NCBI GenBank assembly: GCA_008632985.1 | Contig: QPGO01000296.1 | Span: 1-64,000 of the forward strand | Direction of reading: 5' to 3' | DNA: 64,000 bases | Origin: Psammoneis japonica | Lineage: Eukaryota | Shown here: positions 1 through 64,000 of the stretch, in pieces | Layout of the letters: every line of letters starts with the position of its first letter | How positions within the stretch are numbered: the stretch's first letter is position 1 | Position numbers and translations under genes: made by a program | Notes under the pieces: model-generated | Told to the model about the DNA's origin: nothing | Database searches by the model: none | What the model saw: the letters and a program-made list of their open reading frames with translations, nothing else

Positions 1-1
1 C

Positions 2-3000
2 TCAAGCTCGAGAGATGACGCTGACCTTCGAGGTGCTGCAGTCGACACGGATCGTATCCCCATCCTAAATGGTGAAAGTCCCACAAGGAAACAAAAGGAG
101 TAACGCTTGATAAGTGCAATGACACGCAAGGCTAAACAGAAATCCAATGCGTCAATGAACCTCGTACCTTGAATTTGTCAGTCGCCGACTGAGTTCCGAC
201 GACAGCTGGGATTCCGTACTCTCTCGCAACAACTTCAAAAAGGAAAGCAAGTGCAGGTGGAGAGGTAAGTTACAGAAACTATCAACAGCTCGATATCCAA
301 TCCTTTGGGACGCAGCTTTACTTACTTGCAGCATGACTAAGCATGCCCCCATAGTCAGTACAGATCCCCGCACAAAGGCCGAGGACACAATTGAAAGAGG
401 CCGAACACGAGAAGGTAACGACCACATCACCTTTCTTGACTTTTTTAAGGTCTCCATCATTCAACACAACGCAACAAGGGCCCTCAATCACTCCTGCAGA
501 TGCGGCAAGCCCTTGACTGCGTCGGGATTGTTTTCAATGTCCTCGTCCTCGTCTTCGCCACCCTGTCCTTCGTCCCAAACACCACGCAACAAGCCAGTGT
601 GAATCGCACCCATGGTTCTACGAATGTTCGGAGGGAGCAGCATCGGATCTGGTTCCGGAGGAGGAACTCCAAGAGTTCTGGGAATCGCGTTCACGTCCGC
701 CTGATAATGTAGTCATATCTCCTTTCAGCTCTCGCGGTGTCGGAACATCGACGGGCCCAATACGTACTCCGCTCTGGTCGGACAGCAAACTCAGGTCACC
801 ACGAAGCAACGCAATCGCTTCATGCTTTCGAGTCACACACAAATGCTCGGCTTTGTAGATGACGCCATGTTCGACCAAACGGCGACCTCCTTCAAGCATG
901 CCACGTCGGCACAAACCGATACCCGACAAGTCTGTCCAAAGACCACGCTCGTCTCGCATTCGGAAGAAACGGCGTCCAACATCCAACACGGCGTCAAACT
1001 CTTCATGTTTGTCAGTCGGCAGGGTGTCTTTCCATTCCTTGGCAGTTTCCAACACACGAGCTTCCGCTTTATGAAATGCGTCGGGGTCCTCTTTTGTTCC
1101 AGAGTACACTGTGTTGAGAAAGAACGACGGCGTCTCAACGAGGGTCGGAGTAATGAGATCGTATGACCCGGCCAGCCTCCAACTACGCGGTCAACACAAG
1201 AAAGGGTTAGGGTGGCTCATTGATACACAGTCGATGACGCGCTAAGACTTACCCGTAGCGACTCATGACTTGTCTCATGACTTCACCGAGCTCGCCAGGA
1301 AGGTGCAATAAACAGTCAACGGCCCATGCAGCTTTGCTCTCCTCGACTTGCAACAGAGCCATGGCCTCATCGGACTGAACAAGAAGCTCGTACATTCTGG
1401 CCAAGAGCGGATCGTCGCGATTTAAAAGCCCCCTTGATTCAGGCGAGGCGCTCTCCAAGAGTGCCAAGGTTTCCATGGGGTCTTTCTTCATTAAGGCAGC
1501 CATACTATTCATGAAATCGCCGACCACAACAAACGCCGGAAAGGTATAAGTGTGATGGAGCTTCCAGAATTCGGCGGCCAAGTCAAAACAGCGAGCCACG
1601 TGCTTGACCAAGTCTCGATGACTGAGCGCAGAGGGGTTGACAGCAAGCAACTCATCATGAAGAGCTTTACATTCGGGAATAAAGAAGTCTCGAAACTCGC
1701 GATAATCATCTTCGTATAGCTTCTTGCTCCAGTAAGCCTCGGCAGCGCGTTCCAACGCATCCGACGGGGGACTCATGCTCGGTTGCGTGTAAACAAACTG
1801 ATGCACGTAGCGGAAATTAATGTCACTGATCAAACAACCGGTGCGCCGCCCGCGTTCCGTTGAATAGGCCAAGCTGTACGTATCTTGCATCCATGGGGAA
1901 AAAGGTCGCGGGAAGTGTGTTGGATCAAATGTCCAGAATCCTTCACCGGGCGGCAAAAACGAAAGCGACCCGGTACTTCCAAGCGTCGTGATGGGCCTCG
2001 ACTGCAATATCTTGAGATTGCCATTAGCGTCCACTGCCCATTCAATATCCTGAGGACGGTTGTAGTAATCTTCAACTGCGCGGGCCATTGCAGTAATCTG
2101 CAAGAGTTGTGTATTGGTGAGAACCGGTCCCTCAGCAACATCATCACCCAACGCAACCTTGACGACGCCGTCCATGTTTCGAGCTCGGACAAACTTGTGG
2201 GTCTGTTTGCTCAACTGTTGATATACTAGTTTCTTGGAGAATTTGTCCAACACATAACGATCCGGAGTGATCTCGCCACCAACAAGGCCTTCTCCCTGCC
2301 CATAGACGGCTTCAATCATGACTTCATTGGCTGAACCCCAGAGATTCTGAATACCAAAACAGAATGATTAAGAGAAGGAGAGATTATGGTGAGACTCGTA
2401 GGAAATATTCAAAGAGGCCCTCCATAAAGCATATTTTTTGTTCTGACATACCTGGGAAAAGCAAACTCCCGCCGCTTGGGCTTCCACCATTTTCATCACC
2501 AGCACTCCCATCTGCGGAGGCTTCATCTTTCCTGGACGATACGTTGAGGGCTCGTTTGTCAACGGCTCGTCCTTGACCTCCAGAAAGGTGGAGTGCCTGG
2601 CGTAGTCCGCAATATGGGGCTTAAACATGCTTGCCCAGCATGATTTGATGCTCTCGCATACTTCTTCCGTTGTACTCTTGTAGAGATATGTGTCGTACTG
2701 GCCAGCAAAAGACTGAGAAGCCAAATCTTCAGCAGATCCAGAAGAGCGAACCGCCACCATTGTACCTCCACCCAAGGAGTCCAAGAAAGTTTCAAGGTTC
2801 CCCACCACGTCTTCGTTGAGAGGTGTATCCATGATTTTCGTGCGAATCTCGGCGAGCTTCTTTTCCGTCTCCTCGCGAATCGTTTCATCGGCGAGGTTGC
2901 TTGCAAAGACCTCCTCCACCAAATCAACGACACCGGCATTGTCAATATGCATGGAGTAGACATAGGTCGGTAAAATAAAAGCCGGAGGCACGTCGAGTCC

Positions 3001-3221
3001 ATGCTTCATGAGACGCCAGCATTGCAAGGCTTGCCTCCTACCAACGCCAGAGTCGCATCTTCGTAGCTAGCCAACGGACAACCGAGACTTGCATCGAACT
3101 TCGCTTTATCCAAAGTTGCTTGGAGCTCGACCAACTTCTGACGACTTGCAATAGACGGCCGACCGTCATTGGGCAGCACCCATGATCCACGTTGCATAAA
3201 CGCACTTTGACGTCGAGGCAT
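2..3221 (-). CDS. PEP-utilising phosphotransferase with rifampin phosphotransferase/PigC-like architecture (PPDK_N ATP-grasp, central domain, C-terminal His-swivel); multi-exon, apparent 1-bp frameshifts
   Basis: Motifs VGGK, AVRSSGSAEDLASQSFAGQYDT, IEAVYGQGEGLVGG, PQDIEWA and LQSRPIT (ATP-grasp). The spliced C-terminus reads GGMLSHAA/IVAREYGIPAVVG..DGDTIRVD with TGA at 2-4. GT-AG introns near 2350-2450, 1165-1250, 235-325 and 65-165. Confidence 0.85.
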
Positions 3222-3660
3222 GTTGTTAATGTTGTTTAGAATGAAAAGTGAGACAATCTGCCTTCACAAGAAAGTGTGAGCATACATGGCGTGAAGTTGA
3301 GAAGTTTGAGGGGCACAAAGGAAATCCTCCGCAGTATCAACTTTCACGTAGAATCTACGTGGAAGGTGGCGCGATCTTTTTTCACAAGACGATTGATCCT
3401 GCACGCGCGCGATTCCTGCACAGCCGCGCGGCAAAGATCGCGCGAAAGATCGCGCAAGAGACGAGTGACGTGTTCTTTGTATGTTCCCGCCAAAATCAAA
3501 AAGCGTGCGAGCAAAAGATGCGGATGATGTGTGATGTGCATTTTGTTGACACAGCACAATCGTCACCATGCCCGATGCCAACGCATTACGGCAAAGTTTA
3601 AAGATCGTCACAAAAACAACATCACTCTCATAGATCAAAAGGTGAAAGTACGAAAGAAAA

Positions 3661-5036
3661 ATGAAGTTTGCGCCCTGGACTGTAGCTGCGTTCCTGTCGT
3701 CGTCACCGAATCCGCAACCAACATCGACCATGACGCAAAGCATGATGTTACCCGCCTTTCATACAACCACACCCAATAGCGAAAACATGGCGCTTGTTCA
3801 ATACTGCAGAGAGCTCTTTGCCCTCTGCGCAGTCCTCTGGCTCTTCTTTGGCGACTGGTATTCGTGAATGGCTGGTACCGTCGGCATGGGCTGCTACACC
3901 GTCTCCCGAAAATGTGGAGCTCTTGCAAAAAGCAATGGCAGCCTTTTACGGTAATGATTTGGCGGGTACAGGACGCGATATGGATCAAGCGCTCGACTTG
4001 CTGACAAAGACGATATCGGTGTGGAAAGGTCAACCTGTGGACGAGCGTGCTACTCTGTTAGGATCCGGGCGGATACAAACGTGGCACTCGGAAATGCTGC
4101 CGATGCAATTTCGGATTACGGGAATGCTATTGATTTGTTGGAATTGCCAGAGGGTGATCTTGCCGATCCTGGTGAGCTTCCAGCCGCAAAGCTGGGTCGA
4201 GCCCGAGCCATTCGAAGCTTGAAGCTCTCTGCAACAGATTCGCAATTGCAACAAGCTGCCAAGGATTACAAAGAAGCGCTTCGTTTGAGTTCTCGAGAGG
4301 ACTGGGATACAGATCAGGAGCGACAGGAGGATGGTGCTCAGCGCAACCCATATGCCGCCTGGGAATGGGGTACGTAACACGTAACCATTGGAAGTTCTAT
4401 TGGGTTGTTTGTCTCTGAATTTTTATTCTTATCCGTCGTTCGAATTTCTGCATACCGTTCTGTTTCACAATAGGACATGCATTGCGAGCGATTGGCGACT
4501 ACAAAGGAGCTTCTGAAGCCCACGCCTTGGCTTCGTTTGCCTTTGGTGAGATTGGTGACCGTGCTCATTCTGTAATGTCGTCTCTGGACACGGGGATTGA
4601 TCTGGCCGCTACCAACAACAATGTTGAAGAAACCAAAACGGAGCTATTGAACGCAATCAAACGAACAACGTCAGTCGAAGGACGTGATGTTGATTTGTTG
4701 CAGCGTGTTATTGCCAAAGAAGGAGAAGCTCGAGTTGCATTGGCGAGTGTCTTGTGGAATAGTGGAGATAAGCCGGGTGCTGAAAAGCAGTTGGGTGAAG
4801 CCTGCGTTCGCTTGGAACAACTTGAAGCGGACGCCCAAGAGCGACTCGCAAAAGAAAGTAAAAAGGGGGTAGATACTACTCAGGCAAGTAAGAAGCTCAA
4901 GTTTAGTATTGACGATACTCTGGGTGTGTTTGATATCAGTTGCAGTCGATTCAAGAATGACAAATTCTTGGCTGAGACCCTGGAGTGGCCGTCATCGCTA
5001 CGAGAAAAGGTCGCCAAACTAGAGAGTTTGAAATAA
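3661..5036 (+). CDS. TPR-like helical repeat protein, probably plastid-targeted; one intron (~4370-4473) and frameshifts
   Basis: Overlapping ORFs 3661-3867, 3794-4222, 4021-4377 and 4482-5036 join into a helical repeat protein (AISDYGNAIDLL, AAKDYKEALRL, NPYAAWEWG). Signal/transit-like N-terminus. Confidence 0.65.
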
Positions 5037-5156
5037 AATGCTATTTTGCTTAACGAAATACGCTGTGGTCTAGTTATTTCTTTTCTTGAAGCTCCGTTTC
5101 TCGTTCGGTGCTGTTGTCAGTTCATTCCTTGATACACCCATCTAAATCCCCGTATC

Positions 5157-5393
5157 TCATTCCTTCATTTGATCAGGAGTTTTGTTCACGACGGACTCCT
5201 TGATCTTGGCTAGGGTTGTTTCTCTGTCAGGGCGCCCAGCTCTCTGAGGAGGTGTTGCTGCAGTTGGCGGTATACACTCGCAATGCCTCGCACATCTCTC
5301 GCACGTATCATAAGGGCACGCAGCTTGCTTTGTGAAACATTGGTGCTGGCGATCTTCGCGGAGACGTCCACACTGTTGCTTGAGTCTAGGCAT
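5157..5393 (-). CDS. Small Cys/His-rich ORF, possible Zn-binding domain or TE fragment
   Basis: ATG start and a CPYDTCERCARHCEC cluster; nothing else recognisable. Confidence 0.25.
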   Translation of the reverse strand: MPRLKQQCGRLREDRQHQCFTKQAACPYDTCERCARHCECIPPTAATPPQRAGRPDRETTLAKIKESVVNKTPDQMKE

Positions 5394-5958
5394 GATGGAA
5401 AATGAGTGGTCCCCAGCTGCCTTTGGCGAACGAAACGAAGAGTGATCAAGTCTTGTACCGAACGGTAGAGCAAGCTAGAGTAAGCTAGAAAGGTCAATAC
5501 CGTTCACAAAAAGTACGTTCTAGATATTGTGAGAGGTTCAGATCTAGTCTCTGAACCGAAAGTGATTGAAATCGAACTCGTCACACCGCGGAGAAGGTTT
5601 CATAAAAATCATTCCCGCGTGAGAGACCGGTTCAGTCACTATTAGCTGATTTATGATAGGTATGCAGCCGATCGTCCGATCGTGCTGACGGTCGATTCCT
5701 GTCAAGGCATGACAACCAAATCACGTCTTGCTGAGAGCTAATACAATGTCCTTGGATAATGATGATTGCCCTCGACTTTTTTGTAGCGCGTCCACCTTTT
5801 TATGTTTGAGATCTGGCATACTGTAGCATGCATATAACCTTTCGATTTCTCGCGGTGCGTTGCCGTGCCTGCTGACCGACGCGAAGCCTTTGCGTCTTCC
5901 ATCAGTCGGATAGAAAATGCAAAGTAAACTCATGTTTGCAATTCCTTCATTAAATACT

Positions 5959-7404
5959 TCACGACATGAGCTCCATGACCCAATTCAGATGAGCGCGAAG
6001 CTGCATCGCAGCGTCGGAACTCATATCCCGAGGCACGCCTACGCGGTCTCTCAAGTATGTTAGGCATGTATCCAACTGTAGCGCTGGTGGTGTCCAAGTT
6101 GTATCACCAGTTTCCTCATTCCAATAGTAGGTGGATCCGTTCTCATCCTCATAGGCACCCCAATTCGCACGAAGCTCACCTGTACCTTTGCTACCCGCAA
6201 GATCCAGTTTGGCAGCAGCCATGGCGTTGTCAGTGCCTTCGATCAAAGCAACAGTGACATGGCGTAGGCATGTATCCACCGCATCGAAAAAGTCTTCATT
6301 TGGTTCGGCGTACGGATCTGCAAGCTCGGCGTGGAAGGCAGGCCGACCTGGCTCTCCGGCGCCTCGGCAGGCAAACTGAACGATGTTGCTGGGGTTCTTG
6401 ATGAGGCAATAGGCAGCTTCGTGTCTCCCCTTTGTGGTTACTAAAGGAAGGCTCCAGGCACCATTCAAGCCGCATATGTGGTCGGCATATTCTCTCGCTT
6501 CTGGAATCATGTATCCTGGCCCATTCTGTGACGGCATGGCCTTTGCGAGTGTGTAGTCATCGGATTTGCTAGCTTGGTAACTGGGCCTTTCATCCCATCG
6601 CGATAGCCACAAATCTAAATGTCGATACTTCCCCTTGATCTGAATGCCTTTATAATACAGAGTGGAACTCAGGAGTCGTTCCATTGTGGGAATAAAGTGC
6701 ATGTCGATAACGGATGGCGAATCGCCTCCTAGAAACCACGGACCGGGGGTTTCACCAAGTGCGTCGTCCACCCGTTGAAGAGCCTTTTCAAAGTACAAGC
6801 GGGAAGCAACTAGCGCCTCATCTTGAACAGGATAAAAGACCAATGAGAACCATGCTCGTTGCAAGTCTTGCTCTAACTCAATGAGGGCCTTGTACTTGTC
6901 GTCGGAAGGACTTATGGAGTGTTCCTCTCTGGAAAACGTAGCATGAAGCAGTTCCATAATTTGAAGACTCTCGGTGTATAGATTTCCATCCAATTGAATA
7001 GCAGGTAACTTGCCTCCATCTACCAACCTGGTGAACCATGCTGGTTTGTCTCCATACGCATTCAACGGTACCTTTTGGACCGTGTATGGTACTTCGAGCT
7101 CCTCTAGTGTAAGCCACACCTTTTGACAGTAGTTGCACCACGCTGCGGAGTCACGATAGAATTTGACGCGGACATGATCTTTCTTGGAACCAAACAATCG
7201 GAGAGATGCGTCTGTGTGAGGTGGCCCTTCACCCAATTCTCGTTCCTTCTCCTCACGGTCCAACCTCTGACCCTCTGGAGTTGCAACGAGACGTTTTCTC
7301 AGTTCTCTCCATGAAGGTGCACTATCCGACGGTAAAACGGCCAGAGCATCAATGGTTTCGACATATAAGAAGAATAGAATCAAGATCAGCATCAGTAAGA
7401 GCAT
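5959..7404 (-). CDS. Glutathione S-transferase (lambda/DHAR/omega-like, CxxC) with signal peptide and a WW domain near the C-terminus
   Basis: FYRDSAAWCNYCQKVWLTLEE, KLPAIQLDG and TESLQI (GST-N); GPWFLG..SVID (GST-C); WW motif WGAYEDENGSTYYWNEETGDTTWTPP. The ATG at 7404 precedes a hydrophobic leader. Confidence 0.85.
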   Translation of the reverse strand: MLLLMLILILFFLYVETIDALAVLPSDSAPSWRELRKRLVATPEGQRLDREEKERELGEGPPHTDASLRLFGSKKDHVRVKFYRDSAAWCNYCQKVWLTLEELEVPYTVQKVPLNAYGDKPAWFTRLVDGGKLPAIQLDGNLYTESLQIMELLHATFSREEHSISPSDDKYKALIELEQDLQRAWFSLVFYPVQDEALVASRLYFEKALQRVDDALGETPGPWFLGGDSPSVIDMHFIPTMERLLSSTLYYKGIQIKGKYRHLDLWLSRWDERPSYQASKSDDYTLAKAMPSQNGPGYMIPEAREYADHICGLNGAWSLPLVTTKGRHEAAYCLIKNPSNIVQFACRGAGEPGRPAFHAELADPYAEPNEDFFDAVDTCLRHVTVALIEGTDNAMAAAKLDLAGSKGTGELRANWGAYEDENGSTYYWNEETGDTTWTPPALQLDTCLTYLRDRVGVPRDMSSDAAMQLRAHLNWVMELMS

Positions 7405-7704
7405 TTCAGAGAATAATTCATCACAAAAGACTGCTTGCCGTGACGACAAACCGCCATGGCCTATCGGTAGCCCTACTCTGCTGCACCGCGGAGGGAGGTC
7501 GAGTCGTCGAGAAAACGAATACAAACAACTTTATACTTGTATATATTTTATGATACTCATTTTTCTTCAAGCGCGATCGCCGATCTGGAATCGCATCGCG
7601 ACGACGAGAGTATGAAAACAAGTCAGCAAGAGAGACGCGTTGCGGCCGCTTCCCAGGAATGCAAACACACTAACAGCCCTGTTTTCTTGAAATAGGACGT
7701 CAAG

Positions 7705-9016
7705 ATGAGCAATAATAAACGACGTACACTTCCTCCCAGGAAATCTGTAAGCATTGGCGATGATGCTCCTAACAACATGAGCAAGAAATCAACCGTGGTG
7801 GCTCCTTCCTCTTTGCCTGCTTATGGAAAGTCGTTGTTTCCCATCATTTGGAAAATTGACCCACTGAGCTCTACATTCAAGTGCATCATGATGTTTGCAA
7901 CATTCATCAGTCTCTGTGCTTTGTTTTTTCTTCCGAGTCTCATGACGATTTTTGCAGAGATGGACGGGAGTTGGGACGAACTGCACGGGGTAAATTCGTT
8001 CCTGTCTCTCATGGAGGCGACCTTGGGACTGTCGGATAAGCAAGTGCTCGCTGCATTCGCAATTACTTTATTCGTCTTTGGAGGACTCGTGGCAGCCGAC
8101 CTTGTGCTGGGTAAGAACAAGGAAATTTATCCTTCAAGTTGGAATACGGACAATGCCACTTGCTATCTGGAAATGTTTGCAGAGCCAACGAGACTCGATC
8201 GATTGATCCGACGACCGGGAAATGCGCTTTCCAATGCGTCCTATTCTTTGGATCGGTGTGTATTTTGTTGTCCACGTCTACAGACAATACCTTTTGGATG
8301 GGGGACGTTATGTTTGGAATTATGCTCTTTATTCTTGCGCTCGCATCTGTAGTTTGGCACGGTTCCAATGCGCCTGCCTCACAGTATCCAGATTTATGGT
8401 CCATGGACGGTTGCATCTTGTATTTGATAATACGCTATGGCTGCTTTGGAGGAATGTGTTTGTTGAAAACTTACAACCCTGTGCTTATCAGGAATCTAGC
8501 CGGATGGACATGTGTCACTATCTTTGCCTTTGTCACTTACAAAATTGGCATGTTTCAACGCCGGCTCTATGAGAAGAGATGGCTTCACGGATCATGCCCC
8601 TTTGCGGTGCGATCGCGTCTTGTTGGCAAGTCGGATCTCTTTGGGCATGGGCACGTGGATATTCGAGTCATGACCGTGTGCGCCTATGTTGCTCTACCTG
8701 TTATTACACTGCTATACCTACAGCTATTCAATTTTGGTGCGTGGGATCAATGGGATCCGTCTTGGCTGCCAACCTTGCATTTCGAACGCTCTTGATTGGT
8801 TGGACGTACCGCATGTTGGATCGATGGACTCTGGATGGGTGTTTCTTGATAAACTGGATTGTACAGCTCAAGCCTGCTACACCTCTGGGCTTTGCAGGAC
8901 AAACAGTATTTGCAGCCATCGCTTCGCCGACCGCTGTGTTGCATGCCATGACGGGAATAACACTACTTGCAGGATACATGCACGCCCGTTCAGTGGATAA
9001 AATGGCGTGGAGTTAG
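7705..9016 (+). CDS. Multi-pass membrane protein, CREST/ceramidase-like; two frameshifts
   Basis: Three overlapping ORFs give several TM helices with RPGNALSN, SVVWHGS, DLWSMD and a late His (LHAMTG), resembling CREST hydrolase motifs. Confidence 0.55.
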
Positions 9017-9473
9017 GAATCGCAGTGTTGGAGAATAATGCTTCCAAAGAGATGATGCATTGTTTGTCGCACGAATCATCCAGTATAGATGATATAATCA
9101 ATGTTGCTACGGTACCTCTAGAGGAATCCAAGAGGAGATTCTAGAGGTGGCTTGTGGCCAATGACTGATTAACAATAGAGAGTTGGAAGAGTCGACTCAC
9201 TTTCTCTCTTACTGTACGATAGAGAATAGAAGCTACAGTTACCGGTAGTGACTTCCAAGTCCCCTGTACGCTTGTCCGTACCGGTATTTCGGGTGCGCGA
9301 TGTGCGCGCATAGTCAATCACTCTGCGCGACGATCCTATCGATTTCAGATTATCCGCCTCATCACTCATCGCCATGGCGTCGGATGGGCGCTGCTGCCAT
9401 CACGCTAACAAGTCTCGTCGCTATTGCTATTGTATTCCGTCCTTATAACCCCATCTCGCTGCATTATTGAACC

Positions 9474-10613
9474 ATGACTACTTCCTCTAGTAGCAAGATT
9501 CTCAATCAATTTGTATCATCATACTCAAAGATGAGAGAAGACAGAGAAGACTCCTCCTCTCACTTGGTTTTGTTTCAACACGAATCGTTTGCTTTGTTGA
9601 AGCAACGACAAGCTGCAGTTTCGGATGTTGCTGACTCTAGTATTTATGAACGAGCTCGTATACGAACCCCATCGGAAAATGCTCATCGAGACGTAAATGG
9701 AGGACCTGCCTGGTTACTTCACGTAGCCACAGAGTTTTCCAAGCAACGACGATCTACTAGCAACACTACAGGAAAGCGTGGCGTGTGGGTTCAAACCACC
9801 TTTAGCACCATGTGTCCTGATTCGTTTCACGTGATTGATGCAGTTTCAAATCCTTTTGGGTGGGATAATGAGAATATTATGCAACAAGACAGAGACGAAA
9901 CCGGGGTGACTTCTGTGTCTCTAGAAAGTTTGGAAGAACTCGCGTGCTCGGTTGAGAATGCCGTTGCTGCGATAGTGCGAGATTCGAGTAAAGACGATGA
10001 TGGTTCTTGTAGTGTAGTTGTCGTGATAGAGTTTATTTCACCCATTCTAATGAGACACGGATTTGAAGCTACCTTGGCTTGGCTGCATCGACTGTATTCC
10101 AAGAATGGGCCAGTTCTTGTTGCCATCCACAGTGAGTTGCTCACAACTCGACAAATAATGGCACTTCAGGATGAATGCAGCGCTTGTTTCTTACTTGAAA
10201 ATGGGGCCATGACGCTTATTAGACAAGGGGCGAGAGAAAAAGGCAATGTGCTACGACTCCAGCTGCCATTCGAGCTTGTAGTGAAGAAGAAAGTACCTAC
10301 GGTTTCGGAGGTATCACTTCTTCTGACAGAAGACAAAGGATCACATATCCCGGGAGGTTCTCAGATGGAATCAGATACAAGTCATGAACAAAGCATTGAA
10401 ACCGATGTGGCTAGTAAACCGTCAGTTTCGGAGGTAGTGTCTCAACAACGAAGCGGAAAAGTCGTGTTGAAGCATCAAGATGACAACGGACGACGAGATC
10501 AATCGACAAATAATGCTACACCAAGTCCACAACCAAAGATTTATCTCCAAGATGATGATCCTGAATTTGATGACTTGGATGAAGAGGATCCGGATGATGA
10601 TTTAGATATTTAA
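9474..10613 (+). CDS. ELP5: Elongator complex protein 5-like
   Basis: 379-aa intact ORF with IDAVSNPFGWD and the characteristic Elp5 acidic tail IYLQDDDPEFDDLDEEDPDDDLDI. Confidence 0.7.
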   Translation: MTTSSSSKILNQFVSSYSKMREDREDSSSHLVLFQHESFALLKQRQAAVSDVADSSIYERARIRTPSENAHRDVNGGPAWLLHVATEFSKQRRSTSNTTGKRGVWVQTTFSTMCPDSFHVIDAVSNPFGWDNENIMQQDRDETGVTSVSLESLEELACSVENAVAAIVRDSSKDDDGSCSVVVVIEFISPILMRHGFEATLAWLHRLYSKNGPVLVAIHSELLTTRQIMALQDECSACFLLENGAMTLIRQGAREKGNVLRLQLPFELVVKKKVPTVSEVSLLLTEDKGSHIPGGSQMESDTSHEQSIETDVASKPSVSEVVSQQRSGKVVLKHQDDNGRRDQSTNNATPSPQPKIYLQDDDPEFDDLDEEDPDDDLDI

Positions 10614-10743
10614 CTTCTACCGATTGTGTTCGTTTTGGGTTTATTCGCTCCTTCTCGATTGGGCTGAGGGAAAAGTGAAACAGAAAAAGCGATCAGAAGA
10701 AGTGATTTTGTTTCTAGAATGTGGAGATGCTTTTCTTGATAAA

Positions 10744-12776
10744 TTAGAAGGAAATATATGACTTGACTTTGCTCCGGAATTTGAGTTGTGGCGGACTCGT
10801 TATCGCCGGCCGAGCGCCTGCGTTGGAAGGAAGTTTTGCCAACAGCGCGGACCAAACAAGCTTTCGAAATTTCGTCAAGGACGCTGTCACGCGGTTTCCA
10901 CCAGGAACAACCAACAGAACTGCCCTTGAAATGGTGGTAAACACCAAGCCTAAAACCACGTAGCTTAACAAAGCGGAACAGACACCATATGGTTTCAGCG
11001 ACCGTTTCTTCTGAGTTTCTCGTAGGCCGAAAAATATACGAGATGGTAAAGACAATTCTTGGCGCAGCTGTCGAATACGTCGTTGTCGCGTTGCTTTTCG
11101 TTTTTCAATTTGCAAAACGCGAGCCATGCATAGCCGGGCATCGTCGAGCCCATCGTATTTGTGTCCCTGAGGCGGATACGGGTGAAGGTCCTGCCCCGCC
11201 CATCTGATACCCAAGGTATAGTGAAATGCTTCCTTTGCAATTGCTGTAGCATTTGAAATCTTTCCCGTTCTTTTGCTGCTGTCCTCTCCTCGTTGCTTGT
11301 GAAAAGCGCTGCAGCAACCGCAACCGAAGCAACATCCTGGCGACCAACCCGAGCGGGAGAGGGAACCTTTCCGCTTGGTTCCACCTGCAGCGAAGTTGTA
11401 TCGGTATCCTACAATACACAAAAGATTGACGCGAGGCCATGCATAAGTGTCTTTTGGTACGCTCCCAACTTTAGTAATGACGCATACCGTGAAAACTTAC
11501 ACGATCTTCATCGATGAGATCCCCGGGTCTCAGCGTGATTGTATCAACCAAACTACTCTCGTCCATGAGCCGTTCCGCCATGTGCTGGTATCTGAAAACC
11601 ATGGATTGTAGCATATTTGTGATGAGAGGAACGAAGCTCCAAGCCTTTTGTGCAACACACAAGTCAGATATACGTATCAAGCGAATCCGTGGTACATGAA
11701 TCACGTCGGGGACAATCGTGTCATTACTCTTTTCGACCGTATCTAGCTCAGCCTGTACCTGCGCTGCCGCTTCTCTTCGCCGTTGCTCACTCTCAGCTAT
11801 TCCCAAAACCATGCGTGTGCAGCATAGTACACATAGTATGGATGGCGCTTGTCTCTGCACCATCCACTCACGTCCTTTCGCAGAATTCGCCACACGGGAA
11901 CTTGCATTAGATCCCTCCAGATGTTTGTTTTTCTCACCGCACCAACACAATTTATGATAGCAGTGCAATCGGTGAAAACGCTTTCTAGTGTCTCCTGTAT
12001 CAATCTGGGCATTTCGTTTTCGCCGCGATTGTCATAGTCATCAATAGCATTCCCATAAAAGGACGCTGCAGACGCGGCTCGCTCTTGAAAGGCAGCTTCC
12101 TCCTCGACGTATTCTTCGTCGACATGTCCTGGCAACCAATCCGATGGAACCAAGTCACCCTCAACAATTTCTAACCGCGGACCGTTCTTCTTATTCCGTG
12201 GAACAAACGATTCCCCCTCAGCATAAAAGGCAAGTGAGGCGGACTGAAAGGATTGAACAACCGCAACAACCGTGCAATCAAGGTCGAGTTCCATCAGTTC
12301 CTGTACTGTGAGAAGAAAGCGATCGAGCACAATTCAGGTTGAACGCAAATGGCCTAATCCTATCACTGATGGCGCAACTCAGAAACATAGTCAAACATAC
12401 CTACGAGACGCCCAACCCGCCCCGTTGCACCCAGAACGACAATTTTTGGTTTTGCAGGAGATGTTGGATCGCCAACCAATTCAGTTCTGGTTTGCGTCGG
12501 ACGATCAATCTGACGTTCTATACCCTCGTCACTCTCGTCAAAGTAGTCACGACGCCATTTCGCTTTTAAAAGTGATTTGCTTCGACTTGCCATACGTGTA
12601 CTTGACAACCCATGACTTAACGCAACAACAGAGAAAGATACAACTAACAAGCGTTGAGTGGAGACCCACATTAGAAGAGAGGATAAAGAAGGCGGAGAAG
12701 AAGTTGTCAAATAGGATGAAAAAGAGAAGAAAGGATGCGAAATAGAGAGGAGACGAGACTCGCGATGTATCCTCAT
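10744..12776 (-). CDS. NAD(P)-binding Rossmann-fold protein (atypical SDR/TIC62-like) with a C-terminal TM segment; introns and frameshifts
   Basis: KIVVLGATGRVGRLV, IVEGDL, AIINCVG, TLRPGDL and VGRQDVA. The start codon is uncertain. Confidence 0.75.
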
Positions 12777-12909
12777 TGAAGATGGCCTGTGTCAAATCCG
12801 GGTGTTTTGTGTTTTCGCTCACCTCTGCCCTGTTATAGCCTCTAGACCAACACTGCATCCACCTGGTTGGAGATTTGGGAAGAATGAAAGAGGTGGCCAC
12901 CATGAGGTA

Positions 12910-14075
12910 GCCCAGAAGAATGAACTGAAAGGAAGAAAAAGAAAAGAGAGAGAGGGAAAAGAAGGAAAGATGAGAAAAAGAGAAGGTGTTGCCAGTTGCC
13001 AGGTCATCATTTTGTGGTCCTTGGCTTGGCTTGTCTGCAAAGAAGCTTGTCAGTGACTCGAGGTGCCAGCACAGCCCGGGATGCCACAGTCTTGAGTGGC
13101 AGACAAGATGGGGGCTCTGTGTCTGTGCCCTGCTGTGGTTTGGGTGGACTGTTTCTTGCAGCCTGTCTCATTGTGACATTCCACCCTCTTGTTGCTGCAC
13201 AGCGCCAAGGACAGCAGGGGGCTTTGACACCCCACGGCTCTTTGCCCTCATTCAGGAGAGGACCTGTCAAACATGTTGGGAAACATGGAAAGCTCCTGAG
13301 TTCCTGATGGGACTTCAAATTCTTCATTGCAGCTGCACACATTCAAATTTTGGGCAAGAGCACCCAATGCGATGGGGCCAGCTGACTTGGCAAGACCTGG
13401 CTGTGTCTCTGTGGTGGTGCTTCTCAGCTCTCGTGTCTCTGGCCTTGAAACATGTGGTGTAAAGCACCCTGAGGAAAGTGCTTGCACACAGCATGCTGGC
13501 CCAATCCTCTCCCATCAGCCAGTGCCTTGTGGCGCAGTGCTCAGCTTGCTGGCTCCTCCTGATTGTGAGCTCCCTGGTGGTTTGGTGTCTCAAGTGTTCT
13601 TTTCTGTTTGTGTGACAGATGTGTGCTTGGGATCATTGCAGTCTCATGGGATGCTGTGTCTTGTCTCAAGCTCTGTGCTGGATGCAGCACTTTCTAGAGT
13701 GTGTGCCATCAGGAGCATCGCCCTCATCATTCTTGCTGCTTGTCAGAGTTGGGAGTGCCCAGCGCCACATGGGACAGGGGAGGAGATTGCGTGGAGGGCA
13801 GAAAGGAATCAAAGGCTGTGAAAAAAGAGATTGCATGAGATGTTACAGCTCAGTGTTTGGGTGGCCCACTGAGAGGGAGAAGAGCAGTGGTGGGTGCTGC
13901 CAAAGCAGTCACTTGCCAGGGTGCTCCAAATGAAGTCGGCGGAAAGGGAAGCAGGGGAGGTGAGGGCATGAAGAAAGGCAGAGTGGGAAGTGTCGGAGTT
14001 GTGGGGGTGGAGGGAGATAGCCAGGGAGGCTTGGACTGAGAACGGGCAGAAGGGAAGGAAGAGCTGAAAAGGAAG
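12910..14075. mobile_element. TpA-depleted repeat remnant between genes; the right part resembles the 3' end of the CRE-like element at ~55.2 kb
   Basis: Only about 4 TA dinucleotides in ~1.17 kb. TGGCCCACTGAGAGGGAGAAGAGCAGTGGTGGGTGCTGCCAAAGCA matches TGGCCCATTGGGAGGGGGGAAGAGCGGTGGGAGCTGCCAAAGCA at ~55220. Confidence 0.6.
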
Positions 14076-14184
14076 CTATGTAAGAAAATGCCGAGATCAC
14101 CCTGTGTGCGGCCGAGCTCGAAACTCTCTACTGGCCACTGCATCTACTACCTTTTGCTTCAGTAGCGAGCTTGTATTATGTCCT

Positions 14185-15807
14185 TTACTGTAAACTCTTA
14201 AAGAATCCCTGCCATTTTGGATGTTGCAATGTCTTCTCAACATTGACGGAGCAGAACTTTCCACTTTCAGTTGCTTCGGCAAACTGCCTTCGAATTTCAG
14301 ATTCTTCAGATTCGTATCGATCCGGCACCATTTCTTTTTCATATTCAAGAGTTTGATTCAACAGCCGTTCGCTCTGTTGCGGAGTGATACAATCCAGGGG
14401 GAAATCCGAGAGCTTAGAAAGGCCGAGCCTGTTCAAAGCATGAGACTCAACTGCATCTGTCGCATCCTTTCGTGTCATGTTTGTCTTTATCATACCCTTC
14501 TGATATGCCCCGACTGCCAACATATCGTAATGATGGCATTTCGATTCCGAAGGATTAAGGAATGTATCCTCCTTGGATTTCTGCTCGGTCAAATGCTGGC
14601 ACAGCCGTTCCGCTTCGGGCATCACTTGGCAGAAGAAAGAGGAAAGAAAGAGATGTTTGTACTCCTCTTGTCGCTTTTTATTGTGGCGTGCATGTCGAAC
14701 ACACGAATTTCGGAGTGAGGGAACCTTTCTTTCCAGCGTTTCGCCACCGCTAAAGGCAATAGAAAGGATCGTTTCACCATAAGTGTATCAAAGAAGGCCG
14801 AGAAGCTAGAGATAACTCTTCCTCCGTTGTCTGGCCAGTTGTCACGCGATTCTTTTCGATGATCTGGAACGTCAAAGCTGAATGCCTGGTGATACTTCGA
14901 AGGAACCCATTCATGTAATCGTCTCAACATTACAGCGAATAGAACAAGAAAAGAAGAAAAAGATTGGTAAAACGAACAAAACAGATGAGTGAGAATGATT
15001 GTGAAAATTGACTCGGATCAAAACGTGGTCTTCACTGCCGAAATTGCAACCAAGCTACACACATACCGGTAGGTATAAACAATCCGCACATTCCAGCCTT
15101 CCAGAATTGGAATCAGGCGATCCCAGAGGCTGTAGTCTTCGTTTTCTGCCTTTGCGCACACGTTCAGCATCTCTTCCGACATGAAGACGTTGTGCTTATT
15201 TTTCAAATGGCTCTCGATAATACCTTTAAACTCATTCCACTTGGATTGGCAAGCAGGCTCTATCCAATCTCGACAATTGCGTACCATTTCATGTAGGAGC
15301 TTTTCGGGGACATTTTGTTGGTTCCCAACAAAGTAGAAGTTATCTTTCTTCATCAACCCTGGATAGTTTCTTCCGGCCCACTGTATTGTGGTGGTACCTG
15401 TTTTTTGGAAAAAAAGGAAATGAAGTTTAAATGCACGCTGACACGAAGATTCAGATGGGTCGGATCAGATGCTCAGGATATTTTACCTGTCTTGGGGGGT
15501 CCTATGTGCAGCACAAACAATGGGGCGTCCTTGGGAGGAGGTGAGCTTATCTTTTTCAATGTGTTGTTTGCTTTCTTTGCCTTTCTTCTGCGACCTAGCT
15601 TCTTCTCTTCTGAGTCTTGCGTCGTTTTATAGAGCCATCATACCTCAGTTCTCGAGATGAGATGCTTGTAGTTTCAATCATTGCGGCTCGGTGCGTTCTT
15701 AACTGTCTCTGCAGGGATCGAATTTGCCTTATCTCTCCCAGAAAGGCGGAGTTGAAGAATGCGAGAACAAACGCAACACCGAGGCATATCTTCTCACCCT
15801 TCTTCAT
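14185..15807 (-). CDS. Sulfotransferase-like P-loop membrane/secreted protein; introns and frameshifts
   Basis: N-terminal TM segment; spliced motif LFVLHIGPPKTG/TTTIQ; SEE and VRIVYTYR..LHEWVPSKY.Q are typical of this family. Confidence 0.65.
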
Positions 15808-16129
15808 GCTTGTTACAACGCAATTGGTGCCGCGTACTGTAGCACAACCTTACAACAACCTGCGGTGGTTTCCAGGGTAGTGAATGGGCGTGTCACTTCG
15901 CTCCCCGTCCATTTTTTGTTGCTTCTTTATCCCATCTCGTATTGCTCTCTATCTCTCACCTTACTTCATCCTGATGACTGATGACCGTGCGTTTTGTGAC
16001 TCGAAATTCGAAATTTTTGAAGTCATTTGTCGGGAATGACTGTGATAATAAATAAAGCATCATGAAAATGTCGAATAGTCACAAAAAAGAAACCTTCCAA
16101 TCGAATCATTCGACTTAACCGACTTGCTT

Positions 16130-16445
16130 GTCCTACCTACTCTCTAGCTAGAGAGTAGATAGCTAGCTAGAGAGAGCTACTACGGTAGCTTACTTGTAGC
16201 TAGAGCTAGAGTAGAGAGTAGGCCCTACCTTTACACTGTAACCTTTAGTCGTAAGCTTACTGCGGTACCCTGATCTGAGATCCGACGCCGACAAAAACTC
16301 AAGCCCTCATGACCAGCTCTACTGTACTGTACCTAGCTCTACTAGCTCGAGTACCCTCTCTAGACTCTAGTAGCTAGCCCTACTCTCCCTGCTGTACTGT
16401 AGGGCCCTCTCTACTAGAGTAGAGCCCTACCATATGGCATTAGGC
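16130..16445. repeat. Low-complexity CTAG/TAC/GTAG-rich palindromic patch
   Basis: Dense CTAG, TAGAG and CTAC words; perfect 22-bp palindrome CTACTCTCTAGCTAGAGAGTAG at 16137-16158. Confidence 0.7.
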
Positions 16446-16664
16446 CCTCTTGTTTTTCCGATTCAAAAAAAAATAATGCATGTGGACTTCACCTACTAAA
16501 GTTCAACATTGTGCACTACGAAGTGTTTCATTATTTGGTAGCAATGAGAATGTAATAGAGCCGACTGAACATAACCTTGGACCGCTTTCTTCTAAAATAT
16601 TTACTATGCAGAGGCACGAGTTACTCGGCGAACACCGCGTCCGCCCGTGAGAAACTGTGGTAGA

Positions 16665-19600
16665 CTATTCGAAACATCCTCCACTCCCTTGGATTTCGCA
16701 GAAGACAGGTGCCAACATTTTAACTGTGTTGCTGCCGCCCTCCACCTGTGAATCGGGAGAAACTTTCCTTACGGATTGGTTTGTGTTGCTACCATCTTCC
16801 GTTGAGGGAACGACCTCATCGTGGATGTCTGAATCCCGCGACGCCTCCTTCGAGGCTTCGTCCTCAGATTTCTCTGTCGTATGAGTATAAGACTTCGGGG
16901 CGGCCTTTCGAAGTGGAGTACATCTGATTCTCTTTGTGGCGGGAGCCTCTTCGCCGATGTCATCTGCTCCATTCATAGCGCCCCTTGTTCCCTTCCCAGC
17001 AGATGCACCATTGGCATGGTTACCAGCCGCCAGCACTTCACTAGAGAAGTTTTCGCTTGACGGCACGCTAACGCCCGTCTCGTCAAGAGACTTGGTTACT
17101 TTAACGCGAGGACTTGTTCTCGTCATGGAATCTGTCGGGATGGGCTCTTCCTCACCCAATACGAAGGCAGCATCGATATTTCGTTCTCGTCCGCCGAGAA
17201 CGTACGACACGGCATAAACGATTGTGCCGTTGTCCCGACGGTCAACGTGCTTAACCCTGCCTACTCCTCCAGGCTTGTTAATTCCAGGCCAGGTACGAGA
17301 CTGAACTTCTACAACATCACCCACAACGAAGGGGCCCTGCTTTCTGCGGGTTTGCGGCGCATTGACAACACCACGTGGGTTCACATCACCATTGACCGAC
17401 GCGATTCTCTGCGGTGTCAAAGGCAAACGCTGTCGCTTTTGGGGTGGAGAACTGGTTTCTTGAACAACTTTTCGGGGGCGCCCACGTTTACGCTTCTGTG
17501 GATTCGCCGCTTCGTTCTGAAACGATTTCATACAACTCGACGGACGTGCCTTACGAGGCTTTCCGAGAGGCCAACCCCTTTTCTTTTTCAAAGGTTTTCC
17601 GACTGACACATCAGGTGGAGGAGCCGCGAGTTTGGTTTCACCTACGTCTGCATCTGCCTCTGCAACGATGGGCGAAGGTTTGACTTTCGGGGGGCGTCCT
17701 CTCTTTCGCTTGGGTGCAGGTAGCGGTTGGAGAGATTTTCCCAGTGGAAGACTGGGAGGAGCGGCGAGTCTGGCTACATCACTTTCCGGTTTGACTTTCG
17801 GGGGGCGTCCTCTCTTTCGCTTGAGTGCAGGTAGCGGTTGGATAGTTTCTCCTGGTGGAAGACTGATAGGAGCTGCGAGTCTGGCTCTATCACTTTCCGG
17901 TTTGACTTTAGGAGGGCGTCCTCGCTTTCGTTTGGGCGCATGTAGAGGTTGCGGAGCAGCGGAGAAAGCAGTAGCGTTGGTAGCGATTCGAGGCCTTCCG
18001 CGCCCCCTCTTAACAGCGGGAGCCACACTCAATCCCTGCAAGTGCGCCAGGACGTCCGCGCTTTCAAGGGAAGGGTCGTATCCCGCGCCACTCGTTTCGG
18101 GGATATCCCACTGCTCTTGATCAGCATCGACCGTACGTTTCATACTTCGAGCCTTCACTATTTCACAGAAACTGGATGATACATCCAATTCTTTACCCTC
18201 GGCTTCATCCACCAACATCCAAATCGGCCGTCCCTCAGCCTGGGGTTTGTCAGGGCCCCAGAGGCCAACGCGGCGCATCGGCGCGAGATGGCACCACTGC
18301 AAATCGGGTATATAGGTAAGCACATAATAGTAATCAAACAACTCCGATGCCGGGGTGCTATTGTAGTTGACAAGCTTGACCACCTTGTTGAAGAGACCAC
18401 CTTGAGATACGGAAGAGTCACTGAGGTCTGGATAAGCCTCGCGATACACAGCAAGTTCCGCTTCATAAGCCGTCTTGGCCTTTTGGTATGCCTCTCGCTC
18501 CTTGAGGTGCATCGCTTGATATTTCTGCTTATATCGTTCGTCGAGTTCCTGCCACTGCCGCGAAAGCACCTTGGTCAGCTCCGGCAACGGCTTTCCAGCC
18601 ATTGTTTCCTTGAAGAGGTGTCGATGATCTCGACAGAACAGCAAGTACCCGGATAGCGGTCGTTTCGGGCGGACCGGGGCAGTAACTACAGCCCTTGACG
18701 CTGCAGCCGTTGATGGGGCGGCGGCAGAATTGGACACCTTGCTCCCATTCATCGTTGCCGGTGTTGTCTGATAGGTGGAGTCCTTTGGTGGCTCATACTT
18801 TTCCTGAATGGAAACCGCAAGCGACTCTTCTACGGGTTTTCGCAATTTGGCTCTCGCCGCTTTCTTACGATTCAATTTCAAGGCCATCATGTAGCTTGGC
18901 TCGCTTGTTTCGAGAGTATCGGTAGGAAAAGTCCAGTGGCAATAGGGCTGATAAGCATCGTCGCTCACATGAAAATGAGACACCTTGATTCGTGTGCCGT
19001 CTTTGAGCCTTGAGTTTGATTGCAATTCCGGAAAACGTGCGCGGTTTCCAGCAATAACATCTTGCCAAGATACTTGAAACATTTTTGCAATCTTGCGTGG
19101 GGTGTCGTTTTCCTTGGCAATATACCAGGTGGGAGTATCGCCGTCGCAGTCATTCTTGCGCTTGGCTTGTTTGGTGGGAATAAAGAGCGAAGTACCCTTG
19201 ATAAGGCGGCTTCTTGGAGCAATATCAGGATACACGTATTGATTCAAAAAGATAATGTCCCACACATCGCAGTGAAACCGTTTTGCAAGATCCACAGGAT
19301 GCTCACCCTGTTTCTGCGTAACGTATGTGGTGACATCACTAGAAACCACTTCAGGTAACGGATCTTCCTTTTTCTCCTCGTCCTCTTCGTCTTGACGGCG
19401 CATTCTCTTCTCAAAGTCTAAATCTTCGGTAATACATCCGACCCTTACGAACCCAAGTGACTCGTAAAACGGCACGGAATTGTCTGTAGCTTGCAAAACA
19501 ACATAGTCATAGTTTCTAGACCCAGTTGAATTCATGCGTTCGAGTTTTTCAATAACTAAGGAGACCAAGGTCTGACAAAGACAACGGTATAAATGAGATC

Positions 19601-20217
19601 ACATAGCGCGAACGGGCCAAGGCATGCAATTCTGTGTCGCTCACCTTGCCACACCCCAACCCTCCTAGAAGCGATATTTCCGCAATGCGTGGCCACACAA
19701 TACCCTCATTCCAGGGATCTCCGCATCTCACAGTAGCTTGCATCGCTTCTGCCAGTGACCCGTCTGAATCATACGCACGTTCCTGATTAGCCATCTGCGC
19801 TGCTAGCGTTGGCTCGTCAAAGCTGAAGGCTGAATCATGAAGCGAGTCAAAGCAAAAGCTCTTCTGCCAATTGGTAAACGTGGTTACAGTGATGAATCCC
19901 TGTAAACGATCGTTATGCCTGACTAAGTACCCGAACAGCGGATCGTCAACGTCTATCCGATCTGCCATGTACTCGAGTGAAAGAGGCTTAGCGGCCGTAA
20001 ATTTGTCCTTCTTGCGCTTTTCTGCTCCTCTACGAACTGCTTCTTTGCATAGCAGCACCATTTCAGCCATACTTTCAAACAAATGGTCGCGGTCAGTCAC
20101 TTCAGAAATTACAGAGCCCTTCAAATCGCTCTGACATTTCGGCACAGTTCGAAAGTCATAAGCCGGCTGACGCAACGGCTTGGCTGCAAACCGCTTGGCA
20201 TTCAACTCCTTCGTCAT
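16665..20217 (-). CDS. Chromatin protein: GNAT acetyltransferase, two LysM-like domains, HMG box and multiple AT-hooks; intron 19572-19644
   Basis: LLGGLGCGK/TLV..VVLQATDNSVPFYESLGF (GNAT); YIAKENDTPRKIAKMFQVSWQDVIAGN (LysM); RPKRPLSGYLLFCRDHR..LSRQWQEL (HMG); repeated KRGRP. The start codon is uncertain. Confidence 0.85.
17680..17935 (-). repeat. In-frame ~102-bp tandem duplication encoding AT-hook units
   Basis: KRKRGRPPKVKP occurs three times at 34-aa spacing. Confidence 0.8.
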
Positions 20218-20714
20218 GACTACAACAACATAAACCAGTGCAACAAGGCGCAGACTTGTTTCCAATGCTCTTTGGTTGCCGTCGAAATCACAACGTCACC
20301 GCTGCAAAAGAGTGGGGCATGTTTGCAGCGAATTTCGCCAATCACTCGCGAGCCACGCTGCGTTTATTGACTATATACAACGTAAGGTTATATTTCGATT
20401 CGAATCATCCACACTTTCATTCACCCTTAAGTAAATGTCCGTTGAAGATTTGTGTATATAGTAGTTCTATAAAAATATATAAAGTTATTTATGGTATCAC
20501 GGAGTGGCGCGCCATCGTGCGTTGCGGTTTTGATTTGCTTTTGTCTGAACATCACAGATCAAGCAGCAACGCTCTGAACGAGACAAGCACATGATGCCCC
20601 GACCCCGACCCCCGACCCAGACGATGCATTGCGCAAGATCACATGGTGCATTGCAGGCAAACAAACAGACTCCTTCTGCATCTGCAGGGGTGCTGGAACA
20701 TCAGAGCGTGTGCT

Positions 20715-21103
20715 GACGCGTTCCAGGTCTAGGTGGGACCTCGTACTACTGAACTGTGACATCGATAGTTTTTTGAATCTCGTCGTATGTCGCGCACGTA
20801 GAATTCTACGTGATTTTTTGATATTTTGTGTCATTTTACGGTACACTTATTGAGCGATCCGTCCAAAAACTTTTGACATTTTTTGTTACAGCGCGATTCT
20901 ATAATGTCTTAAAAATCGCGTAGGGCAGGTGCATTTGCAAAAACGTCGAGTGGTAAGAGGCATAATTGTACCACAAACTTGGCCGTTTATTTGATGTTGA
21001 AGATAAATATATTCATTAATTAAATTCTCGTACTACGGAGCTCGCACGTAGAATTCTACGGGCCAAATGTCACACGGAGTCCCACCTGGGGCTGGAACGC
21101 GTC
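20715..21103 (+). mobile_element. MITE family 1, copy A (389 bp, nearly unmutated)
   Basis: TIR GACGCGTTCCAGnnnnAGGTGGGAC; 4-bp TSD TGCT (20711-14 and 21104-07); internal palindrome CACGTAGAATTCTACGTG. Confidence 0.85.
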
Positions 21104-22500
21104 TGCTGCAGCAGTGGTCGGGGGGGCCGTGCCTTTCTCACGCAATGGTTTTTGGATGCGTGCTCCAGACGCAGGTGAGCCGGATGAAAAACGGACCTTG
21201 TTGTCACGAGGTTTGACTCAAGAAAATTGCAATTCATTGTTTTTTCAGGCAAAATGCATCTGTGTGCCTGTGCAGGAATGCACTGGCAGCTGACAAGCTC
21301 CAAAAGCAAGTTGCCAAAAAGCTTCGCCCTGGCCACAACGACAACGAAGTGCGGCACACAGCTTCCGCTTGTTCAGCCATCCATGATGATGTCATGGTCA
21401 ACCAACCCCAACAGTCAACAACAACGGAAGCACCAGGCATCTGTGTGGTGCCACAGGGAGGCACCCTGTGGACGTGCTCCAGCCGCACGTGACCCAAATC
21501 GTGCACAAAAACGACATTTGCGCGATTTTTGTGCGGTCTCTGACTTGCGAACGGTTTTTCACCACCAAAAGTATAGATTTGTTCAAATTCGAATGTTTTG
21601 CAACACCAAACAAGACTCGTGTGAGTGTTGCAAAATCATTGTCACAGCGCCATCAATGTTCTTCATTGCGCTGAACGAATCGCAACACAACGGATGATTT
21701 TCGGCGAAATTTCTGCCGTCATTTGGATGTTAACTAAATGTGTCTTCCTACAATGCTTCTTCGTAAATTTTCCACCTACAAAGAAATCTCAGCATTGAGG
21801 CTGCTGACGCATGATCAGTGTTGAGTTTGCCGAGGAAGTTTGTGATGCATGTCCCATGAGGACTTTAACACCCCACAAAAAACTGTTTAATTCTTCACAA
21901 TTTTTCATGCTCTAGATGCCCACAAAAGCCAATCCGCTTGAGCATTTTATGTGAAAATGCTCCATGCACCAACAGATGCACAATTTGTGTTCAAAATCGA
22001 TTGTCGTTTTGTGTGTCACCTGGGACTGGAACACGTCTGTGGTTGGTTGTTGAGCCACACCCCAAGAGACACAACTCAGGGCAAAGTTGTTTCCTCGGGG
22101 GTTGGGCAAAGATGAGTGGAGAGCTTTTCAATGTGTTCTTGTGGCAAACTCATGCTTGAAATCAGCCATCAGAGCTTCATTTCCCAGTGATGAAAATCTT
22201 GCAGAAGTGCGCAGAACAATTGTTTTTGTCAGACTCAACAAGAAGAAAAAACTTCATCTTAGAATCACCCTTTGTTTTGGCCATTTGCACTGTTGGAAAG
22301 AGCTTTTTCTCCACATTTCAGTCATGTGTTTGTTGCAAAAAGTTGAAAAAATGCATTGAGGCAATCACAGAACAAAGGTGTGAAGGCACAACCATTTGAT
22401 TTTTGGCAAAGATTTCACATGCTCGTGGCTGGTTGACGACAAGCCCACAACCCCCACACAACGCAAATCAGTGAATGACTTTGAGCCAAAGCAAGCTGAA

Positions 22501-22617
22501 GAATGGCCAACAAAATCCCCCAATTGAAGTTTCTGCTTCAGCACAAAGACAGCCAAATGGCCAACTCCCCCCCAACTGAAGTTTCCACTTTGGCACAAAG
22601 AAAGCCAAATGGCCAAC
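22501..22617. repeat. ~53-bp diverged tandem repeat (about 2 units)
   Basis: AATGGCCAAC recurs at 22502, 22556 and 22608 with similar spacers. Confidence 0.65.
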
Positions 22618-23247
22618 GTTGCAGAGTTTTTGGGCACAAGCAAAATCAAATTGGCAAAACAGCCAGGATGTCAAACATGAAATCACCACTCCATTTCTGC
22701 GCCAGCCAGGCAACTGCTGCAGCATTCAGACGCTCATTTCAAAGTGTCAACTGGTCTTCTCTCTCTTTGCTTTCAATGCTTGTGACAATTTTTCAGATCT
22801 CTGCGTGGGCACATCCAAAATGTGCAATGCACACCCTTTGCAACATGGACAAATGAGCCCATCTGGAATTTGCAGTCTCCTTTCAATCCACATGAGCACA
22901 TGCCAAAAACTTGTGGACAGAACAAAAGGCCCTTGAGCACACAAAATGAGAAGAGAGCAGATGGCACCAAACTTGTTTTGAACCTTGGGCTCTCAAGTGG
23001 CATCGTTTTGCTGCTCTGCAACTGGCCGGAAGCTTGAGTGTTTTTTTTGTGACTTGCAGCTTGAGGCTTGCTGGCACATGAGCACACGCAATGTTGCCTT
23101 TAGAGCCTGCTGCTTGCTGGAGCTGAGGAGATGTGGACAGCTGTCTGGGTGCCCAGGCTTTGTCCATCAGATGCTCAAACTCGCGGTTGTTTTCTCTTGT
23201 GCTGTGGCCACTTGGCTTCTTCCATCAAGAAAGTCCACAGCAGCCCA

Positions 23248-23487
23248 GACGCGTTCCAGGTCTAGGTGGGACCTCGCACTGCTGAACTGTGACATCGATA
23301 GTTTTTTGAATCACGTCGTATGTCGCGCACGTAGATTTCTACGTGATTTTTTTGACATTTTGTGTCATTTTACGGTACACTTATTGAGCGATCCGTCCAA
23401 CAACTTTTGACATTTTTTGTTACAGCGCGATTCTATAATGTCTTAAGAATCGCGTAGGGCAGGTGCATTTGCAAAAACGTCGAGTGG
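23248..23487 (+). mobile_element. MITE family 1, copy B (left part, runs into gap)
   Basis: Near-identical to 20715-20953. A related right TIR ends at 24327, after the gap. Confidence 0.85.
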
Positions 23488-23989
23488 NNNNNNNNNNNNN
23501 NNNNNNNNNNNNNNNNNNNNNNNNNNNNNNNNNNNNNNNNNNNNNNNNNNNNNNNNNNNNNNNNNNNNNNNNNNNNNNNNNNNNNNNNNNNNNNNNNNNN
23601 NNNNNNNNNNNNNNNNNNNNNNNNNNNNNNNNNNNNNNNNNNNNNNNNNNNNNNNNNNNNNNNNNNNNNNNNNNNNNNNNNNNNNNNNNNNNNNNNNNNN
23701 NNNNNNNNNNNNNNNNNNNNNNNNNNNNNNNNNNNNNNNNNNNNNNNNNNNNNNNNNNNNNNNNNNNNNNNNNNNNNNNNNNNNNNNNNNNNNNNNNNNN
23801 NNNNNNNNNNNNNNNNNNNNNNNNNNNNNNNNNNNNNNNNNNNNNNNNNNNNNNNNNNNNNNNNNNNNNNNNNNNNNNNNNNNNNNNNNNNNNNNNNNNN
23901 NNNNNNNNNNNNNNNNNNNNNNNNNNNNNNNNNNNNNNNNNNNNNNNNNNNNNNNNNNNNNNNNNNNNNNNNNNNNNNNNNNNNNNNNN
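23488..23989. other. Assembly gap
   Basis: N run. Confidence 1.
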
Positions 23990-25779
23990 GCGAGCTCCGC
24001 AGCAAAATCACACGGCAATTAAAATGTCAATGATCGCCAACAGAAAATGAGGCAATTTTGCGAACGCACAAACTCGCACATGATTGAAGCACATCATTTT
24101 TTGCTTGGCCAGTTGCATTCTTCAGACATTGAAGAATGCAGCTGGCGCATTGTTGTTTCTATGAATTTGTTGTGCAAAACGTCTGGGGCTTCGCAAAACA
24201 GCGAGTCTGGATAATTTTTTTTAAATGTCACACGTAGAAATCTACGCACAAAACATGCGACGGATGACAAAAATTGTTGTTGTCACACGTCAGTGCTGCG
24301 AGCTCCCACCCAGGGCTGGAATGCGTCCACAACGTTCGCCAAGCGACCACCAAGTCAACCTGCCATTTCTCACCAAATCGCTTTCGCACCCTCAGAATCA
24401 CTGTTTCAGACAGCCCCTTTGAAGTGTTGCATCCGCCATCATCTCATTGGGTGGAATGCTGTGAGGGGCCATCTCGAACAACAACATGGTTGAGATGTTA
24501 AAAACAATGTCGACACCTGACCAACAAACATGCCGTTTCGCACCATGTCGCTTTCGCACACTCAGGATCAATGTGAAAAGATGTGCATTTGATGCCATCA
24601 TGTCCGCAGTCATCGAATCAGGCGAGGGGCTCCGAGCTGCAATTTTTGGCAGCAGTTTCATCAAGCAATTTTGAAATGTCTGCGCATGACCTCATGTCTT
24701 GTCTGAACATCACACCGTCATCCAAATGGCACCTTCACGAGAAACAGTTTCGTTGCATGCTGGAAACAAAGACCACAGAGACTCAATCTATCAGCAAACA
24801 ACTTGCTGTCATGATGGAAGCTCTGAGAAAAGGATTTTTGGGCTCTTGGACTCTGAGATGTTGAGAGCGATCCATCCCGAGTTCACGACAAGCAACAAGC
24901 ATTCCAACACTGCGTTTTTTGGCCATGTCAACAGGAAGAGCACCGCCAAGAGAGGCATGTTGTGGAGAGCAATGGGTGGTTGGACATGGTTGGAGAAACA
25001 ACGGTGCTGCAGCAGCAGTCATGGCGTTTGATGAACAAGGACAAGCAGCGACCGAGGAGGACAAGGTTTGGACATGCAAGCGCTGGCATGACATTCACAA
25101 AGTGGGTGCAGACATTGTGTGTGATCCCAATGCATTGGCAATTGGCACCGGCATGGAGGAACACGCCAGCTGCAAGTCGACTTCATTGACGCAACAAAGA
25201 CCATCAAGGAACGGTGTCCGCACGCAAAGGTCATCGGTGGCAGTTTGAACCTTTTGTTTGGATTCCGAGGAGGAATGAAAATCCGCGAATCAGCTCATGC
25301 GGTGTTCTCAAATGATGCAATCCTTGAATCTGGAATGGATTTTGGTGTCATGAATGCGAAGGAAATGCTTGCTGTCAATGAATTGGATGACGACACGAGG
25401 GTGCCATGCGAGAATCTTGCACTCAACAAGACCGAGGATGAGACAGACGAGATGCCAAAGCAAACAGAGCACAAAAGAGCATGCATTGATGCCAGAAAGA
25501 AGGGCTTGCCTCTGCCTTGGAAGCCCCATGGCAAACCTGCAAACAAGCCATGCCTTGCACTCTCTTGTGACAAAGTCATCTCCAAACCTGCCATCGAACC
25601 GCCTCTGCTGATGGCTGCAAAAAATCATGTCCTGAACAGACAAGTGGAAAGAACAAAATGGCAGAGCTCGTTGTGCTTTGAAATGAGAACTTGGTTCCAC
25701 CACAAAATGGGCGTGCATTGGCACTTGGCGGATTTTTACACGGTGAAGTGCGGCAAAAGAGAGAAAGATGCTGTTGATC

Positions 25780-26170
25780 ATTCTGCAACTGGAGAGACAG
25801 CTGAAGTGGTGGATGCATTGTCAGAGATGTGATTGATTCTGCTTTTGATGTTGGTCACTTTTGGTGTCATGATGGCCGCAGTGTCGCTCCAAAACTGCAA
25901 ACGAGACATCAAGGATTTTCAGTCGTGATTGCATGGCGAAGCATGGCAAAAGCAACAAAAGCGCTGTTTCACGTTCTTTCCAACTGCAGAGTCAGGTGAC
26001 TTGGTGGATGCATTGTCAGAGACGCAAGAGCCTCTGCTTTTGATGTTGGCCAGCATTGGCATGACAAAAGTTGCAGCAACACTCCAAAGCTGCAAACGAG
26101 CAACGGCAGGATTTTCGAAAAATCGAAATGTTTTTCAGTTGTGATTGCATGGCAAAGCACGGGAAAATGG
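25780..26170. repeat. ~195-bp diverged direct duplication
   Basis: GGTGGATGCATTGTCAGAGA..CTGCTTTTGATGTTGG..CTGCAAACGAG..GTGATTGCATGGC occurs twice. Confidence 0.7.
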
Positions 26171-26341
26171 TGGTCACTTCATCAATCTCATTGACGACGA
26201 ATGCAAGGCAAATGAAAAAGTTGCCCCCCACTTTAAGACCGCCGCAACACCCTCCATCGACTGAGGTGACTCTCGTTTCGATCCAAGAAAATTCGTCTCT
26301 GCGTGATTTCTGCAGCGTCCCCTCCCACAGCTGCAGCCAAG

Positions 26342-26732
26342 GACGCGCTCCAGCCCTGGGTGGGACTCCGTGTGACATTGGGCCCGCAGAATTCTGCGTG
26401 TGAGCTCCGCGGCACGAGAATTTAATCAATGGATGTGTTTGTCTTCAACATCAAATGAATGGCCAAGTTTGTGGTGCAATTGTGCCTCTTGCCACTCAGC
26501 GTTTTTGCAACTTCGCCTGCCCTGCGCGATTCTCAAGACATTGTAGAATTGCGCTGCAACAAAAAATGTCAAAAGTTGTTGGACGGATCGCTCAACAAGT
26601 GCACCGTAAAATGACACAAAATGTCAAAAAAAATCACGTAGAAATCTGCGTGCGCGACATACGACGAGACTCAAAAAACTGTCGATGTCACAGTTCAGCA
26701 GTGCGAGGTCCCACCCAGACCTGGAACGCATC
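26342..26732 (-). mobile_element. MITE family 1, copy C (inverted, heavily TpA-converted)
   Basis: Full-length reverse-complement match to copy A; 4-bp TSD CAAG on both sides. Confidence 0.9.
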
Positions 26733-27404
26733 CAAGACTGTTTGCTGAGCTGCCAGCTGAGATGTCAAACTTGAGGTTGTGAGCTCCCAGAGCTGCAAGT
26801 CACAGGGCAGAGCATGTTTCTGGAACTGGCAGCACAATGCAGAGCCCTTCCTCAGCTTTCCGGGGTGCGCCCAGACCTCCAGAACACTGGCTGGCCTGTC
26901 CCAGCTCCAGGTGATCTGCTTTTCATTGTGCTGGATTTTCTGCACAGCCAGTTTTCAGCGCCAGACATTTTTGTCTCCACCCGGCAGAGCTCGCACTTTT
27001 TGGCTTTTTGTGAACATCAATTGTTTCGATGATGCAATGCACTCATGATGTCAATGCTCATCTGCAACAACTGAGGTGTGTGTTGCGATGCAGGAAGAAT
27101 CGTGTCAGTTGGCATTCAATGTTTTTCTGGCAATGTGTGGAACAATGCTGCTGACTTCTACGAACATGTGCCATCCACCCAACACCACCCAACACACGCA
27201 CCAACTGTGACGCAGCAGGCCCACACCACTGCTGTCGCCACTCCACAACCCCCTCTTTGCCCTTGTGGTCACATGGAACCGTCTGCTCCTTTTGTTTCAA
27301 AGGTGTGACATTGTCGCCACAATGCGGTTGCGGCTCTAAAGAGTTGCTGTGTCATTGCGGACAATGCCATCTCTTCACATTCTCTTGTTTTGAACTCGGC
27401 AAGG

Positions 27405-29055
27405 TCCTTGAAAGAACTGTTTGTTTTCCTTCCTTGAAACAACGTGTTTGATTCCTTGAAAAGACATGTTTGTTTTCCTTAAAATGACGTGTTTGTTTTC
27501 CATGAAACAACATGATTGTTTTCCTTGAAACGACGTGTTTGTCATGTTTGTTTTCCTTGAAAAGACGTGTTTGTTTTCCTTCCTTGAAACAACATGATTG
27601 TTTTCCTTGAAACAACATGTTTGTTTTCCTTGAAAAAACGTGTTTGTTTTCCTTGAAAAGACATGTTTGTTTTCTTTGCAATTTGAGTGGACATGTTTGT
27701 TTTCCTTGAAAGAACTTGTTTGTTTTCCTTCCTTGAAACAACACGTTTGTTTTCCTTAAAAAGACATGTTTGTTCTCCTTGAAACGACATGTTTGTTTTC
27801 CTTGAAAAGACGTGTTTGTTTTCCTTGAAAAGACACGCTTGTTTTCCTTGAAAAAACATGTTTGTTTCCATTGAAACCACTTGTTTGTTTTCCTTGAAAG
27901 AACATGTTTGTTTTCCTTGAAACAACATGGTTGCTTTCCTTGAAATGACGTGTTTGTTCATCTTGAAACAATGTGTTTGTTTTCCTTGAAATGACTTGTT
28001 TGTTTTCCTTGAAACAACATGTTTGTTTTCCTTCCTTGAAAAGGAAATGTTTGTTTTCCTTGAAACGACATGTTTGTTTTCCTTCAAACGACATGTTTGT
28101 TTTCCTTGAAATGACATGTTTGTTTTCCTTGAAACAACATGATTGTTTTCCTTGAAACAACATGTTTGTTGTCCTTGAAAGCACTTGTTTGTTTTCCTTC
28201 CTTGAAATGACACATTTCATTTTCTTTGAAAAGACATGTTTGTTTTCCTTGAAACGACATGTTTGTTTTCCTTGAAAGAACATGTTTGTTTTCCTTGAAA
28301 TGACGTGTTTGTTTTCCTTGAAAGAACATGTTTGTTTTCCTTGAAACAGCTTGTTTGTTTTCCTTGAAACGACATGTTTGTTTTCTTTGAAACAACATGT
28401 TTGTTTTCCCTGAAACAACATGTTTGTTTTCCTTGAAGAGACATGTTTGTTTTCCTTGCAATTTAAAAAGACATGTTTGTTTTCCTTGAAAGAACTTGTT
28501 TGTTTTCCTTCCTTGAAACAACACGTTTGTTTTCCTTGAAAAGACGTGTTTGTTTTCCTTGAAATGACGTGTTTGTTTTCCTTGAAATGACGTGTTTGTT
28601 TTCCTTCAAACAACATGTTTGTTTTCCTTGCAATTTAAAAAGACATGTTCGTTTTCCTTGAAAGAACTTGTTTGTTTTCCTTGAAACAACATGTTTGTTT
28701 CACTTGAAACAACATGTTTGTTTTCCTTGAAATGACATGTTTGTTTTCCTTGAAAAGACATGTTTCTTTTCCTTGAAACAATGTGTTTGTTTTTCTTGAA
28801 ACAACATGTTTGTTTTCTTTGAAACAACATGTTTGTTTTCCCTGAAACAACATGTTTGTTTTCCTTGAAGAGAATGTTTGTTTTCCTTGAAAAGATATGT
28901 TTGTTTTCCATGAAACTGCTTCATTGTTTTCCTTGAAACCACTTGTTTGTTTTTCTTGAAAGAACCTGTTTGCTTTCCTTGAAAAGTCACGCTTGCTTTC
29001 CTTGAAAAGACATGTTTGCTTTCCTTGAAAAGACATGTTTGTTTTCCTTGAAAAG
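27405..29055 (+). repeat. 23-bp satellite array 1 (~70 units), consensus CCTTGAAA[CA/TG/CG/AG]ACATGTTTGTTTT
   Basis: Tandem periodicity is directly visible; the ORF track cycles every 23 aa (3 units). Confidence 0.95.
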
Positions 29056-29127
29056 AAAAAAAAACCGTGCCCATGCACAGATTGCCACTGCAAAGTGCGC
29101 CAGATGGGGTTGTCACACTTTTGACCA

Positions 29128-30240
29128 GTGCGCTCAACGCCATCAGATGGCTCAAACGACTTGTCCTGGCTCAATGAGCCGGTGGCCAAGACAAAGAAGG
29201 TCTCTGACTTTCTCAAGGGTGTCTCCGACCCTGGGTTGGAGACTGGTGAGAGTGCAGTGGACGGAGATCCAACAAAGCCAGCAGATTTCAAAGCATGCCA
29301 GCAGCATGTGAAGACTCTGGCAGAGAATGCCAAGAACCGCAATGCTGGTGCTCACGGAGTCACATCCGTCCAATGCTGCAACAACCGGCACAGAAACCCT
29401 GGTGGCAAGCACCAACCTAAAAAGGACAAGCCCAGGATCTGGGCAGGCCATTGCCCCATTGAAGAGTGGAGTGCTCTTGGCCGTCCTGAGCAAGAGCAAG
29501 TTGAGAAGCTCCACAAGGCCAAGAAAGCCGAGAAGAAACACAAAGCCTCAGCTGCATCCTCGGAGGCTGAGTCAGTCAATGCCGACACTCGTGCTGTGAA
29601 AAAGGTGGCTGTTGCCAAGCCTCAACCTGCTGATGAACAAAAGGACTCCAAAGAGTCAGGTGGGCTGCCTGCTGCCAATGCAGGCACGCAGTTTAGACGC
29701 AGTGCACATGAGAAACCTCAGAAGGAGGAGTGAACAGTTGCGCCAGCACCAAAAGGCATGGAACCAACTGTTGCTGCACCTGCTGGCACTGTGCATTCAT
29801 CCAGGCGATTCCCAACAGACACACGTGTCTCTTTGTCATCTGCTGGACATTCAGATGGTGAAGCAACCAACAACTTGGACTCGCACGCTGATGCATGTGC
29901 TGTTGGGTCCAATTTTGTCATGTGCTCTGATGTCGACTGCACTGTTGCAGCACATCCTTGCTCCAAAGAGTGCGCGCCAATGAGGAATGTTCCCATTTGC
30001 ATGACTGCTGCCATGTGGGTTGATCAAACCAATGGACAGCCACACCTGCTGCCAGTCCATGAGGCTGTGTTTTTTGGGGACAGAATGACTGACACCCTGC
30101 TGTCCACGACACCCCTCGCCAGTTTGATCCCAACAGCACACACTCTGTTGTTTTCCTTGACTCAAAAATCTGGGTGCCTTTGCACATGCGAGGTGTTGCT
30201 TTGGTCTTTGACCCACATGATCCAACTCAGAAGGATCTGG
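29128..30240 (+). pseudogene. Copia (diatom CoDi-type) gag-protease fragment
   Basis: KKVSDFLKGVSDP..DFKACQQH (gag); LDSHADACAVGSN..HPCSKECAPMRNVPI..EAVFFGDRM (protease region with Y->C/H). Confidence 0.75.
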
Positions 30241-30279
30241 AGAACCTCCCCCGGCTGGAACTCGCATCACCCCTCACTG

Positions 30280-31864
30280 TGCTTTGAAGTGGGGATGCTT
30301 GCGCAACCGCTGGAAAGACATTGTCAACGTGATGATCTTTAAAGAACCAGGGAACAACAAAGTCCATCGACTGCAGGTCACAAACATGTGTGAAGCAGAC
30401 CATCAAATCATCACGAGTGTGAAATGGCAAGAATTGGCACAGCAAATGGAGCACCACTGGATGTGCAATCCCGGCATTTGTGGATGCCGCTCATTCCTTT
30501 CTGCCCAGACTCCTGTGTTTCTTGAGAACTTGACATCAGAAATGTCGTGAGCTTCTCGAAAGACAGCGCCAATGAGTGATGATGATTGTGCCTCTTGCTT
30601 TGACAGAAACATTCCCGTGCTGGTCGGACTTTGCTCTTGGAGAACAGCGTGCACTCACAAGTTGTTGAAGTTGACATGGGCACTCTGTGTCATGCCAGGC
30701 ACTGGCTGCAAACCCTGCTGGGCTCAATTCAGCTGAGTTGTTCCCACACAGAAGATTTGCCTCTGTGCGGCACAGGGCAAGGTGGTGGAAATTCCCCATG
30801 GCATTGGAACACCCTCTGCAACCGTCTTTTTGACATTTTTGATGCCAGAGCGATTGGAGCTCATTTTGAAACCCCTGACGGCCAATTTTACATCCGAGTC
30901 TTTAACCGAGGATGCGCAGATGATGCGTCCAAACAAGCCAATGACTGCCGAGCAAGTCCTCTGCCTTCGGCGTTTGATCTGTCCTTTTCTTTGCAACAGG
31001 AGAGTCAACTCCCAAGTCCCACTCTGGCACTCAACTCTCAGACTCAGTTGAAGAAACTCCAACACAAGAGTGACACTGGCTGCAGCTCTTTTCCTTTGAT
31101 CTTGTCCACTTGATCATGCGGGAACATGGAGATGCTGCTGTGCATGTCATCTCTCCTCAATGACCTGTGTTCTCCCTGACTCAACCTTTCTCCCTGAAGA
31201 GTTGCTCACCACTCAACAGAAAGCAATGCGGGTCACATTTGCCAAATGTGGGTGCAACTGAAGCACAAAAAAACTCATCTTGTGTGGTCCACAAGCTCTT
31301 GGCAGCAATGGTTTTTGATCGCCAGACATCAAACAAGGAGTTGCTCAATTGCAAATGCTGCTCAAGCATTCCAGAGGTGTCACACATCTTCATCTGGGAG
31401 AGGATCAACCCCACAAATTGCTGCACATTGCAGTCTCATGGATCTAGCTGAACTTGGGGACAGGCGTGAGCTTCTTGTGGGGTGCAGATGCTGTTCTCCC
31501 GCACATGGAATCATGTTGGTTTGCATCCGTTTGTGCGTTCTTGCACGGGATTCAAGGGAAAGTTTGCCTGACACACTCTGGAGTCCTCCCTCTCCAATGA
31601 GACAACAACCAGCACATCATGGATGCTGCACTCCAGCCCCAACTCTTTTCTCAGCGTGAGGTCCAATGGACCAATTGTTGTTTGCATCTGCAGGTGTTGT
31701 CCTTGTCTGATGTTGCTCTGGCAGATGACTTGACATTGGATGCTGCAAAGATGGCAGGAGATCCTTTGCTCCAGAGTGGTGCCAGAACTATGAACAACAT
31801 TGAGCAGCAGAAACCAGAGACAAGAGCCTGGGCAGCGTGGAGAAAAGTTCTGCGCTTTCTTGTG
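30280..31864 (+). pseudogene. Non-LTR retrotransposon RT fragment (diatom LINE, possibly Ambal-like)
   Basis: RWKDIVNVMIFKEPGNNKVHRL..CEADH, DDDCASCFDR, LCGTGQGGGNSP and GCADD (from YADD). Confidence 0.8.
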
Positions 31865-32445
31865 ATGTCATTTCAAGGAAAACAAACATGTTGTTTCAAG
31901 GAAAACAAACGTGTTGTTTCATGGAAAACAAACGTGTTGTTTCAAGGAAAACAAACATGTCATTTCAAGGAAAACAAACATGTCATTTCAAGGAAAACAA
32001 ACATGTTGTTTCAAGGAAAACAAATGTGTTGTTTCGCGGAAAACAAACGTGTTGTTTCACAGAAAACAAACATGCCATTTCAAGAAAAACAAACATGTCA
32101 TTTCAAGGAAAAAAACATGTCATTTCAAGGAAACAAACGTGTCATTTCAAGGAAGGAAAACAAACAAGTTCTTTCAAGGAAAACAAAGATGTCTTTGTGA
32201 CGAAAACAAACATGTCTTTTCAAGGAAAACAAACATGTTGTTTTGAAGGAAAACAAATGAGTTCTTGCAAGGAAAACAAACAAGTTGTTGCAAACAAAAG
32301 AAACAAGTTGTTGCAAGGAAAACAAACATGTCTTTTCAAGGAAAACAAACATGTTGTTTCAAGGAAAACAAACATGTTGTTTCACGGAAAACAAACAAGT
32401 TGTTGCAAGGAAAACAAACATGTCGCTTCAAGGAAAACAAACATG
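31865..32445 (-). repeat. 23-bp satellite array 2 (~25 units, inverted orientation)
   Basis: AAAACAAACATGTxxTTTCAAGG units. Confidence 0.95.
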
Positions 32446-32559
32446 CAAAAAAGAAAAAAGAGAAAATCTGTTGGCAGCGCTGCCAGCGAAACATGTTGTT
32501 CACAAACACATGCCTCTGACACAAAGAACACTTTTCCACGATGCTGTGTTGCTGAGATT

Positions 32560-33120
32560 GGCACCATGTTGTGCTTGCAGCCTGCTCTTGGTTTGCTTGG
32601 AGAGAGAAGGCAGATGCAATGTTCCCAACAAATGTGCTGAGGATGGCTTTGCTTTTGGAATTTGGTTGGACAACCAATGGCCACAAAACACAAGCTCGGC
32701 AAGCTCAACATTGAAAAAGAAGAAAAAGTTGAGGAGGCTGGTGTTGAGTGGCTCATGTGGGAAAATCAATTGGGCACAATGCCCTCTCTTCTCAAGCAAC
32801 TCACAAAATGGGAGGGGACTTTGTAACATGCCAAGGGGCCACAAAGAGGATGGGGAGAACCTTGGAAAATGGTCAAGTGACCAATGGGGTGCCACAAGGA
32901 AAAGGAAACTTGATGCTTCTCAACAGGAATGACAGAAGAAGGCCAGAGCCAAGTGGGACATTCTTGCTGAGCATCAGGAGACTGTGTTTTCTCTTCTCAA
33001 ACAGTTTGTGGTGCATGAGGGAAGCTGCAAAGTGCCCCATTGTCACACTGAAAATGGAGAGAGACTTGGACATTGGTTGGACATGCAAAAGCAAGCATGG
33101 AAGGCTGGAAGACTGAAGAA
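32560..33120 (+). pseudogene. Degenerate helicase-associated (HA) domain repeats
   Basis: GRCNVPNKCAEDGFAFGIWLDNQ, CNMPRGHKEDGENLGKWSSDQ and GSCKVPHCHTENGERLGHWLDMQK match the HA pattern G.C.VP..Y....LG.W...QR. Confidence 0.7.
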
Positions 33121-33443
33121 CAGCCACACAAACCGCAAAGACTCACAACCACTCAGAACGCTGCACACTGCCCTGGCGAGTGCAGGAGGTTCTCAACAAC
33201 CCAACAGGCAAAGAAGTTGCCACTTGGCTGGCTGTTGAGTCCCTTCTCCGCGCACACATTTGGGCGTGTGTTGTGCGCAGCATTGTCACACAGCATTTGT
33301 CCAACTCTCCCTCTCGTCGCAGGATGGGTTGTCACCATGTGGCGCATCCGCACGGAGGACTCACGAATTTGGCCATGCACTCCCCATGTTGGGCAGGATG
33401 GGCCAGCGCCATGTGGCGCATCCGGCCAAGGGAGGAGTGGGCT

Positions 33444-33828
33444 NNNNNNNNNNNNNNNNNNNNNNNNNNNNNNNNNNNNNNNNNNNNNNNNNNNNNNNNN
33501 NNNNNNNNNNNNNNNNNNNNNNNNNNNNNNNNNNNNNNNNNNNNNNNNNNNNNNNNNNNNNNNNNNNNNNNNNNNNNNNNNNNNNNNNNNNNNNNNNNNN
33601 NNNNNNNNNNNNNNNNNNNNNNNNNNNNNNNNNNNNNNNNNNNNNNNNNNNNNNNNNNNNNNNNNNNNNNNNNNNNNNNNNNNNNNNNNNNNNNNNNNNN
33701 NNNNNNNNNNNNNNNNNNNNNNNNNNNNNNNNNNNNNNNNNNNNNNNNNNNNNNNNNNNNNNNNNNNNNNNNNNNNNNNNNNNNNNNNNNNNNNNNNNNN
33801 NNNNNNNNNNNNNNNNNNNNNNNNNNNN
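33444..33828. other. Assembly gap
   Basis: N run. Confidence 1.
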
Positions 33829-34925
33829 GTTTGTTTTCCTTGAAATGACATGTTTGTTTTCCTTGAAATGACATGTTTGTTTTTCTTCAAATGACATGTT
33901 GTTTCCTTGAAACCACATGTTCGTTTTCCTTGAACGACACGTTTTTCCTTGAAAAGACATGTTTGTTTTCCTTGAAACGACATGTTTGTTTTTCTTTAAA
34001 CGACATGTTTGTTTTCCTTGAAACCACATGTTCGTTTTCCTTGAAATGACACGTTCGTTTTCCTTGAAAAGACATGTTTGTTTTCTTTGAAACGACATGT
34101 TTGTTTTCCTTGAAAAGACATGTTTGTTTTCTCTGAAACCACATGTTTGTTTTCCCTGAAACGACACATTTGTTTTCCTTGAAAAGACATGTTTGTTTTC
34201 CTGAAAAACATGTTTGTTTTCCTTGAAAAGACATGTTTGTTTTCCTTGAAACGACACGTTTGTTTTCCTTGAAACGACATGTTTGGTTTCTTTGAAACCA
34301 CATGTTTGTTTTTCTTGAAAACGCATGTTTGATTTCCTTGAAATGACATGTTTGTGTTCCTTGAAATGACATGTTTGTTTTCCTTGAAAAGACATGTTTG
34401 TTTTCCTTGAAATGACATGTTTGTTTTCCCTGAAACGACATGTCTGTTTTCCTTGAAACCACATGTTTGTTTTCCTTGAAAACACATGTTTGTTTTCCTT
34501 GAAACAACATGTTTGTTTTCCTGAAAAGACATGTTTGTTTTCCTTGAAAACACATGTTTGTTTTCCTTGAAACGACATGTTTGTTTTCCTTGAAAAGACA
34601 CATTTTTTTCCTTGAAACGACACATTTGTTTTCACTGAAAACACGTGTTTGTTTTCCTTGAAACGACATGTTTGTTTTCAAGACATGTTTGTTTTCCTTG
34701 AAAAACATGTTTGTTTTCCTTGAAAAGACATGTTTGTTTTCATTGAAAAGACATGTTTGTTTTCCTTGAAAAGACACATTTGTTTTCCTTGAAACGACAC
34801 GTTTGTTTTCCTTGAAAAAACGTGTTTGTTTTCCTTGAAAAGACATGTTTGTTTTCCTTGAAATGACACGTTTGTTTTCCTTAAAACCACGTGTTTGTTT
34901 TTCTTGAAATGACACGTTTGTTTTG
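33829..34925 (+). repeat. 23-bp satellite array 3 (about 47 units, left end in gap)
   Basis: Same unit as array 1. Confidence 0.95.
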
Positions 34926-35404
34926 TCTGGGGTTGCATGAAAAATCGAAATTTTCATTTTCCCCTGTTTTCACGTGTTTTCAAACATTTTGACTGAAGAA
35001 AAGTCGTCGTGCAGAGAAAGGGGGGCACAACTGATGTCGGTCGTCCATCATCTCGAGCATGCAATGGATGGCACCACGTGAGTGCGAGTCAGAGAGGGGG
35101 CAGCCAAATGTCGCGCCTTGTGACGTGCGCATCAGAAGCTCACTGCTCGCACCCCTGACGTCAGTGCTCTCGTCTCAATCGCTGTCGGTCTCGCTCATCA
35201 TTCGACCCACCAACGAGCTGACGTGCTGGGTGGGAGACATCATTGTTGTCTTCACGTCTGTTGATTCAGCAGCAGCCTCAGTCATTGTAACTTTTAACGC
35301 TGAGACCGAACTGCTGGACAAAGTTTTGCTGTTTTGCTCATGCATTGCGAAGCCCAACGAAAATTTTTTGCAGACAAGACAAACTGGCTCTCTTGCAGCT
35401 ATGA

Positions 35405-36386
35405 CTAAAGAAATGTCACAACAAATGTTGCAAAATGTCCTAATTTCTTAATGGGTTCCCATTCATCTAAGTATTCTACTTCAAAGGGTGTGTATCCCAT
35501 CATAATGGAAAGCTGTGTGATGTTCGCCACTGCTTGGAAGGCAAGGTGATGCGTTAATCGATCATGACGATACGTTCTTGTCATTATTTGGAAGCGCTTG
35601 AACCAACCGTTGACAGCTTCGTGGCGGGCGCGAGCGACGGTCTTCATGTATTGGTCGGCATTGCGCAGGCCGGTCGGGGCCACACAATACTGGTGTCCGT
35701 CACTATATGCCCCATCAGCTAAGTAAAACTCTCCATCTTGAAGTTCATAATTGATCGCCTCTCGTGCTATACTCAAATCAGGAATGCCAGCTGGGTAGGG
35801 GCCATTCACCCAAACTATCCAACCTGTCTGAATACATATGGCGATTTCGTACCTAAGCCCTGCGCCGTTGAATTTATGCGAATACCAGATGGGATCGAAC
35901 GGCGATGGTTCGTTGATGCGAAAGTCAGTGCCGTCCACCGTCACCTTGCATACACTGCCATTATCATCCATAAACCTGTTCTCCCAATCAATCTGTGATG
36001 AAATTATGGCGAATCAAATATCAGTACATTGATTTTCAAAGAGAAATTGGAGTCATGGTACGTACCAAGTTCAAATTCGCAATTAGCGCTATCCCAACCC
36101 ACACCCATTTTCTCAACGTATCCTCGTGTATGCCACCGCAGATTCTGGCCATTATGGTTTCAGTGTCATACAGTTTCAGAAAACAAAATGTGTACAATAA
36201 ATGAATGGGTAGAAATCCGCGTGGGATGTTGCCATCATCTTCAAGAAGGCCCCACAACTCACACACTACGTCTCGCGGAGAGCAGAAGTACGAGGCAAAT
36301 CTGCGGTTCCAAATCCGTTGTGACCTCATCGGCCTCTGGATGACTGTCCCCGCAAGATAATCTACTGTGGCTTTGGGTAGGCGCAT
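35405..36386 (-). CDS. DDE transposase (DDE_Tnp_4, Harbinger/ISL2EU-like), apparently intact; intron 35993-36065
   Basis: VTVDGTDF, YSHKF, LADGAY and ARARHEAVNGWFK. GT-AG splicing joins the two ORFs in frame (LNL/IDWENRF). Confidence 0.85.
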
Positions 36387-36587
36387 TTGTATGGTGAGTA
36401 ATATAGACGTGTGTTGCGCGTATGATGTTTTATGTTATATGCTAACAAGATTGCTGCGGCGCCAGTTCCGTGCAGCAGTGTTTTTGTTGCCGTATCATAG
36501 GTGGATTGATGGTCGGGTAGGGTTCTCATTCGTTTCCAACGTCTAAAAACAATGCTCTGATGTTAGGCCTTTTAGAGAGATTCCCTT

Positions 36588-37068
36588 CGGGAACGCTTTT
36601 GGTGCGGTTTCGGAACGCTTTTGGTGCGGTCCCGGAACGGTGGAAACACGGGAATGATGAAATGCCTATTTCGTCGAATGGTATTTCCGTGTTGGAGCTA
36701 TTGGCGGTTGTTATAGATATGGTTTAGTGTCAAACAATACTAGTAGTTACAATAATACTTTATAGTTCAACTTATAGCCACTGTAAATCAAAATTATTGA
36801 GACTTCTAACAGCCGTTCTTTTTCTTAGAGAAAATGGTAACCTGTTTTGACGGGTGTACCTTTTTGCAATAAATCCATCTAATCTGTTAAACTTTTACAC
36901 TATTGTGCCATACTCAAATAGTTCTAACAATAGTGCACTAATTACAATGCATCATATGTCTCATTGCCAGATTAAGAGGCTCCAAAGTTTGATTTCCGCG
37001 CGAATTAGTGTAATCGAGAACGTTCTCGGAACGGTTTTGGAACGCTTTTGGAACGCTTTTGGAACGGT
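36588..37068. repeat. Two clusters of GGAACGCTTTT-like motifs between the divergent transposon ORFs
   Basis: Tandem copies at 36588-36640 and 37017-37068. Confidence 0.6.
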
Positions 37069-37279
37069 ATGCAAGGGAATCTTGAGCTCCAATACTTCAC
37101 AATAGTCCCCCCCGATAGGCCTTTTTTTGGTTTTGGCGGTTGTAGCAATTTCAAATTTGCCGGGACTTGTATGTGTGGGATTGACTGTCCCACATAGAGA
37201 GTTGAGACGGTCGTGAACAATTCAAATCGGAGTTCGGGATTCGATGCGAACCTTGCCGTAGTGTGCCGAGTAAGCAACA

Positions 37280-37643
37280 NNNNNNNNNNNNNNNNNNNNN
37301 NNNNNNNNNNNNNNNNNNNNNNNNNNNNNNNNNNNNNNNNNNNNNNNNNNNNNNNNNNNNNNNNNNNNNNNNNNNNNNNNNNNNNNNNNNNNNNNNNNNN
37401 NNNNNNNNNNNNNNNNNNNNNNNNNNNNNNNNNNNNNNNNNNNNNNNNNNNNNNNNNNNNNNNNNNNNNNNNNNNNNNNNNNNNNNNNNNNNNNNNNNNN
37501 NNNNNNNNNNNNNNNNNNNNNNNNNNNNNNNNNNNNNNNNNNNNNNNNNNNNNNNNNNNNNNNNNNNNNNNNNNNNNNNNNNNNNNNNNNNNNNNNNNNN
37601 NNNNNNNNNNNNNNNNNNNNNNNNNNNNNNNNNNNNNNNNNNN
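37280..37643. other. Assembly gap
   Basis: N run. Confidence 1.
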
Positions 37644-37734
37644 AAGTGTCGCCACATGCTGCACTTTGTCAAATGAAACAGAATGCACTCTCATGTTGCT
37701 CTTTTTTTCTCTTGACTGTTGTCCACTTGTTTCA

Positions 37735-38380
37735 AAAGGGGAAGACCTCGACATGGATGAGGACGAGCTCTTAGCCGACGTCGGCCTGCTGTCAGCCAAG
37801 GAAACTGGCAGTTTTGCAGCTGTCGCCCCCACTGCTTTGGACCCCCCAGCATTTGAGGACGACCAGACATTCAAGCCCATGGTTTTGCAGGCGACCTGCA
37901 AGGATTCTGTCAACAAGACAGACCATGTGGTGCTGGTGATTGTAGCTCCCTCAGGAGCATGCACTGAGGACCTTTCTAGCTTCAAGCTCGCGGTGACGGG
38001 TGGCGGTTGGTTTTTACAGTGCACCTCCGAGTGGCCGGGTCACAGCATGGACATGGACTCACTCCATGCTGTGCTGGTGGAGGAGGCACAATCCCAAGGA
38101 GACCAAGAGCTCAGGGATGTGCACAAGCGCCTGGAGGCACTTTCGGATCAGTTGTCCTCCATGAGGTTGTCAGACAGCGATGTCTTGGCGTCAACAGCCA
38201 CTGTTCCTTTGCCCATCAAAGTGTCGAAAAAGATCAACAAGGTTCATCTTTTGGGGGGCAAGGATGGTTCAAGAATTGTGTGTGTTGACCTCAAAGCTGA
38301 GGACTCAACATGCCGCTCTATGGAGAGCCCCAAGGTTGTGTTGATTGACGGCACTACTTGCATGGCGAAGTGGGGTGCGC
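37735..38380 (+). pseudogene. Putative second (accessory) ORF of the Harbinger-like element, TpA-converted
   Basis: Long protein-like frame inside the TIRs, divergent from the transposase and almost Tyr-free. Confidence 0.5.
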
Positions 38381-38722
38381 GGCGTTTCTTTTCATTTTAC
38401 ATTGTTTTAGTTTTCACAGCAGCAACAAGGACAAGTGTGGCGGCTGTCATTAGAAATGCCAGCAGTTTAGAACATTAGTTTAATTGCATTGTTCTTACTT
38501 CTTAGCACAGCAGTGTCTTTACGTCTTAGTTTCAATCCATAAAACATCGTTGACAACGACACCGCGTAGCCTCCGCTGTTGGCTACATCGATGCAGAGTA
38601 CGGGCTACCACCTCGGCACCGCAGTCGGCAGCATCGGCTATCGGCATGCGTGCTGTTCGCACGATCCTGAAAATGCGAGAAAAACAGGGGAAAATGAAAA
38701 TTTCGATTTTTCACGCAACTCC

Positions 38723-39016
38723 CAGATCATAAATCTGCGCATCACTTTGTGTCACCTTGGCATCCCAGTCCATGAAACATGTCACATGTTCGGGGACAAC
38801 AAGTCAGTTGTGGACAGTGCCACCATCTTGCACTCCAAGTTACACAAGCAACACACCACCCTCTTGTTCCACCATGTGCGTGAGGTGATTGCTCCTGGTT
38901 TCCTCAAGCCTCATTTCATCAAAGGTTCCCACAACCCAGCTGACATTCTCAGCAAGCACTGGGGACACTCTCAGGTCTGGCACCTCCTTCATCCCCTGAT
39001 GTTTTTGGAAAGTTGA
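38723..39016 (+). pseudogene. Copia RNase H C-terminal fragment
   Basis: QIINLRITLCHLGIPV..MFGDNKSVV..FHHVRE..NPADILSK; purine tract GGGAGGAG at ~39076. Confidence 0.85.
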
Positions 39017-42000
39017 TCCTGAAGCTTTCAACCAATCTTGCCTTGAATCTGTCACTGTTGACCCCTCAAGCAAACTGGGAGGAGTGACAGGATTTGAACA
39101 AGATTTTAGTTTGTCACACACAATTGTGTGTGCTCTTGGTTCTGCATGCAGTGCATGATGCAGTTTGCTTTTGAGCCACATGGCTCACAAGAACAACAAC
39201 AGCAGCACCAACATCATGACACTGGTCTTTTGGCTCCTGCAATGGTCTCTGCATGGAGACTCATCTTCCATTTAGACAGCAGCAAGGAGTCATTGTTTTC
39301 TTTCACCCCAGTGATCTTCATTTTCTGTCAAGACTGACGATGCCCAAACCAACCACGGCTTTTCAGCAAGCAGCAACTGAGCCCCCATCACCCTCTTCTC
39401 AAGCAGCAAATGCAACGGATCCTCCTGCCATGCCAGCGACTCTGCGGTTCACCACTTGGCCTTGCAGCACATGCAACACATGTCATGCCTTGACTCATTG
39501 ATCTTTGGACAATCATCCAAAAGAGCTGGCGTGACTTTTTGTGCAATGGACCACACTTCCTTGGGTCTCTTTCAAACCTCACGCAACAAATTGGCACAGG
39601 CCAAGCTCATTTGAGCATCCTCTGGCCATCACTTGCAGTGCCCCACAAACCAAAACATTGCCTCCTCATGTTTTCTGTTGAGAAACGCTTCTGCGGCATG
39701 GTGCTGGGCTGTGTCCTTGAACAGGTCACATTTCTGGCTCAACTTCTTTTGCAAGTTTTCACCCTTGATGCAGTGCGTCAATGGCGGATTGACCAAATGA
39801 GCCTGTGGCAACAAACTTGCATCTTCAGTGCTTGTTGCTGGTTTGCAGACAAGCAGTGCATGGACAAGCACCGGGTGTCATTTCACATTGTTTGAGTCTG
39901 GCAATGGACTGTTGAGAATCACACCAGACTCACCATTCAGTGCATTTCCTTGCTCACTCTTGAGTTCTGTGATTGTCACAAGCGTGGATGTGGTGATGAC
40001 ATCTTCGTTCTCCACTGCCATTCTAAATGTGAGGGGCACAATCTCTCTGACACACCCTGGCCAGATTTTGGAGAGAAGAAACCATCAGTCAGATGATTGT
40101 GATTCATCCCACAGATGATCCAGATGATTGTCACTGTGCAATGTGCGTGTGCACATCATGCATGAGTGGAGGCTTGACCGAGTTGCCCCCAGGTCATCGT
40201 GTGAAGTTCTTTCTGTTCTTTGGGTGTTGTTCATTGCACTCCACTTCAGCCACAATTCTTCTTTCACAATTGTGACAAGAGAAGGTTGGTTGTTGTTTGC
40301 TTTTCTGCAGGCTTTGTTCCTTTTGGGAGACAAAAACACAAGGACAGGAAAGCTCGTCAAGCACCACCAACCCCCACTCTTTGTTGGGCAGAGTTGTGAG
40401 AGATGTTTGGCGACATGGGCAGAAAGCAGTCAGTTGAACATGAGGCTCCATGTGGTGCGGAATTTTCTTGTCAACATGGGCTTGAGCTGTGGCATCACAC
40501 AAACACACTCTTCCTGTTGCTCTCCCCCTGTGGAGTGCAGCGGGTGTGGCAAGCAAAAAGAAAACACAGCTCCCCCGCGATGCTCCTGATGGAAACATTT
40601 CTTGGCCCAGAAGTGCTCCCCCCCCTCCCCACCAAAACGAAAAAAGCATCTTGTGTGTGGTGTCTCCTTGTCATCAGCAATGCAGCCAAAATGTGCAGGA
40701 CCAGTTGGCATCCAGAGAAAGATCCCTGTGGTGTTGTGATCACAACATGAAAAGGCACACCAGACACTTCAGTGCTGACATTGTTGAGTGAGCATGTTGT
40801 GCCTTGCACACACTCCACAAAATGCTCCTGATGAGTGCAGCAAGTCCCATCTCTTGTAAAATTGTGCTGCGCGGACCAACAATCAGCCCATGATCCAGCT
40901 GTTGGCCATCTTGGGAGTCAAATCAAAGAACTCTCCCATTCCATGATGGAGCCACCTACACTTGGAGTTCACAGACCAAGGACCGGAGTGGCCCATTGGC
41001 ATTTGTGCTGCCAACATTTTGTCATTGTGACTGTTTGATGTTTCTCACTGTTTCCTTGTTTTCATCATGAAGGTTGGCTGCTGGAGCTTGACTCTTCTTT
41101 GATCTCTGTCACTCCCCATCAACCTGACACTTTGAGTGTTGCTTGTGCATTGTCTCTCTTCAGTGGCTTCTGGCTTTGCCATCAAATGGGCCCCCCCCAT
41201 GGCCGACTCGAGTCGCCATTTTTTGTGCACTTGTGTGACAAGAAATGCTGCACACTTTGTGTCCTTGTGACATTCTTGTTGCTCAATGACAGCTTGTTTT
41301 CAATGAGGGTCATCAAGACTGTCACACAACCACACAAAGTGTTCTGTGCCAGAGCTCTGCATGTGCAACACGCCATCATCAACTCTCCTCCAACAACTGG
41401 CCCAGTTTCCCACATGCTTTGAGTTCAATCACCAGTTGACTGCCCTCTGTTGTTCTCTGACTCTGCTCTTCTCTGGCGGCTGGTGCACCTGCCTGAGCCC
41501 TCTGGCTGGTTGTGGTGCAAGCCATGAGTGCCAGAGGACCTGGAGCTGAAACTTTCAATTCCGAGAACTCGGAAATGGAGCTCTTGCCAGAGAGAGCTGC
41601 AAAGGGCAGGCGGCATGGGCTGCAAGCAAAAACAATCTCTTGACTCATCAACGTGCAGCACAATGTTGATGAAAGAAAAGAATGAGATTGGGGTCCAGGT
41701 GCTTGCAGCCGTGAGAACTGCTTCTGCGGCATGCACAATGCCTCCGGAGCAGCAACACAAAACAACCCCCCCACTCATGCAGGTGGGAAGCACAGACCAC
41801 CAATGCAACAAGACAAGCACTGCGTGAAACAGGGGACACCAGAGCAGTGGGCCTGGTGTGTTGATGTCATGCATGAAGCATGCACCATGACATCACACTC
41901 CAAGATCATTGTGCGGAGCCAAAGGAGTTTTTTGTGGTCAACCATGATGAACATGCAACGATTCTGACCGCAACAAGCAAGTTTGTTCTGAACGGCACAT

Positions 42001-44315
42001 TGTGGAACTGCAATGTGTTCTTTTCCTCATTGAAGAATGTCAGTTTTTTGGTTGAAAACAGTGTAAAACATCTTGTCATCGGCTTGCAAACATGAAGGAC
42101 TGCTGCAAATCAAACATCTGAGGAGCCACTCCCTGCCAGGAGCCTCAGATGACTAACTTAGACACACATTGCATCAACAATGGATCTCTGAGAGGTGCCA
42201 CACAACTCAGAGACTTGCTTCCACTGCTTCAGATGGACAAGCCCGGTCTGCCACAACCTCCAGCCCATCAGCTTCCGGCGTCTCAAGTGCTTGTTGAACT
42301 TTTGTGTGCACTCAAATCACCCATGTTCATTGCACATGAGGACTCATGACAAGCAGCAGTCAACATGATGATTGTTCACAATGACTCTTGCTGCAGTCTG
42401 AGTTGATTTGGTTGTTAAGTTGGGCAACTGGCAAACCATTTCCAGGTGGATCTGTGTTTGTTTCTGCTCAAAGTGGCCATCCCAGAAAGACAGACACCTC
42501 TCCCTGTCATTCGCTGTGCGTGCACAAGTGAGTGAACATGATTGCACCTGATGCACTCCTCCCTGGAGCTCAGAAACAGCGTTGCCGGTGGATGCACCTG
42601 TGGCAGAAATTTTGACAGACAGCAAGAAATGTGTCAGCAAAAGTGTGATGATTGACAGTTTGAGCAGTGCTCATCAACCACTGTCCTTCCTGTGGGTTCA
42701 ACAAAGACATTTCACATGTGATTGCCAATCAAATTGAAACATTGATGATGACGTGTCTGAATGGTCACCACGCTCGACAGCAACTTCATGCCACACAAAA
42801 TCACGAAGCACGGTGGTGCTTGACCAACCTGCGTGAGCATCCGGGGGCAGCTCCATCCACACTGCCACTTTCATTGAATCGTTCAATGAACACATGCAAC
42901 CTTTTATGTTCTTTGGCCATGGAGGCATTCACAACCTTTGATTGGATGGAGGCAACAACAGTGACAAAGCATGAGAAGCACAGCAGTGTGAAAAAAAGCA
43001 TCTGAAGGAAAAATTCGAGTGGCAATTGCCACACCACATGTTTCTCACATGATTCAGAAAGATGCTGCAGATGCAATTGCCGCTGGATTGTCAATGTTGA
43101 CGCCGCCGCAAACGATTTCCTCACCATGGTCAATGTCATTTTTTCTCGTGCAACGTGCAAAAAAATGTTTTAGTTGAATTGCTCATCTGCAATGTCCCTC
43201 CTACGTAGAAATTTTACGCAGTGCGAGTGAACGAAACCAAAACCTTCCGTCTTCCGGCCGTGCCGCATTGGTCATGAACCCGACAGCGGCACTTGGTTGA
43301 ACCCCCACACAACCTCTTTCGACCCACAGCTGCACTCAACATGCTGTTCCATGATGACTGATTCCAACAAGAACGATTCATTGTCATCGCATCAAGGCCC
43401 ATCACCGCTGTTGGAACGCCTGATGCAACCCCAGAAGAACCCGTCTCGGACTGTTTCGTCCAACCAAGAATGGATCGCCTTTGCTGACAAGCCAACAAGC
43501 CGCCGCTGCCATCCATTTTGAGTCCAGCACAGCCAGAAGAAAAATTGGTGGGTCTTCAGTTTCATCCTGAGCTCTTGACACGATCCCGTTTGGAATGGGT
43601 GGTGGGTCTCACCCTGCAACACATGGAAATGGGTCAACGCATGGATGTGCCAATGCCTGAAAATGCAGAGGGGATTTGGTGTGTTCAAGTTAATCCAAAG
43701 CATCATCAGACAACTGACAAGGACAGTGACATTCAGCAAGAATTTGTTCTTGTTTGCAAAGTCAAAGACAAAAAATTGTTGACTCCAAGATTGGAGTTGC
43801 ATTGCGGTCAACTTGCAGGACGTGATGCAGGCTCTTGGTGGTGGAGCATGACTTGTGTGGATTCTCCATTGCCACTCAAATTAAATTTGATTCAAGGATG
43901 CCCTTTTCAGTTTGCGAGTGATGGGAATTGTCTTTCCTCAAGATCACCCATCAGAGCCATTGCCCATGCCACTTTCGGCTGGTCCAGCCTCAACAAGCAC
44001 AAAAGGGTGCTCGCAAGGCGCCCGGATGCACCTGTCAAGATTTGCTGCAGAATCAACTTGATCAAGACAAGTTGAAGCATTGTGTGATGACTGAAGTTGT
44101 GAAAGTGCCTTTGGAAAATGATGCTGATGATGATTCCGTGCAAGTTCTGCCACAGTCTGTGGGTGGTTGCCTGTTTCAGAGTTTTTCATGCAGTCCAAGT
44201 GGACGCTTTCTCTTGGTTCAGCATGTCAATTTGGCAAAATTGCAGAGCTCTGGGATTTGCATTCTTCTCAGAGCATCATGGTGGCCTCCTTGCCCGTGGA
44301 TGATGAAATCCCACT

Positions 44316-44673
44316 TGTGACATTTTAGAATGACTGTGGACATTTCAAGACATCCAGACTCTTAGAATTTCTACACGGCTGAGTCAGACATGAGAAACTT
44401 TCAATGCAAGTGTCAAACCTTCACCGTGAACCTTAGTGCAAGATCTACGAGAAAGACATTCAAAGAGTGTCTGTTTTCTTACGTGGCACATGTCCAAAAG
44501 CCACGAGATCACTTTTCTCGCAGATCACTTTTAGATCAGTTTTAGCTTGTAATTTCAACTAAGCACGAGTTAGCAAGACAACTCATTGCTGTTTTGCTGG
44601 CTTTTAGCACCTTGTGCTGATTGTCAGCAGTGAATTCTACAGATGGGACTAGCTTCCAAGGTAGAATCCCACA
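44316..44673 (+). repeat. 5' LTR of Copia 1
   Basis: Direct repeat of 49345-49702. Confidence 0.95.
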
Positions 44674-47600
44674 CACTTCCTCTGCGACCTGCTTCACAAC
44701 TTCGATTCCAAGCCAGCCATTGATCGAAACCAAGTCCTCTGATGATGGTCAACACCCACACTTCCGTTGCCTCATTGACATCTCCCAGGACCACTGGTTC
44801 TCCAAGGAACACTGACATGACTGCTGGATCTCCTGCTCCAGCTCCTGTTGGAGCTCCTGCTCCAGCTGCAGCTCCCGCAGCCACACCTGTGCCGGCTCCA
44901 CCAATCCCGCCAGCTCCTCCTGGAGGTGGTGGCAGTGGCAGTGGTGGTGGAGGCATCCCTCCAGGTGGTGGTGGCGGCGCTCCTCCAGTGCCTCCTGTGC
45001 CTCCTGTTGCACCCGCTGCAGGACCAATCTTTGCACTGACTCCAGGCCAGCACCGTCCTGATGATTGGATCGATTGTGGCTCCAACAAGAAGGTTTCCTG
45101 CGCCAATGCTCTGGCTTCTGTCATTGAAGATCTAGAGTCCAAGGAATGACTGGCCCAGGATGCCTTCCGGACATGGGCTTTCTGCATGAAGGCGGTCTTT
45201 ATTGCATTCACAATTGCCCCAGTCATCACAAGCTTCGTCGACACTGTGGCTCCACTGTTGTTGTTCACAGTGTTCACGTCACTCAACCTGCCAGAGAAGA
45301 ACTGGAAACGTGCATCTAAGTCAGCAATGACGTCGGGTGAATGGATCATTTTGCAAATCCCAGCTGATGGCATGACTGGCAGACGCAAACCATGACAGAA
45401 CAAGAGTCGACACTCACCAAGATGTGTCACTCCCAAGAAGAAGGGATGTCCTGCTCGAGTGGCCTGCAAGAAGGCTCAATGCAAAACAACCTTTCACAAG
45501 ACGGTCTGCGCCAACACCTCTGCCACCACGACTCTGTTCAAACGAGAGCCAAGGATGGAACCAGCATCCTGCGACCCCGACTCCTTCATCATTGGTGTCG
45601 ACAACCACGCAACATGCATGATGTTGAACAACAGAGCACACTTTGTTGGCAACCTGCATCCTGCAAACAAGCGGATCAAGGGAGCAGGTGGATGGCCAGA
45701 TGCAGAAGGAGAAGGTGCTCTCAAGTGGTGCATCGAGGATGACAACGGACAGATGCATGCCATCACCACATGTGACGCATTGTGCATCCCAAACTCACCC
45801 ATTTGCCTGCTCTGCCCCCAGCAGTGGATTCAGCAAGCTCAGGATCATCATCCTGAACCACACAGAATGACTTCCTGGAACCAAGATGACGGTCTCCTGC
45901 TCATGTGGGATCAAAGGAAGCACACAAGGCTGGTCCCTTGGACCAACAACTCCAACGTTGCATGCTTTCGTTCTGCACCCGGTTCCACAGACTGTCGGGC
46001 ATTTGCCACCACAGTCAGTCGAACATGCAGCCTGCCAAATGCACGTGACACCTCCAGATGACGAAAGTGACTCAGAGTCCGTGGACGCCGCGAATGAAGA
46101 AGAAGCCTTCACAAGTCCTGACGAGACAGGTCCCAATGAGACTCAAGGCACACGCAACAGCATTGATGAGGAAGTGCCGCTGTTGTTCAAACCGGCAGAT
46201 GCTGCACACAGATCCGACTCACCTGATGAGAACCTGAAGGATCTAGTGACCCCAGACATGCAACCTAAAATCAACCACCCCATCAATGTCATCCCTGATG
46301 ATGATGCCCTTGCGGCCACCAACAACCAAGGTGAATTGTTGCATTGGCACTGTCGCCTTGGACACCAATCATTCAAAATGATCAAGCTCCCAGCTGCGTT
46401 GGGTGTCCTTCCAAGATGCCTCCCAATGGTGAAAGACCCAAAATGTGCTGGCTGCCTCTGTGGTGCCATGGCCAAACGCCCTTGGCGCACCAACTCCAAA
46501 CGCAAATCGAACATGCATGTCACTACAAAGCCAGGGGAGGTCATGTCGGTGGATCAGCTTGAAAGCTCGACCCCAGGTTTCATCCCACAACTCAAAGGGA
46601 GACCTGCAAAAAAGTGATGCAGAGCAGCAACAGCATTCGTTGATCACTGTTCCAAGATCGGATGCGTGTTCCTGCAACAGTCACTTGCCTCCGATGAAAC
46701 CCTGAAGGCCAAGCACGCATTTGAGGCCTTTGCAAGACAACATCACGTCCAAATCAAACACTGTCATGCCAACAACGGCCGATTTGCAGACAACGCTTTC
46801 ACGCAAGATGGCAGCACAGAAAAACGAATCCGAGACCTGCAAGAACAAATGCGCAAGCAGCTGTTACATGCAAAAGCAAGATGGCCAACGGCTGTTGAGA
46901 TCAATCTCTGGCCCAGCGCATTGCGCAACTCCAATGAGATCAAGAACAACTTGCCTGGCCAACCAGATGGCAGCTCACCAATTGAACGATTCGCCTCCGT
47001 CAAGGTTGCTCCCAATCTCAAGCAACACCACACTTTCGGATGCCTCGTCTGTGCGCCAGACAACTGACTGCAGAGTGGACAGAGAGCACCCAAGTGGCAA
47101 TCAAGATCAAGGTTAGGAATCAACTTGGGACCATCACCAAGACACACCGGTTCAGTCAACCTGGTGCTCAACCTTGAGACTGGACTTACCTCACCGCAGT
47201 TCCACGTCCAATTTGATGACTTCTTCGAAACAGCAAGTCCTTCAGCAGGGAGTGCACCAACATTCTCACACTGGCAAATCGCATCAGGCCCAAGGAAGCA
47301 AAAGGCACCGAGATTTAACGCGTTCAAGCCTCAAAAGGAAGCAAGGGAGACTTGCTCCACTGCTCCAGCGCAGAACGCTTCAGCACTGGAACCCGACATT
47401 CCGCGACAACTCAAAGACGAAAATTTTCCAACTGCAGATGACGAGACTTTCGAGCCAGCAGCAGATGCACCACCTGAAGGCACCCACGAGACGGCATTGG
47501 AACAACCAAGTGTCAGCAGGTCCAGCAGAGTGCGCAAACTGACGCAACGCATGGTCGAAAGCCAGCAACAACAAGCAGCCGGCATCGCATCGTGTCAAGC

Positions 47601-49344
47601 AAATTACAGCAAGTGCTGCAACGCTGTGCACAAAGATGACTACAAGCTGCGAGACGACATGGACTCACATTTCGCCTTCTTAGCCAAAACTGACCATGAT
47701 GCCATGCATTTTGATCAAGCCATGAAAGAACCAGACCAAGACGGATTCATCAAGGCTTGCATCAAGGAGGTCAACGACCACATTGAGCGCAAGCACTGGG
47801 CACTGACACCCATTGAAGAGGCACCTGAAGGCGTTGACATGCTCCCTGCAGTGTGGTCCATGAAGAGAAAGAGAGATGTCAAGACAAGAAAGGTGCACAA
47901 GTGCAAGTCCAGGCTCAATGTGCATGGTGGCAAGCAAGAATTTGCCTTCAACTGTTTTCAAACTTATGCCACCGTTGTCAACTGGAACACCATCTGCTTC
48001 CCACTCATCCTGTCTGTCCTGAATGGTTGGCATGCTCGACAAGTTGATTTTGCACTTGCTTGTCCTCATGCCAACATCGAGCATGACATGTGTGTGGAGC
48101 TGCCAAAAGGCATTGAAACCAAACATGGAAATGGCAAGACTCATGTCTTGAAATTGTTGAAGAACCTGCATGGACAGAAACAAGCAGGCAGAACATGGGG
48201 TGAGCACTTAAGGCAAGGCTTGGAAAGAATCGGATTCAAACAATCACAAGTCGACAAGTGTCTCTGTCACAGAGGAAATGCCATTTTCCCACACTGTGTT
48301 GATGATGGCATTTTTGCCTCACCAGATGAGGCTGCCATTGACCAAGCTGTCGCGGATGCACACAATGAGAACTTTGATGTTGACGATCAAGGGAGCATTG
48401 ATGATTGTCTTGGTGTCAATGTCAAGACTCTCCCTGATGGGCGCATGAAGCTCACGCAACCGCATGTGATTGATCAAATTCTGGAGATGGTGAACTTGCC
48501 TCGGTGCATGCCGGACAAGCAAACTCCAGCTCCTGCATCCAAAATGCTGCACAGACACGAGAATGAAGACTCACATGATGGATCTTTTGACTGCAGAAGT
48601 GTGGTTGGCAAACTCAACTTCCTTGAGAAGTGCACCAGACCTGACATGGCTCATGCAAAACATCAGATTGCACGGTTCTCCAGCGACCCCAAACAATTGC
48701 ACGGCGAGGCAGTGCTGTGGTCATGCAAGCACCTGCGTGCAACCAGACATGAAGGTGTCTCATGCTTGAACCCGACAAGGACAAGTCATTGGAAGTCTAC
48801 GCGGATGCCAACTTTGTGGGCAATTGGAACAAGCTGACTGCCCCATGTGACGTCAGTGCTTCAAAGTTGCGAACCAGATGCGTCATCACCCACGCTGATT
48901 GTCCTGTGGTTTGGACATCTAAGTTACAGACACAAATTGCACTCAGCATGACAGAAGCCGAATGCATCGCACTGTCCGAGAGCCTCCGAAGTGCCATGCC
49001 TCTCATCAACTTTGTGCACGAGCTCCAAGAACATGGACACAAGGTGCCATCCAAAACTCCTTTGGTCCACTGCAAGGCCTTCAAAGATGATTCTGGTGCC
49101 TTGGAGATTGCAAGGTTGCCCAAGATTTGACCAAGAACCAAGCACTTCAACATTTCACTGCATCATTTCAAGGAACATGTTAGGAAGGGCATCATTTCCA
49201 TTTTGCCCATTGACACCACTGAACAAATTGCAGACATGGCAACCAAGCCAAATCCTCAGAATTTGTGTGCAAAGCTGCGCAAGAAGCTCCTCAAGTGGTG
49301 ATTTAGTTTCAAGTCACAGTTGCACCCAACACTTTCAAAGGGAG

Positions 49345-49702
49345 TGTGACATTTTAGAATGACTGTGGACATTTCAAGACATCCAGACTCTTAGAATTTC
49401 TACACAGCTGAGTCAGACATGAGAAACTTTCAATGCAAGTGTCGAACCTTCACCGTGAACCTCAGTGCAAGATCTGCGAGAAAGACATTTGAAGAGTGTC
49501 TGTTTTCTCATGTGGCACATGTCCAAAAGCCACGAGATCACTTTTCTCGCAGATCACTTTTAGATCAGTTTTAGCTTGCAACTTCAACCAAGCATGAGTC
49601 AGCAAGACAACCCATTGCTGATTCACTGGCTTTTGGCACCTTGTGCTGATTGTCAGCACTGAATTCTGCAGATGGGACTGGCTTCCAAGGTAGAATCCCA
49701 CA
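49345..49702 (+). repeat. 3' LTR of Copia 1
   Basis: Follows the PPT; direct repeat of 44316-44673. Confidence 0.95.
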
Positions 49703-51849
49703 CCACTGAGCTGCGATGCCTGCTCTCGTCATGTTTGGCGATTTTGGTTTCATCCCCTCAATGATTCTACCATTCTTTGTGCCCATGCCTTGGATGGTGG
49801 GGATCCGGCTTGTGAGGTTGAGGATGGCAACTTTTGGGATGCCTTGCACACGCACAACCTTCAAGTGGACGACAATGATGGCACAATGGCATTGGATGAT
49901 CCAACTCAACTGGCGGGTCTAGAGTGGCATCATGACGATGTCAACTTTGCTGAATTGGGTTTGATTGTCATGGATGAATGTCATTGGAAGGACCACATGG
50001 AGTGCAAATGGAAAGTTGCACGTGTTGGAACCAAGGCTTTGGTGTGGGAGCAATCATGGGAGGACCGTCACAATTCCCGGGGGCACCCGTCACTCGACTG
50101 GGCCCAAGGGGCCAATCGTTCATTTTGGGACCAGATCCTCATGTCATTTTCCTCAAGGGAGCCAGAGCATCTCCTTTGGGTGATTGTCCCTTTTTGGATT
50201 GACGGCGCTTGGATGCGGGTGCAACCAAACGTCTTTGGCATTGCAAGGCTCCAAAAAAGGAGACATTCCCAACGTTGCCTTAGAAGTGGGTGGTGTTGCA
50301 CCAATGGACCATGACAATGTGTTTGAATCGGTTGTCATTTCGCTGCCGGATGATGAACGTGTGCTCATGAGTTGAGAAAGCAACACGACACCAAGAAACT
50401 GCCATCTCACGTCACTCAAGGATCTCAGCGACCAAGTTGCTGCAACTGCCTTTCTGCATCCCCAAGTTGACTTGCTGGGTGTGACTAAAGAATTGGTCAT
50501 GTGTGAACACAACGATGGTGTCACCATGACAGCCAATCTGCATTTGCCCAAGGACTGTGATGGCACACCACGACCAATGCTCTTTTGGGCGTGTCCTCGA
50601 GAGTTCAAAAATTCAAAGGCTGCCGGACAAGTCAAGGGGAGCAAACACAAGTTTGCATCGGCGTCGTGGGCATTGCCGGTTCATTGGGCAGAAAAGGGAT
50701 GGTTCATTGTGGATGACTTTGCACTTCCAGTCATTGGAGAGGGCAAAGTACAACCCAACGACATCTTTGTTGATCAAATTGTGTCAGGCACCACAGCTGC
50801 CGTCGAGCATGCAACCAAGCGTGGTGTTTGCGATCCAACAAAATGTGCAGTGGGTGGTCATTCTCATGGGAGCTTCATGACATCCCATTTGCTCTCGCGT
50901 GCAAGTCTGTTTGCGGCTGGATTTGGTCACAGCGGAGCCTTCAATCGAACCTTGACTCCCACGTCATTTCAATCCAAAGACCGCAGCATGTGGGAAGCAC
51001 CCGACACACACATCAACATGTCGCCCTTGATGCACGTCGAAAAGCATTCCAAAAAAGACCGTGTCGGGAAACTTTTGTTGATTCATGGGAAGAATGATGA
51101 AAACAGTGGAACGCATCCAATGCAGTCTGAGCAACACTTCTCCGCTTTGAAGGCTTTTGGAATTGAATCGCGACTCTGCATGTTGCCGCATGAGCGACAC
51201 TCCTGCCGGGCCAAGGAATCCATTTTGCACATGGCATGGGAACAAGAAACATGGCTGGCAAGTTTGGAAGACAAAACATCTGGGAAAGACCAGGCTAGAG
51301 TTGCACCACCCACATGGAGAACTTTGATGTTGCAGAGTGGATCTCTTTGCAGCAAGCATGGATTTTGGATTTTCTTTTTCTTGCTGCAGAGATTGCGCAA
51401 GCATGTGCAGATGTAGAGTTGGCAAGGGCAGCAGCAAGAGGTGGTGGATCAAACGGTGGTGCGGGTGGGTGAAGCACAAACATGTGCCAAAATTCTGCAA
51501 GGACAATGGCATGGAACACTTGTGTCACACCACACATTTACGCCACTTGTGGCATGCATTTTAGAAGCCTTCTTTTTTTGACAGCAGTCAATGGCATGCT
51601 GCGGATGCACGTCCTCGCCACAATGTGTCATTTGCACACTTTAAAAATTTTGCAGCTGATGGTGCTGTAGAGCTGCGGTGCAGAATGGCATGGACAAGAC
51701 ACCAGTCGTCTCAGCTCTGCACATGCCTGTTCCGATGTTGGTTGGAGGTTCAAGCAGCAACAAATTAATGCAAGACAACCAACCTCTGCCATGGCACCAA
51801 ATTGAAGCAACGGAGACTCTCTCCCGGGCACTTGCCAGCATGTTCATGC

Positions 51850-53900
51850 CTTGCACAAACAGAAATGGTTCCCTGGGCTTGACAAGAATGGTGAAATGCA
51901 CACTGCTCATGGGGTTGGTCGTGCGAGCATCAAGAGCCACAAGCCACTTCAAGGTGCAGAGTTGAAGAAACACACGGCAACGTGTTTTCCCCATGGACAT
52001 GTTCACTGTGTGCCCAATGTTGTTGAGCGAGCTCTGAAACACAAAAAAGAAACAGCTGGCCAGCTGGCATCAACCGGAATGCAACAAGGTCAAAAACAGA
52101 CCAACAAAAAGATGCAAAAGGCGGCAAAGGAATTCGAGGTCCCTGCCAGTGCAAAAATTTCACTTGTCTTTCCTGATTTCTTGGACAGAGATGACACCTG
52201 AAACACTCAGTGTTTCAGGTGTGAGACAAACAAACTGGTGCTGTTGTTGGGGTCAAGACAATGTGCCCATTCTGCAAATCAAATGCTCATGTGGAGCACA
52301 AAGACAGGGCGGGATGCAAGGACAATGTGAGGGCAACTGCAGGCCACAAGGAGAAAATCCCGCCAGTGGGGCCAATTGGATTGTGCAGCAATCAGACTTG
52401 TGGTGGACCAGTTGACAATTTGGAGAACCATGATTGCTGCTCGACGCACTCATTCACAGTCTGCAGTGAAGCCTGTTGGCAACAATGTCCAGAAGAGGTC
52501 AGGGAATGGTGTGACACCATTCTAAGAAAAGACGCATCATCCGGAGAAAATGGACAAACTTTGGTGGCAGAGCAATTGTGTTGTGAAGTGCTGCATGACT
52601 CAACAATTTTAAAAAATCTGGCAGACAAGATGGAGGAAGTGCACCAACAGGCTGAGCGCAGGGCGATTGCAGCATGTGTGGCTTTCACTGAATCCCAAGG
52701 TGACCCCAACAGCTTGCCTGATTTTGGCAGTGATGATTGTGACAAGTTGTTTTGACCACCAAGTCACGACACATTTGGCAGTGTGTTTGATGCAGTGTTT
52801 GAGATTGTCTTGCCCTTTCTACATCAAGACCTCTTCATGAGAACCCCAGGCTGATTTGTTCAATGGGACTCTGCTTTTGACTTTGCAAAGAAAGCAATGA
52901 ATGACACAGAGTCAGAAGAGGAGTTTAAGACAGTTGCCATTGTCTTTGGCGAGCATGGACACATTCTTTCTTGGGCATTTGCTCAAGCCAAGGGAAGCGT
53001 CATGTGCCAGCAACTGATGTGCTTCATCAAGAAGCTGTGAGCATCAAGGACAGATGGAAAATGAAGGCAACCACTGCATGAATGAAGTTGAGCATGGACA
53101 CAGTGATGTCTGCTGTGAAGGACTTGTTGATGCATGGGAACATTGGTTCCTCAAGCTGTGGCCAAAAGCGAAGGTGCCACCAATGAAAGATTTGTGGCAT
53201 GGGGAAAAAAGGTCACAGACGGCACTTGCGGAACTTCTCACAAGCTTCGTGTGTCATTCACAAAGGGGCTGGCCCAAGCCTGCCTTGCACATGATGAAGA
53301 TTCAAAGTGCTCAGTTGTCAAAAAGTTCAAGGAGGATGAAAATTGAAAGAGTGCACCAGGGGAAACAAGTCCATGTCGACCAAAGTGGCAATGTCGGCTG
53401 TGATGGATCAAAAGACGTTTGGGACAAAAGTGAAGAATTCTGTGCTGGAGCCCTCTGCAATGGCTGCCAATGTTCAAGATGCTTGTGAGAAAATTAAGGT
53501 GGAAGACAAGAGACTGTGACAAGAGGCCAAGGAATGAAGAGACGGACACTTGTCTTGCCTTTTGAAACCGTCGCCAAACGTGAGCCAAGGAACCGAGCTT
53601 GAGGTTCAGAATTTCATGCAGCACATTGAAAAAGGTTGTTTTGCCGACCCTCTTGGTGTTGATGACATTGACACAGAACTCTTGGATGATCCCCATCTGC
53701 ACTGTGAACAACTGTGAGGAACTTCCCCAGGCAAAAGTGTGAACAAGTGTGTCAACAGACTTGCGGCGGACACCGCCATTCACGGAGCACCTCGAGTGCA
53801 CAAGAGACTTTGGCTTTGAGCCACTTGGTTTGACATTGACAAAGACACCAAGCTGCATCACATTCTTGGAATAGAGAAACCACAAACTGTTGAGTGGTTC
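51850..53900 (+). pseudogene. Degenerate putative DNA transposase, family unassigned
   Basis: Fragments such as VFGEHGHI, KDLWHG..KVTDGTCGTSHKL..F and (R)GTS..SVNK.VNRL resemble a transposase core; many TGA stops and frameshifts. Confidence 0.35.
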
Positions 53901-55199
53901 CTTCATGAGATGTTGTTGGGAAGGAAACCGAACCTCTCTGAGTGTTCTGGCACGGCATTCCCCCCAAAGCTTGAGCCTGATTGTGATGAGCCCGTGGGGA
54001 TTGAGTTCTTGCCACACAAGCAATGGGACCGCATTGCAAATGATCTCAATGAATTGCAAGCAATCAACCTGTCTGAACAGCAGAAGTCATTGAAGGCAAT
54101 GTGTGCATCTCAGCCTGCTGCCAGTTCATCTCCACCTGAGTCGCATCCAAACAATGGTTTGATGATGAGCGTTTCCCACTTGTCACAAGCTGAGTTGCCA
54201 CAAGGTGAGCTTGCCCTGAATGCTGCTCAACAGGAGTCAGCTGCGGTGCTGCCACTGGCTGCATTGCAACAGCATGTGTCGCAATCTGGAGTGGTGTCCC
54301 AGAATGTGCTGGCGGTGACTGCTTTGCTGCAGGCACCATCACGTGTTTTGCAACAACAAGTTCACAGGCATTGTTGTCTCAAGATCAGCAGGTAGCTGGG
54401 GTTGCAAAATGTGCTGATCATGGTCAGCTGCAAAGCATTTGGTCTCGAAATCTTTGTGCAATCAAATGGGTCTCTTTGCTGGACATCTGTCTCAACCCAA
54501 GGGAGCCTCTGACATTTTGTCAAGATCAAATGTTTTTGCAGACATTGGTTTCTGCATCCAAAGTCACTAGCCTTGGTGAGGAGAAACTAAAAGCTGCAAT
54601 TGCAGCTGCTTGGAGGGAACAATGCTGTTGATTCTTTTCTGGCAATGGCACTGGCTTGGGAGGGCAAAATGTGACTAGAACATGTCACTGTTTTGTTGAA
54701 AGAGAAAGGCAATCGACTGCTTCAGATGCAACCAGGGCTTTCAAACAGTCAGCAACCCATGATTTCTCACATGGGCAGGCCGCAGAAGCAAATTTGACGA
54801 GAAGATGTTAACAAACCATCGCACGCTCAGTTGGGGGATCTGTTGAGACAATTGCCGGGAAGGAGCATCCGGAGCACCAAACAAGCCCGTGTGGAAGAGT
54901 TGCAAAAAAGAGTTTTAGGGAAAGCCATGAGACTTCAATTTGACACTGTAGATGACACTGCATCAACATCTCTCTCTTCCTCTCTTCTTTCCCTTTTTTA
55001 AACTTCAGGGGCGCCAGAAGGGCACCCCCCTTTTAAACTTTGCATCCACAAAAATCCCCAGACAGGGAGCTGCAGGAGTGGGAGGAAAGAAGGGGCACGT
55101 GAAACAGCACTCAGGGCATTTGAGAGATGGAAGTGGAGCAGAAGGAAAGGGGAGGGAGGAGAGAAAGCAAAGGGTGTGGGAAGAAGAGTGATGGACAAT

Positions 55200-56980
55200 G
55201 TTGCAACTGACAGTTTAGATGGCCCATTGGGAGGGGGGGAAGAGCGGTGGGAGCTGCCAAAGCAACCAGAGGAAAGCTGATTCCATGCACAATTGGCAGA
55301 TGGGAGAAGAGCAGATGGGGAGGCAAGAGCGCAGGAGAAGGCATTGAAGGAAGCAGAGGAGTGTCACAGGAAGGAGGGGTTGAGCCAAGGGGGTTTGGGC
55401 TGGGAGCATGGGGAGGGAGAGGAGGTGCCAAAGAGGAGCCAGTGGAAGAAGCAGCCAACAAGACCACCCAGGTGATCAATGGTTGAGGGAAGCAGATGTG
55501 TTCCACTGGCACTGAGGAATTGGATGGCAAGAGAGCCATCAGAGGAAGAGGTTGAGGGGCCTCAAAACTTGGACCTTGCACTTGCACAGCGTGCCTCAGT
55601 CAAAAGAGAAGATGAGGGGGAGGCAGACCAGGTGGAGGGCGAGGGGGGGCTTTGGGGACAGTGACGTTGATGGCAATGTGTTGATGCTGAGAAGGAATGG
55701 CAAGGGAAGCAGGGGGAGGGATGGCAATTCCTGCATCAGCTGGACAGAGAATGGGCCAATGCAGCAGAAGGTTTGCAGGTTTGAGGTGGACGTAGGTGGA
55801 GGAATGACAGAGCTTGGACAGGGGGGGCAAGAGTTTGTGCAAGGATGAAAACAGTGTCCCGTGTGCCATTGGAGAGCTTGGACTTGTCATTGCACTTGCA
55901 CATGAAGGTGTGGTCACCGCAGGCATCAAGGGAGGTGTGGCCACAGGGACAAGGAGAGTCAATGAGGGAGGAGGGAAGTGCTGGAAGATGCAGCTTGCGT
56001 TGGATGGCTGTGGTGCACTCATCAGAGGAGAGGCGGGAAGAGGCAAATCAGGAGGAGAGGTGGTGAAGCGGCAGGCTGGCAAGGGGCAATGGGAGGGAAT
56101 GGAGAGCAACTTGGATGGCAGGAGGAGCATCAGCAAGAGTGGCATGATGGTGTGTTGTTGGTGGGCATGATGAAGGTGGCAAGCAAGTCCAGGGAGCCTC
56201 ATTGACTTGACCAAGGTGGGAAGATTTGGAGCAGCCAATGAGGAATCAGAAGAGAGCACAGAGGCAAAGCAGCGAAAGAGAGTGTGAAGGCACAGGTTGG
56301 AGTGGGAGTTGTTCCAGGAAGAGAGAGAGAGAGAGAGAGAGATGGAAGCAGTGCAGGAGCTCAAGGCTGTCCCCAGAAGGGAGCTGTGCACCGTGACAAG
56401 TGAAGCGGAAGGAGAGCAGAAGAGAGATGAGGAAGGAGGGGCTGGCGGCAGCAGCAGGAACACACAGGCCCAAGCCACACCAACGGAGGCAGGGAGAAAG
56501 GCAATGGCCAGGGAGTGGGGAGGTGGAGAATCAGAGTGGGCAGAGGCGCAGTGAAGGAAGTGATGGATGAGGTCCAGAGGAATGGGTCAGGCGGGTTGTC
56601 AGGGTCAAAGTTGCAGTGGAAGTCGGTCCAAAGGAGGTGGGCAGAAGAAGGCACAAAGCAGTGTTTGAAAAGTTGAGCTTGAGTTTGCTTGTCACGTGGG
56701 CAAGGCAGGAGACCGTCAACCTCAGCAGAGAGGGAGGAAGAGACATCAGAGAGGAAGAGGAGTTTTGGCAAAAGCACAGGAGCCAAGAGGCTGTCCGAGG
56801 AAGTGGACAACCAGAAGTGAGCTCGGGGTTGTAGGAGGGGTCAACAGAAGGGTTCAGGAAGGCAAGAGCATTGCACAGGGAGGAGGCATTAGATTGGGAG
56901 AGAGAAGAAAGTGGGCTGGTGCCGCTGATGGAAATGAGGATCTTGTTGTCAGGGTGTCTTCATGGGCATGAGCACCCGGA
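55200..56980 (-). mobile_element. 5'-truncated non-LTR retrotransposon with restriction-like endonuclease (CRE-like)
   Basis: Minus strand gives DKQTQAQLFKHC, the Zn knuckle CPCGHTSLDACGDHTFMC..NGTRD and (R)PADAGI..IAINVT. Confidence 0.7.
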
Positions 56981-57189
56981 ACCAAGATGGCCCAAAAAGC
57001 CAAGCCAATTTTTGAGTTGACATGTGGCTAATCTTCACCATGAAATCTGGGACGGTTTGCCACTTTCAAACAGATGACAAAGATGTAGCATGGTGGCTTT
57101 TGCAACAATGCAAATGAACAATGCTTTGCTGGAGGCTGGTTTTGACAGTCTGGATGGCATGGCTGATGCCCTGCTTGATCATTCCGGTG

Positions 57190-57365
57190 GCTTCAAAGAT
57201 GCAACGACAGGCTCTGCGAGAACTGGGCCTTGAAAATGGCTCTTTCACACAGCAAGAGCTCAAGAAAGCCTGCCGTGCACGAAGCCTTGAAACACATCCA
57301 GACAAGGGCGGCTCACACGAAGCCTTCATTTGTGTTGCCCTAGCTTGCAAATTGCTCTCTGGTTC
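57190..57365 (+). pseudogene. J-domain (DnaJ) fragment, Tyr-converted
   Basis: LRELGL..ELKKACRARSLETHPDKGGSHEAF..VALACKLL, i.e. KKAYR and AY changed to Cys. Confidence 0.75.
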
Positions 57366-57583
57366 AGGCACTCACAAGTTCCAAAGCAACGAGCGTCTGT
57401 GGGAAAGTGGCCTGAATTCTGGGATTCGTCTGCACTTTCAGTGATTAAAAGCTGCAATTGCAATGCAACAATCAATCAGCAACTTTGCACCAAAAGTTGA
57501 GAGGTGACAATCGACACGTTAGAAAGACCATGAGCAGTTTTTATGAGCAGATTCAGCTGCCATCTAAAAGAAACGCGAAGTTG

Positions 57584-58368
57584 GGCTTGGTCTGCAGGTG
57601 AACCAAGCCGGATCGGATCGCCGGATCGACTCCTTCACAACCCATTAAAATGTTAGTCCATCGAGTCAAAAAAGTCGATCCGGGGCCTTTGTGGGACTGA
57701 TCCGCCATCTCGGATCGGATGTCGTGTCGAATTTGGAAGATTCCGTGCCGTCATCATGACAATGGCGCAACATCACCCGATTGTGACACAGGGCGGCATG
57801 AGATTCAGCCATGAGGGCACAGAACTTCCTCAGCATTGCAGCCTGAGTCTTTCCATGCTTGAAATGGAGATGAAAAGGTCGCGTGGCTGTGAAACAGCTT
57901 GTCAAACCGATGATGCCATAAAGATTTGTTGGAGAAACATTGAACAAGCAAAACAACAAGTGTTCATTGTGCAACTCGAAATTTCAATGCAAAAACATGG
58001 TGTCAGTTTCTCAACTGCAAAAGTGATGGCTTTTTCTTCCTTGTTGTTGGTGCAAACACTGAGTGACAATGATGCTCAATGATGTGGTCAAGCAAGCATG
58101 TAAAGCAGCAACAAAAGTGCAGTTCTGTCATCATGTTGTCTTGTCATGACAAGATGTGAAGCATCATGGCCACACTTGTTGTTGTTCGCTTTGTCAGTGC
58201 TTTGTTGTTCTTGGGAGTTTGGAATCTTGAAACTTGTGTCATTTTGCGACTCATCAAAATGTCGAATCCGATCTGTGATCCAATCCGATTCCACCTGTCG
58301 ACTGACAGAACTCTGACGTGATCCGATCCATTGATCCGACCCGGCACGGTTCACCTGTAGACTGAGCC
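57584..58368. mobile_element. Tourist/PIF-type MITE (785 bp) with GATCGG-rich subterminal motifs
   Basis: TIR GGCT(TG/CA)GTCT(G/A)CAGGTGAACC..GCCGG.TCGGATC; flanks TTG (left) and TTA (right). Confidence 0.8.
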
Positions 58369-58371
58369 TTA

Positions 58372-58621
58372 GACACGCGCGAATCTGAGAACAAACATCG
58401 CATTCGTGACTCGGGTTCCGCGGGATTCGAGACTGAGTGTCACACACGGATTTGAATCATGGATCTGAATCAACCAATCAGGTTGAGTTTTCTTGATTCT
58501 GACTGCTGTTGCTTGTGGGGAGGAATTGCCCTTCATGCTCATCAATTCATGACCAAAGGACATGACTCGTGGAGGTTCGATGTTGTTGCACAAAACATGC
58601 AAATGTGGATGTGTTGTCACA
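58372..58621 (-). repeat. Probable 3' LTR of Copia 2 (left limit uncertain)
   Basis: Minus-strand PPT GAAGGGAG is followed by TGTGACA, as in Copia 1. Confidence 0.5.
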
Positions 58622-61600
58622 CTCCCTTCAACAACATTGGGTGGAATGATGACTCAAAAACGTCTCACCACTTAAGAAGTGACTTCCTGTGCTTGACGAA
58701 GAGGTTTTGTGGCAGAGGTTTGGCGAAAATGTCTGCAATCTGACTCGCCGCATCAATTGGTGGGATTGACATGAGACCCTTGCGAACATGATCTTTAAAG
58801 TGGTGGAGCATGAGGTTGAAGTGCTTTGTCCGAGGATGCATCTCAGGCAACCTGGCAATCTCCAGTGCTCCAGAATTGTCTTCAAATGCCTTGCAGTGCA
58901 TGACAGGTGTCTTGGAAGGGACATTGTGACCATGACTCATGAGTTCTTGAACAAGGTTCATGATCGGAATGGCACTGCGAAGACTTTCCAAAAGAGTGAC
59001 AAATTCAGCCTCGGCAGTGCTGAGAGTGATCAGGGTCTGCAGCTTGAATGTCCAGACAATGGGACATCCGGCACAAGCAATGACAAACCCAGTTCTTGAT
59101 TTGGAAGTGCCGATGTCATCAGGTGCAGTCAGTTTGTTCCAATTGCCCGCGAAGTCCGCGTCAGCATGAACTTCAAGGGACTTGTCTGTTGAGGGCTGTG
59201 GAATGACACCTTCATTTCTGGTTTCGCAAAGGTGCTTGCAGAGCCACAGTGCGGCCTCACCATGAGAAACCTTGGGATCAGATGAAAAACGTGCGATCTG
59301 ATGCACTGCGCAAGCGATGTCTGGGCGAGTGCTCTTCTCCAGAAAATTGAGCTTGCCGACAATGGAGCGGTGGTGAAAGCTCCCTTTGAAGCTTGGCTCA
59401 CTCATGTGCCTGTGGAGAATCTTGGAGGATGGAGCCGGTGTTGACTTGTTGGGTGCTCTTTCAGGTGAGTTCGCCATCTCCAGCATCTGATTGACAAGAT
59501 GCGGTTGCACAAGTTTCATTCTGCCATCAGGCAGTGTTTCAACGTTGATGCCGAGACAATCATCCAGAGCACCCTGATCATCAACATCAAAATTTGCATC
59601 TCTGACATCTTGTGTGGCTTTGACAACTGCAGTGTTGTCTGGCAATGCAAAGATGCCATCATCCACACAACACACAAAAATCACATTGTCACGGTGACAG
59701 AGGCACTCGTCGACTGCCGATTGCATGAAGCCAATCCGCAGCAAGCCATCATGTGAGTGTTCTTGCCATGCCCTGCCTGCTTGTTTCTGTCCATGTAAAT
59801 TCTTCAGCAATTTCAGAACATGAGTCTTGCCATTGCCACATTTTCTTTCAACTCCTGCAGGCAAATCCACACACATGTCATGTTCGGCATCAGCCTGTGG
59901 ATGTGCCAATGCGAAGTCAACTTGGCGTGTGTGCCACTTCTTGAGGATGGCTGTGATCAACACAAGTCGGATGGTGAACCAGAAGACGATGGAAGAGCAG
60001 GTCTGGAAGCAGTTGACTGCATGCTCTTGCTTTCCACCATGCACATTGAGTCGGGACTTCCATTTGTAAATGGCACAAGTTTTGATGTCTCTCTTGCACT
60101 TCATTGACCATGTGGAGGGAAGAATGTCAACATCATCAGGTGCGTCTTCACGTGGCATGAGTGCCCAATGCTTCTTCTCAACATGATCATTGACCTCTTT
60201 GATGCAGGCCTTGACAAACTCGTCTCGGTCAGGTTCGCACATGGCTTGATCAAAGCACACGAATGAAGCAGGTGAGTCCATGTTGTCCTGTAACTTGCAA
60301 TCATCTTCATGCATGGCATCACAACACTCCTCTGCCTCTGCTGCACAGGAGACAATGCCTTGAGCCCTCTGGATCTGGCTTTCGCGCATCCTTTCGGTCG
60401 GGCGTCGTTGTTGGCTGGACCCACTGACACTGGGCTGACCCATGGCATGCTGTGGCTCAGGAGGCAATTCGTCATCATCTGGAGGTACACACAGCTCCTC
60501 TTCTTCAGGTTGTGATGTGTCAGCATCAAAAGAGTCATCCACAGTGGGATCAGAATGCTGCAGCTGAGGTGGGACATCCGGACCCGGCTCAGGCAGTTCT
60601 GGTGGAGCAACAGGTTGCTCCCTTGTTCCTTTTGATCTCCCAAAGATGTTGAGTGACTGTTTGGTTTTGCTTGCTTGAAGCCTGTGATGCCTTGCCATTG
60701 TGCAAATGTTGATGGATTGCCAGCAGAAGGTCAGACCGTCTCAAAAAAGTTGTCAAACTGTGCGTGGAACTGCGGCGATGCGAGTCCGGTTTGTAAATTC
60801 AAAACCAAGGCAACTGATCCTGCGTGTCTTGTTGAAGGTCCCAGATTGATTCCCAACCTTGCTCTTGGATCCCATTTAGGTGCTCCACCTCCTCCTTGCA
60901 ACCAGTTGTGCAAAGCGTAGACTGGGCATCCAAAAGCATGGTGCTGCTTGAGGTCAGGCTGAACCTTGACCGACGTGAAACGTTCCAAAGGAGAGGAACC
61001 ATCCTCATGGTCAGGCAAGTGGTTCCTGATCTTGTTCGAGTTTCTTAAAGCGCTTGGCCACAAATTTGTCTCTGTTGCAGATGGCCATCTAACCTTTGCA
61101 TGTAAGAGCTGTTTTCTTGCTTGCTCTTGCAGGTCCCATGTTCGTTTTTCCGTGATGCCATTTTGAAAGTGAGCATTGACGCCACAGTGCGAGATTGTCT
61201 GTTGTTGTTTCTCCACGTCTTGGATGAATGCATTGTCAGCAAATCTCCCGTTGTTGGCATGATGGTGTTTGATGCAAACATGGACTCGTCGTGCAAAAGC
61301 CTTGAAGGAATGTTTGGCCTCAAGTGTCTCGTCCGAGGTGAGTCCCCTCTGTGAGTGTGTGCATCCCAATCCGCTACAGTGATCAACAAATGTTGTTGCT
61401 GCTCAATGCCTTTGCTTCGCAGGTCTCCCTTTGAGTTGAGGGATCAGTCCAGGAGTCAGACTTTCAAGCTGGTCAACCGATGCAGCCTCTCCAGGCAAGG
61501 TTGCCAAGTGGATGTGTCTGTTCCACTTGGACTTGGAGCACCATGGTCGTTTTGTCATGGCACCATGCAGGCAGCCGGCGCACTTTGGGTTGTGCACCTT

Positions 61601-64000
61601 TGTAAGGCGTCTCGGCAGGATGCCTGGGGTGGCCATGAGCTTGATCATTTTGAATGACATGTGGCCTGGGCGGTGATGCCAACACAACAATTCACCTTGG
61701 TTGTCAGCAGCGGCTAAGGCATCATCATCTGGTGTGATGTTGATGGGTTCCGGTGGGTCCTCCTGAACCTCCGGTGTCACAAGATCCATCAGGTTCTCCT
61801 CGTCAGAGTCAGAGCAACTCGCTTCATCAGTTGGCTTGAATGACTGAGGTGCACTCACATCAGTGTGGTTGTGTGCGTCTTGCATCTCGGAAGGACGTGT
61901 CTTGGAAGGACTTCTGAAGATGTCTTGTTCAATTGCAGTCTCAGCATCGTTTGCAATGCTTTCGTTGTCAGGTGGCATGACATGAGCCTGACAGGCCATG
62001 TGCTCAACATTTTCGATGTGAGTCTGTTGTTCAACAGTGGCTGCAAAGGTCCGGCATTTGTTGGAACCAGGTGCGGAGTGCATCTTGGCGACATTGGAGT
62101 CATTGGACCATGGAATCAAGCGATGGCACTTTCTCTGATCCCACACTGGCATGAGTCCATCGTCTCTAGTCCAGGACACGGTTCCGTGAGGCTCAGGTGT
62201 GTGGTTGCCGGCTTGTTGACTCCATTGTTGGGGGCAAAGGAGACAGTGAGGCAAGTCCAGTGCGAGCAGTGCATCTCGAATCTTGATGTTGTGCACTCAT
62301 CCCATGTCATCCTCAATTGGCCACTGTGCTGTTCCTTCTCCCTTGGCAGGCAAACAACCTTTGACACCAAGCACCACCTCACTCATCTTTCAAACAGGAC
62401 CAATGAAGTGTGTCTCGTTGTTCGACATGGTGCAGGAAGAGTGGGAGTCAACACCCATCATGAATGAGTCCGAGTTGCAAGTGGGTTGCATCTGCTGAGG
62501 ACGGCATGGAGTGGTGGCACTGCAAGCGGAGACCATCTTGTAGCGCACAAGGACGTAGTGAGCCTTCTTGTTGGCCACACTCTGGAGCAGTGACCTGGCT
62601 GCGTTGACGTGTGATGCTGTGCGCAGCACCTCGTCGTTGGCCGTTGCTGGCAAGTCTGAACTGGTGGTGTGCTCATGTCAACTGGGATGTGTGAAAGAAT
62701 CCACTCACCCAGTGTCATCACAGCATCACACAGCAACTTACACTGGCTTGAAGGAAGGGACAGCATCACGAATGAGAGGATGACCCAAATCGGGGCCGCA
62801 AACTTCATGACGCCAGAGACTGATGTCAGGAGCAGTGACGCAACAGCGGCCATCTGTGGGGACAGGAGGAGCGTCATCAGAGCTGATTTGATGGCTGGTC
62901 ACTCTTGATCCACTTCGTTTGGAATGGCAGAAATGGCACTAGCGAAGGCGACCTTCTTGTCGGATGTCTCGTTGGAGGATGAAAGTTGTTGCTTGCGGAG
63001 TCTGCACCCAAACTTTCCCGGATCATCAGGCAAATGAATGACCCAAGCCATGTGGCAAGTGCACCAGTGACAGTTGCAATTGTTGACATGCTTGTGAAAG
63101 TGCTGATGTCCATTGACTGTCTTCTTAGGTGCACCATCCTCAGGCGGAACTTTCTTCCAGGCTTCATCAGCCTTCCACTTCTGGCGTGGAGCAGTCTTGG
63201 TCTTCCTTGACTTTGTGCTTCTCTCCTTTCCTGAACCTGCCTTGGCCTTCAGAGCCTTGGACAGCTGAAGGTTCTGGTCCTTGATTGAGCCCACCTCAGC
63301 AGTGAGTGCAACGATCTGCTCTTCAGCTGGTGAGAGTGCTCCCCACTTCTCATCTTGCTTGAGGTTAGTGTGCTTGTTGAGCACCAGTGACATGATTTGT
63401 GTTGGCATGAAATTCTCACCATTGTTGCACCTGTCCTTGTGTGGGGTGATGCATTTGACAAATGCTTCGTCAGCAGCAGCGGCGCATCCTTTAAAAAGAT
63501 TCACAATGAGGTCGTCGCACTGCTCGCCCCTTGCTGGCAGCCCATCAACGTTGAGCTTGGCACACTTGTTGAACTCTTCCATGTCCAAGTTGACAGCTGC
63601 CATGTGTGCATCCAGGCTTGAAAGGTTCTCACAGAAGTGGTTCGTGGTTGAACGGGTGTCGACGACAGCTTTCTGAGTGAGCAGCTTGAAGAACAGTGTG
63701 CCAATTTGGTTTCCATTGATCGTGCACAAATCAATCTCATCAAGTGTCCTGTCCCTTGCTTCTTCTGTCAAGGACTGAGAGATGGCTTCAGCCATTTGCA
63801 CATTGTTCTGTGCTTGCCATGTTGGAAGATCGGCAAAAGTGGTGGCATGAGCTCTCACGTCCTGAAGAGCAAGCAATCCACACTCGGAAATAAGATCTCA
63901 AGGAGCTCCATTCATGTCGGGAATGGCAAGCATGTCTCCTGTCCCTGTTTTCCATCCTGCTTTGGCAGCTCGTTGACTGAGCATCTCACAAAAGCGTTTG
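58622..64000 (-). mobile_element. Copia LTR retrotransposon 2, internal region (gag >63876-62899, protease ~62470, integrase ~61700-60731, RT-RH 60698-58665); runs off the window
   Basis: Homologous to Copia 1: GVDSHSS, HHRPGH..CAGC, SVDQLES, NLHGQKQAG, CVDD, ADADFAG, EDN and ADIFAK. Confidence 0.92.

What the first reader, a model, noticed from the sequence alone, without database searches (positions are those of the whole stretch)
20498..64000. Repeat-associated TpA->TpG/CpA hypermutation: a reverse-RIP-like process
Seen: beyond ~20.5 kb TA dinucleotides almost vanish while CA and TG are abundant; the neighbouring genes have normal TA. Conserved tyrosines become Cys (TAY->TGY) or His (TAY->CAY): YVDD->CVDD, NLYG->NLHG, DIAYAV->DIACAV, YADD->CADD, GHSYG->GHSHG, KKAYR->KKACR. 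The 677-aa RT-RH ORF has a single Tyr. This fixes the polarity as TA loss. Established: fungal RIP goes the other way (CpA->TpA), and 5mC deamination cannot remove TA. Inference: a dsDNA-level, context-specific A:T->G:C mutator acts on repeats or heterochromatin and inactivates TEs, possibly as a genome defence. Candidates are a TpA-specific adenine deaminase, turnover of modified adenine, or Pol eta-type error-prone repair (WA hotspots). I do not know of a description of this system but cannot check the literature.
Basis: partly seen in the sequence, partly recalled or inferred. Interest (0 to 1): 0.97.

Follow-up and report, generated by a model that had tools for sequence, protein, structure and literature searches.

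The report
TpA-erasing hypermutation of diatom repeats
In this diatom-like genome, dead transposons, satellites and gene fragments have had almost every TA step rewritten to TG or CA after insertion, the mark of a targeted mutator so far reported only in one unrelated alga.

Summary
In 1-20.5 kb (genes), TA observed/expected is 0.61. In 37.9 kb of repeat-rich DNA it is 0.06 (155 TA), CA/TG rises to 1.65 and CpG falls to 0.43.

TA was lost, not CA/TG gained. Two Copia RT ORFs keep 3 of 32 conserved tyrosines, and 26 became Cys or His. One MITE copy keeps 29 TA, while a copy inside the block keeps 5. The two LTRs of one Copia differ mainly at TA versus TG/CA sites, so the change came after integration, on DNA. 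Both strands are hit. Adenines outside TA are spared.

New here is a flank rule: T-A-Y is hit hardest, while TTAA and CTAA/TTAG largely survive.

Young insertions (a MITE, a Harbinger) and neighbouring genes are untouched. Independent read contigs carry the same TA-poor sequence.

Best named homologs are diatom proteins. The same TpA->TpG/CpA signature was reported in 2026 from mutation-accumulation lines of the chlorarachniophyte Bigelowiella natans (bioRxiv 10.64898/2026.01.13.699255). I therefore file this as a new member of a very recently described kind. The enzyme is unknown. A DNA adenine deaminase is the leading guess, and it is an inference.

The parts
12910..14017 (.). Isolated TA-poor island (3 TA in 1.1 kb, CpG o/e about 0.2) between normal genes. 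It is a repeat fragment whose 3' part matches 55132-55437 at 63% identity.
   Evidence: spanned by one X1 contig
20496..35287 (.). TA-poor block, part 1. It holds degraded unannotatable DNA, MITE copies and satellite arrays. N gaps lie at 23488-23989 and 33444-33828.
20715..21123 (+). MITE copy A (about 400 bp with terminal inverted repeats). It is unmutated, with 29 TA. An X1 contig joins 20715 to 21120 and lacks it, so it is a young or polymorphic insertion.
23248..23487 (+). MITE copy B, cut off by an N gap. It is 96.7% identical to copy A and largely unmutated (13 TA in 241 bp).
26319..26732 (-). MITE copy C, hypermutated. It has 5 TA left. 25 of its 43 differences from copy A are TA->TG/CA, and CpG is 25 against 28.
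27405..29056 (.). 23-bp satellite array with a TA-free consensus. Related arrays lie at 31865-32445 (inverted) and 33829-34924.
35288..37279 (-). Normal-TA island inside the block (TA o/e 0.76-0.88). It holds a Harbinger/PIF-type DDE_Tnp_4 ORF at 35408-36013 and is probably a young, not yet mutated insertion.
38842..64000 (.). TA-poor block, part 2. It runs to the end of the window.
44316..49702 (+). Copia element 1. LTRs lie at 44316-44673 and 49345-49702, with TG..CA ends and a 5-bp target duplication CCACT. It has a gag-pre-integrase ORF at 45871-46614 and an RVT_2 ORF at 47068-48834. Of 15 conserved Tyr, 13 are now Cys or His.
50376..51413 (+). Fragment of a host-type gene: the C-terminal catalytic domain of a chloroplast glutamyl endopeptidase (S9) homolog. 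All 10 Tyr of the plant protein in the aligned part are replaced (4 C, 3 H, 2 F, 1 Q).
57118..57441 (+). Weak DnaJ (J-domain) remnant carrying KKACR where J domains have KKAYR. The KKAYR motif is recalled, not taken from a call.
   Evidence: PF00226 E 1.1e-5, 25.9 bits, below the 27.8 cut-off
58615..63897 (-). Copia element 2, running toward the window end with no LTR pair seen. The RT-RH ORF 58665-60740 has 1 Tyr in 691 aa. An SH3_retrovirus ORF lies at 60731-61402 and a gag-pre-integrase ORF at 61403-62296. Of 17 conserved Tyr, 16 are changed (8 C, 5 H, 2 F, 1 L).

Best explanation
A targeted mutator acts on nuclear DNA after insertion. It converts the A:T pair of 5'-TA-3' steps to G:C on either strand (TA->TG or TA->CA). 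It acts in transposons, satellites and gene fragments that the cell treats as repeat, foreign or silent DNA, and it leaves adjacent genes and very young insertions untouched. It runs nearly to saturation and is about ten times faster per site than the CpG decay (5mC deamination) seen in the same DNA.

It has a flank preference. The adenine hit is mostly followed by a pyrimidine (T-A-Y, equivalent to R-T-A on the other strand). Y-TA-R sites, above all TTAA and CTAA/TTAG, largely survive.

The consequences are loss of Tyr codons, of TAA and TAG stops, and of ATA, GTA and TTA codons, which kills TE genes.

Shown here: the signature, its polarity, its post-integration timing, its strand symmetry, its sharp limits and its flank rule.

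Inferred: it is the same kind of process as the TpA hypermutation measured in Bigelowiella natans mutation-accumulation lines. The chemistry is enzymatic deamination of adenine to hypoxanthine in DNA by a TadA/ADAT-like or other deaminase, recruited by chromatin state or RNA guides. I give the deaminase step about 45% on its own. The confidence figure of 0.7 is for the targeted post-insertion TpA mutator as a whole, not for the enzyme.
For: Polarity:
- At columns where at least 70% of 60 homologs share a residue, copia2 keeps 1 of 17 Tyr (8 C, 5 H, 2 F, 1 L) and copia1 keeps 2 of 15 (7 C, 6 H). Other conserved residues are kept at 226 of 281 and 190 of 226 columns.
- Homologs have a median of about 3.5% Tyr; the window copies have 0.1-0.5%.
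- The S9 fragment keeps 0 of 10 aligned Tyr.
- MITE copy A has 29 TA and copy C has 5. At 12 TA-vs-TG/CA columns where copy B is present, B sides with A at 9 and with C at 3.

Post-integration and DNA level:
- The Copia1 LTRs show 22 differences. Nine are TA vs TG/CA, 2 sites are TG vs CA, 4 are CpG and 5 are other.
- A DNA transposon (the MITE), a satellite and a gene fragment are also affected.

Both strands: Y->C 15 and Y->H 11; MITE A>G 10 and T>C 15.

Specificity:
- AA, AT, AC and AG o/e are nearly unchanged.
- In the MITE, 25 events fall on the 58 A/T bases inside TA steps, against 7 A:T>G:C changes elsewhere.

Flank rule:
- Trinucleotides left, relative to the gene region: TAT 1.2%, TAC 7%, TAG 17%, TAA 23%.
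- NTAN survivors: ATAC 1 vs 136, TTAA 60 vs 54.
- MITE hits by +1 base: C 12/19, T 8/14, A 3/14, G 2/11 (Fisher p 0.003).
- Tyr codons preceded by Y give 13 Cys: 4 His; preceded by R they give 2: 7 (p 0.014).

Limits: the boundaries are resolved to within about 50 bp.

Not intrinsic to the TE family: 78 metagenomic Copia loci have TA o/e 0.35-0.98, and 1 of 1,400 1-kb windows falls below 0.25.

Precedent: the B. natans preprint reports 230 of 231 mutations in two viral regions as A->G/T->C, all of these on TpA.
Against: - No mutation was watched happening in this organism, and no enzyme is known. The whole genome is not held, so the proteome could not be screened.
- The NTAN and trinucleotide baseline assumes the repeats once had the gene region's composition.
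- Polarised events are few: 25 in the MITE, 32 Tyr columns that two related elements partly share, and one LTR pair.
- The MITE also shows 18 non-TA differences, so the spectrum is not exclusive.
- CpG decay also produces TG/CA and blurs product counts.
- Known adenine deaminases do not obviously match a T-A-Y rule. From recall, not tested: ADAR prefers a 3' G, eukaryotic ADAT substrates have G, A or C after A34, and only bacterial TadA's UAC fits.
- The read contigs may come from the same sample as the assembly.
Confidence: 0.7

Rival explanations
1. The base attacked is thymine, not adenine. A TET/JBP-like oxygenase or another T-modifying enzyme marks T in R-T-A steps of silent DNA (5hmU/5fU-type products). 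The modified T mispairs with G, or is repaired wrongly, giving T->C. On the other strand this reads as A->G.
For: The data cannot tell which base of the pair is attacked, because the flank rule T-A-Y is identical to R-T-A on the other strand. From recall, not tested: 5hmU in dinoflagellates and base J in kinetoplastids favour T followed by A, and 5-formyluracil pairs with G.
Against: No evidence here for such an enzyme or such a base. From recall, glycosylase-mediated repair of oxidised T would be expected to give transversions as well. The TA-linked changes seen here are transitions (25 of 25 in the MITE as classified; Tyr became C or H in 26 of 29 changed columns).
Confidence: 0.15
2. There is no dedicated enzyme. 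The signature comes from error-prone repair or replication of heterochromatin, for example by a Y-family polymerase that misinserts opposite T at TA steps.
For: From recall, Pol eta errors concentrate at WA motifs and give A->G. The affected DNA looks like methylated, silent chromatin (CpG o/e 0.43).
Against: AA, the other half of WA, is not depleted (o/e 1.26 vs 1.14). Lys, Asn, Glu and Gln codons are conserved. Near-saturation (TAT 1.2% left) with sharp edges within about 50 bp is hard to get from a passive repair bias. In B. natans the process switches on in some lines only.
Confidence: 0.08
3. The changes come from ADAR-like or ADAT-like editing of TE transcripts, fixed in the genome by reverse transcription and re-integration.
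For: From recall, RNA adenosine deaminases prefer a 5' U. The best annotated victims are LTR retrotransposons.
Against: The two LTRs of one integrated element differ at TA sites, so the changes came after integration. A DNA transposon (the MITE), a satellite and gene fragments are hit. Both strands are hit about equally. An RT with CVDD and no Tyr could not have copied itself.
Confidence: 0.02
4. The TA poverty is an inherited composition of these elements (a TA-poor donor, or selection against TA), or an assembly or sequencing artefact.
For: None beyond the bare composition.
Against: Conserved Tyr, Ile and Val codons are destroyed. Unmutated and mutated copies of one MITE coexist. Related Copia loci elsewhere have normal TA. 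Independent contigs of reads agree with the window, and normal genes sit on the same contigs.
Confidence: 0.02

Closest known systems
TpA hypermutation of integrated viral DNA in Bigelowiella natans (Mettrop et al., bioRxiv 10.64898/2026.01.13.699255; abstract, Results and Discussion read)
   Same: The signature is the same: A:T->G:C only at TpA, giving TpG or CpA depending on strand. It is confined to foreign or TE-like DNA next to normal genes. TpA-poor, CpA+TpG-rich clusters and RT/DDE coding sequences occur. The bias runs toward GC, against the usual AT bias.
   Different: The host here is a diatom-like stramenopile, not a rhizarian. The victims are Copia elements, a MITE, satellites and host-gene fragments rather than NCLDV and virophage inserts. 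Depletion is near saturation (TA o/e 0.06 over 38 kb, against Rho 0.45 for the NCLDV region there). A flank rule (T-A-Y hit, Y-TA-R spared) and a co-occurring CpG decay are seen here; a term search of that text found no mention of CpG, trinucleotides or diatoms. There, mutations were observed de novo; here they are only inferred from the end state.
Repeat-induced point mutation (RIP) of Neurospora and other fungi
   Same: It is hypermutation by transitions of repeated or selfish DNA. It is dinucleotide-specific, acts on DNA of integrated copies, kills TE genes and leaves a compositional scar with sharp limits.
   Different: The direction is opposite. RIP turns CpA/TpG into TpA (C->T) and enriches TA and AT content. 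Here TA is destroyed and CA/TG created. Dependence on duplication, a sexual phase and RID-type methyltransferases is unknown here.
5-methylcytosine deamination at CpG in methylated diatom TEs (DNMT5a-dependent CG methylation in Phaeodactylum; PMC9998398, passages read)
   Same: It operates in the same DNA (CpG o/e 0.43) and yields the same products, TpG/CpA. CpG-poor Copia loci are common in metagenomes.
   Different: It cannot remove TA. It is slower here: the MITE copy lost 24 of 29 TA but only 3 of 28 CpG. Several metagenomic Copia loci have CpG o/e 0.2-0.45 with normal TA, so the two processes are separable.
Adenosine deaminases on polynucleotides (TadA/ADAT2-3, ADAR) and TadA-derived adenine base editors
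   Same: A->I read as G. From recall, the edited A is preceded by U/T (U33-A34 in tRNA; ADAR's 5' U preference), and TadA's natural site is U-A-C.
   Different: They act on RNA (base editors act on ssDNA in an R-loop). No natural enzyme is known to deaminate A in chromosomal dsDNA at TpA. ADAR's 3' G preference is the opposite of the T-A-Y rule here. No candidate protein could be examined.

Membership tests
TpA->TpG/CpA hypermutation of foreign DNA (B. natans type) | Changes are A:T->G:C transitions located on TpA | tested here: met
   MITE: 25 of 43 differences are TA->TG/CA. Conserved Tyr became Cys or His in 26 of 29 changed columns. 9 of 22 LTR differences are TA vs TG/CA, plus 2 TG-vs-CA sites.
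TpA->TpG/CpA hypermutation of foreign DNA (B. natans type) | Both products occur (TpG and CpA), meaning both strands are hit | tested here: met
   Y->C 15 and Y->H 11. MITE A>G 10 and T>C 15. CA and TG o/e are both 1.65.
TpA->TpG/CpA hypermutation of foreign DNA (B. natans type) | Confined to foreign, TE-derived or silent regions, with the rest of the genome normal | tested here: met
   Genes in 1-20.5 kb have TA o/e 0.61, repeats 0.06, and the limits are within about 50 bp. This covers one 64-kb window only.
TpA->TpG/CpA hypermutation of foreign DNA (B. natans type) | De novo mutation rate in the region is orders of magnitude above background, measured in lines | not testable with these tools
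   This needs mutation-accumulation lines or pedigrees of this organism. The only figure here is an end-state ratio: 24 of 29 TA sites changed against about 5% of other sites in one MITE copy.
Fungal RIP | C->T at CpA (or another CpN), raising TpA and AT content | tested here: not met
   TA is lost, CA/TG is gained, and G+C is unchanged at 0.483 vs 0.485. Polarity was fixed by homologs and sister copies.
Fungal RIP | Triggered by sequence duplication, in a premeiotic stage, through RID/DIM-2-type enzymes | not testable with these tools
   No genome or crosses are available. A high-copy MITE family has unmutated members (depth of tens of thousands in X1; copies A and B), so copy number alone does not trigger it at once.
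CpG decay by 5mC deamination | Loss of CpG with gain of TpG/CpA | tested here: met
   CpG o/e is 0.43 against 0.99. There are 4 CpG-type differences between the LTRs. This is a second process in the same DNA and does not explain the TA loss.
RNA editing (ADAR/ADAT) fixed by retrotransposition | Changes arise before integration, only in retro-copied sequence, on the transcribed strand | tested here: not met
   LTR-LTR differences; the MITE, satellite and gene fragment are affected; the strands are hit symmetrically.
Pol eta-type WA-motif mutagenesis | A mutated after either A or T (WA) | tested here: not met
   AA o/e is 1.26 in TA-poor DNA against 1.14. Conserved Lys is kept at 16 of 17 and 10 of 10 columns.

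The most novel reading that the evidence does not exclude
Diatoms, and perhaps the wider SAR group shared with Bigelowiella, may possess a dedicated genome-defence system. Its effector would be a natural DNA adenine deaminase with T-A-Y specificity, working on chromosomal double-stranded DNA and directed to transposons, satellites and integrated viruses by a transcript- or chromatin-based guide. In that case it would be a functional mirror image of fungal RIP and a natural counterpart of engineered adenine base editors.

One possible trace of transcript guidance: the 5' LTR of Copia1 keeps 15 TA, against 6 in the 3' LTR and 4.3 per kb in the interior.
Probability: 0.25. Interest if true: 0.92.

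Novelty: new member of a known kind. Interest (0 to 1): 0.74.

Why it matters
A mutator that erases TA steps from selfish DNA is the reverse of RIP and runs against the near-universal GC->AT mutation bias. Until a 2026 preprint on one chlorarachniophyte, nothing like it was on record in the library searched.

Finding the same scar at saturation in a diatom-like stramenopile has several consequences:
- It suggests the system is older or more widespread than one alga.
- It gives it TE, satellite and pseudogene targets.
- It adds a testable sequence rule (T-A-Y hit, Y-TA-R spared) that any candidate enzyme must reproduce.

If the effector is a DNA adenine deaminase, it would be a natural enzyme of a type that base-editing technology had to evolve artificially.

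There are practical points too:
- TA loss removes TAA and TAG stops. Such regions fill with long spurious ORFs: 120 ORFs of at least 110 aa lie beyond 20.4 kb, and nearly all lack a family.
- It strips Tyr from TE proteins, which can mislead gene callers and homology searches.
- TA o/e becomes a simple genome-wide marker for silenced DNA in such organisms.

Tried and rejected
- Whole-genome analysis: no genome is held for this window. Genome-wide TA profiles and a deaminase screen were therefore impossible.
- Earlier findings of this scan: nothing for this genome, this sequence or these words. The word search 'TpA hypermutation' returned only phage and bacterial items unrelated to this process.
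- Literature: seven answered searches (one search failed on a term's syntax) found only the B. natans preprint for TpA-specific A:T->G:C hypermutation. Nothing was found for diatoms. The SPLASH preprint (PMC9258296) holds 'diatom' and 'hypermutation' in unrelated passages.
- Taxon from the protein atlas: the PPDK-like ORF returned only bacterial clusters, which is uninformative.
- RNA: no RNA holder is listed for the stretch. X2 contigs, which look spliced, have no cover in the TA-poor parts. I draw no conclusion on expression.
- Pfam on 101 ORFs of the TA-poor block added only DDE_Tnp_4, one gag-pre-integrase and the S9 hit already known. The 'CADD' site lies in an ORF without any family.
- Ice-binding 'LbR_Ice_bind' hits are translations of the 23-bp satellite and are rejected as artefacts.
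- Search for the same scar in environmental relatives: 78 metagenomic Copia loci, none strongly TA-poor. The set is biased toward intact elements.
Full report
**1. The observation**

The window has three N gaps (23488-23989, 33444-33828, 37280-37643) and is otherwise clean.

In 2-kb and 500-bp bins, TA observed/expected is 0.5-0.8 up to about 20.5 kb. It drops to 0.00-0.15 over most of 22-35 kb and 39-64 kb. Bins with 5 or fewer TA number 68 of 74 in those stretches, against 2 of 41 in 1-20500. Those 2 bins are a separate TA-poor island at 12910-14017.

Pooled figures:

| | Bases | TA count | TA o/e | CpG o/e | CA and TG o/e | G+C |
|---|---|---|---|---|---|---|
| Normal parts | 19,376 | 787 | 0.61 | 0.99 | 1.12 | 0.485 |
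| TA-poor parts | 37,876 | 155 | 0.06 | 0.43 | 1.65 | 0.483 |

Other dinucleotides move little (AT 0.93 to 0.81, AA/TT 1.14 to 1.26). At the gene region's ratio about 1,570 TA would be expected in the TA-poor parts, so the deficit is tenfold.

**2. What the DNA is**

The first 20 kb holds ordinary genes: a PPDK_N-domain protein, a GST with a WW domain and an HMG-box protein.

The GST's best named relative is from the diatom Seminavis robusta, at 57% identity. Other ochrophytes and a haptophyte reach 39-42%. Named relatives of the Copia proteins are all from diatoms: Epithemia, Fragilaria, Chaetoceros and Cyclotella. I therefore take the host to be a diatom or a close relative. It is not Bigelowiella.

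The TA-poor DNA holds:
- two Copia elements (RVT_2, gag-pre-integrase, SH3_retrovirus). One is complete at 44316-49702, with 358-bp LTRs, TG..CA ends and a CCACT target duplication;
- a roughly 400-bp MITE in three copies;
- three arrays of a 23-bp satellite;
- the C-terminal domain of a chloroplast-type glutamyl endopeptidase (S9; PDB 10eq, E 4.6e-75);
- a weak J-domain remnant;
- much DNA with no recognisable family: 101 ORFs were scanned.

Two stretches inside the block have normal TA. One is MITE copies A and B. The other is 35288-37279, with a Harbinger-type DDE_Tnp_4 ORF rich in Tyr.

**3. Polarity**

I aligned the two RT-RH ORFs with 60 homologs. I left out P0121 because it is itself Tyr-poor. 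Columns counted are those where at least 70% of at least 45 homologs agree.

- copia2 keeps 1 of 17 Tyr (8 Cys, 5 His, 2 Phe, 1 Leu).
- copia1 keeps 2 of 15 Tyr (7 Cys, 6 His).
- All other conserved residues together are kept at 226 of 281 and 190 of 226 columns.
- The replacing codons are TGY and CAY.
- Further changes fit TA loss: Ile->Met (ATG), Ile->Thr (ACA), Val->Ala (GCA), Leu->Ser (TCA).
- The two elements differ at several of these columns (C vs H, or Y kept in one), so the hits were independent.

The S9 fragment keeps none of the 10 Tyr of the plant enzyme in the aligned part (4 C, 3 H, 2 F, 1 Q). The Ser, Asp and His of the catalytic motifs are still readable.

At the DNA level, MITE copy A has 29 TA, and copy C, inside the block, has 5. 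At 12 TA-versus-TG/CA columns where copy B is present, B has TA like A at 9 and TG/CA like C at 3. TA is therefore ancestral.

**4. Timing, substrate and strands**

The two LTRs of Copia1, identical at integration, now differ at 22 of 359 positions:
- 9 are TA in one LTR against TG or CA in the other;
- 2 sites are TG against CA, meaning independent hits on one ancestral YpR step;
- 4 are CpG against TpG/CpA;
- 5 are other.

The process thus works on integrated DNA. It also hits a DNA transposon, a satellite and gene fragments. This excludes RNA editing carried over by reverse transcription.

Both strands are hit: Tyr->Cys 15 against Tyr->His 11, and in the MITE A>G 10 against T>C 15.

The rate is high. 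In MITE copy C, 24 of 29 TA sites are gone but only 3 of 28 CpG. Of 43 differences between A and C, 25 are TA->TG/CA, 5 are CpG transitions, 7 are other A:T>G:C, 1 is a non-CpG G>A and 5 are transversions.

**5. A flank rule**

Surviving TA are not a random sample.

| Trinucleotide | Left, relative to the gene region |
|---|---|
| TAT/ATA | 1.2% |
| TAC/GTA | 7% |
| TAG/CTA | 17% |
| TAA/TTA | 23% |

Both strands were counted, in twice as much TA-poor DNA as gene-region DNA.

| Tetranucleotide context | Counts, TA-poor DNA against the gene region |
|---|---|
| ATAC/GTAT | 1 against 136 |
| ATAT | 2 against 106 |
| GTAC | 4 against 108 |
| CTAA/TTAG | 47 against 45 |
| TTAA | 60 against 54 |

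This baseline assumes the repeats once resembled the gene region. Two tests free of that assumption agree:
- In the MITE, the adenine that changed (read on its own strand) was followed by C in 12 of 19 available cases, T in 8 of 14, A in 3 of 14 and G in 2 of 11. Pyrimidine against purine gives 20/33 against 5/25, Fisher p 0.003.
- At Tyr codons (TAY), the coding-strand A always has a pyrimidine after it. The opposite-strand A has one only if the preceding base is a purine. As predicted, codons preceded by a pyrimidine became Cys 13: His 4, and those preceded by a purine became Cys 2: His 7 (p 0.014).

The target is best written T-A-Y, or equally R-T-A if thymine is the base attacked. The sequence cannot tell which. 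The surviving TA of the Copia1 LTRs are almost all TTAG, CTAA, CTAC or CTAG, which fits this rule.

**6. Limits and targeting**

Edges are sharp. At the island, normal TA spacing ends at 12908 and resumes at 14018. At the block it ends at 20495. Flanking genes are not touched.

Being a repeat is not enough to be hit:
- The MITE family is extremely abundant, with summed contig depth in the tens of thousands against about 56 for single-copy DNA.
- Even so, copy A is unmutated. It is also missing from an X1 contig that joins 20715 to 21120, so it is a recent or polymorphic insertion.

The Harbinger island is likewise intact. Either the process needs time, or it is episodic as in B. natans, or it needs a silencing mark that young insertions lack.

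Conversely, 22040-23178 is TA-poor at single-copy depth. Present-day copy number does not define the target either.

**7. Not an artefact, and not the TE family's own composition**

X1 contigs reproduce the island and the 22-23 kb stretch with few differences. They may derive from the same sample as the assembly.

One difference inside the island is a TA (contig) against CA (window) polymorphism at 13425, in a TTAG context.

Seventy-eight metagenomic loci encoding related Copia proteins have TA o/e 0.35-0.98. Only 1 of 1,400 1-kb windows is below 0.25. That set favours intact elements. Several of those loci have CpG o/e 0.2-0.45 with normal TA, so CpG decay is common in such elements and separable from TA loss.

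Among the 240 database homologs listed, two carry the same scar. Both lie on long contigs of unknown organisms.

| Protein | Role | Tyr columns |
|---|---|---|
| P0121 | scarred | 13 C, 2 H, 1 F, 10 kept |
| P0242 | scarred | 11 C, 5 H, 3 other, 4 kept |
| P0241 | nearest clean relative | 16 of 18 kept |
| P0243 | nearest clean relative | 19 of 21 kept |

**8. Comparison with what is known**

Full-text searches turned up one description of this signature, the preprint by Mettrop et al. (10.64898/2026.01.13.699255). I read the abstract, Results and Discussion.

In B. natans mutation-accumulation lines:
- 231 of 302 nuclear mutations fell in two integrated viral regions;
- 230 of those were A->G or T->C, all on TpA;
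- rates were about 1,000 times background, and only in some lines;
- TpA-poor coding sequences were enriched for RT and DDE domains;
- an ADAT2-like deaminase was proposed.

A term search of that text found no mention of diatoms, CpG or trinucleotide context.

The present locus matches every sequence-level feature of that process, in a different lineage and at saturation. It adds TE, satellite and pseudogene targets, the flank rule and the link with CpG decay.

It is the reverse of fungal RIP.

CG methylation of diatom TEs by DNMT5a is documented (PMC9998398, passages read). It is the ordinary explanation for the CpG part.

**9. Mechanism**

The following are shown:
- a post-integration, DNA-level, strand-symmetric change of A:T to G:C;
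- its preference for TpA with a T-A-Y flank;
- its restriction to repeat or foreign DNA.

The following are inferred:
- It is enzymatic and targeted. This rests on saturation, sharp edges and the B. natans precedent.
- The chemistry is adenine deamination to hypoxanthine (about 45%).

The rivals are modification of thymine in R-T-A (about 15%) and error-prone repair (about 8%). The AA and AT data argue against a WA-type polymerase and against an ApT-directed adenine methylation route.

One post hoc hint on targeting: all 9 TA-versus-TG/CA LTR differences keep TA in the 5' LTR (binomial p 0.004). TA density is 41.8 per kb in the 5' LTR, 4.3 in the interior and 16.7 in the 3' LTR. This would fit guidance by the element's transcript. 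It rests on a single element.

**10. Verdict**

It is not categorically new, because of the 2026 preprint. It is a new member of that kind, in a second major lineage, with added anatomy.

Noticed in passing
44316-44673 vs 49345-49702: The 5' LTR of Copia1 keeps 15 TA and the 3' LTR 6; the interior has 4.3 TA per kb. All 9 TA-vs-TG/CA differences keep TA in the 5' LTR (p 0.004, one element, post hoc). This may be a sign that the untranscribed promoter part is spared.
   Followed up: partly
20715-21123: MITE copy A is absent from an X1 contig that joins 20715 directly to 21120, so it is an insertion polymorphism or a very recent insertion. The MITE family has summed contig depth in the tens of thousands.
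   Followed up: partly
proteins P0121 and P0242 (database hits, not in the window): Two Copia polyproteins on 66-kb and 47-kb contigs of unknown organisms show the same Tyr->Cys/His loss, only partly advanced. The same process exists in at least these other assemblies, or in other parts of the same species.
   Followed up: partly
20400-64000: TA loss removes TAA and TAG stops. Six-frame counts for 39-64 kb are TAA 105, TAG 90, TGA 1313, against 298, 349 and 745 in 1-20 kb. There are 120 ORFs of at least 110 aa, nearly all without a family. This is a trap for gene callers.
   Followed up: yes
27405-29056, 31865-32445, 33829-34924: Three arrays of a 23-bp satellite (81-85% matches). Their translations gave spurious 'ice-binding beta roll' Pfam hits.
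   Followed up: yes
8001-20301: Contigs of run X2 skip 11408-11499, 14923-15483 and 19572-19644 as if spliced. X2 may be RNA although it is listed as 'DNA?', and these gaps would mark introns of the neighbouring genes.
   Followed up: no
22040-23178: The single-copy TA-poor stretch differs from the X1 contigs at 10 places in 1.1 kb, against about 1 per 0.3-1.5 kb in the genes. Two of them are CpG/TpG or CpG/CpA polymorphisms. Diversity seems raised in the block.
   Followed up: partly
20428-20495: A run of 14 TA in 68 bp (TA-rich microsatellite-like stretch) sits exactly at the edge of the TA-poor block.
   Followed up: no
16001-16500: A TA-rich bin (52 TA, o/e 1.30, G+C 0.43) lies upstream of the HMG-box gene, and X1 depth is raised there (table 2).
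   Followed up: no

Follow-up and report, generated by a model that had tools for sequence, protein, structure and literature searches.

To our knowledge, no eukaryotic genome defence that mutates A:T pairs was known until 2026. A single preprint of that year has so far described the process, namely for the chlorarachniophyte Bigelowiella natans, in which giant-virus and virophage DNA integrated in the genome was reported to undergo hypermutation at TpA (Mettrop et al., bioRxiv 10.64898/2026.01.13.699255). According to this preprint, 230 of the 231 mutations found in two integrated viral regions of B. natans mutation-accumulation lines were A>G or T>C, and each of the 230 lay at TpA. Coding sequences poor in TpA are enriched there in DDE-endonuclease and reverse-transcriptase domains, and an adenine deaminase was proposed as the agent, with ADAT2 as candidate (10.64898/2026.01.13.699255). 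Among the longer known systems, RIP of ascomycete fungi resembles the locus described here in its outcome, namely dense transitions at one dinucleotide, ruined coding capacity of mobile elements and a compositional scar, whereas its direction is the opposite, as RIP converts C:G to T:A and creates TA, while here A:T is converted to G:C, TA is destroyed and G+C remains unchanged. APOBEC3 (acting on retroelement cDNA) and ADAR (acting on double-stranded RNA) likewise yield clustered transitions with a fixed 5' neighbour and disable invaders, but in contrast to both, DNA transposons, satellites and post-integration LTRs are changed here; moreover, APOBEC causes C>T/G>A, unlike the A>G/T>C changes of this locus, and ADAR prefers U-A-G on an RNA substrate (PMC10661471), whereas T-A-G is disfavoured here. 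Comparable too are the tRNA adenosine deaminases TadA and ADAT2-3, together with their DNA-editing derivatives, which deaminate adenine with an obligatory 5' U/T, and T-A-C is among the contexts favoured here. The natural target of the tRNA enzymes is A34, which follows U33 and is followed by C in tRNA-Arg. TadA/ADAT2 is tabulated with 5'ACG and with the substrate entry "RNA, DNA?" (PMC10661471); a strict A-C-G preference, as given in that table, would not predict that T-A-T is converted at least as often as T-A-C, as seen here. These enzymes are not known to act naturally on chromosomal double-stranded DNA.

The window, i.e. the whole 64-kb stretch of DNA that was analysed, very probably records a local in-place hypermutation of TpA to CpA or TpG (A:T to G:C) with T-A-Y as target, which would have swept a repeat-rich domain of at least 40 kb and to which the copies of one element would have been differently exposed; this reading is based on the sequence of this one window and on a contig census. 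TA amounts to 4.3/kb in kb 21-35 and 38.7-64 as compared to 40.6/kb in the gene-bearing part, so that the contiguous domain of at least 40 kb is purged to about 10% of normal, with TA observed/expected ratios of 0.01-0.1 in the repeats of the window. The deficits of TA (36.3/kb) and CpG (33.0/kb) sum up to 69.3/kb and are matched by a CA+TG excess of 67.7/kb, while G+C is the same in both parts (0.482 vs 0.485), because CpG decay offsets the change from TA to CA/TG. The edge near 20500 is sharp, as 21 TA in the 250 nt of 20251-20500 are followed by none in the next 214 nt, which is all that separates the first MITE copy (A) from the border of the domain. A presumed promoter region, TA-rich, lies directly left of this TA-free flank. 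The purged material (Table 1) comprises copia elements, MITEs, satellite DNA, a host-type peptidase fragment and unannotated DNA. The two copia elements share 66% identity, and the peptidase fragment resembles plant chloroplast glutamyl endopeptidase (PDB 10eq, E=2.1e-72). TA depletion is not a lineage trait of the copia element, since 80 environmental relatives show a median TA observed/expected ratio of 0.63 and a minimum of 0.35. Within the domain lies a PIF/Harbinger-like transposon, bounded by 42-nt terminal inverted repeats (TIRs) that are 95% complementary.

Table 1. Position, strand and TA-related properties of the features in the window.
Feature	Position	Strand	Remarks
TA-free left flank of copy A, edge of TA-depleted domain	20501-20714	.	
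MITE copy A	20715-21103	+	389 nt, 29 TA, 28 CpG, TA-intact
Copy A target-site duplication	20711-20714 and 21104-21107		TGCT
TA-purged DNA, copy A to copy B	21104-23247	.	holds TIR-like remnant
TA-depleted, CpG-poor, CA/TG-rich domain, first block	21104-34928	.	
Lone TIR-like remnant	22013-22031	-	TIR match with 3 mismatches
MITE copy B	23248-23487	+	first 240 nt only; 13 TA, 19 CpG
MITE copy D, diverged related subfamily	23990-24327	-	TA-poor (6 TA)
MITE copy C	26342-26732	-	391 nt, 5 TA, 25 CpG
Copy C target-site duplication	26338-26341 and 26733-26736		CAAG
23-bp satellite arrays in first block	27405-29053, 31871-32445, 33829-34924		
PIF/Harbinger-like DNA transposon in purged domain	34929-38722	.	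TA-intact, 40.0 TA/kb
DDE_Tnp_4 ORF of Harbinger-like element	35405-35971	-	E=1.9e-9
TA-depleted domain, second block	38723-64000	.	to window end
Copia-type LTR retrotransposon 1	44316-49702	+	interior 4.3 TA/kb
Copia 1 LTRs	44316-44673, 49345-49702		15 TA and 6 TA; target-site duplication CCACT
Host-type serine peptidase fragment (S9)	50376-51413	+	Peptidase_S9; every tyrosine replaced
Copia-type element 2	58615-62300	-	RVT_2, gag_pre-integrs, SH3_retrovirus; 4.3 TA/kb

The element represented by copies A, B and C is about 389 nt long and was assigned to the MITEs as it is short, lacks coding capacity, is bounded by imperfect TIRs (7 matches to the TIR motif in the window vs 0.23 expected), occurs in many copies and is flanked by 4-bp target-site duplications in both complete copies. 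In the census, 33 contigs part from the copy A sequence directly after its right end at 21103. The remainder of copy B is lost in an N gap (23488-23989). The preliminary description did not include copy D, which shares about 75% identity with A across the terminal ~98 nt, nor the TIR-like remnant at 22013-22031. Copies A, B and C were aligned with MAFFT, and the family was surveyed in run X1, which is possibly the assembly's own sample and hence not independent of it, with 2,619 contigs at >=80% identity and a summed depth of up to ~440,000; family frequencies are contig-depth sums and not copy counts, and 40 of 43 variants are listed.

The alignment reproduced the TA counts reported at the outset, i.e. 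29 in A, 13 of the 16 alignable ones kept in B and 5 kept in C. Copies A and B differ at 7 of 239 aligned positions, three of which are TA in A and CA/TG in B. Between A and C, 43 substitutions were found over 389 aligned positions, whereof 25 fall at 24 TA sites (23 changed to CA or TG, one to CG); the other 18 exceed the dozen or so assumed before, though CpG transitions (4) are indeed among them. Copy C has thus lost 24 of 29 TA, yet 25 of 28 CpG are still present. When the TA density of the gene-bearing part is taken as expectation, the flanks are nearly devoid of TA: 0 vs 8.7 expected to the left of copy A (20501-20714), 0 vs 16.2 to its right (21101-21500), 2 vs 50.6 upstream of copy B (22001-23247) and 4 vs 81.6 before copy C (24336-26344). 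The young inserts are intact, with 74.6 (A), 54.2 (B) and 40.0 (Harbinger-like element) TA/kb. The proposal that copy A arrived after its flanks had been purged agrees with its intact TA between flanks of zero TA, and the sequence supports that copies A and B and the 3.8-kb Harbinger-like transposon would all have entered already-purged DNA.

The preliminary description went further and arranged A, B and C as successive stages of a steady, clock-like decay in place, whereby TA loss would equal age. TA does fall from A (29) over B (13/16) to C (5), non-TA changes are most numerous in C, and across the window TA loss and CpG loss climb together from the young inserts over the LTRs, copy C and the copia interiors to the background, even if the pace is not constant, as copy C lost mostly TA and the LTR pair similar shares of both. 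Nevertheless, a strict series is unlikely and was not borne out by the copies themselves. Each of the three TA changes of B recurs unaltered in C, and at least two, T>C at 20744 and T>C at 20822, are missing from the family variants at >=5% of depth; B's conversions may therefore have been inherited from its source copy. B equals C at 6 of the 7 A-B differences, and at 20803, 20867 and 20913 it is A that carries the minority family state (2-12% of contig depth), so that the non-TA differences of A from B are markers of subfamily, not of age. Copy B has no private non-TA change by which it could be dated. Furthermore, the two LTRs of copia 1, which are of the same age, lost 2/17 and 11/17 TA respectively (Fisher p=0.004), and conversion is hence patchy rather than clock-like. 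The copies would rather differ by exposure: C may have been part of the domain for most of the time that the purge lasted, while A, B and the Harbinger-like transposon would be late arrivals in purged DNA that were hardly changed, with exposure building up over generations of copies and being patchy at sub-kb scale. The TA content of a copy gauges its exposure roughly and does not serve as a clock.

As judged from the sites that were lost and those that survived, the preferred target is the A of T-A-Y, which on the opposite strand reads as the T of R-T-A. On the assumption that TA contexts in the domain originally matched those of the gene-bearing part, 5 RTAY sites are left in the depleted as compared to 244 in the normal part of the window, 69 vs 429 sites with one target and 94 vs 117 YTAR sites (Fisher p=1e-31); given a T-A-Y preference, RTAY sites would have been lost first and YTAR sites last. 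Copy C converted 20 of 33 T-A-Y but 5 of 25 T-A-R targets (p=0.003), and in the family a listed variant was found for 11 of 14 T-A-T, 12 of 19 T-A-C and 5 of 14 T-A-A targets. As this preference fixes the outcome at each site, independent copies converge on the identical change, which is why identical conversions in TA-poor copies, earlier regarded as speaking against a recurrent process, are no valid refutation. The context data suit thymine equally well as the damaged base, and in such a scheme a JBP/TET-like enzyme would convert T at R-T-A in silenced chromatin to 5-hydroxymethyl- or 5-formyluracil, mispairing with G. Modified thymines are concentrated at TpA in dinoflagellates, and 5-formyluracil mispairs with G. 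tRNA adenosine deaminases act with a U33-A34 geometry, to which the invariant 5' T found here is suited, and the sole study of the process proposes an adenine deaminase (ADAT2 candidate; 10.64898/2026.01.13.699255); thymine as the damaged base is improbable. The chemistry may be deamination of adenine in the DNA, carried out by an enzyme of the TadA/ADAT kind as put forward for B. natans, and such an agent is compatible with the context, i.e. an obligatory 5' T and a favoured 3' pyrimidine. The CpG loss of the domain would be a separate process, presumably 5-methylcytosine decay.

The changes are best read as A:T to G:C transitions that would have occurred in place on chromosomal DNA, and the retrotransposons are informative in this respect. 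The LTRs of copia 1 differ from each other at 21 of 358 positions, 13 of which lie at TA sites: nine sites are TA in one LTR and CA/TG in the other and two are CA/TG discordant, the remainder being four CpG transitions and four others. On this element the process acted after insertion. Between copia 1 and copia 2, CA vs TG accounts for 84 of 481 adjacent double mismatches (the next class for 21), which implies independent changes on separate copies. Editing of RNA, by which ADAR-like A-to-I changes on double-stranded RNA would become fixed through reverse transcription of retroelement transcripts, would share A-to-G change with a 5' U/T with ADAR and would explain why retroelements are the most heavily purged recognisable sequences. 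It is nonetheless very improbable, as purging extends to a DNA transposon (MITE C), to satellite arrays, to a fragment of a host gene and to the DNA between elements, the LTRs of copia 1 diverged post-integration, the U-A-G triplet listed as preferred by ADAR (PMC10661471) is among the least converted (0/11 in the family, 2/11 in copy C), and Tyr was replaced by Cys seven times and by His six times in each reverse transcriptase (RT), hence without coding-strand bias. For the non-retroelement parts, ADAR-type editing was rejected, as MITE C and the satellites are purged.

The direction is from TA to CA/TG, acting in place. At 17 RT columns where Tyr is the residue in at least 60% of 22 homologues, RT1 of the copia elements has C7, H6, Y1 and three gaps and RT2 has C7, H6, Y1, F1, L1 and one gap, while control residues are conserved (F 13/17, H 13/14, W 7/8, Q 16/17); the S9 fragment has C4, H3, F2 and Y0 at the nine Tyr of PDB 10eq. 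Among the 40 variants listed in the MITE census (run X1), T>C and A>G account for 31, and 28 of those coincide with a TpA of copy A; 19 of the 29 TA sites of copy A are changed in the family, nine of them with both outcomes, and none of the 40 listed variants creates TA. Taken together, the family variants, the change from Tyr to Cys/His and the copia pair document that TA is ancestral and, with the LTR pair, that conversion was repeated, independent and in place, as the claim of a recurrent process had it. That CpA/TpG was ancestral instead and A and B gained TA by fungal RIP-like C-to-T change at CpA, a view open to the A-C pair, which alone gives no direction, is hardly credible given the nine family sites with both outcomes, the absence of TA-creating changes from the listed variants, the conserved Tyr codons that now encode Cys or His, the 84 discordant sites of the copia pair and TA-free flanks that look non-repeated. 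RIP itself was rejected, its direction being the reverse and the repeats, at the low TA ratios given above, having no TpA excess.

The conversion of TpA described here resembles that of B. natans, as reported in the preprint, in that nearly all changes are A>G/T>C at TpA giving CpA/TpG, that it proceeds unevenly over time and among lines, that its extent is limited (to certain regions of foreign origin there, to a sharply bounded domain here) and that TpA-poor clusters rich in CpA+TpG remain as long-term footprint. On the other hand, the described B. natans targets are viral, whereas transposons, satellites and part of a host gene are affected in one domain here; the B. natans viral region still has 3.3% TpA, while this domain is purged to about a tenth of normal TA; the T-A-Y context is shown here, while the words 'trinucleotide', 'context' and 'flanking' are absent from the main text of the preprint; and a raised de novo mutation rate was measured directly in B. 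natans, where here the process is known from its footprint. The GST encoded in the window has no match above 59% identity (top 58%) among 5.8 billion proteins, its nearest named or typed relatives being diatoms, and as the proteins are diatom-like, this would be a second lineage besides B. natans.

The swept domain is CpG-poor and consists of decayed copia elements along with MITEs, satellite arrays and a piece of a host gene. The process may play a role in defence against mobile DNA. It is a tentative possibility that chromatin-directed adenine deamination at T-A-Y in double-stranded chromosomal DNA serves as a heritable defence, the mirror image of RIP, which would be common to distant algal lineages (a diatom-like stramenopile and a chlorarachniophyte) and would erase the Tyr codons and TAA/TAG stops of mobile elements in bursts that may strike the two LTRs of a single element unequally. 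Any mechanism has to account for the T-A-Y (or R-T-A) target, chromosomal action after insertion, the lack of coding-strand bias, sharp domain edges and independence from CpG decay. As TA-purged DNA lacks TAA/TAG stops and Tyr codons, long spurious ORFs and 'proteins' devoid of Tyr result from it, which mislead gene callers and homology searches, while TA content split by context could serve to date the exposure of transposons. If an adenine deaminase with natural activity on double-stranded DNA exists, it would be of interest to base-editing research. Essentially, the window carries a signature of the B. natans type, near completion, in a genome with diatom-like proteins, and because the signature is found there as well, the process is probably widespread among marine algae.

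The gene-bearing part of the window (kb 1-20.5) harbors ordinary genes (PPDK_N, GST+WW and an HMG-box/LysM protein), and, one island at 12.95-14.0 kb excepted, its TA observed/expected ratio ranges from 0.45 to 1.0, mostly from 0.45 to 0.76, with CpG being near 1. From 20.5 kb to the window end the TA ratio was found to be 0.01-0.15 in most 1-kb bins, accompanied by CpG of 0.17-0.85 and CA/TG of about 1.5-1.9, whereby the exceptions to low TA are young inserts, assembly-gap bins and the bin of the 5' LTR of the retroelement copia 1 (0.24). Depleted and normal parts contain 4.3 versus 40.6 TA, 25.0 versus 58.0 CpG and 207.0 versus 139.3 CA+TG per kb; the CA+TG excess (67.7/kb) equals the TA deficit (36.3/kb) together with the CpG deficit (33.0/kb), while G+C is the same in both parts (0.482 depleted, 0.485 normal). 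Two degenerate copia-type retroelements (RVT_2, gag_pre-integrs) lie in the depleted domain, as do long ORFs lacking a family match; a Pfam search with another 16 long ORFs from there yielded no new families and besides only sub-threshold matches. Such long frames are expected by chance, as TAA and TAG are impossible in TA-free DNA. A 23-bp satellite forms three arrays of 24.9 to 63.9 copies with 81-85% matches, and its most variable dinucleotide reads AG 29, CA 28, TG 23, CG 17, GA 10 and TA 0 times among 125 monomers, which agrees with a lost TA, although the readings are too mixed to be used as evidence for it. Next to this, a strongly purine-rich, TA-free stretch of the domain (GC skew +0.42 to +0.45, AT skew +0.31 to +0.36) gave no family match and no tandem structure except a 27-bp doublet. 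Within the gene-bearing part, the 1-kb island (TA observed/expected 0.06, CpG 0.18) is bordered by purine-rich stretches and returned neither a Pfam match nor transposon ends or features; it may be an old purged insert. A single-exon ORF of 967 aa in the same part shows an unusual pairing of a LysM domain with an HMG box.

Features of the window with their positions and, for transposable elements and the domain background, their TA and CpG densities
Feature	Position	Strand	TA per kb	CpG per kb	Remarks
TA-poor island	12951-14000				1 kb, gene-bearing part
LysM/HMG-box ORF	16665-19568	-			967 aa
MITE copy A	20715-21103	+	74.6	72.0	389-nt non-autonomous DNA transposon; 4-bp TSD TGCT
TIR-like remnant	22013-22031				lone, between copies A and B
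MITE copy B	23248-23487	+	54.2	79.2	rest missing in assembly gap
MITE copy D	23990-24327	-			diverged relative, between B and C
MITE copy C	26342-26732	-	12.8	63.9	4-bp TSD CAAG
23-bp satellite, first array	27405-29053				TA-free
23-bp satellite, second array	31871-32445				TA-free, inverted
23-bp satellite, third array	33829-34924				TA-free
PIF/Harbinger-like DNA transposon	34929-38722		40.0	49.3	3.8 kb; TA-intact; adjoins satellite DNA and purged domain
DDE_Tnp_4 ORF	35405-35971	-			E=1.9e-9; within the Harbinger-like element
Internal 11-bp repeats	~36565-37090				within the Harbinger-like element, which also holds an N gap
Copia 1	44311-49707	+			complete LTR retrotransposon; includes 5-bp TSD CCACT; 358-nt LTRs, 94% identical
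Copia 1 5' LTR			41.9	19.6	
Copia 1 3' LTR			16.8	14.0	
S9 peptidase C-terminal catalytic domain	50376-51413				just past the copia 1 3' LTR
Purine-rich stretch	55000-57000				TA-free
Copia 2	58615-62300	-			
Copia interiors			4.3	about 30	
Domain background			4.3	25.0	

At the left end of this domain three copies of one MITE family (A, B and C) had been read in the preliminary description as a time series of TpA conversion. The family has imperfect TIRs, whose motif occurs seven times in the window versus 0.23 times expected by chance. A MAFFT alignment reproduced the TA counts given for the copies (A 29, B 13, C 5), and the observation itself is real and far beyond chance. Between copies A and C, 389 positions could be aligned and 43 substitutions were counted, 25 of which fall on 24 TA sites of A that read CA or TG (23) or CG (1) in C; the remaining differences, which had been put at about a dozen, amount to 18 and include four CpG transitions. 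Copy B differs from A at 7 of 239 positions, three of these being TA in A versus CA/TG in B. The TA-free flanks described for A were likewise confirmed, with no TA at 20501-20714 (8.7 expected if TA were as dense as in the gene-bearing part) and none at 21101-21500 (16.2 expected), and the same holds in near-complete form for 22001-23247 (2 versus 50.6) and 24336-26344 (4 versus 81.6). The proposed insertion of A after its flanks had been purged is upheld by its TA density inside purged DNA, and A, B and the Harbinger-like element all entered DNA that had been purged before. The latter element, whose 42-nt TIRs are 95% complementary, is likely young and possibly active.

Four independent tests concur that the direction of change is TA to CA/TG, as had been assumed initially. 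First, the reverse transcriptase frames of both copia elements were aligned with 22 homologues and 17 columns with Tyr in at least 60% of these were considered. Here copia 2 carries Cys 7 times, His 6 times and Tyr, Phe, Leu and a gap once each, and copia 1 carries Cys 7 times, His 6 times, Tyr once and three gaps, while control residues of copia 2 are largely retained (Phe 13/17, His 13/14, Trp 7/8, Gln 16/17). The canonical reverse transcriptase motif is Y-x-DD, and both copies possess C-V-D-D at the place where it is expected. The copia 1 polyprotein frame nevertheless stays open for 570 codons despite the loss of nearly all Tyr codons. As Cys and His replace Tyr about equally (7 and 6 per frame), there is no coding-strand bias, and the outcome follows the base preceding the Tyr codon in the direction expected, although numbers are small (His after purine 8/13, Cys after pyrimidine 13/17). 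The same pattern was found in the S9 peptidase fragment, which matches a plant chloroplast glutamyl endopeptidase (PDB 10eq, E=2.1e-72) and at the nine aligned Tyr of that structure holds Cys four times, His three times, Phe twice and Tyr never. The ORFs around copia 1 (43488-44072 and 49694-50311) gave no PDB match when examined for the N-terminal part, hence the fragment is presumed to be that of a pseudogene. Second, the LTRs of one element are identical at insertion, and those of copia 1 now differ at 21 positions, comprising nine sites at which the 5' LTR has TA and the 3' LTR reads CA/TG, none of the reverse kind, two further CA-versus-TG sites, four CpG transitions and four other changes. 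Third, copia 1 and copia 2 share 66% identity across 3,231 aligned positions, and 84 of their 481 adjacent double mismatches are CA versus TG, the next class counting 21; this discordance is what an ancestral TA leaves behind when each copy converts it independently. Fourth, a family census was taken by mapping contigs of a public run on copy A at a likeness of at least 80%. This run holds 87% of the sampled words of a 9.9-kb query stretch (13000-22900) and may be the assembly's own sample, so that the census counts copies and is not an independent confirmation. The 2,619 contigs (364 at 99% or above, 734 at 95-99%, 1,038 at 90-95% and 483 below 90%) gave 40 listed variants, 28 of which alter a TpA of copy A by T>C or A>G and none of which creates a TA; they hit 19 of the 29 TA sites of A, nine of them with both outcomes in different contigs. 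By subtraction, three rows beyond these 40 comprise one A>G and two G>A changes. When metagenome contigs were scanned for the exact MITE pattern, no match was returned. Copy D was rejected as outgroup for the TA sites, being purged itself. As a control, 80 environmental copia relatives showed a median TA observed/expected of 0.63 (minimum 0.35), hence the near-absence of TA is not a trait of that element lineage.

When the adenines of TA sites, two per site, were sorted by their 3' neighbour, a marked context dependence became evident. Sites with both adenines followed by a pyrimidine (RTAY) number 5 in the depleted versus 244 in the normal part, those with one such adenine 69 versus 429, and those with none (YTAR) 94 versus 117, which per kb corresponds to a survival of about 1%, 8% and 41%, respectively (RTAY versus YTAR, Fisher p=1e-31). 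Within copy C, 20 of 33 adenines with a 3' pyrimidine (T-A-Y) were converted as compared to 5 of 25 with a 3' purine (p=0.003), and in the census a variant is listed for 11/14 T-A-T, 12/19 T-A-C, 0/11 T-A-G and 5/14 T-A-A targets. A Tyr codon is always a T-A-Y, and this accounts for the erasure of these codons.

At many sites the context sets which of the two outcomes is taken, and as a consequence independent copies are expected to carry identical conversions often. Each of the three conversions in B (20744 T>C, 20748 A>G, 20822 T>C) is identical in C, with B and C agreeing at six of the seven positions that separate A from B. Both T>C changes are absent from the MITE-family variants at a frequency of at least 5%, and B may have inherited all three conversions from a partly converted source copy. 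The five odd states of A were considered as private, age-giving mutations and rejected, as they are common to 2-12% of the family depth; at 20803, 20867 and 20913 the state of A is held by only this minority, which speaks for subfamily structure rather than for age. Furthermore, the LTRs of copia 1, although of the same age, have lost 2/17 and 11/17 TA (p=0.004). Given these shared conversions, subfamily states and unequal LTRs, the three-copy time series is not established, and A, B and C as three time points would make for a weaker claim than cumulative TA loss as such. The recurrent and cumulative reading stands in a broad sense, as the elements form a rough series by TA and CpG density (table). 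At insertion the LTRs held no RTAY site, hence the lineage they came from had been exposed before. Exposure is recurrent, heritable via transposition and patchy.

Taken together, the sequence comparisons show TpA transitions that struck both strands of chromosomal DNA once the elements had inserted, that favour a 3' pyrimidine and that lie within a sharply bounded domain. The loss of CpG looks separate, as copy C lost 24/29 TA (83%) and only about 4/28 CpG (~14%). Adenine-to-inosine deamination in DNA would be the likeliest chemistry, favoured by the obligatory 5' T, which matches the U33-A34 geometry of tRNA adenosine deaminases; early TadA-derived editors prefer YAC. As a less probable alternative, thymine could be modified at R-T-A, with a footprint identical to that of adenine deamination. 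In a review table, TadA/ADAT2 are entered as 'A-to-I, RNA, DNA?, 5'ACG' and ADAR1/2 as '5'UAG' (PMC10661471). ADAR-type RNA editing does not fit, as T-A-G belongs to the contexts with the lowest conversion here and as the change has also reached DNA transposons and satellites. The TpA hypermutation would serve to defend the genome against mobile DNA and would have hit a host gene fragment as a side effect.

Within the literature searched, a process of this kind was described only in a bioRxiv preprint on Bigelowiella natans (10.64898/2026.01.13.699255), and none for diatoms. According to this preprint, 231 of 302 nuclear point mutations in 15 mutation-accumulation lines fell into two integrated viral regions, 230 of these 231 being A>G/T>C and all of the 230 lying at TpA, whereby part of the lines remained unaffected. 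TpA-poor, CpA+TpG-rich windows were reported in 124 clusters, with DDE-endonuclease and reverse-transcriptase domains enriched among TpA-poor coding sequences, and an ADAT2 homologue was proposed as agent (10.64898/2026.01.13.699255). The T-A-Y context is shown here, whereas the main text of the preprint gives no trinucleotide context, which its supplementary tables may hold (10.64898/2026.01.13.699255). The window does not derive from B. natans; relatives of the GST+WW protein point to diatoms, with a top match of 58% and none above 59% identity in a collection of 5.8 billion proteins, the best named relative (57%) coming from a diatom and the nearest atlas cluster being typed Bacillariophyta. 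Two of 120 copia relatives in the protein collection, P0122 (NCBI source) and P0232 (JGI source), are Tyr-poor (<1%) with His and Cys raised, so that the footprint is present in other public records. The kind of process is already in print in one preprint, and the window is a new instance in another lineage and adds evidence for the T-A-Y target, the action after insertion, the patchiness and the exact CA/TG mass balance. It provides a local view of a TpA to CpA/TpG hypermutation that rewrote a whole repeat domain.

Follow-up and report, generated by a model that had tools for sequence, protein, structure and literature searches.

Where a copy of a host-type gene carries the same damage as the retroelements beside it, the question is what the mutating process recognises: mobile elements, duplicated sequences or a place in the genome. 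We examined this in a 64,000-nt window (the whole stretch of DNA analysed) of the diatom Psammoneis japonica, in which an S9 serine-peptidase gene copy is interrupted by a Copia element. Taken as a whole, the explanation that we consider probable is that a dead S9 duplicate lies in a domain exposed to place-directed transitions at TpA and CpG.

The gene copy is nearly full length (43339-51284, plus strand; Table 1). In tblastn comparisons with three diatom homologues, residues 1-815 of 816 from P0001 and 27-862 of 867 from P0005 mapped in order to the plus strand, in blocks at 43339-44316 and 49682/49703-51281. This order confirms the original prediction that the gene is collinear across the Copia insertion, and the reading frame is kept once 44316-49707 is removed (..DEIP-L-SCDAC..). 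The C-terminal open reading frame (ORF) matched Peptidase_S9 (PF00326) over its residues 139-294 (E=1.8e-18, 67 bits, cut-off 22.6). This match supports membership of peptidase family S9, within which the originally predicted relationship to plant chloroplast glutamyl endopeptidase (CGEP, subfamily S9D) is putative. A protein database yielded 58 diatom homologues that were 67-75% identical over the C-terminus (best matches 72-75%); the homologues are named in their sources as dipeptidyl aminopeptidase/acylaminoacyl peptidase or S9 family peptidase. Explaining the mismatches by TA and CG decay singled out none of them as the parent, and 17-22% of the C-terminal columns still mismatched after such decay was allowed for (best 25 of the 58 homologues).

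Table 1 Features of the S9 locus and its surroundings (window coordinates).
Feature	Position	Strand	Evidence and remarks
TA/CG-depleted, CA/TG-enriched domain	20500..64000		Holds the pseudogene; continues past the right end of the window
S9 pseudogene, 5' part	43339..44315	+	P0005 residues ~27-338; frames 1>3>2>1; 2 TA; tblastn
Target duplication CCACT, left copy	44311..44315		Sequence read
Copia 5' LTR	44316..44673	+	358 nt, TG..CA ends; 15 TA kept
Copia internal region, degenerate	44674..49344	+	gag-pre-integrase and RVT_2 in several frames (Pfam)
Copia 3' LTR	49345..49702	+	6 TA kept of the 15 in the 5' LTR
Target duplication CCACT, right copy	49703..49707		Sequence read
S9 pseudogene, 3' part	49708..51284	+	Frames 2>1>3; 5 TA; Peptidase_S9 domain ~50790-51257
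In-frame TGA	50373..50375	+	Homologues have Arg at this column (CGA>TGA)
346-aa ORF without Tyr	50376..51416	+	Extends beyond the ends of the homologues (~51281-51284)

The copy is not a functional member of the S9 family. Its frame changes at least five times in the tblastn alignments, a TGA stands in frame, 97 of 419 columns conserved among the diatom homologues are altered, and the Copia lies within the coding sequence. The Ser of the catalytic motif, which we take to be G-x-S-x-G, is retained, and the Tyr adjoining it is now His (codon 50865). Judged by its sequence, it is a defunct duplicate, and the gene it duplicates is a peptidase of family S9 (prolyl-oligopeptidase family) that is conserved in diatoms.

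Its damage is concentrated in two dinucleotides. Only 7 TA are left in 2,554 nt (observed/expected ratio, o/e, 0.043), and the o/e of CG is 0.54. At the 30 columns where at least 50% of the 58 homologues have Tyr, the window copy has 13 His, 11 Cys, 3 Phe, 2 Trp, 1 Ser and no Tyr; the 13 His codons are CAY and the 11 Cys codons TGY. A threshold of 80% leaves 18 columns, now occupied by 8 Cys, 8 His, 1 Phe and 1 Trp, again without Tyr. Seventeen conserved Arg have been lost, to His (7), Gln (5), Cys (3) and Trp (2), and CpG decay makes up as large a share of the damage as TA loss. As originally predicted, no Tyr is found in the C-terminal ORF, which has 22 His and 9 Cys; its length, given earlier as 314 aa, is 346 aa from stop to stop. 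Normal ORFs of the same window contain 1.05-4.4% Tyr (four of five at 3.0-4.4%). The diatom homologues do have Tyr at these columns and the S9 copy is not under purifying selection, so the claim that a host-type gene copy has been hypermutated like the retroelements stands, with the same TA>CA/TG damage in the S9 copy and the Copias.

The Copia inside the gene (5,387 nt, 44316-49702) has the features of a Ty1/Copia element, namely a TG..CA pair of LTRs, a 5-bp target duplication and a gag-pre-integrase upstream of an RVT_2 reverse transcriptase. It resembles long diatom-type Copia polyproteins, with up to 54% identity. Its conserved Tyr columns now hold 16 Cys, 6 His and 1 Tyr, and in the other Copia of the domain Tyr became Cys 8 times and His 9 times; the strand bias is therefore inconsistent between the two (16/6 vs 8/9). 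They are ~69% identical, too distant for a base-by-base comparison of shared and independent sites, which we ruled out. The LTR pair was more informative about timing. Nine of the 15 TA in the 5' LTR are missing from the 3' LTR (five became CA and four TG), which points to TA change after integration. Under the domain's own context-specific survival, keeping 15 of 15 TA in the 5' LTR has P ~4e-9. CpG decay is common to both LTRs.

Beyond the gene, the TA>CA/TG and CG>CA/TG signature extends over ~20.5-64 kb, with an edge near 20.5 kb. This is a contiguous region of tens of kb in sharp contrast with the neighbouring DNA: genes at 1-20 kb have normal composition and a TA o/e of 0.5-0.8, except for one 2-kb bin (12-14 kb) at 0.28, whereas TA o/e is 0.02-0.15 over most of 22-64 kb. 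On its sequence content, the domain is at least 43 kb long and rich in transposons and satellites. Two Copias, satellites, HA- and J-domain relics, the S9 copy and unassigned DNA are all depleted; the HA- and J-domain relics carry the same signature. Comparing 20.4 kb of normal sequence with 33.4 kb of the domain, TA falls ninefold (38.2 vs 4.2 per kb) and CG from 55.8 to 26.9 per kb, while CA rises from 70.0 to 104.7 and TG from 73.0 to 104.6 per kb (1.4-1.5 fold). The losses of TA and CG (62.9 per kb) are balanced by the gains of CA and TG (66.3 per kb), and among the 16 dinucleotides only TA and CG are depleted and only CA and TG enriched. Alongside CpG decay, A>G/T>C change at TpA on both strands is seen in four ways, as Tyr>Cys/His replacement, in the LTR pair, in a second S9 copy and in the dinucleotide counts.

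The TpA change depends on context and is fast. RTAY survives in the domain at 0-0.02 of its normal density and YTAR at 0.15-0.68. In agreement, a purine precedes the codon in 21 of 33 Tyr>His changes and in 14 of 39 Tyr>Cys changes (Fisher p=0.033). With 0.11 of TA surviving overall, each TA dinucleotide was hit ~2.2 times, compared with 0.73 times for each CG.

Some sequences inside the domain were spared. TA is at normal levels in a Harbinger-type DDE_Tnp_4 transposon (35-37.3 kb) and in two MITE-like copies; one MITE-like copy differs from its 97%-identical partner at 8 positions, of which 3 are TA>CA/TG and none is a CpG change, which again points to change after integration. Together with the 5' LTR, they contradict the view that anything within this chromatin domain is hit. 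We assume that the transposon and the MITE-like copies may be younger insertions.

The most direct evidence on targeting comes from a second S9 copy, known from short contigs of the sole public sample with this DNA. One contig spans 43344-43933 and 43990-44230 and continues directly at 49703-49873, so that 44230 joins 49703 without the Copia. The second copy diverges from the window by ~10% of bases and lacks two of the window copy's frameshifts; relative to the second copy, the window copy has an 8-nt surplus at 43495 and is 1 nt short at 50252. Since the second copy has no Copia and diverges to this extent, we infer that it lies elsewhere in the genome. Its partial translation matches no database homologue exactly. 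The differences listed (40 of about 1,300) include 38 in the S9 part, at 43386-43780. Of these 38, 16 pair CG in the second copy with TG/CA in the window and 8 pair TA in the second copy with CA/TG in the window, making 24 of 38 in this direction, and only 2 of the 38 run in reverse; the other 14 are 7 transversions and 7 other transitions, so that differences of other types amount to ~3.5% (14 of 395 nt). When the listed differences were applied to the window copy, Tyr was restored at three positions and Arg at two, along with further consensus residues. The S9 pair therefore shows the direction of change. The original prediction had left recognition by homology and by position as alternatives to be separated on an intact paralogue; this check, run on the listed differences, favours position (24/38 vs 2/38). 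Every content class in the domain is depleted and the second copy is spared, and the mutating process seems on these sequences to follow location rather than gene duplication. A general constraint on evolution by gene duplication, as had also been suggested, is unsupported; the process would be relevant only to copies that come to lie in a domain of this kind.

Recognition by homology is nonetheless the alternative that survives best, although we consider it unlikely. In a defence resembling repeat-induced point mutation (RIP), the S9 duplicate would have been recognised and lineages in which the other copy was hit would have been lost; a symmetric hit could be hidden in this way by purifying selection on an essential second copy. 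The S9 copy is indeed a duplicate, and repeats make up most of what else can be recognised in the domain. RIP in Neurospora and other ascomycetes, which requires a sexual cycle and RID, likewise kills repeats, and can kill duplicated genes, by dinucleotide-specific transitions and leaves long skewed blocks. Its chemistry, however, is opposite: RIP converts CpA to TpA and raises TA, whereas here TA is destroyed (ninefold down) and CA/TG are up. RIP also hits both members of a duplicate pair. Here, over the part of the gene compared, 24 of the 38 differences leave TA or CG in the second copy, so mutation did not strike both partners. The MITE-like pair, young and 97% identical, shows hardly any such change, and the two LTRs of one element keep 15 and 6 TA. 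Some diatoms encode DNMT4, related to fungal RID and of unknown function according to the available part of the source (PMC9998398), which speaks for this alternative. Against it, the comparable hypermutation in the chlorarachniophyte Bigelowiella natans has a single-copy target (bioRxiv 10.64898/2026.01.13.699255).

Targeting by origin, or at an RNA or cDNA stage, is slightly less probable still. The S9 copy would then be a retrocopy or mobile-element cargo, edited at reverse transcription or marked as newly integrated. Consistent with this, it has no intron-sized insertions relative to the homologues or the second-copy contigs. Since the minus strand is exposed during reverse transcription in the textbook retroviral scheme, a hit 3' LTR beside a spared 5' LTR might also arise at that stage. 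The known editors APOBEC3 (G>A) and ADAR (A>G) resemble the present process as deaminase-type, context-specific transitions that inactivate retroelements. Their substrates are RNA or single-stranded cDNA, and their one-strand signature is confined to the element, whereas here both strands and flanking host DNA are affected; ADAR prefers a 3' G, and here the 3' neighbour is preferentially a pyrimidine. An editor of single-stranded cDNA or RNA would give one kind of change, and the near-equal TA>TG and TA>CA counts (11/13 in the S9 copy, 4/5 in the 3' LTR, 8/9 in one Copia) argue against it. We rejected such editing as the sole cause because there is no consistent strand bias. The S9 sequence flanking the Copia, the satellites and the unassigned DNA are equally depleted, and in an unsystematic look at the S9 ends neither a poly(A) tail nor a target duplication of a retrocopy was noticed.

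That an old pseudogene in methylated heterochromatin simply decayed neutrally, without any process particular to TpA, is very improbable. CpG decay, to be expected where repeats are methylated, is seen here, and 5-methylcytosine deamination, as known from methylated transposons, covers the CG>TG/CA half of the damage; it leaves TpA untouched. TA was hit about 2.2 times per site against 0.73 for CG, and other-type differences between the S9 copies amount to only ~3.5%. The usual mutation bias from GC to AT, which is established and repeated in the preprint cited above (bioRxiv 10.64898/2026.01.13.699255), would add TA, and the first 20 kb of the window argue against TA depletion in the ordinary DNA of the species. 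Least credible of all is an artefact in which modified bases were misread or a repeat mis-assembled: the assembly has three N runs in the window, the sole sample may be the assembly source and so not independent, and reads of another copy could have been placed in the 5' LTR during assembly. Against this, three contigs of 857-929 nt, built independently from the raw run of this sample, have 0 differences from the window, the changes are accompanied by frameshifts, by a stop codon and by the insertion of a transposon, and the second copy reads normal TA and CG in the same run.

We therefore return to place-directed change and propose that two context-specific transition processes would act in place on the DNA of the domain. 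The first would be ordinary decay of CpG to TpG/CpA, presumably caused by methylation. The second would convert TpA to TpG or CpA on either strand, much faster per site and fastest where a pyrimidine follows the adenine (T-A-Y, or RTAY on double-stranded DNA). Targeting would be set by location, or by the chromatin or silencing state there, and neither retroelement status nor a homologous partner would matter. The most likely chemistry, by analogy with that proposed for B. natans, would be enzymatic, with a candidate TadA/ADAT-type deaminase turning adenine in DNA into hypoxanthine. An edited A with U/T on its 5' side is preferred by ADAR and by TadA/ADAT enzymes (bioRxiv 10.64898/2026.01.13.699255). 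The available part of a study on thymine oxidation by mutant TET2 (PMC11804724), considered separately, gave no support for T>C change at TpA.

The closest precedent is this TpA hypermutation of B. natans, and by comparison the S9 locus looks like a diatom case. In B. natans, A>G/T>C hypermutation at TpA only was measured in mutation-accumulation lines (Mettrop et al., 2026, bioRxiv 10.64898/2026.01.13.699255), with a single-copy, silent integrated virus as the target and an ADAT2-like candidate enzyme. As far as the available part of the preprint describes it, the two systems share a hit on TpA alone that yields TpG or CpA according to strand (here with separate CpG decay), regional action over tens to hundreds of kb on silent or foreign DNA, a long-term trace in which TpA is scarce and CpA+TpG abundant, and uneven, probably non-constitutive activity. 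They differ in host, a chlorarachniophyte there and a diatom (stramenopile) here, and in target, which consists of giant-virus and virophage insertions there and of LTR retrotransposons, satellites and a host gene duplicate here. The trace is also deeper here: Rho is 0.45 in the virus region of B. natans, whereas a TA o/e of 0.02-0.15 is near saturation. CpG decay co-occurs only in the diatom, the rate was measured there and is deduced from sequence here, and the 3' pyrimidine preference found here is not mentioned in the available part of the preprint. In the literature searched, TpA-specific hypermutation of silent DNA was previously described in one 2026 preprint on one chlorarachniophyte, and the searches brought up no account of TA>CA/TG hypermutation for any diatom.

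A saturated long-term trace in a diatom suggests that the process is widespread among marine algae, where it would influence the repeat landscape, the way pseudogenes decay, and composition. With the S9 pair, one genome offers a natural before-and-after control for direction, relative rates of TpA and CpG loss and context, and it argues for aim by place, not homology. More tentatively, diatoms may have the same TpA-directed DNA editing defence as reported in the chlorarachniophyte. If so, the system would be old and widespread in the SAR supergroup, and its aim would be chromatin domains or transcription units rather than sequence classes, such that any gene copy landing in a targeted domain would be erased. 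TpA editing would outrun 5-methylcytosine decay about threefold per site, the palindromic RTAY preference would point to a reader of double-stranded DNA, and the untouched U3 of the 5' LTR, set against the fully hit 3' LTR, would mark the edge of a targeted unit.

We scanned with Pfam 89 of the 111 ORFs of at least 130 aa in the window and 93 ORFs of 75-129 aa in the domain. Of the domain ORFs outside the S9/Copia locus (49 of the 89 and all 93), 8 had a match at the thresholds used, 3 of them far below the curated cut-off. These ORFs yielded nothing beyond Copia domains, DDE_Tnp_4, HA, DnaJ below its threshold and weak matches at chance level. Only TGA stops remain in such domains, so long false ORFs arise in all six frames, and gene relics in such domains escape domain searches.

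Three diatom S9 homologues served as tblastn queries against the window, and residues 1-815/816 of the homologue P0001 and 27-862/867 of the homologue P0005 mapped in order to 43339-44316 and 49682/49703-51281 on the plus strand. This alignment leaves no space for introns, and excision of 44316-49707 preserves the reading frame, confirming the earlier proposal that the gene is continuous across the inserted Copia element. S9 peptidases from diatoms, among them Cylindrotheca, Fragilariopsis and Pseudo-nitzschia, match the C-terminal ORF best (67-75% identity), and the source of the window is a diatom. The window copy is dead. Its frame shifts from 1 to 3 to 2 to 1 upstream of the Copia and from 2 to 1 to 3 downstream, a TGA at 50373 occupies a column that is Arg in the homologues, and, of the 419 columns with conservation in 80% or more of 58 diatom homologues, 97 are altered. 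The C-terminus is 72-75% identical to the homologues, compared with 81-90% among the homologues themselves, and the copy is more distant from every homologue than these are from one another.

The S9 hypermutation is real and directional. Only seven TA dinucleotides remain in 2,554 nt (observed/expected, o/e, 0.043): two in TTAA and one each in CTAC, CTAG, TTAG, CTAA and GTAC. Of the 30 columns in which 50% or more of the homologues have Tyr, none is Tyr in the window: 13 are His (CAY), 11 Cys (TGY), three Phe, two Trp and one Ser. The C-terminal ORF contains, as originally predicted, no Tyr (His 22, Cys 9); five normal ORFs of the window contain 1.05-4.4%, four of them 3.0-4.4%. Because TAA and TAG vanish, only TGA stops remain and long ORFs arise in all six frames, so this 346-aa ORF is no indication of selection. 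Conserved Arg residues were replaced by His (7), Gln (5), Cys (3) and Trp (2), and CG o/e is 0.54. CpG decay thus contributes to the damage as heavily as TA loss, a point absent from the earlier proposal.

This hypermutation is a property of the domain, not of the S9 gene. Positions 1-20 kb, which carry PPDK, GST/WW and HMG-box genes, have TA o/e of 0.5-0.8 and CG o/e of ~1.0 in all 2-kb bins but one (12001-14000; TA 0.28, CG 0.51), possibly a small patch of hypermutation amid these genes. The domain edge lies at ~20.5 kb, and most of 22-64 kb has o/e of 0.02-0.15 for TA, 0.2-0.6 for CG and 1.5-2.1 for TG/CA. From the normal part to the domain, counts per kb fall from 38.2 to 4.2 (TA) and from 55.8 to 26.9 (CG) and rise from 70.0 to 104.7 (CA) and from 73.0 to 104.6 (TG), a loss of 62.9 against a gain of 66.3; none of the remaining dinucleotides shifts by more than 15%. 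The HA and J-domain relics, both of host type, read Cys or His where Tyr would be expected in these domains, so the hypermutation reached non-transposon relics besides the S9 copy. Tyr>Cys and Tyr>His changes number 16 and 6 in the Copia within S9 (one Tyr left) and 8 and 9 in a second Copia (two left), with no consistent strand bias across both elements.

Features of the S9 locus and the surrounding depleted domain
Feature	Position	Strand	Remarks
MITE-like repeat, two copies	20715-20953 and 23248-23487		97% identical over 240 nt
23-bp tandem repeat arrays	27445-29030, 31779-32540, ~34000-35000		nearly without TA
Three HA (helicase-associated) repeats, relics	32261-33235	+	Pfam, E 1.5e-9 and 2.7e-8
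DDE_Tnp_4 (Harbinger/PIF-type) transposon	~35-37.3 kb (island 35000-37280)		normal TA
DDE_Tnp_4 transposase ORF	35408-36013	-	5.4% Tyr
Target duplication CCACT, 5 bp	44311-15 and 49703-07
Ty1/Copia element	44316-49702		between both S9 halves
Copia 5' LTR	44316-44673
Copia 3' LTR	49345-49702
C-terminal S9 ORF	50376-51416
J-domain relic	57118-57441	+	Pfam, E 1.1e-5, slightly below cut-off
Second, different Copia	58.6-63.9 kb (58615-63900)	-	~69% nt identity to the first; 5' LTR past the window end

A public sample contains 95% of the sampled words of 49704-51416, and we compared its contigs with 43000-52000 at 80% likeness. Three contigs of run X1 (857-929 nt) showed zero differences from the window. 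A 1,530-nt contig of run X2 (record 7) carries a second S9 sequence, spanning 43344-43933 and 43990-44230 and passing straight to 49703-49873; this copy therefore lacks the Copia. It differs from the window at ~10% of bases, is without 8 nt at 43495 and has an additional A at 50252, two of the frame-change sites of the window copy. We examined 40 listed differences of ~1,300, 38 of them within 43386-43780. Among these 38, 16 are CG in the second copy and TG/CA in the window, eight are TA in the second copy and CA/TG in the window, and the remainder are seven transversions and seven other transitions; only two run in the reverse direction. When the listed differences are applied to one stretch, three Tyr and two Arg return, along with several further residues, in line with the homologues. 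It follows that mutation struck the window copy and that TA and CG persisted in its partner.

For the listed differences in 43386-43780, this comparison, which is the check that the original prediction called for, speaks against mutation of both copies. The original interpretation is partly supported. Its view that a host gene copy was struck like the retroelements stands, and on its question of homology or position the evidence favours targeting by place rather than recognition of duplicates. The general constraint on evolution by gene duplication that it envisaged does not follow. At window 48108, an X2 contig carries on a Copia-like frame that has Tyr codons at sites of His and Cys in the window Copia; the sample therefore also contains unmutated relatives of the Copia.

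Three kinds of sequence with normal TA within the domain do not fit a simple domain model: the DDE_Tnp_4 transposon, the MITE-like copies and the Copia 5' LTR. The first probably entered the hypermutated domain more recently. The MITE-like copies are TA- and CG-rich amid TA-free DNA at the domain edge, which may likewise reflect a younger age; three of their eight differences are TA>CA/TG in the inner copy (at GTAC, CTAC and ATAT) and none is a CpG change. The element (20715-21105) has an inverted terminal match near 21079-21105.

The spared 5' LTR is harder to explain. The Copia, which retains gag-pre-integrase and RVT_2 domains (Pfam), has LTRs of 358 nt with TG..CA ends that are 94% identical. 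Both LTRs of one element are identical at insertion, and 21 columns now differ. At nine of these, TA in the 5' LTR corresponds to CA (5) or TG (4) in the 3' LTR, with none in reverse; CpG-type changes are divided (3 in the 5' LTR, 5 in the 3' LTR). The 5' LTR kept 15 of 15 TA and the 3' LTR six, where the context-specific survival of the domain predicts 5.0 (probability that all 15 survive, ~4e-9). The 5' LTR is not a pristine consensus because it shares CpG decay with the 3' LTR, including two sites decayed differently in each. Possibly the process tracks the transcription unit of the element, with the U3 of the 5' LTR outside it and that of the 3' LTR inside. Alternatively, gene conversion may have drawn on another copy, or the assembler may have filled the 5' LTR with reads from one. 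Unless gene conversion or assembly is responsible, it follows that the TpA process is bounded at the sub-kb scale and separable from CpG decay.

TA survival of 0.11 corresponds to ~2.2 hits per TA, compared with 0.73 per CG and ~3.5% differences of other types between the S9 copies, from which we infer a TpA rate tens of times background and ~3x the CpG rate here. Tetranucleotide survival (domain versus the window's normal part) was 0 for ATAT, 0.01 for ATAC/GTAT, 0.02 for GTAC, 0.02-0.04 for ATAG/CTAT, 0.03-0.06 for ATAA/TTAT, 0.13-0.14 for GTAA/TTAC and GTAG/CTAC, 0.15 for CTAG, 0.38-0.64 for CTAA/TTAG and 0.68 for TTAA. A single rule acting on either strand fits: within T-A-N, adenines followed by T are hit most often, those followed by C next, and those followed by G or A least. 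Tyr>His, an opposite-strand hit, should therefore be preceded by a purine more often, as counted (21/33, against 14/39 for Tyr>Cys; Fisher p=0.033; S9 and both Copias pooled).

The process would act on chromosomal DNA, because TA>TG and TA>CA are nearly equal, the host DNA flanking the Copia on either side is depleted and the changes are post-integration; the same points disfavour editing of RNA or single-stranded cDNA. A>G beside a 5' T is the chemistry expected of adenine deamination by a TadA/ADAT-type enzyme, which may be the source of the signature. Some diatoms encode DNMT4 enzymes, kin of the repeat-induced point mutation (RIP) enzyme RID and described as of unknown function (PMC9998398). 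However, RIP creates TA, whereas the process in this domain destroys it.

Our literature searches found no report of TA>CA/TG hypermutation in diatoms. The same signature was observed in real time in mutation-accumulation lines of the chlorarachniophyte Bigelowiella natans (Mettrop et al., 2026 preprint, bioRxiv 10.64898/2026.01.13.699255), where 231 of 302 new single-nucleotide mutations fell in two integrated viral regions, nearly all A>G or T>C and all at TpA. The preprint gives a rate of ~6e-7 per site per generation, finds the mutations in some lines only, describes a 186-kb target as single copy and silent, and proposes an ADAT2-like protein as candidate; its abstract, Results and Discussion do not mention 'diatom'. 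The P. japonica domain is best filed as a diatom instance of this hypermutation, to which it adds the sequence context, the rate relative to CpG decay, a spared paralogue and the spared LTR.

The 23-bp arrays are T-rich on the plus strand at 27.5-29 and 34-35 kb and A-rich at ~32 kb, and they yield spurious long ORFs and weak Pfam matches (e.g., LbR_Ice_bind and BRCT_assoc). A 2-kb stretch at 55000-57000 is strongly purine-rich on the plus strand (G ~40%, C ~16%, GC skew +0.24 to +0.26).

Follow-up and report, generated by a model that had tools for sequence, protein, structure and literature searches.

Probable post-insertion loss of TpA in a dead Ty1/copia element suggests chromosomal hypermutation of repeat-rich domains in a probable diatom

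It would seem quite probable that a dead copia element, inserted in a copy of a DPP-IV-like peptidase gene, lies in a domain subject to two mutation processes, one specific for TpA and the other for CpG, and that the TpA process is targeted to the domain and acts on chromosomal DNA. In the first process the adenine of 5'-TAY-3' on either strand would be converted, A:T to G:C, with TpA becoming TpG or CpA in a loss that has probably run close to saturation. In the second, CpG would become TpG or CpA, as expected from the decay of methylcytosine. The long terminal repeats (LTRs) of the element differ mainly by changes of these two classes, and their comparison suggests that the rewriting of TpA continued in the chromosome after insertion.

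Results

TpA-depleted domains of the window

About half of the 64-kb window, the whole stretch of DNA that was analysed, is depleted, with an observed over expected ratio (o/e) of 0.02–0.11 for TpA and 0.13–0.64 for CpG, as against 0.59–0.74 and 0.96–1.02 in the genic parts. The o/e of CA/TG is 1.5–1.9 in the depleted parts and 1.03–1.20 in the genic parts, and the GC content of the depleted DNA is slightly up or unchanged. The depleted stretches are the following.

38650..64000, no strand: depleted domain 1, CpA/TpG-enriched and CpG-poor, holding both copia elements and the pseudogene
21060..35280, no strand: depleted domain 2, with unclassified decayed sequence, a copy of a MITE-like repeat and 23-bp satellite arrays; two N gaps
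12910..13690, no strand: depleted island of 0.8 kb in a genic stretch, with 1 TpA and a CpG o/e of 0.13

Outside the LTRs, TpA o/e in domain 1 is 0.05–0.09. The edges of the small island are sharp to about 100–500 bp, and the process as a whole keeps to repeat-rich domains whose edges are sharp. A Pfam search of 103 open frames of the depleted domains returned only Peptidase_S9 and a weak, sub-threshold match to DnaJ, so that most of the depleted DNA is unclassified. In the window and the run contigs, the mutated sequences are repeats or have paralogues.

The copia element and the direction of change

The element and its surroundings are made up as follows.

43363..44315, + strand: DPP-IV-like S9 peptidase pseudogene, N-terminal part, frameshifted; homologue P0140 residues 2–336; TpA o/e 0.03
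44311..44315, + strand: target-site duplication CCACT, left copy
44316..44673, + strand: 5' LTR, 358 bp, TG...CA
44674..49344, + strand: internal region of the dead Ty1/copia element (element 1), leader and gag-pol reading frame
49345..49702, + strand: 3' LTR, 358 bp
49703..49707, + strand: target-site duplication CCACT, right copy
49703..51266, + strand: same S9 peptidase pseudogene, C-terminal part, with the Peptidase_S9 domain; P0140 residues about 328–863; TpA o/e 0.06
58615..62500, − strand: second, older copia element (element 2), about 69% alike at the DNA level

The LTR pair with TG...CA ends, the 5-bp duplication and a pre-integrase domain before RVT_2 identify element 1 as Ty1/copia, with the integrase core (rve) domain not detected in its decayed pieces. 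The same LTR ends, duplication length and order of gag-pre-integrase before RVT_2 are shared with diatom CoDi-type Ty1/copia elements (Maumus et al. 2009, PMC2806351), and the nearest relative of element 1 that carries an organism name is from Chaetoceros. Many copies of the family exist, as 362 contigs from run X1 match it at 80% likeness or more. The gag-pol of element 1 lies in three frame pieces (about 45552–46025, 46105–48777 and 48708–49262), and its death is marked by two frame changes, by three in-frame TGA stops (46615, 47065 and 49128) and by the erasure of its tyrosine codons. TpA o/e is 0.07–0.09 in the internal region.

Changes in element 1 were polarised with 30 homologous polyproteins (P0001–P0030) as the outgroup. 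Over 463 conserved columns there are 78 differences, 57 of them unambiguous single-step changes: 23 are A>G (21 after T), 9 are T>C (8 before A), 9 are G>A (8 after C), 3 are C>T and 13 are others. A>G and T>C together make up 32 of the 57, and the remainder is mostly of the CpG type; CGA>TGA stops, the eight of nine G>A changes after C and the depletion of CpG make up, as a sequence pattern, that of methyl-CpG decay. At the level of this protein comparison the direction of change is shown to be from TpA to TpG or CpA, in agreement with the T to C and A to G direction claimed by the first-pass annotation. Six metagenomic copia relatives with 38–59% protein identity have a TpA o/e of 0.42–0.72 even where CpG has decayed, which shows that the lineage as such is not depleted. 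A scan of the metagenomes with an exact 28-base word from the LTR gave no matches.

The reverse direction, in which a RIP-like change of C>T at CpA (G>A at TpG) made the TA of the 5' LTR, could be drawn from the LTR pair, which alone is undirected and in which 11 of 72 cytosines in a CpA context would have changed compared with 3 of 85 others. It is barely conceivable when the rest of the sequence is considered. The three well-aligned stops, at columns with arginine in 30/30, 15/30 and 27/27 aligned homologues, are all TGA, with no TAA or TAG. Conserved glutamine is kept at 16 of 18 positions in element 1 and 20 of 20 in element 2 and tryptophan at 14 of 14 in each, against a single tyrosine kept of 18 in the former and none of 17 in the latter. 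The neighbouring 25 kb is nearly free of TpA, the opposite of the outcome of RIP, and a MITE-like copy in depleted DNA, described below, shows 23 losses of TA and no gains. The direction of change refutes RIP in the interior and the domain, and plant-type CHG deamination was rejected on the same ground.

An artefact of base calling at modified bases was also rejected: run contigs (word depth about 25–30) are identical to the depleted interior over 929 and 922 bases, and the changes accompany real decay in the form of frame changes and stops.

Other sequences hit and the target motif

Besides retroelements, the process has hit a copy of a DNA transposon and a pseudogene of host type. The peptidase pseudogene, which is interrupted by element 1, keeps none of 8 conserved tyrosines. 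The repeat is present in two settings.

20715..21123, + strand: MITE-like repeat with terminal inverted repeats, in DNA of normal composition, TpA kept
26319..26732, − strand: MITE-like repeat, copy in the depleted domain, TpA changed at 23 of 29 aligned sites

The two copies differ by 47 substitutions, including 14 TA>CA and 9 TA>TG in the depleted copy. A further, partial copy within the depleted domain retains its TpA, as a young insertion would.

No LTR pair was found for element 2, even with 7-base words. At the tyrosine columns common to the two copia elements, the outcome (cysteine or histidine) agrees at 7 and disagrees at 6, which indicates independent hits in the two elements. Tyr>Cys outnumbers Tyr>His by 11 to 4 in element 1 and by 7 to 6 in element 2, and the 3' LTR carries both five CA and four TG, bearing out the claim that both strands are affected.

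The target looks like 5'-TAY-3', judging from the TpA left in the depleted DNA: the numbers surviving versus expected are 4/423 for RTAY, 63/748 for mixed contexts and 77/224 for YTAR, where the expected densities are those of genic DNA, which may be composed differently from newly inserted transposons. Where a polarised event has TAY on one strand only, the changed adenine is the one in TAY in 15 of 17 cases (p = 0.002). Since the TAY context fixes the strand, clustering of strand-coordinated hits is uninformative.

A different chemistry with the same signature and targeting, namely a thymine lesion in 5'-RTA-3' in place of adenine deamination, would read identically in the sequence, since TpA is self-complementary and A>G at TAY equals T>C at RTA. 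Such a lesion might arise through TET/JBP-type oxidation, the product of which would mispair with G, or be a TpA-specific lesion left unrepaired in silent chromatin, and the 5-hydroxymethyluracil of dinoflagellate DNA is enriched at TpA. Set against this, a three-base motif with so strong a choice of strand resembles the site of an enzyme, and T-A-pyrimidine resembles the U-A-C context of the tRNA substrate of TadA. An ADAT2-like deaminase is also favoured, without a test, by the authors of a preprint on Bigelowiella natans (bioRxiv 10.64898/2026.01.13.699255, from its available part). On balance a thymine lesion appears rather unlikely.

Divergence of the LTR pair

The LTRs align over 358 of 358 bases without a gap, end in TG...CA and have CCACT on either flank. 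They are 94.1% identical, and the tally of their 21 mismatches in the first-pass annotation was reproduced exactly (positions within the LTR). Five sites with TA in the 5' LTR read CA in the 3' LTR (119, 165, 235, 245 and 256) and four read TG (132, 291, 324 and 336). Two adjacent doubles are CA in the 5' and TG in the 3' LTR at 146–147, and TG and CA, respectively, at 280–281. Four differences are CpG transitions (62, 100, 167 and 251), and the four others are transitions at 238 and 268 and transversions at 277 and 315. The doubles had been put forward as two more reciprocal sites of the same kind; they are present, but an ancestral CpG that decayed once in each LTR explains them equally well.

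T or A residues differ at 9 of 30 within TpA but at 5 of 178 elsewhere (Fisher p = 1e-5). When the 9 of 30 TpA site-copies are compared with the 4 changes in about 616 other bases, the estimated per-site excess is about 50-fold. The Kimura two-parameter distance (K2P) is 0.062 over all sites and 0.011 once the TpA and CpG classes are dropped. As had been anticipated for dating by LTR divergence, the divergence is inflated, by about 5.5-fold, by these two classes.

The direction at the nine sites would be that of the surrounding evidence, TpA having been lost from the 3' LTR, and because LTRs are identical at insertion, these nine losses would postdate integration. They span only LTR positions 119–336. 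Editing before integration, by an adenosine deaminase acting on the element RNA or, APOBEC3-like, on single-stranded cDNA, is very unlikely. The LTRs do carry fewer mutations than the interior, and in the textbook scheme of strand transfer the minus strand of the 3' LTR would be exposed longest, which fits the direction of the asymmetry. However, the 3' LTR has five T>C and four A>G on one strand where editing of the minus strand yields one type, edits in the RNA would be copied to both LTRs, and the same signature is found in the MITE-like DNA repeat, the host-type pseudogene and unclassified flanking DNA. The mutations of B. natans, moreover, arose in integrated DNA during culture, according to the part of the preprint available (bioRxiv 10.64898/2026.01.13.699255). 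The earlier attribution to chromosomal DNA, as opposed to RNA editing or reverse transcriptase error, is thus supported by the MITE-like repeat, the peptidase pseudogene and the sharp-edged domains.

At all nine sites the TA is in the 5' LTR (binomial p = 0.004). The unequal mutation of the LTRs claimed earlier is therefore real, but the split is odd for a steady chromosomal process and counts against the preferred explanation, since a uniform process would not predict it. With 15 TpA left (o/e 0.49), the 5' LTR forms the most TpA-rich island of the 25-kb depleted domain, with no TpA in the 440 bp upstream and the 460 bp downstream of it, compared with 6 TpA (o/e 0.21) in the 3' LTR. The leader directly after it is already depleted (o/e 0.09), as if the 5' LTR were protected or younger.

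One way to account for this is that hypermutation does affect the domain but the LTR pair is no clean clock, the 5' LTR having been replaced or overwritten, either when a younger copy that was still unmutated took part in gene conversion or recombination with it or through reads of other copies during assembly or polishing. On that view the nine differences would reflect how far two LTR copies are apart in age and not an asymmetry that arose in situ. The one-sided losses and a TpA-rich island that stops exactly at both LTR edges speak for replacement, as do the many copies of the family (summed contig depth 788–832 in the LTR versus 66–128 in the flank), the N gaps of the scaffold, which mark a gapped assembly, and the TpA-keeping partial MITE-like copy with its likeness to a young insertion. 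On the other hand, the matching 5-bp duplication fits a single insertion, together with a paralogue of the flank, about 90% alike, that runs continuously across the insertion point in a contig of run X2 and so also fits the element boundaries. With CpG assumed as the ancestral state, CpG-type changes number 3 in the 5' and 5 in the 3' LTR, which means that the 5' LTR has not escaped change altogether, and a conversion would have to end precisely at the inner LTR edge. Replacement of the 5' LTR thus seems a minor possibility. The argument from the CCACT duplication against a chimeric assembly holds as far as a single insertion is concerned, and leaves room for misassembly of the 5' LTR.

Discussion

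As far as searches show, TpA-specific A:T>G:C hypermutation of invading DNA has been described once in the literature searched, in a 2026 preprint on the chlorarachniophyte B. natans (Mettrop et al., bioRxiv 10.64898/2026.01.13.699255). No report of a TpA-erasing signature in diatoms was found in that literature, and the available text of Maumus et al. (2009, PMC2806351) does not contain 'hypermut', 'TpA' or 'dinucleotide'. In the part of the B. natans preprint available, integrated giant-virus and virophage DNA undergoes localised TpA hypermutation in mutation-accumulation lines, at about 1000-fold over background and episodically among lines, and TpA o/e in the viral region is 0.45 (bioRxiv 10.64898/2026.01.13.699255). 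Judged by that part, the two cases share a spectrum of nearly only A>G and T>C, solely at TpA and giving TpG or CpA by strand, a limitation to particular regions derived from foreign or repeated sequence and adjoined by ordinary DNA, and a long-term loss of TpA with gain of CpA and TpG; the clusters there are enriched for reverse-transcriptase and DDE domains. Change type, TpA context, regional confinement and integrated DNA are thus common to both, with the LTR asymmetry as a caveat here.

They differ in the host, a probable diatom (stramenopile) here and a rhizarian there, and in the targets: viral inserts in B. natans, and here LTR retrotransposons together with a MITE-like repeat, a host-type gene that has been disrupted, and decayed DNA of no known class. 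The depletion of TpA is near total here and, unlike in the description available for B. natans, coincides with strong CpG decay; the TAY preference is seen here, where the main text of the preprint gives a TpA context only.

Fungal RIP likewise produces context-specific transitions in repeats and their neighbours, destroys reading frames and leaves blocks of distinct composition beside normal genes, but its C>T change at CpA creates TpA and AT-rich DNA, whereas TpA is destroyed here. With APOBEC3 and ADAR the present case has in common a deaminase-type hypermutation of mobile elements. ADAR prefers U 5' of the edited A (stated in bioRxiv 10.64898/2026.01.13.699255). Those enzymes act before integration and on one strand, in contrast to both transition types on one strand of one LTR here, where DNA transposon and pseudogene sequences are mutated too.

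Under the preferred explanation, the agent would be an enzyme aimed at silenced, repeat-rich chromatin, most likely a TadA/ADAT2-type adenine deaminase that works on DNA, by analogy with the proposal for B. natans. It may serve genome defence, destroying reading frames through replacement of tyrosine, isoleucine and other TA-containing codons. It is quite possible, if still tentative, that this lineage (the diatoms or a narrower group) has a dedicated, chromatin-targeted DNA editor that turns the adenine of 5'-TAY-3' on either strand into a base read as guanine and has stripped transposons, satellites and trapped genes of nearly all their TpA. Such an editor would amount to an A>G version of fungal RIP, common to the chlorarachniophyte and so either old in SAR or spread among marine protists. 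The sparing of the 5' LTR would then mean that chromatin or transcription state is read at sub-kilobase resolution.

If the process does operate in a diatom, the phenomenon extends to a major group of algae that is open to genetic work; the three-base target motif narrows the search for the enzyme, and a host-type gene caught in such a domain can be destroyed. Dating of diatom transposons by LTR divergence or copy identity uses a genome-wide mutation-accumulation rate, for example in the available part of bioRxiv 10.1101/2025.10.24.684338. In depleted domains such dates would be several-fold too old, by about the factor found for the LTR pair here, and old insertions would escape detection sooner than assumed.

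Divergence of the copia LTR pair

The dead Ty1/copia element at 44316-49702 (element 1) is bounded by a direct repeat pair starting at 44316 and 49345, with 358 bases per copy in a gap-free end-to-end alignment, TG...CA ends and CCACT on either flank. Decayed pieces of a Ty1/copia polyprotein lie between the LTRs, where nine frames were tested; one matches gag-pre-integrase (E = 3.5e-8) and one RVT_2 (E = 2.2e-25), and the remaining seven have no family match. The alignment shows 21 differences over the 358 positions, and the recount reproduced exactly the classes tallied in the first-pass annotation.

Differences between the LTRs of element 1
TA in the 5' LTR, CA in the 3' LTR: 5
TA in the 5' LTR, TG in the 3' LTR: 4
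Adjacent doubles, CA/TG and TG/CA: 2
CpG transitions: 4
Other transitions: 2
Transversions: 2

The TpA class is enriched, with 9 of 30 TpA T/A residues differing against 5 of 178 other T/A (Fisher p = 1e-5), and all nine differing TAs are carried by the 5' LTR (binomial p = 0.004). Since retroelement LTRs are identical at insertion, the nine TpA sites lost from the 3' LTR would, on that basis, have changed in the chromosome after insertion. The two CA versus TG sites that had been called reciprocal are present, although an ancestral CpG that decayed once in each LTR explains them equally well. In rough terms the changes since insertion affect 9/30 TpA site-copies, 8/20 CpG site-copies (with CpG taken as ancestral) and 4 of ~616 other bases. 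The K2P distance of the pair is 0.062 with every site counted, and it drops to 0.035 when the TpA class is left out and to 0.011 when the CpG class is left out as well, so that an age taken from the LTR pair would be ~5.5-fold too old, bearing out the earlier claim that LTR dating is inflated here.

Direction of change

Because the LTR pair alone cannot tell TA gain from TA loss, 30 homologous copia polyproteins (P0001-P0030) were used as an outgroup, over 463 columns with at least 80% agreement among them. Element 1 departs from the consensus at 78 of these columns, 57 of them unambiguous single-base steps.

Single-base steps in element 1
A>G: 23, of which 21 after T
T>C: 9, of which 8 before A
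G>A: 9, of which 8 after C
C>T: 3
Others: 13

Conserved Tyr (TAY) is kept in only 1 of 18 columns and Trp in 14 of 14. Each well-aligned in-frame stop, three in number, reads TGA where the homologues mostly have Arg; none reads TAA or TAG. Together with the step spectrum, these comparisons of sequence indicate that TpA is destroyed, becoming TpG or CpA, with CpG decaying alongside; the T to C and A to G direction at TA read in the first-pass annotation is thereby polarised. RIP is rejected, as the destruction of TpA runs in the opposite direction, and so is methylcytosine decay as the source of the TA differences.

Two compositional states

The window alternates between genic stretches and depleted DNA, in which TpA is nearly gone, with borders sharp to a few hundred bases.

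Observed/expected (o/e) dinucleotide ratios
Genic stretches (1-12.7, 13.8-21.1, 35.3-37.3 kb): TpA 0.59-0.74; CA, TG 1.03-1.20; CpG 0.96-1.02
Depleted parts (12.9-13.7, 21-35, 38.6-64 kb): TpA 0.02-0.11; CA, TG 1.5-1.9; CpG 0.13-0.64

In six metagenomic copia relatives TpA o/e is 0.42-0.72, including those with decayed CpG; three distant ones (L004, L005 and L006) have CpG o/e of 0.18-0.40, yet normal TpA (0.61-0.66). Low TpA is thus not a trait of the lineage, and CpG decay by itself does not suffice to produce it. A technical artefact is unlikely, as independently built contigs of sequencing run X1, possibly the assembly's own data, are identical to the depleted interior over 929 and 922 bases.

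The 0.8-kb island at 12910-13690 is flanked by normal genic DNA and holds a single TpA (CpG o/e 0.13); no repeat partner within the window and no domain match were found for it, and a small, old insertion is a possible origin. A 23-bp satellite forms three arrays in the depleted domain (27405-29056; 31865-32445, inverted; 33829-34924) of 25-64 copies with 81-85% matches and a TpA-free consensus unit, one array adjoining an N gap. At 54000-58000, also inside a depleted domain, the plus strand is strongly purine-rich (GC skew 0.24-0.26, AT skew 0.14-0.21), and a weak DnaJ-like frame under the Pfam cut-off lies at 57118-57441.

With TAA and TAG nearly absent from 21-35 and 38.6-64 kb, long open frames are abundant there on both strands. 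Of the frames of at least 100 residues in the depleted domains, 101 of 103 had no Pfam match, and gene finders could make false calls in such DNA.

The same signature outside element 1

The loss of TpA is bound neither to element 1 nor to reverse transcription, as seen in three further features.

~58.6-62.5 kb, minus strand: second copia element, ~69% alike
43363-44315 and 49703-51266: frameshifted copy of a DPP-IV-like S9 peptidase gene, its coding sequence split by element 1
20715-21123, 23248-23487 and 26319-26732: MITE-like repeat, 410 bp, whose terminal inverted repeats are ~25 bp long

The second copia element keeps none of 17 conserved Tyr, but all 14 Trp and all 20 Gln. At Tyr columns shared by both elements the outcome is the same in seven and differs (Cys versus His) in six, matching the expectation of independent hits. 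The part of the pseudogene left of the insertion corresponds to residues 2-336 of its homologue P0140 and the part on the right to residues ~328-863; the pseudogene keeps none of eight conserved Tyr. A ~90%-alike paralogue without the insertion is present in the same sample (a contig of run X2). Set against the MITE-like copy in normal DNA (20715-21123), the one at 26319-26732 in depleted DNA shows 14 TA>CA and 9 TA>TG changes among 47 substitutions, with none in reverse. These TA losses and the pseudogene's Tyr losses agree with the earlier reading that the process acts on chromosomal DNA. The partial middle copy (23248-23487) adjoins an N gap in depleted DNA and retains TpA; three TA changes are common to it and the heavily mutated copy, which suggests that a master already carrying some mutations may have remained mobile.

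Target motif and LTR asymmetry

Survival of TpA in depleted DNA depends on context, the expected numbers being derived from TpA densities in genic DNA, whose own make-up is a caveat on these counts.

TpA surviving in depleted DNA
RTAY: 4 versus ~423 expected
Mixed contexts: 63 versus ~748 expected
YTAR: 77 versus ~224 expected

In 15 of 17 polarised events with TAY on one strand only (MITE-like and LTR pairs) it is the adenine of TAY that changed (p = 0.002). Context survival and these events suggest a target close to 5'-TAY-3', equivalently purine-T-A on the other strand. The 15 TpA of the 5' LTR are nine YTAR and six mixed, i.e. slow classes only, which helps to explain why LTRs trail the interior.

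TpA losses are split 9:0 between the LTRs and CpG-type changes 3:5. The borders of the TpA-rich island are exactly the edges of the 5' LTR, with no TpA across 440 bases upstream and 460 downstream, and in the 3' LTR 9 of 11 TpA are changed at positions 119-336 and none of four outside. The split could mean that the process is truly patchy or locally held off, that a younger copy has converted the 5' LTR, or that the assembly collapsed within a multi-copy family, which this family is (362 contigs in run X1). Editing of the cDNA before integration would agree with the side affected, the 3' LTR, but not with the occurrence of both T>C and A>G on one strand of that LTR, which the first-pass annotation had held against RNA editing or RT error. 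The interpretation given in that annotation is supported as a whole.

Relatives and neighbouring genes

The best organism-named relatives of the host genes are from Bacillariaceae sp. (58%) and Seminavis robusta (57%), then other ochrophytes, and that of the copia element is from Chaetoceros tenuissimus (42%); none of the relatives found is near-identical to a window protein. The host is therefore probably a diatom with no near kin in the collections searched, and is not Bigelowiella. Introns of the host genes are few and small. A PPDK_N/phosphohistidine-swivel type gene (1249-3066, minus strand) has an apparent in-frame stop inside a short intron. An open frame of 977 residues (16665-19598, minus strand) that matches HMG-box and LysM contains a 111-bp tandem repeat at 17677-17951 (2.5 copies, 88% matches).

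Comparison with Bigelowiella natans

The same TpA signature is reported, in the preprint text available (bioRxiv 10.64898/2026.01.13.699255), from mutation-accumulation lines of the chlorarachniophyte B. natans. There, in two integrated viral regions, A>G/T>C on TpA makes up 230 of 231 mutations, at ~6e-7 per site per generation and in some lines only; 124 clusters depleted in TpA are present in the genome, and reverse-transcriptase and DDE domains are over-represented among its coding sequences that are short of TpA. A candidate ADAT2-like deaminase is the authors' proposal; in the present case a TadA/ADAT2-like enzyme directed at silenced chromatin might likewise deaminate adenine. The same available text makes no mention of diatoms or of context beyond TpA. 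Our literature search found no report of TpA hypermutation in diatoms, and term searches of the accessible text of two diatom transposon papers (PMC2806351; bioRxiv 10.1101/2025.10.24.684338) returned no 'hypermut', 'TpA' or 'dinucleotide'.

The phenomenon itself is therefore already known, very recently, and this diatom-like case adds to that kind. To the B. natans account it would add a probable host group, the diatoms, together with depletion close to saturation, CpG decay in the same places, the ruin of a host-type gene as collateral damage, the putative TAY motif and LTR-based evidence for action after insertion.
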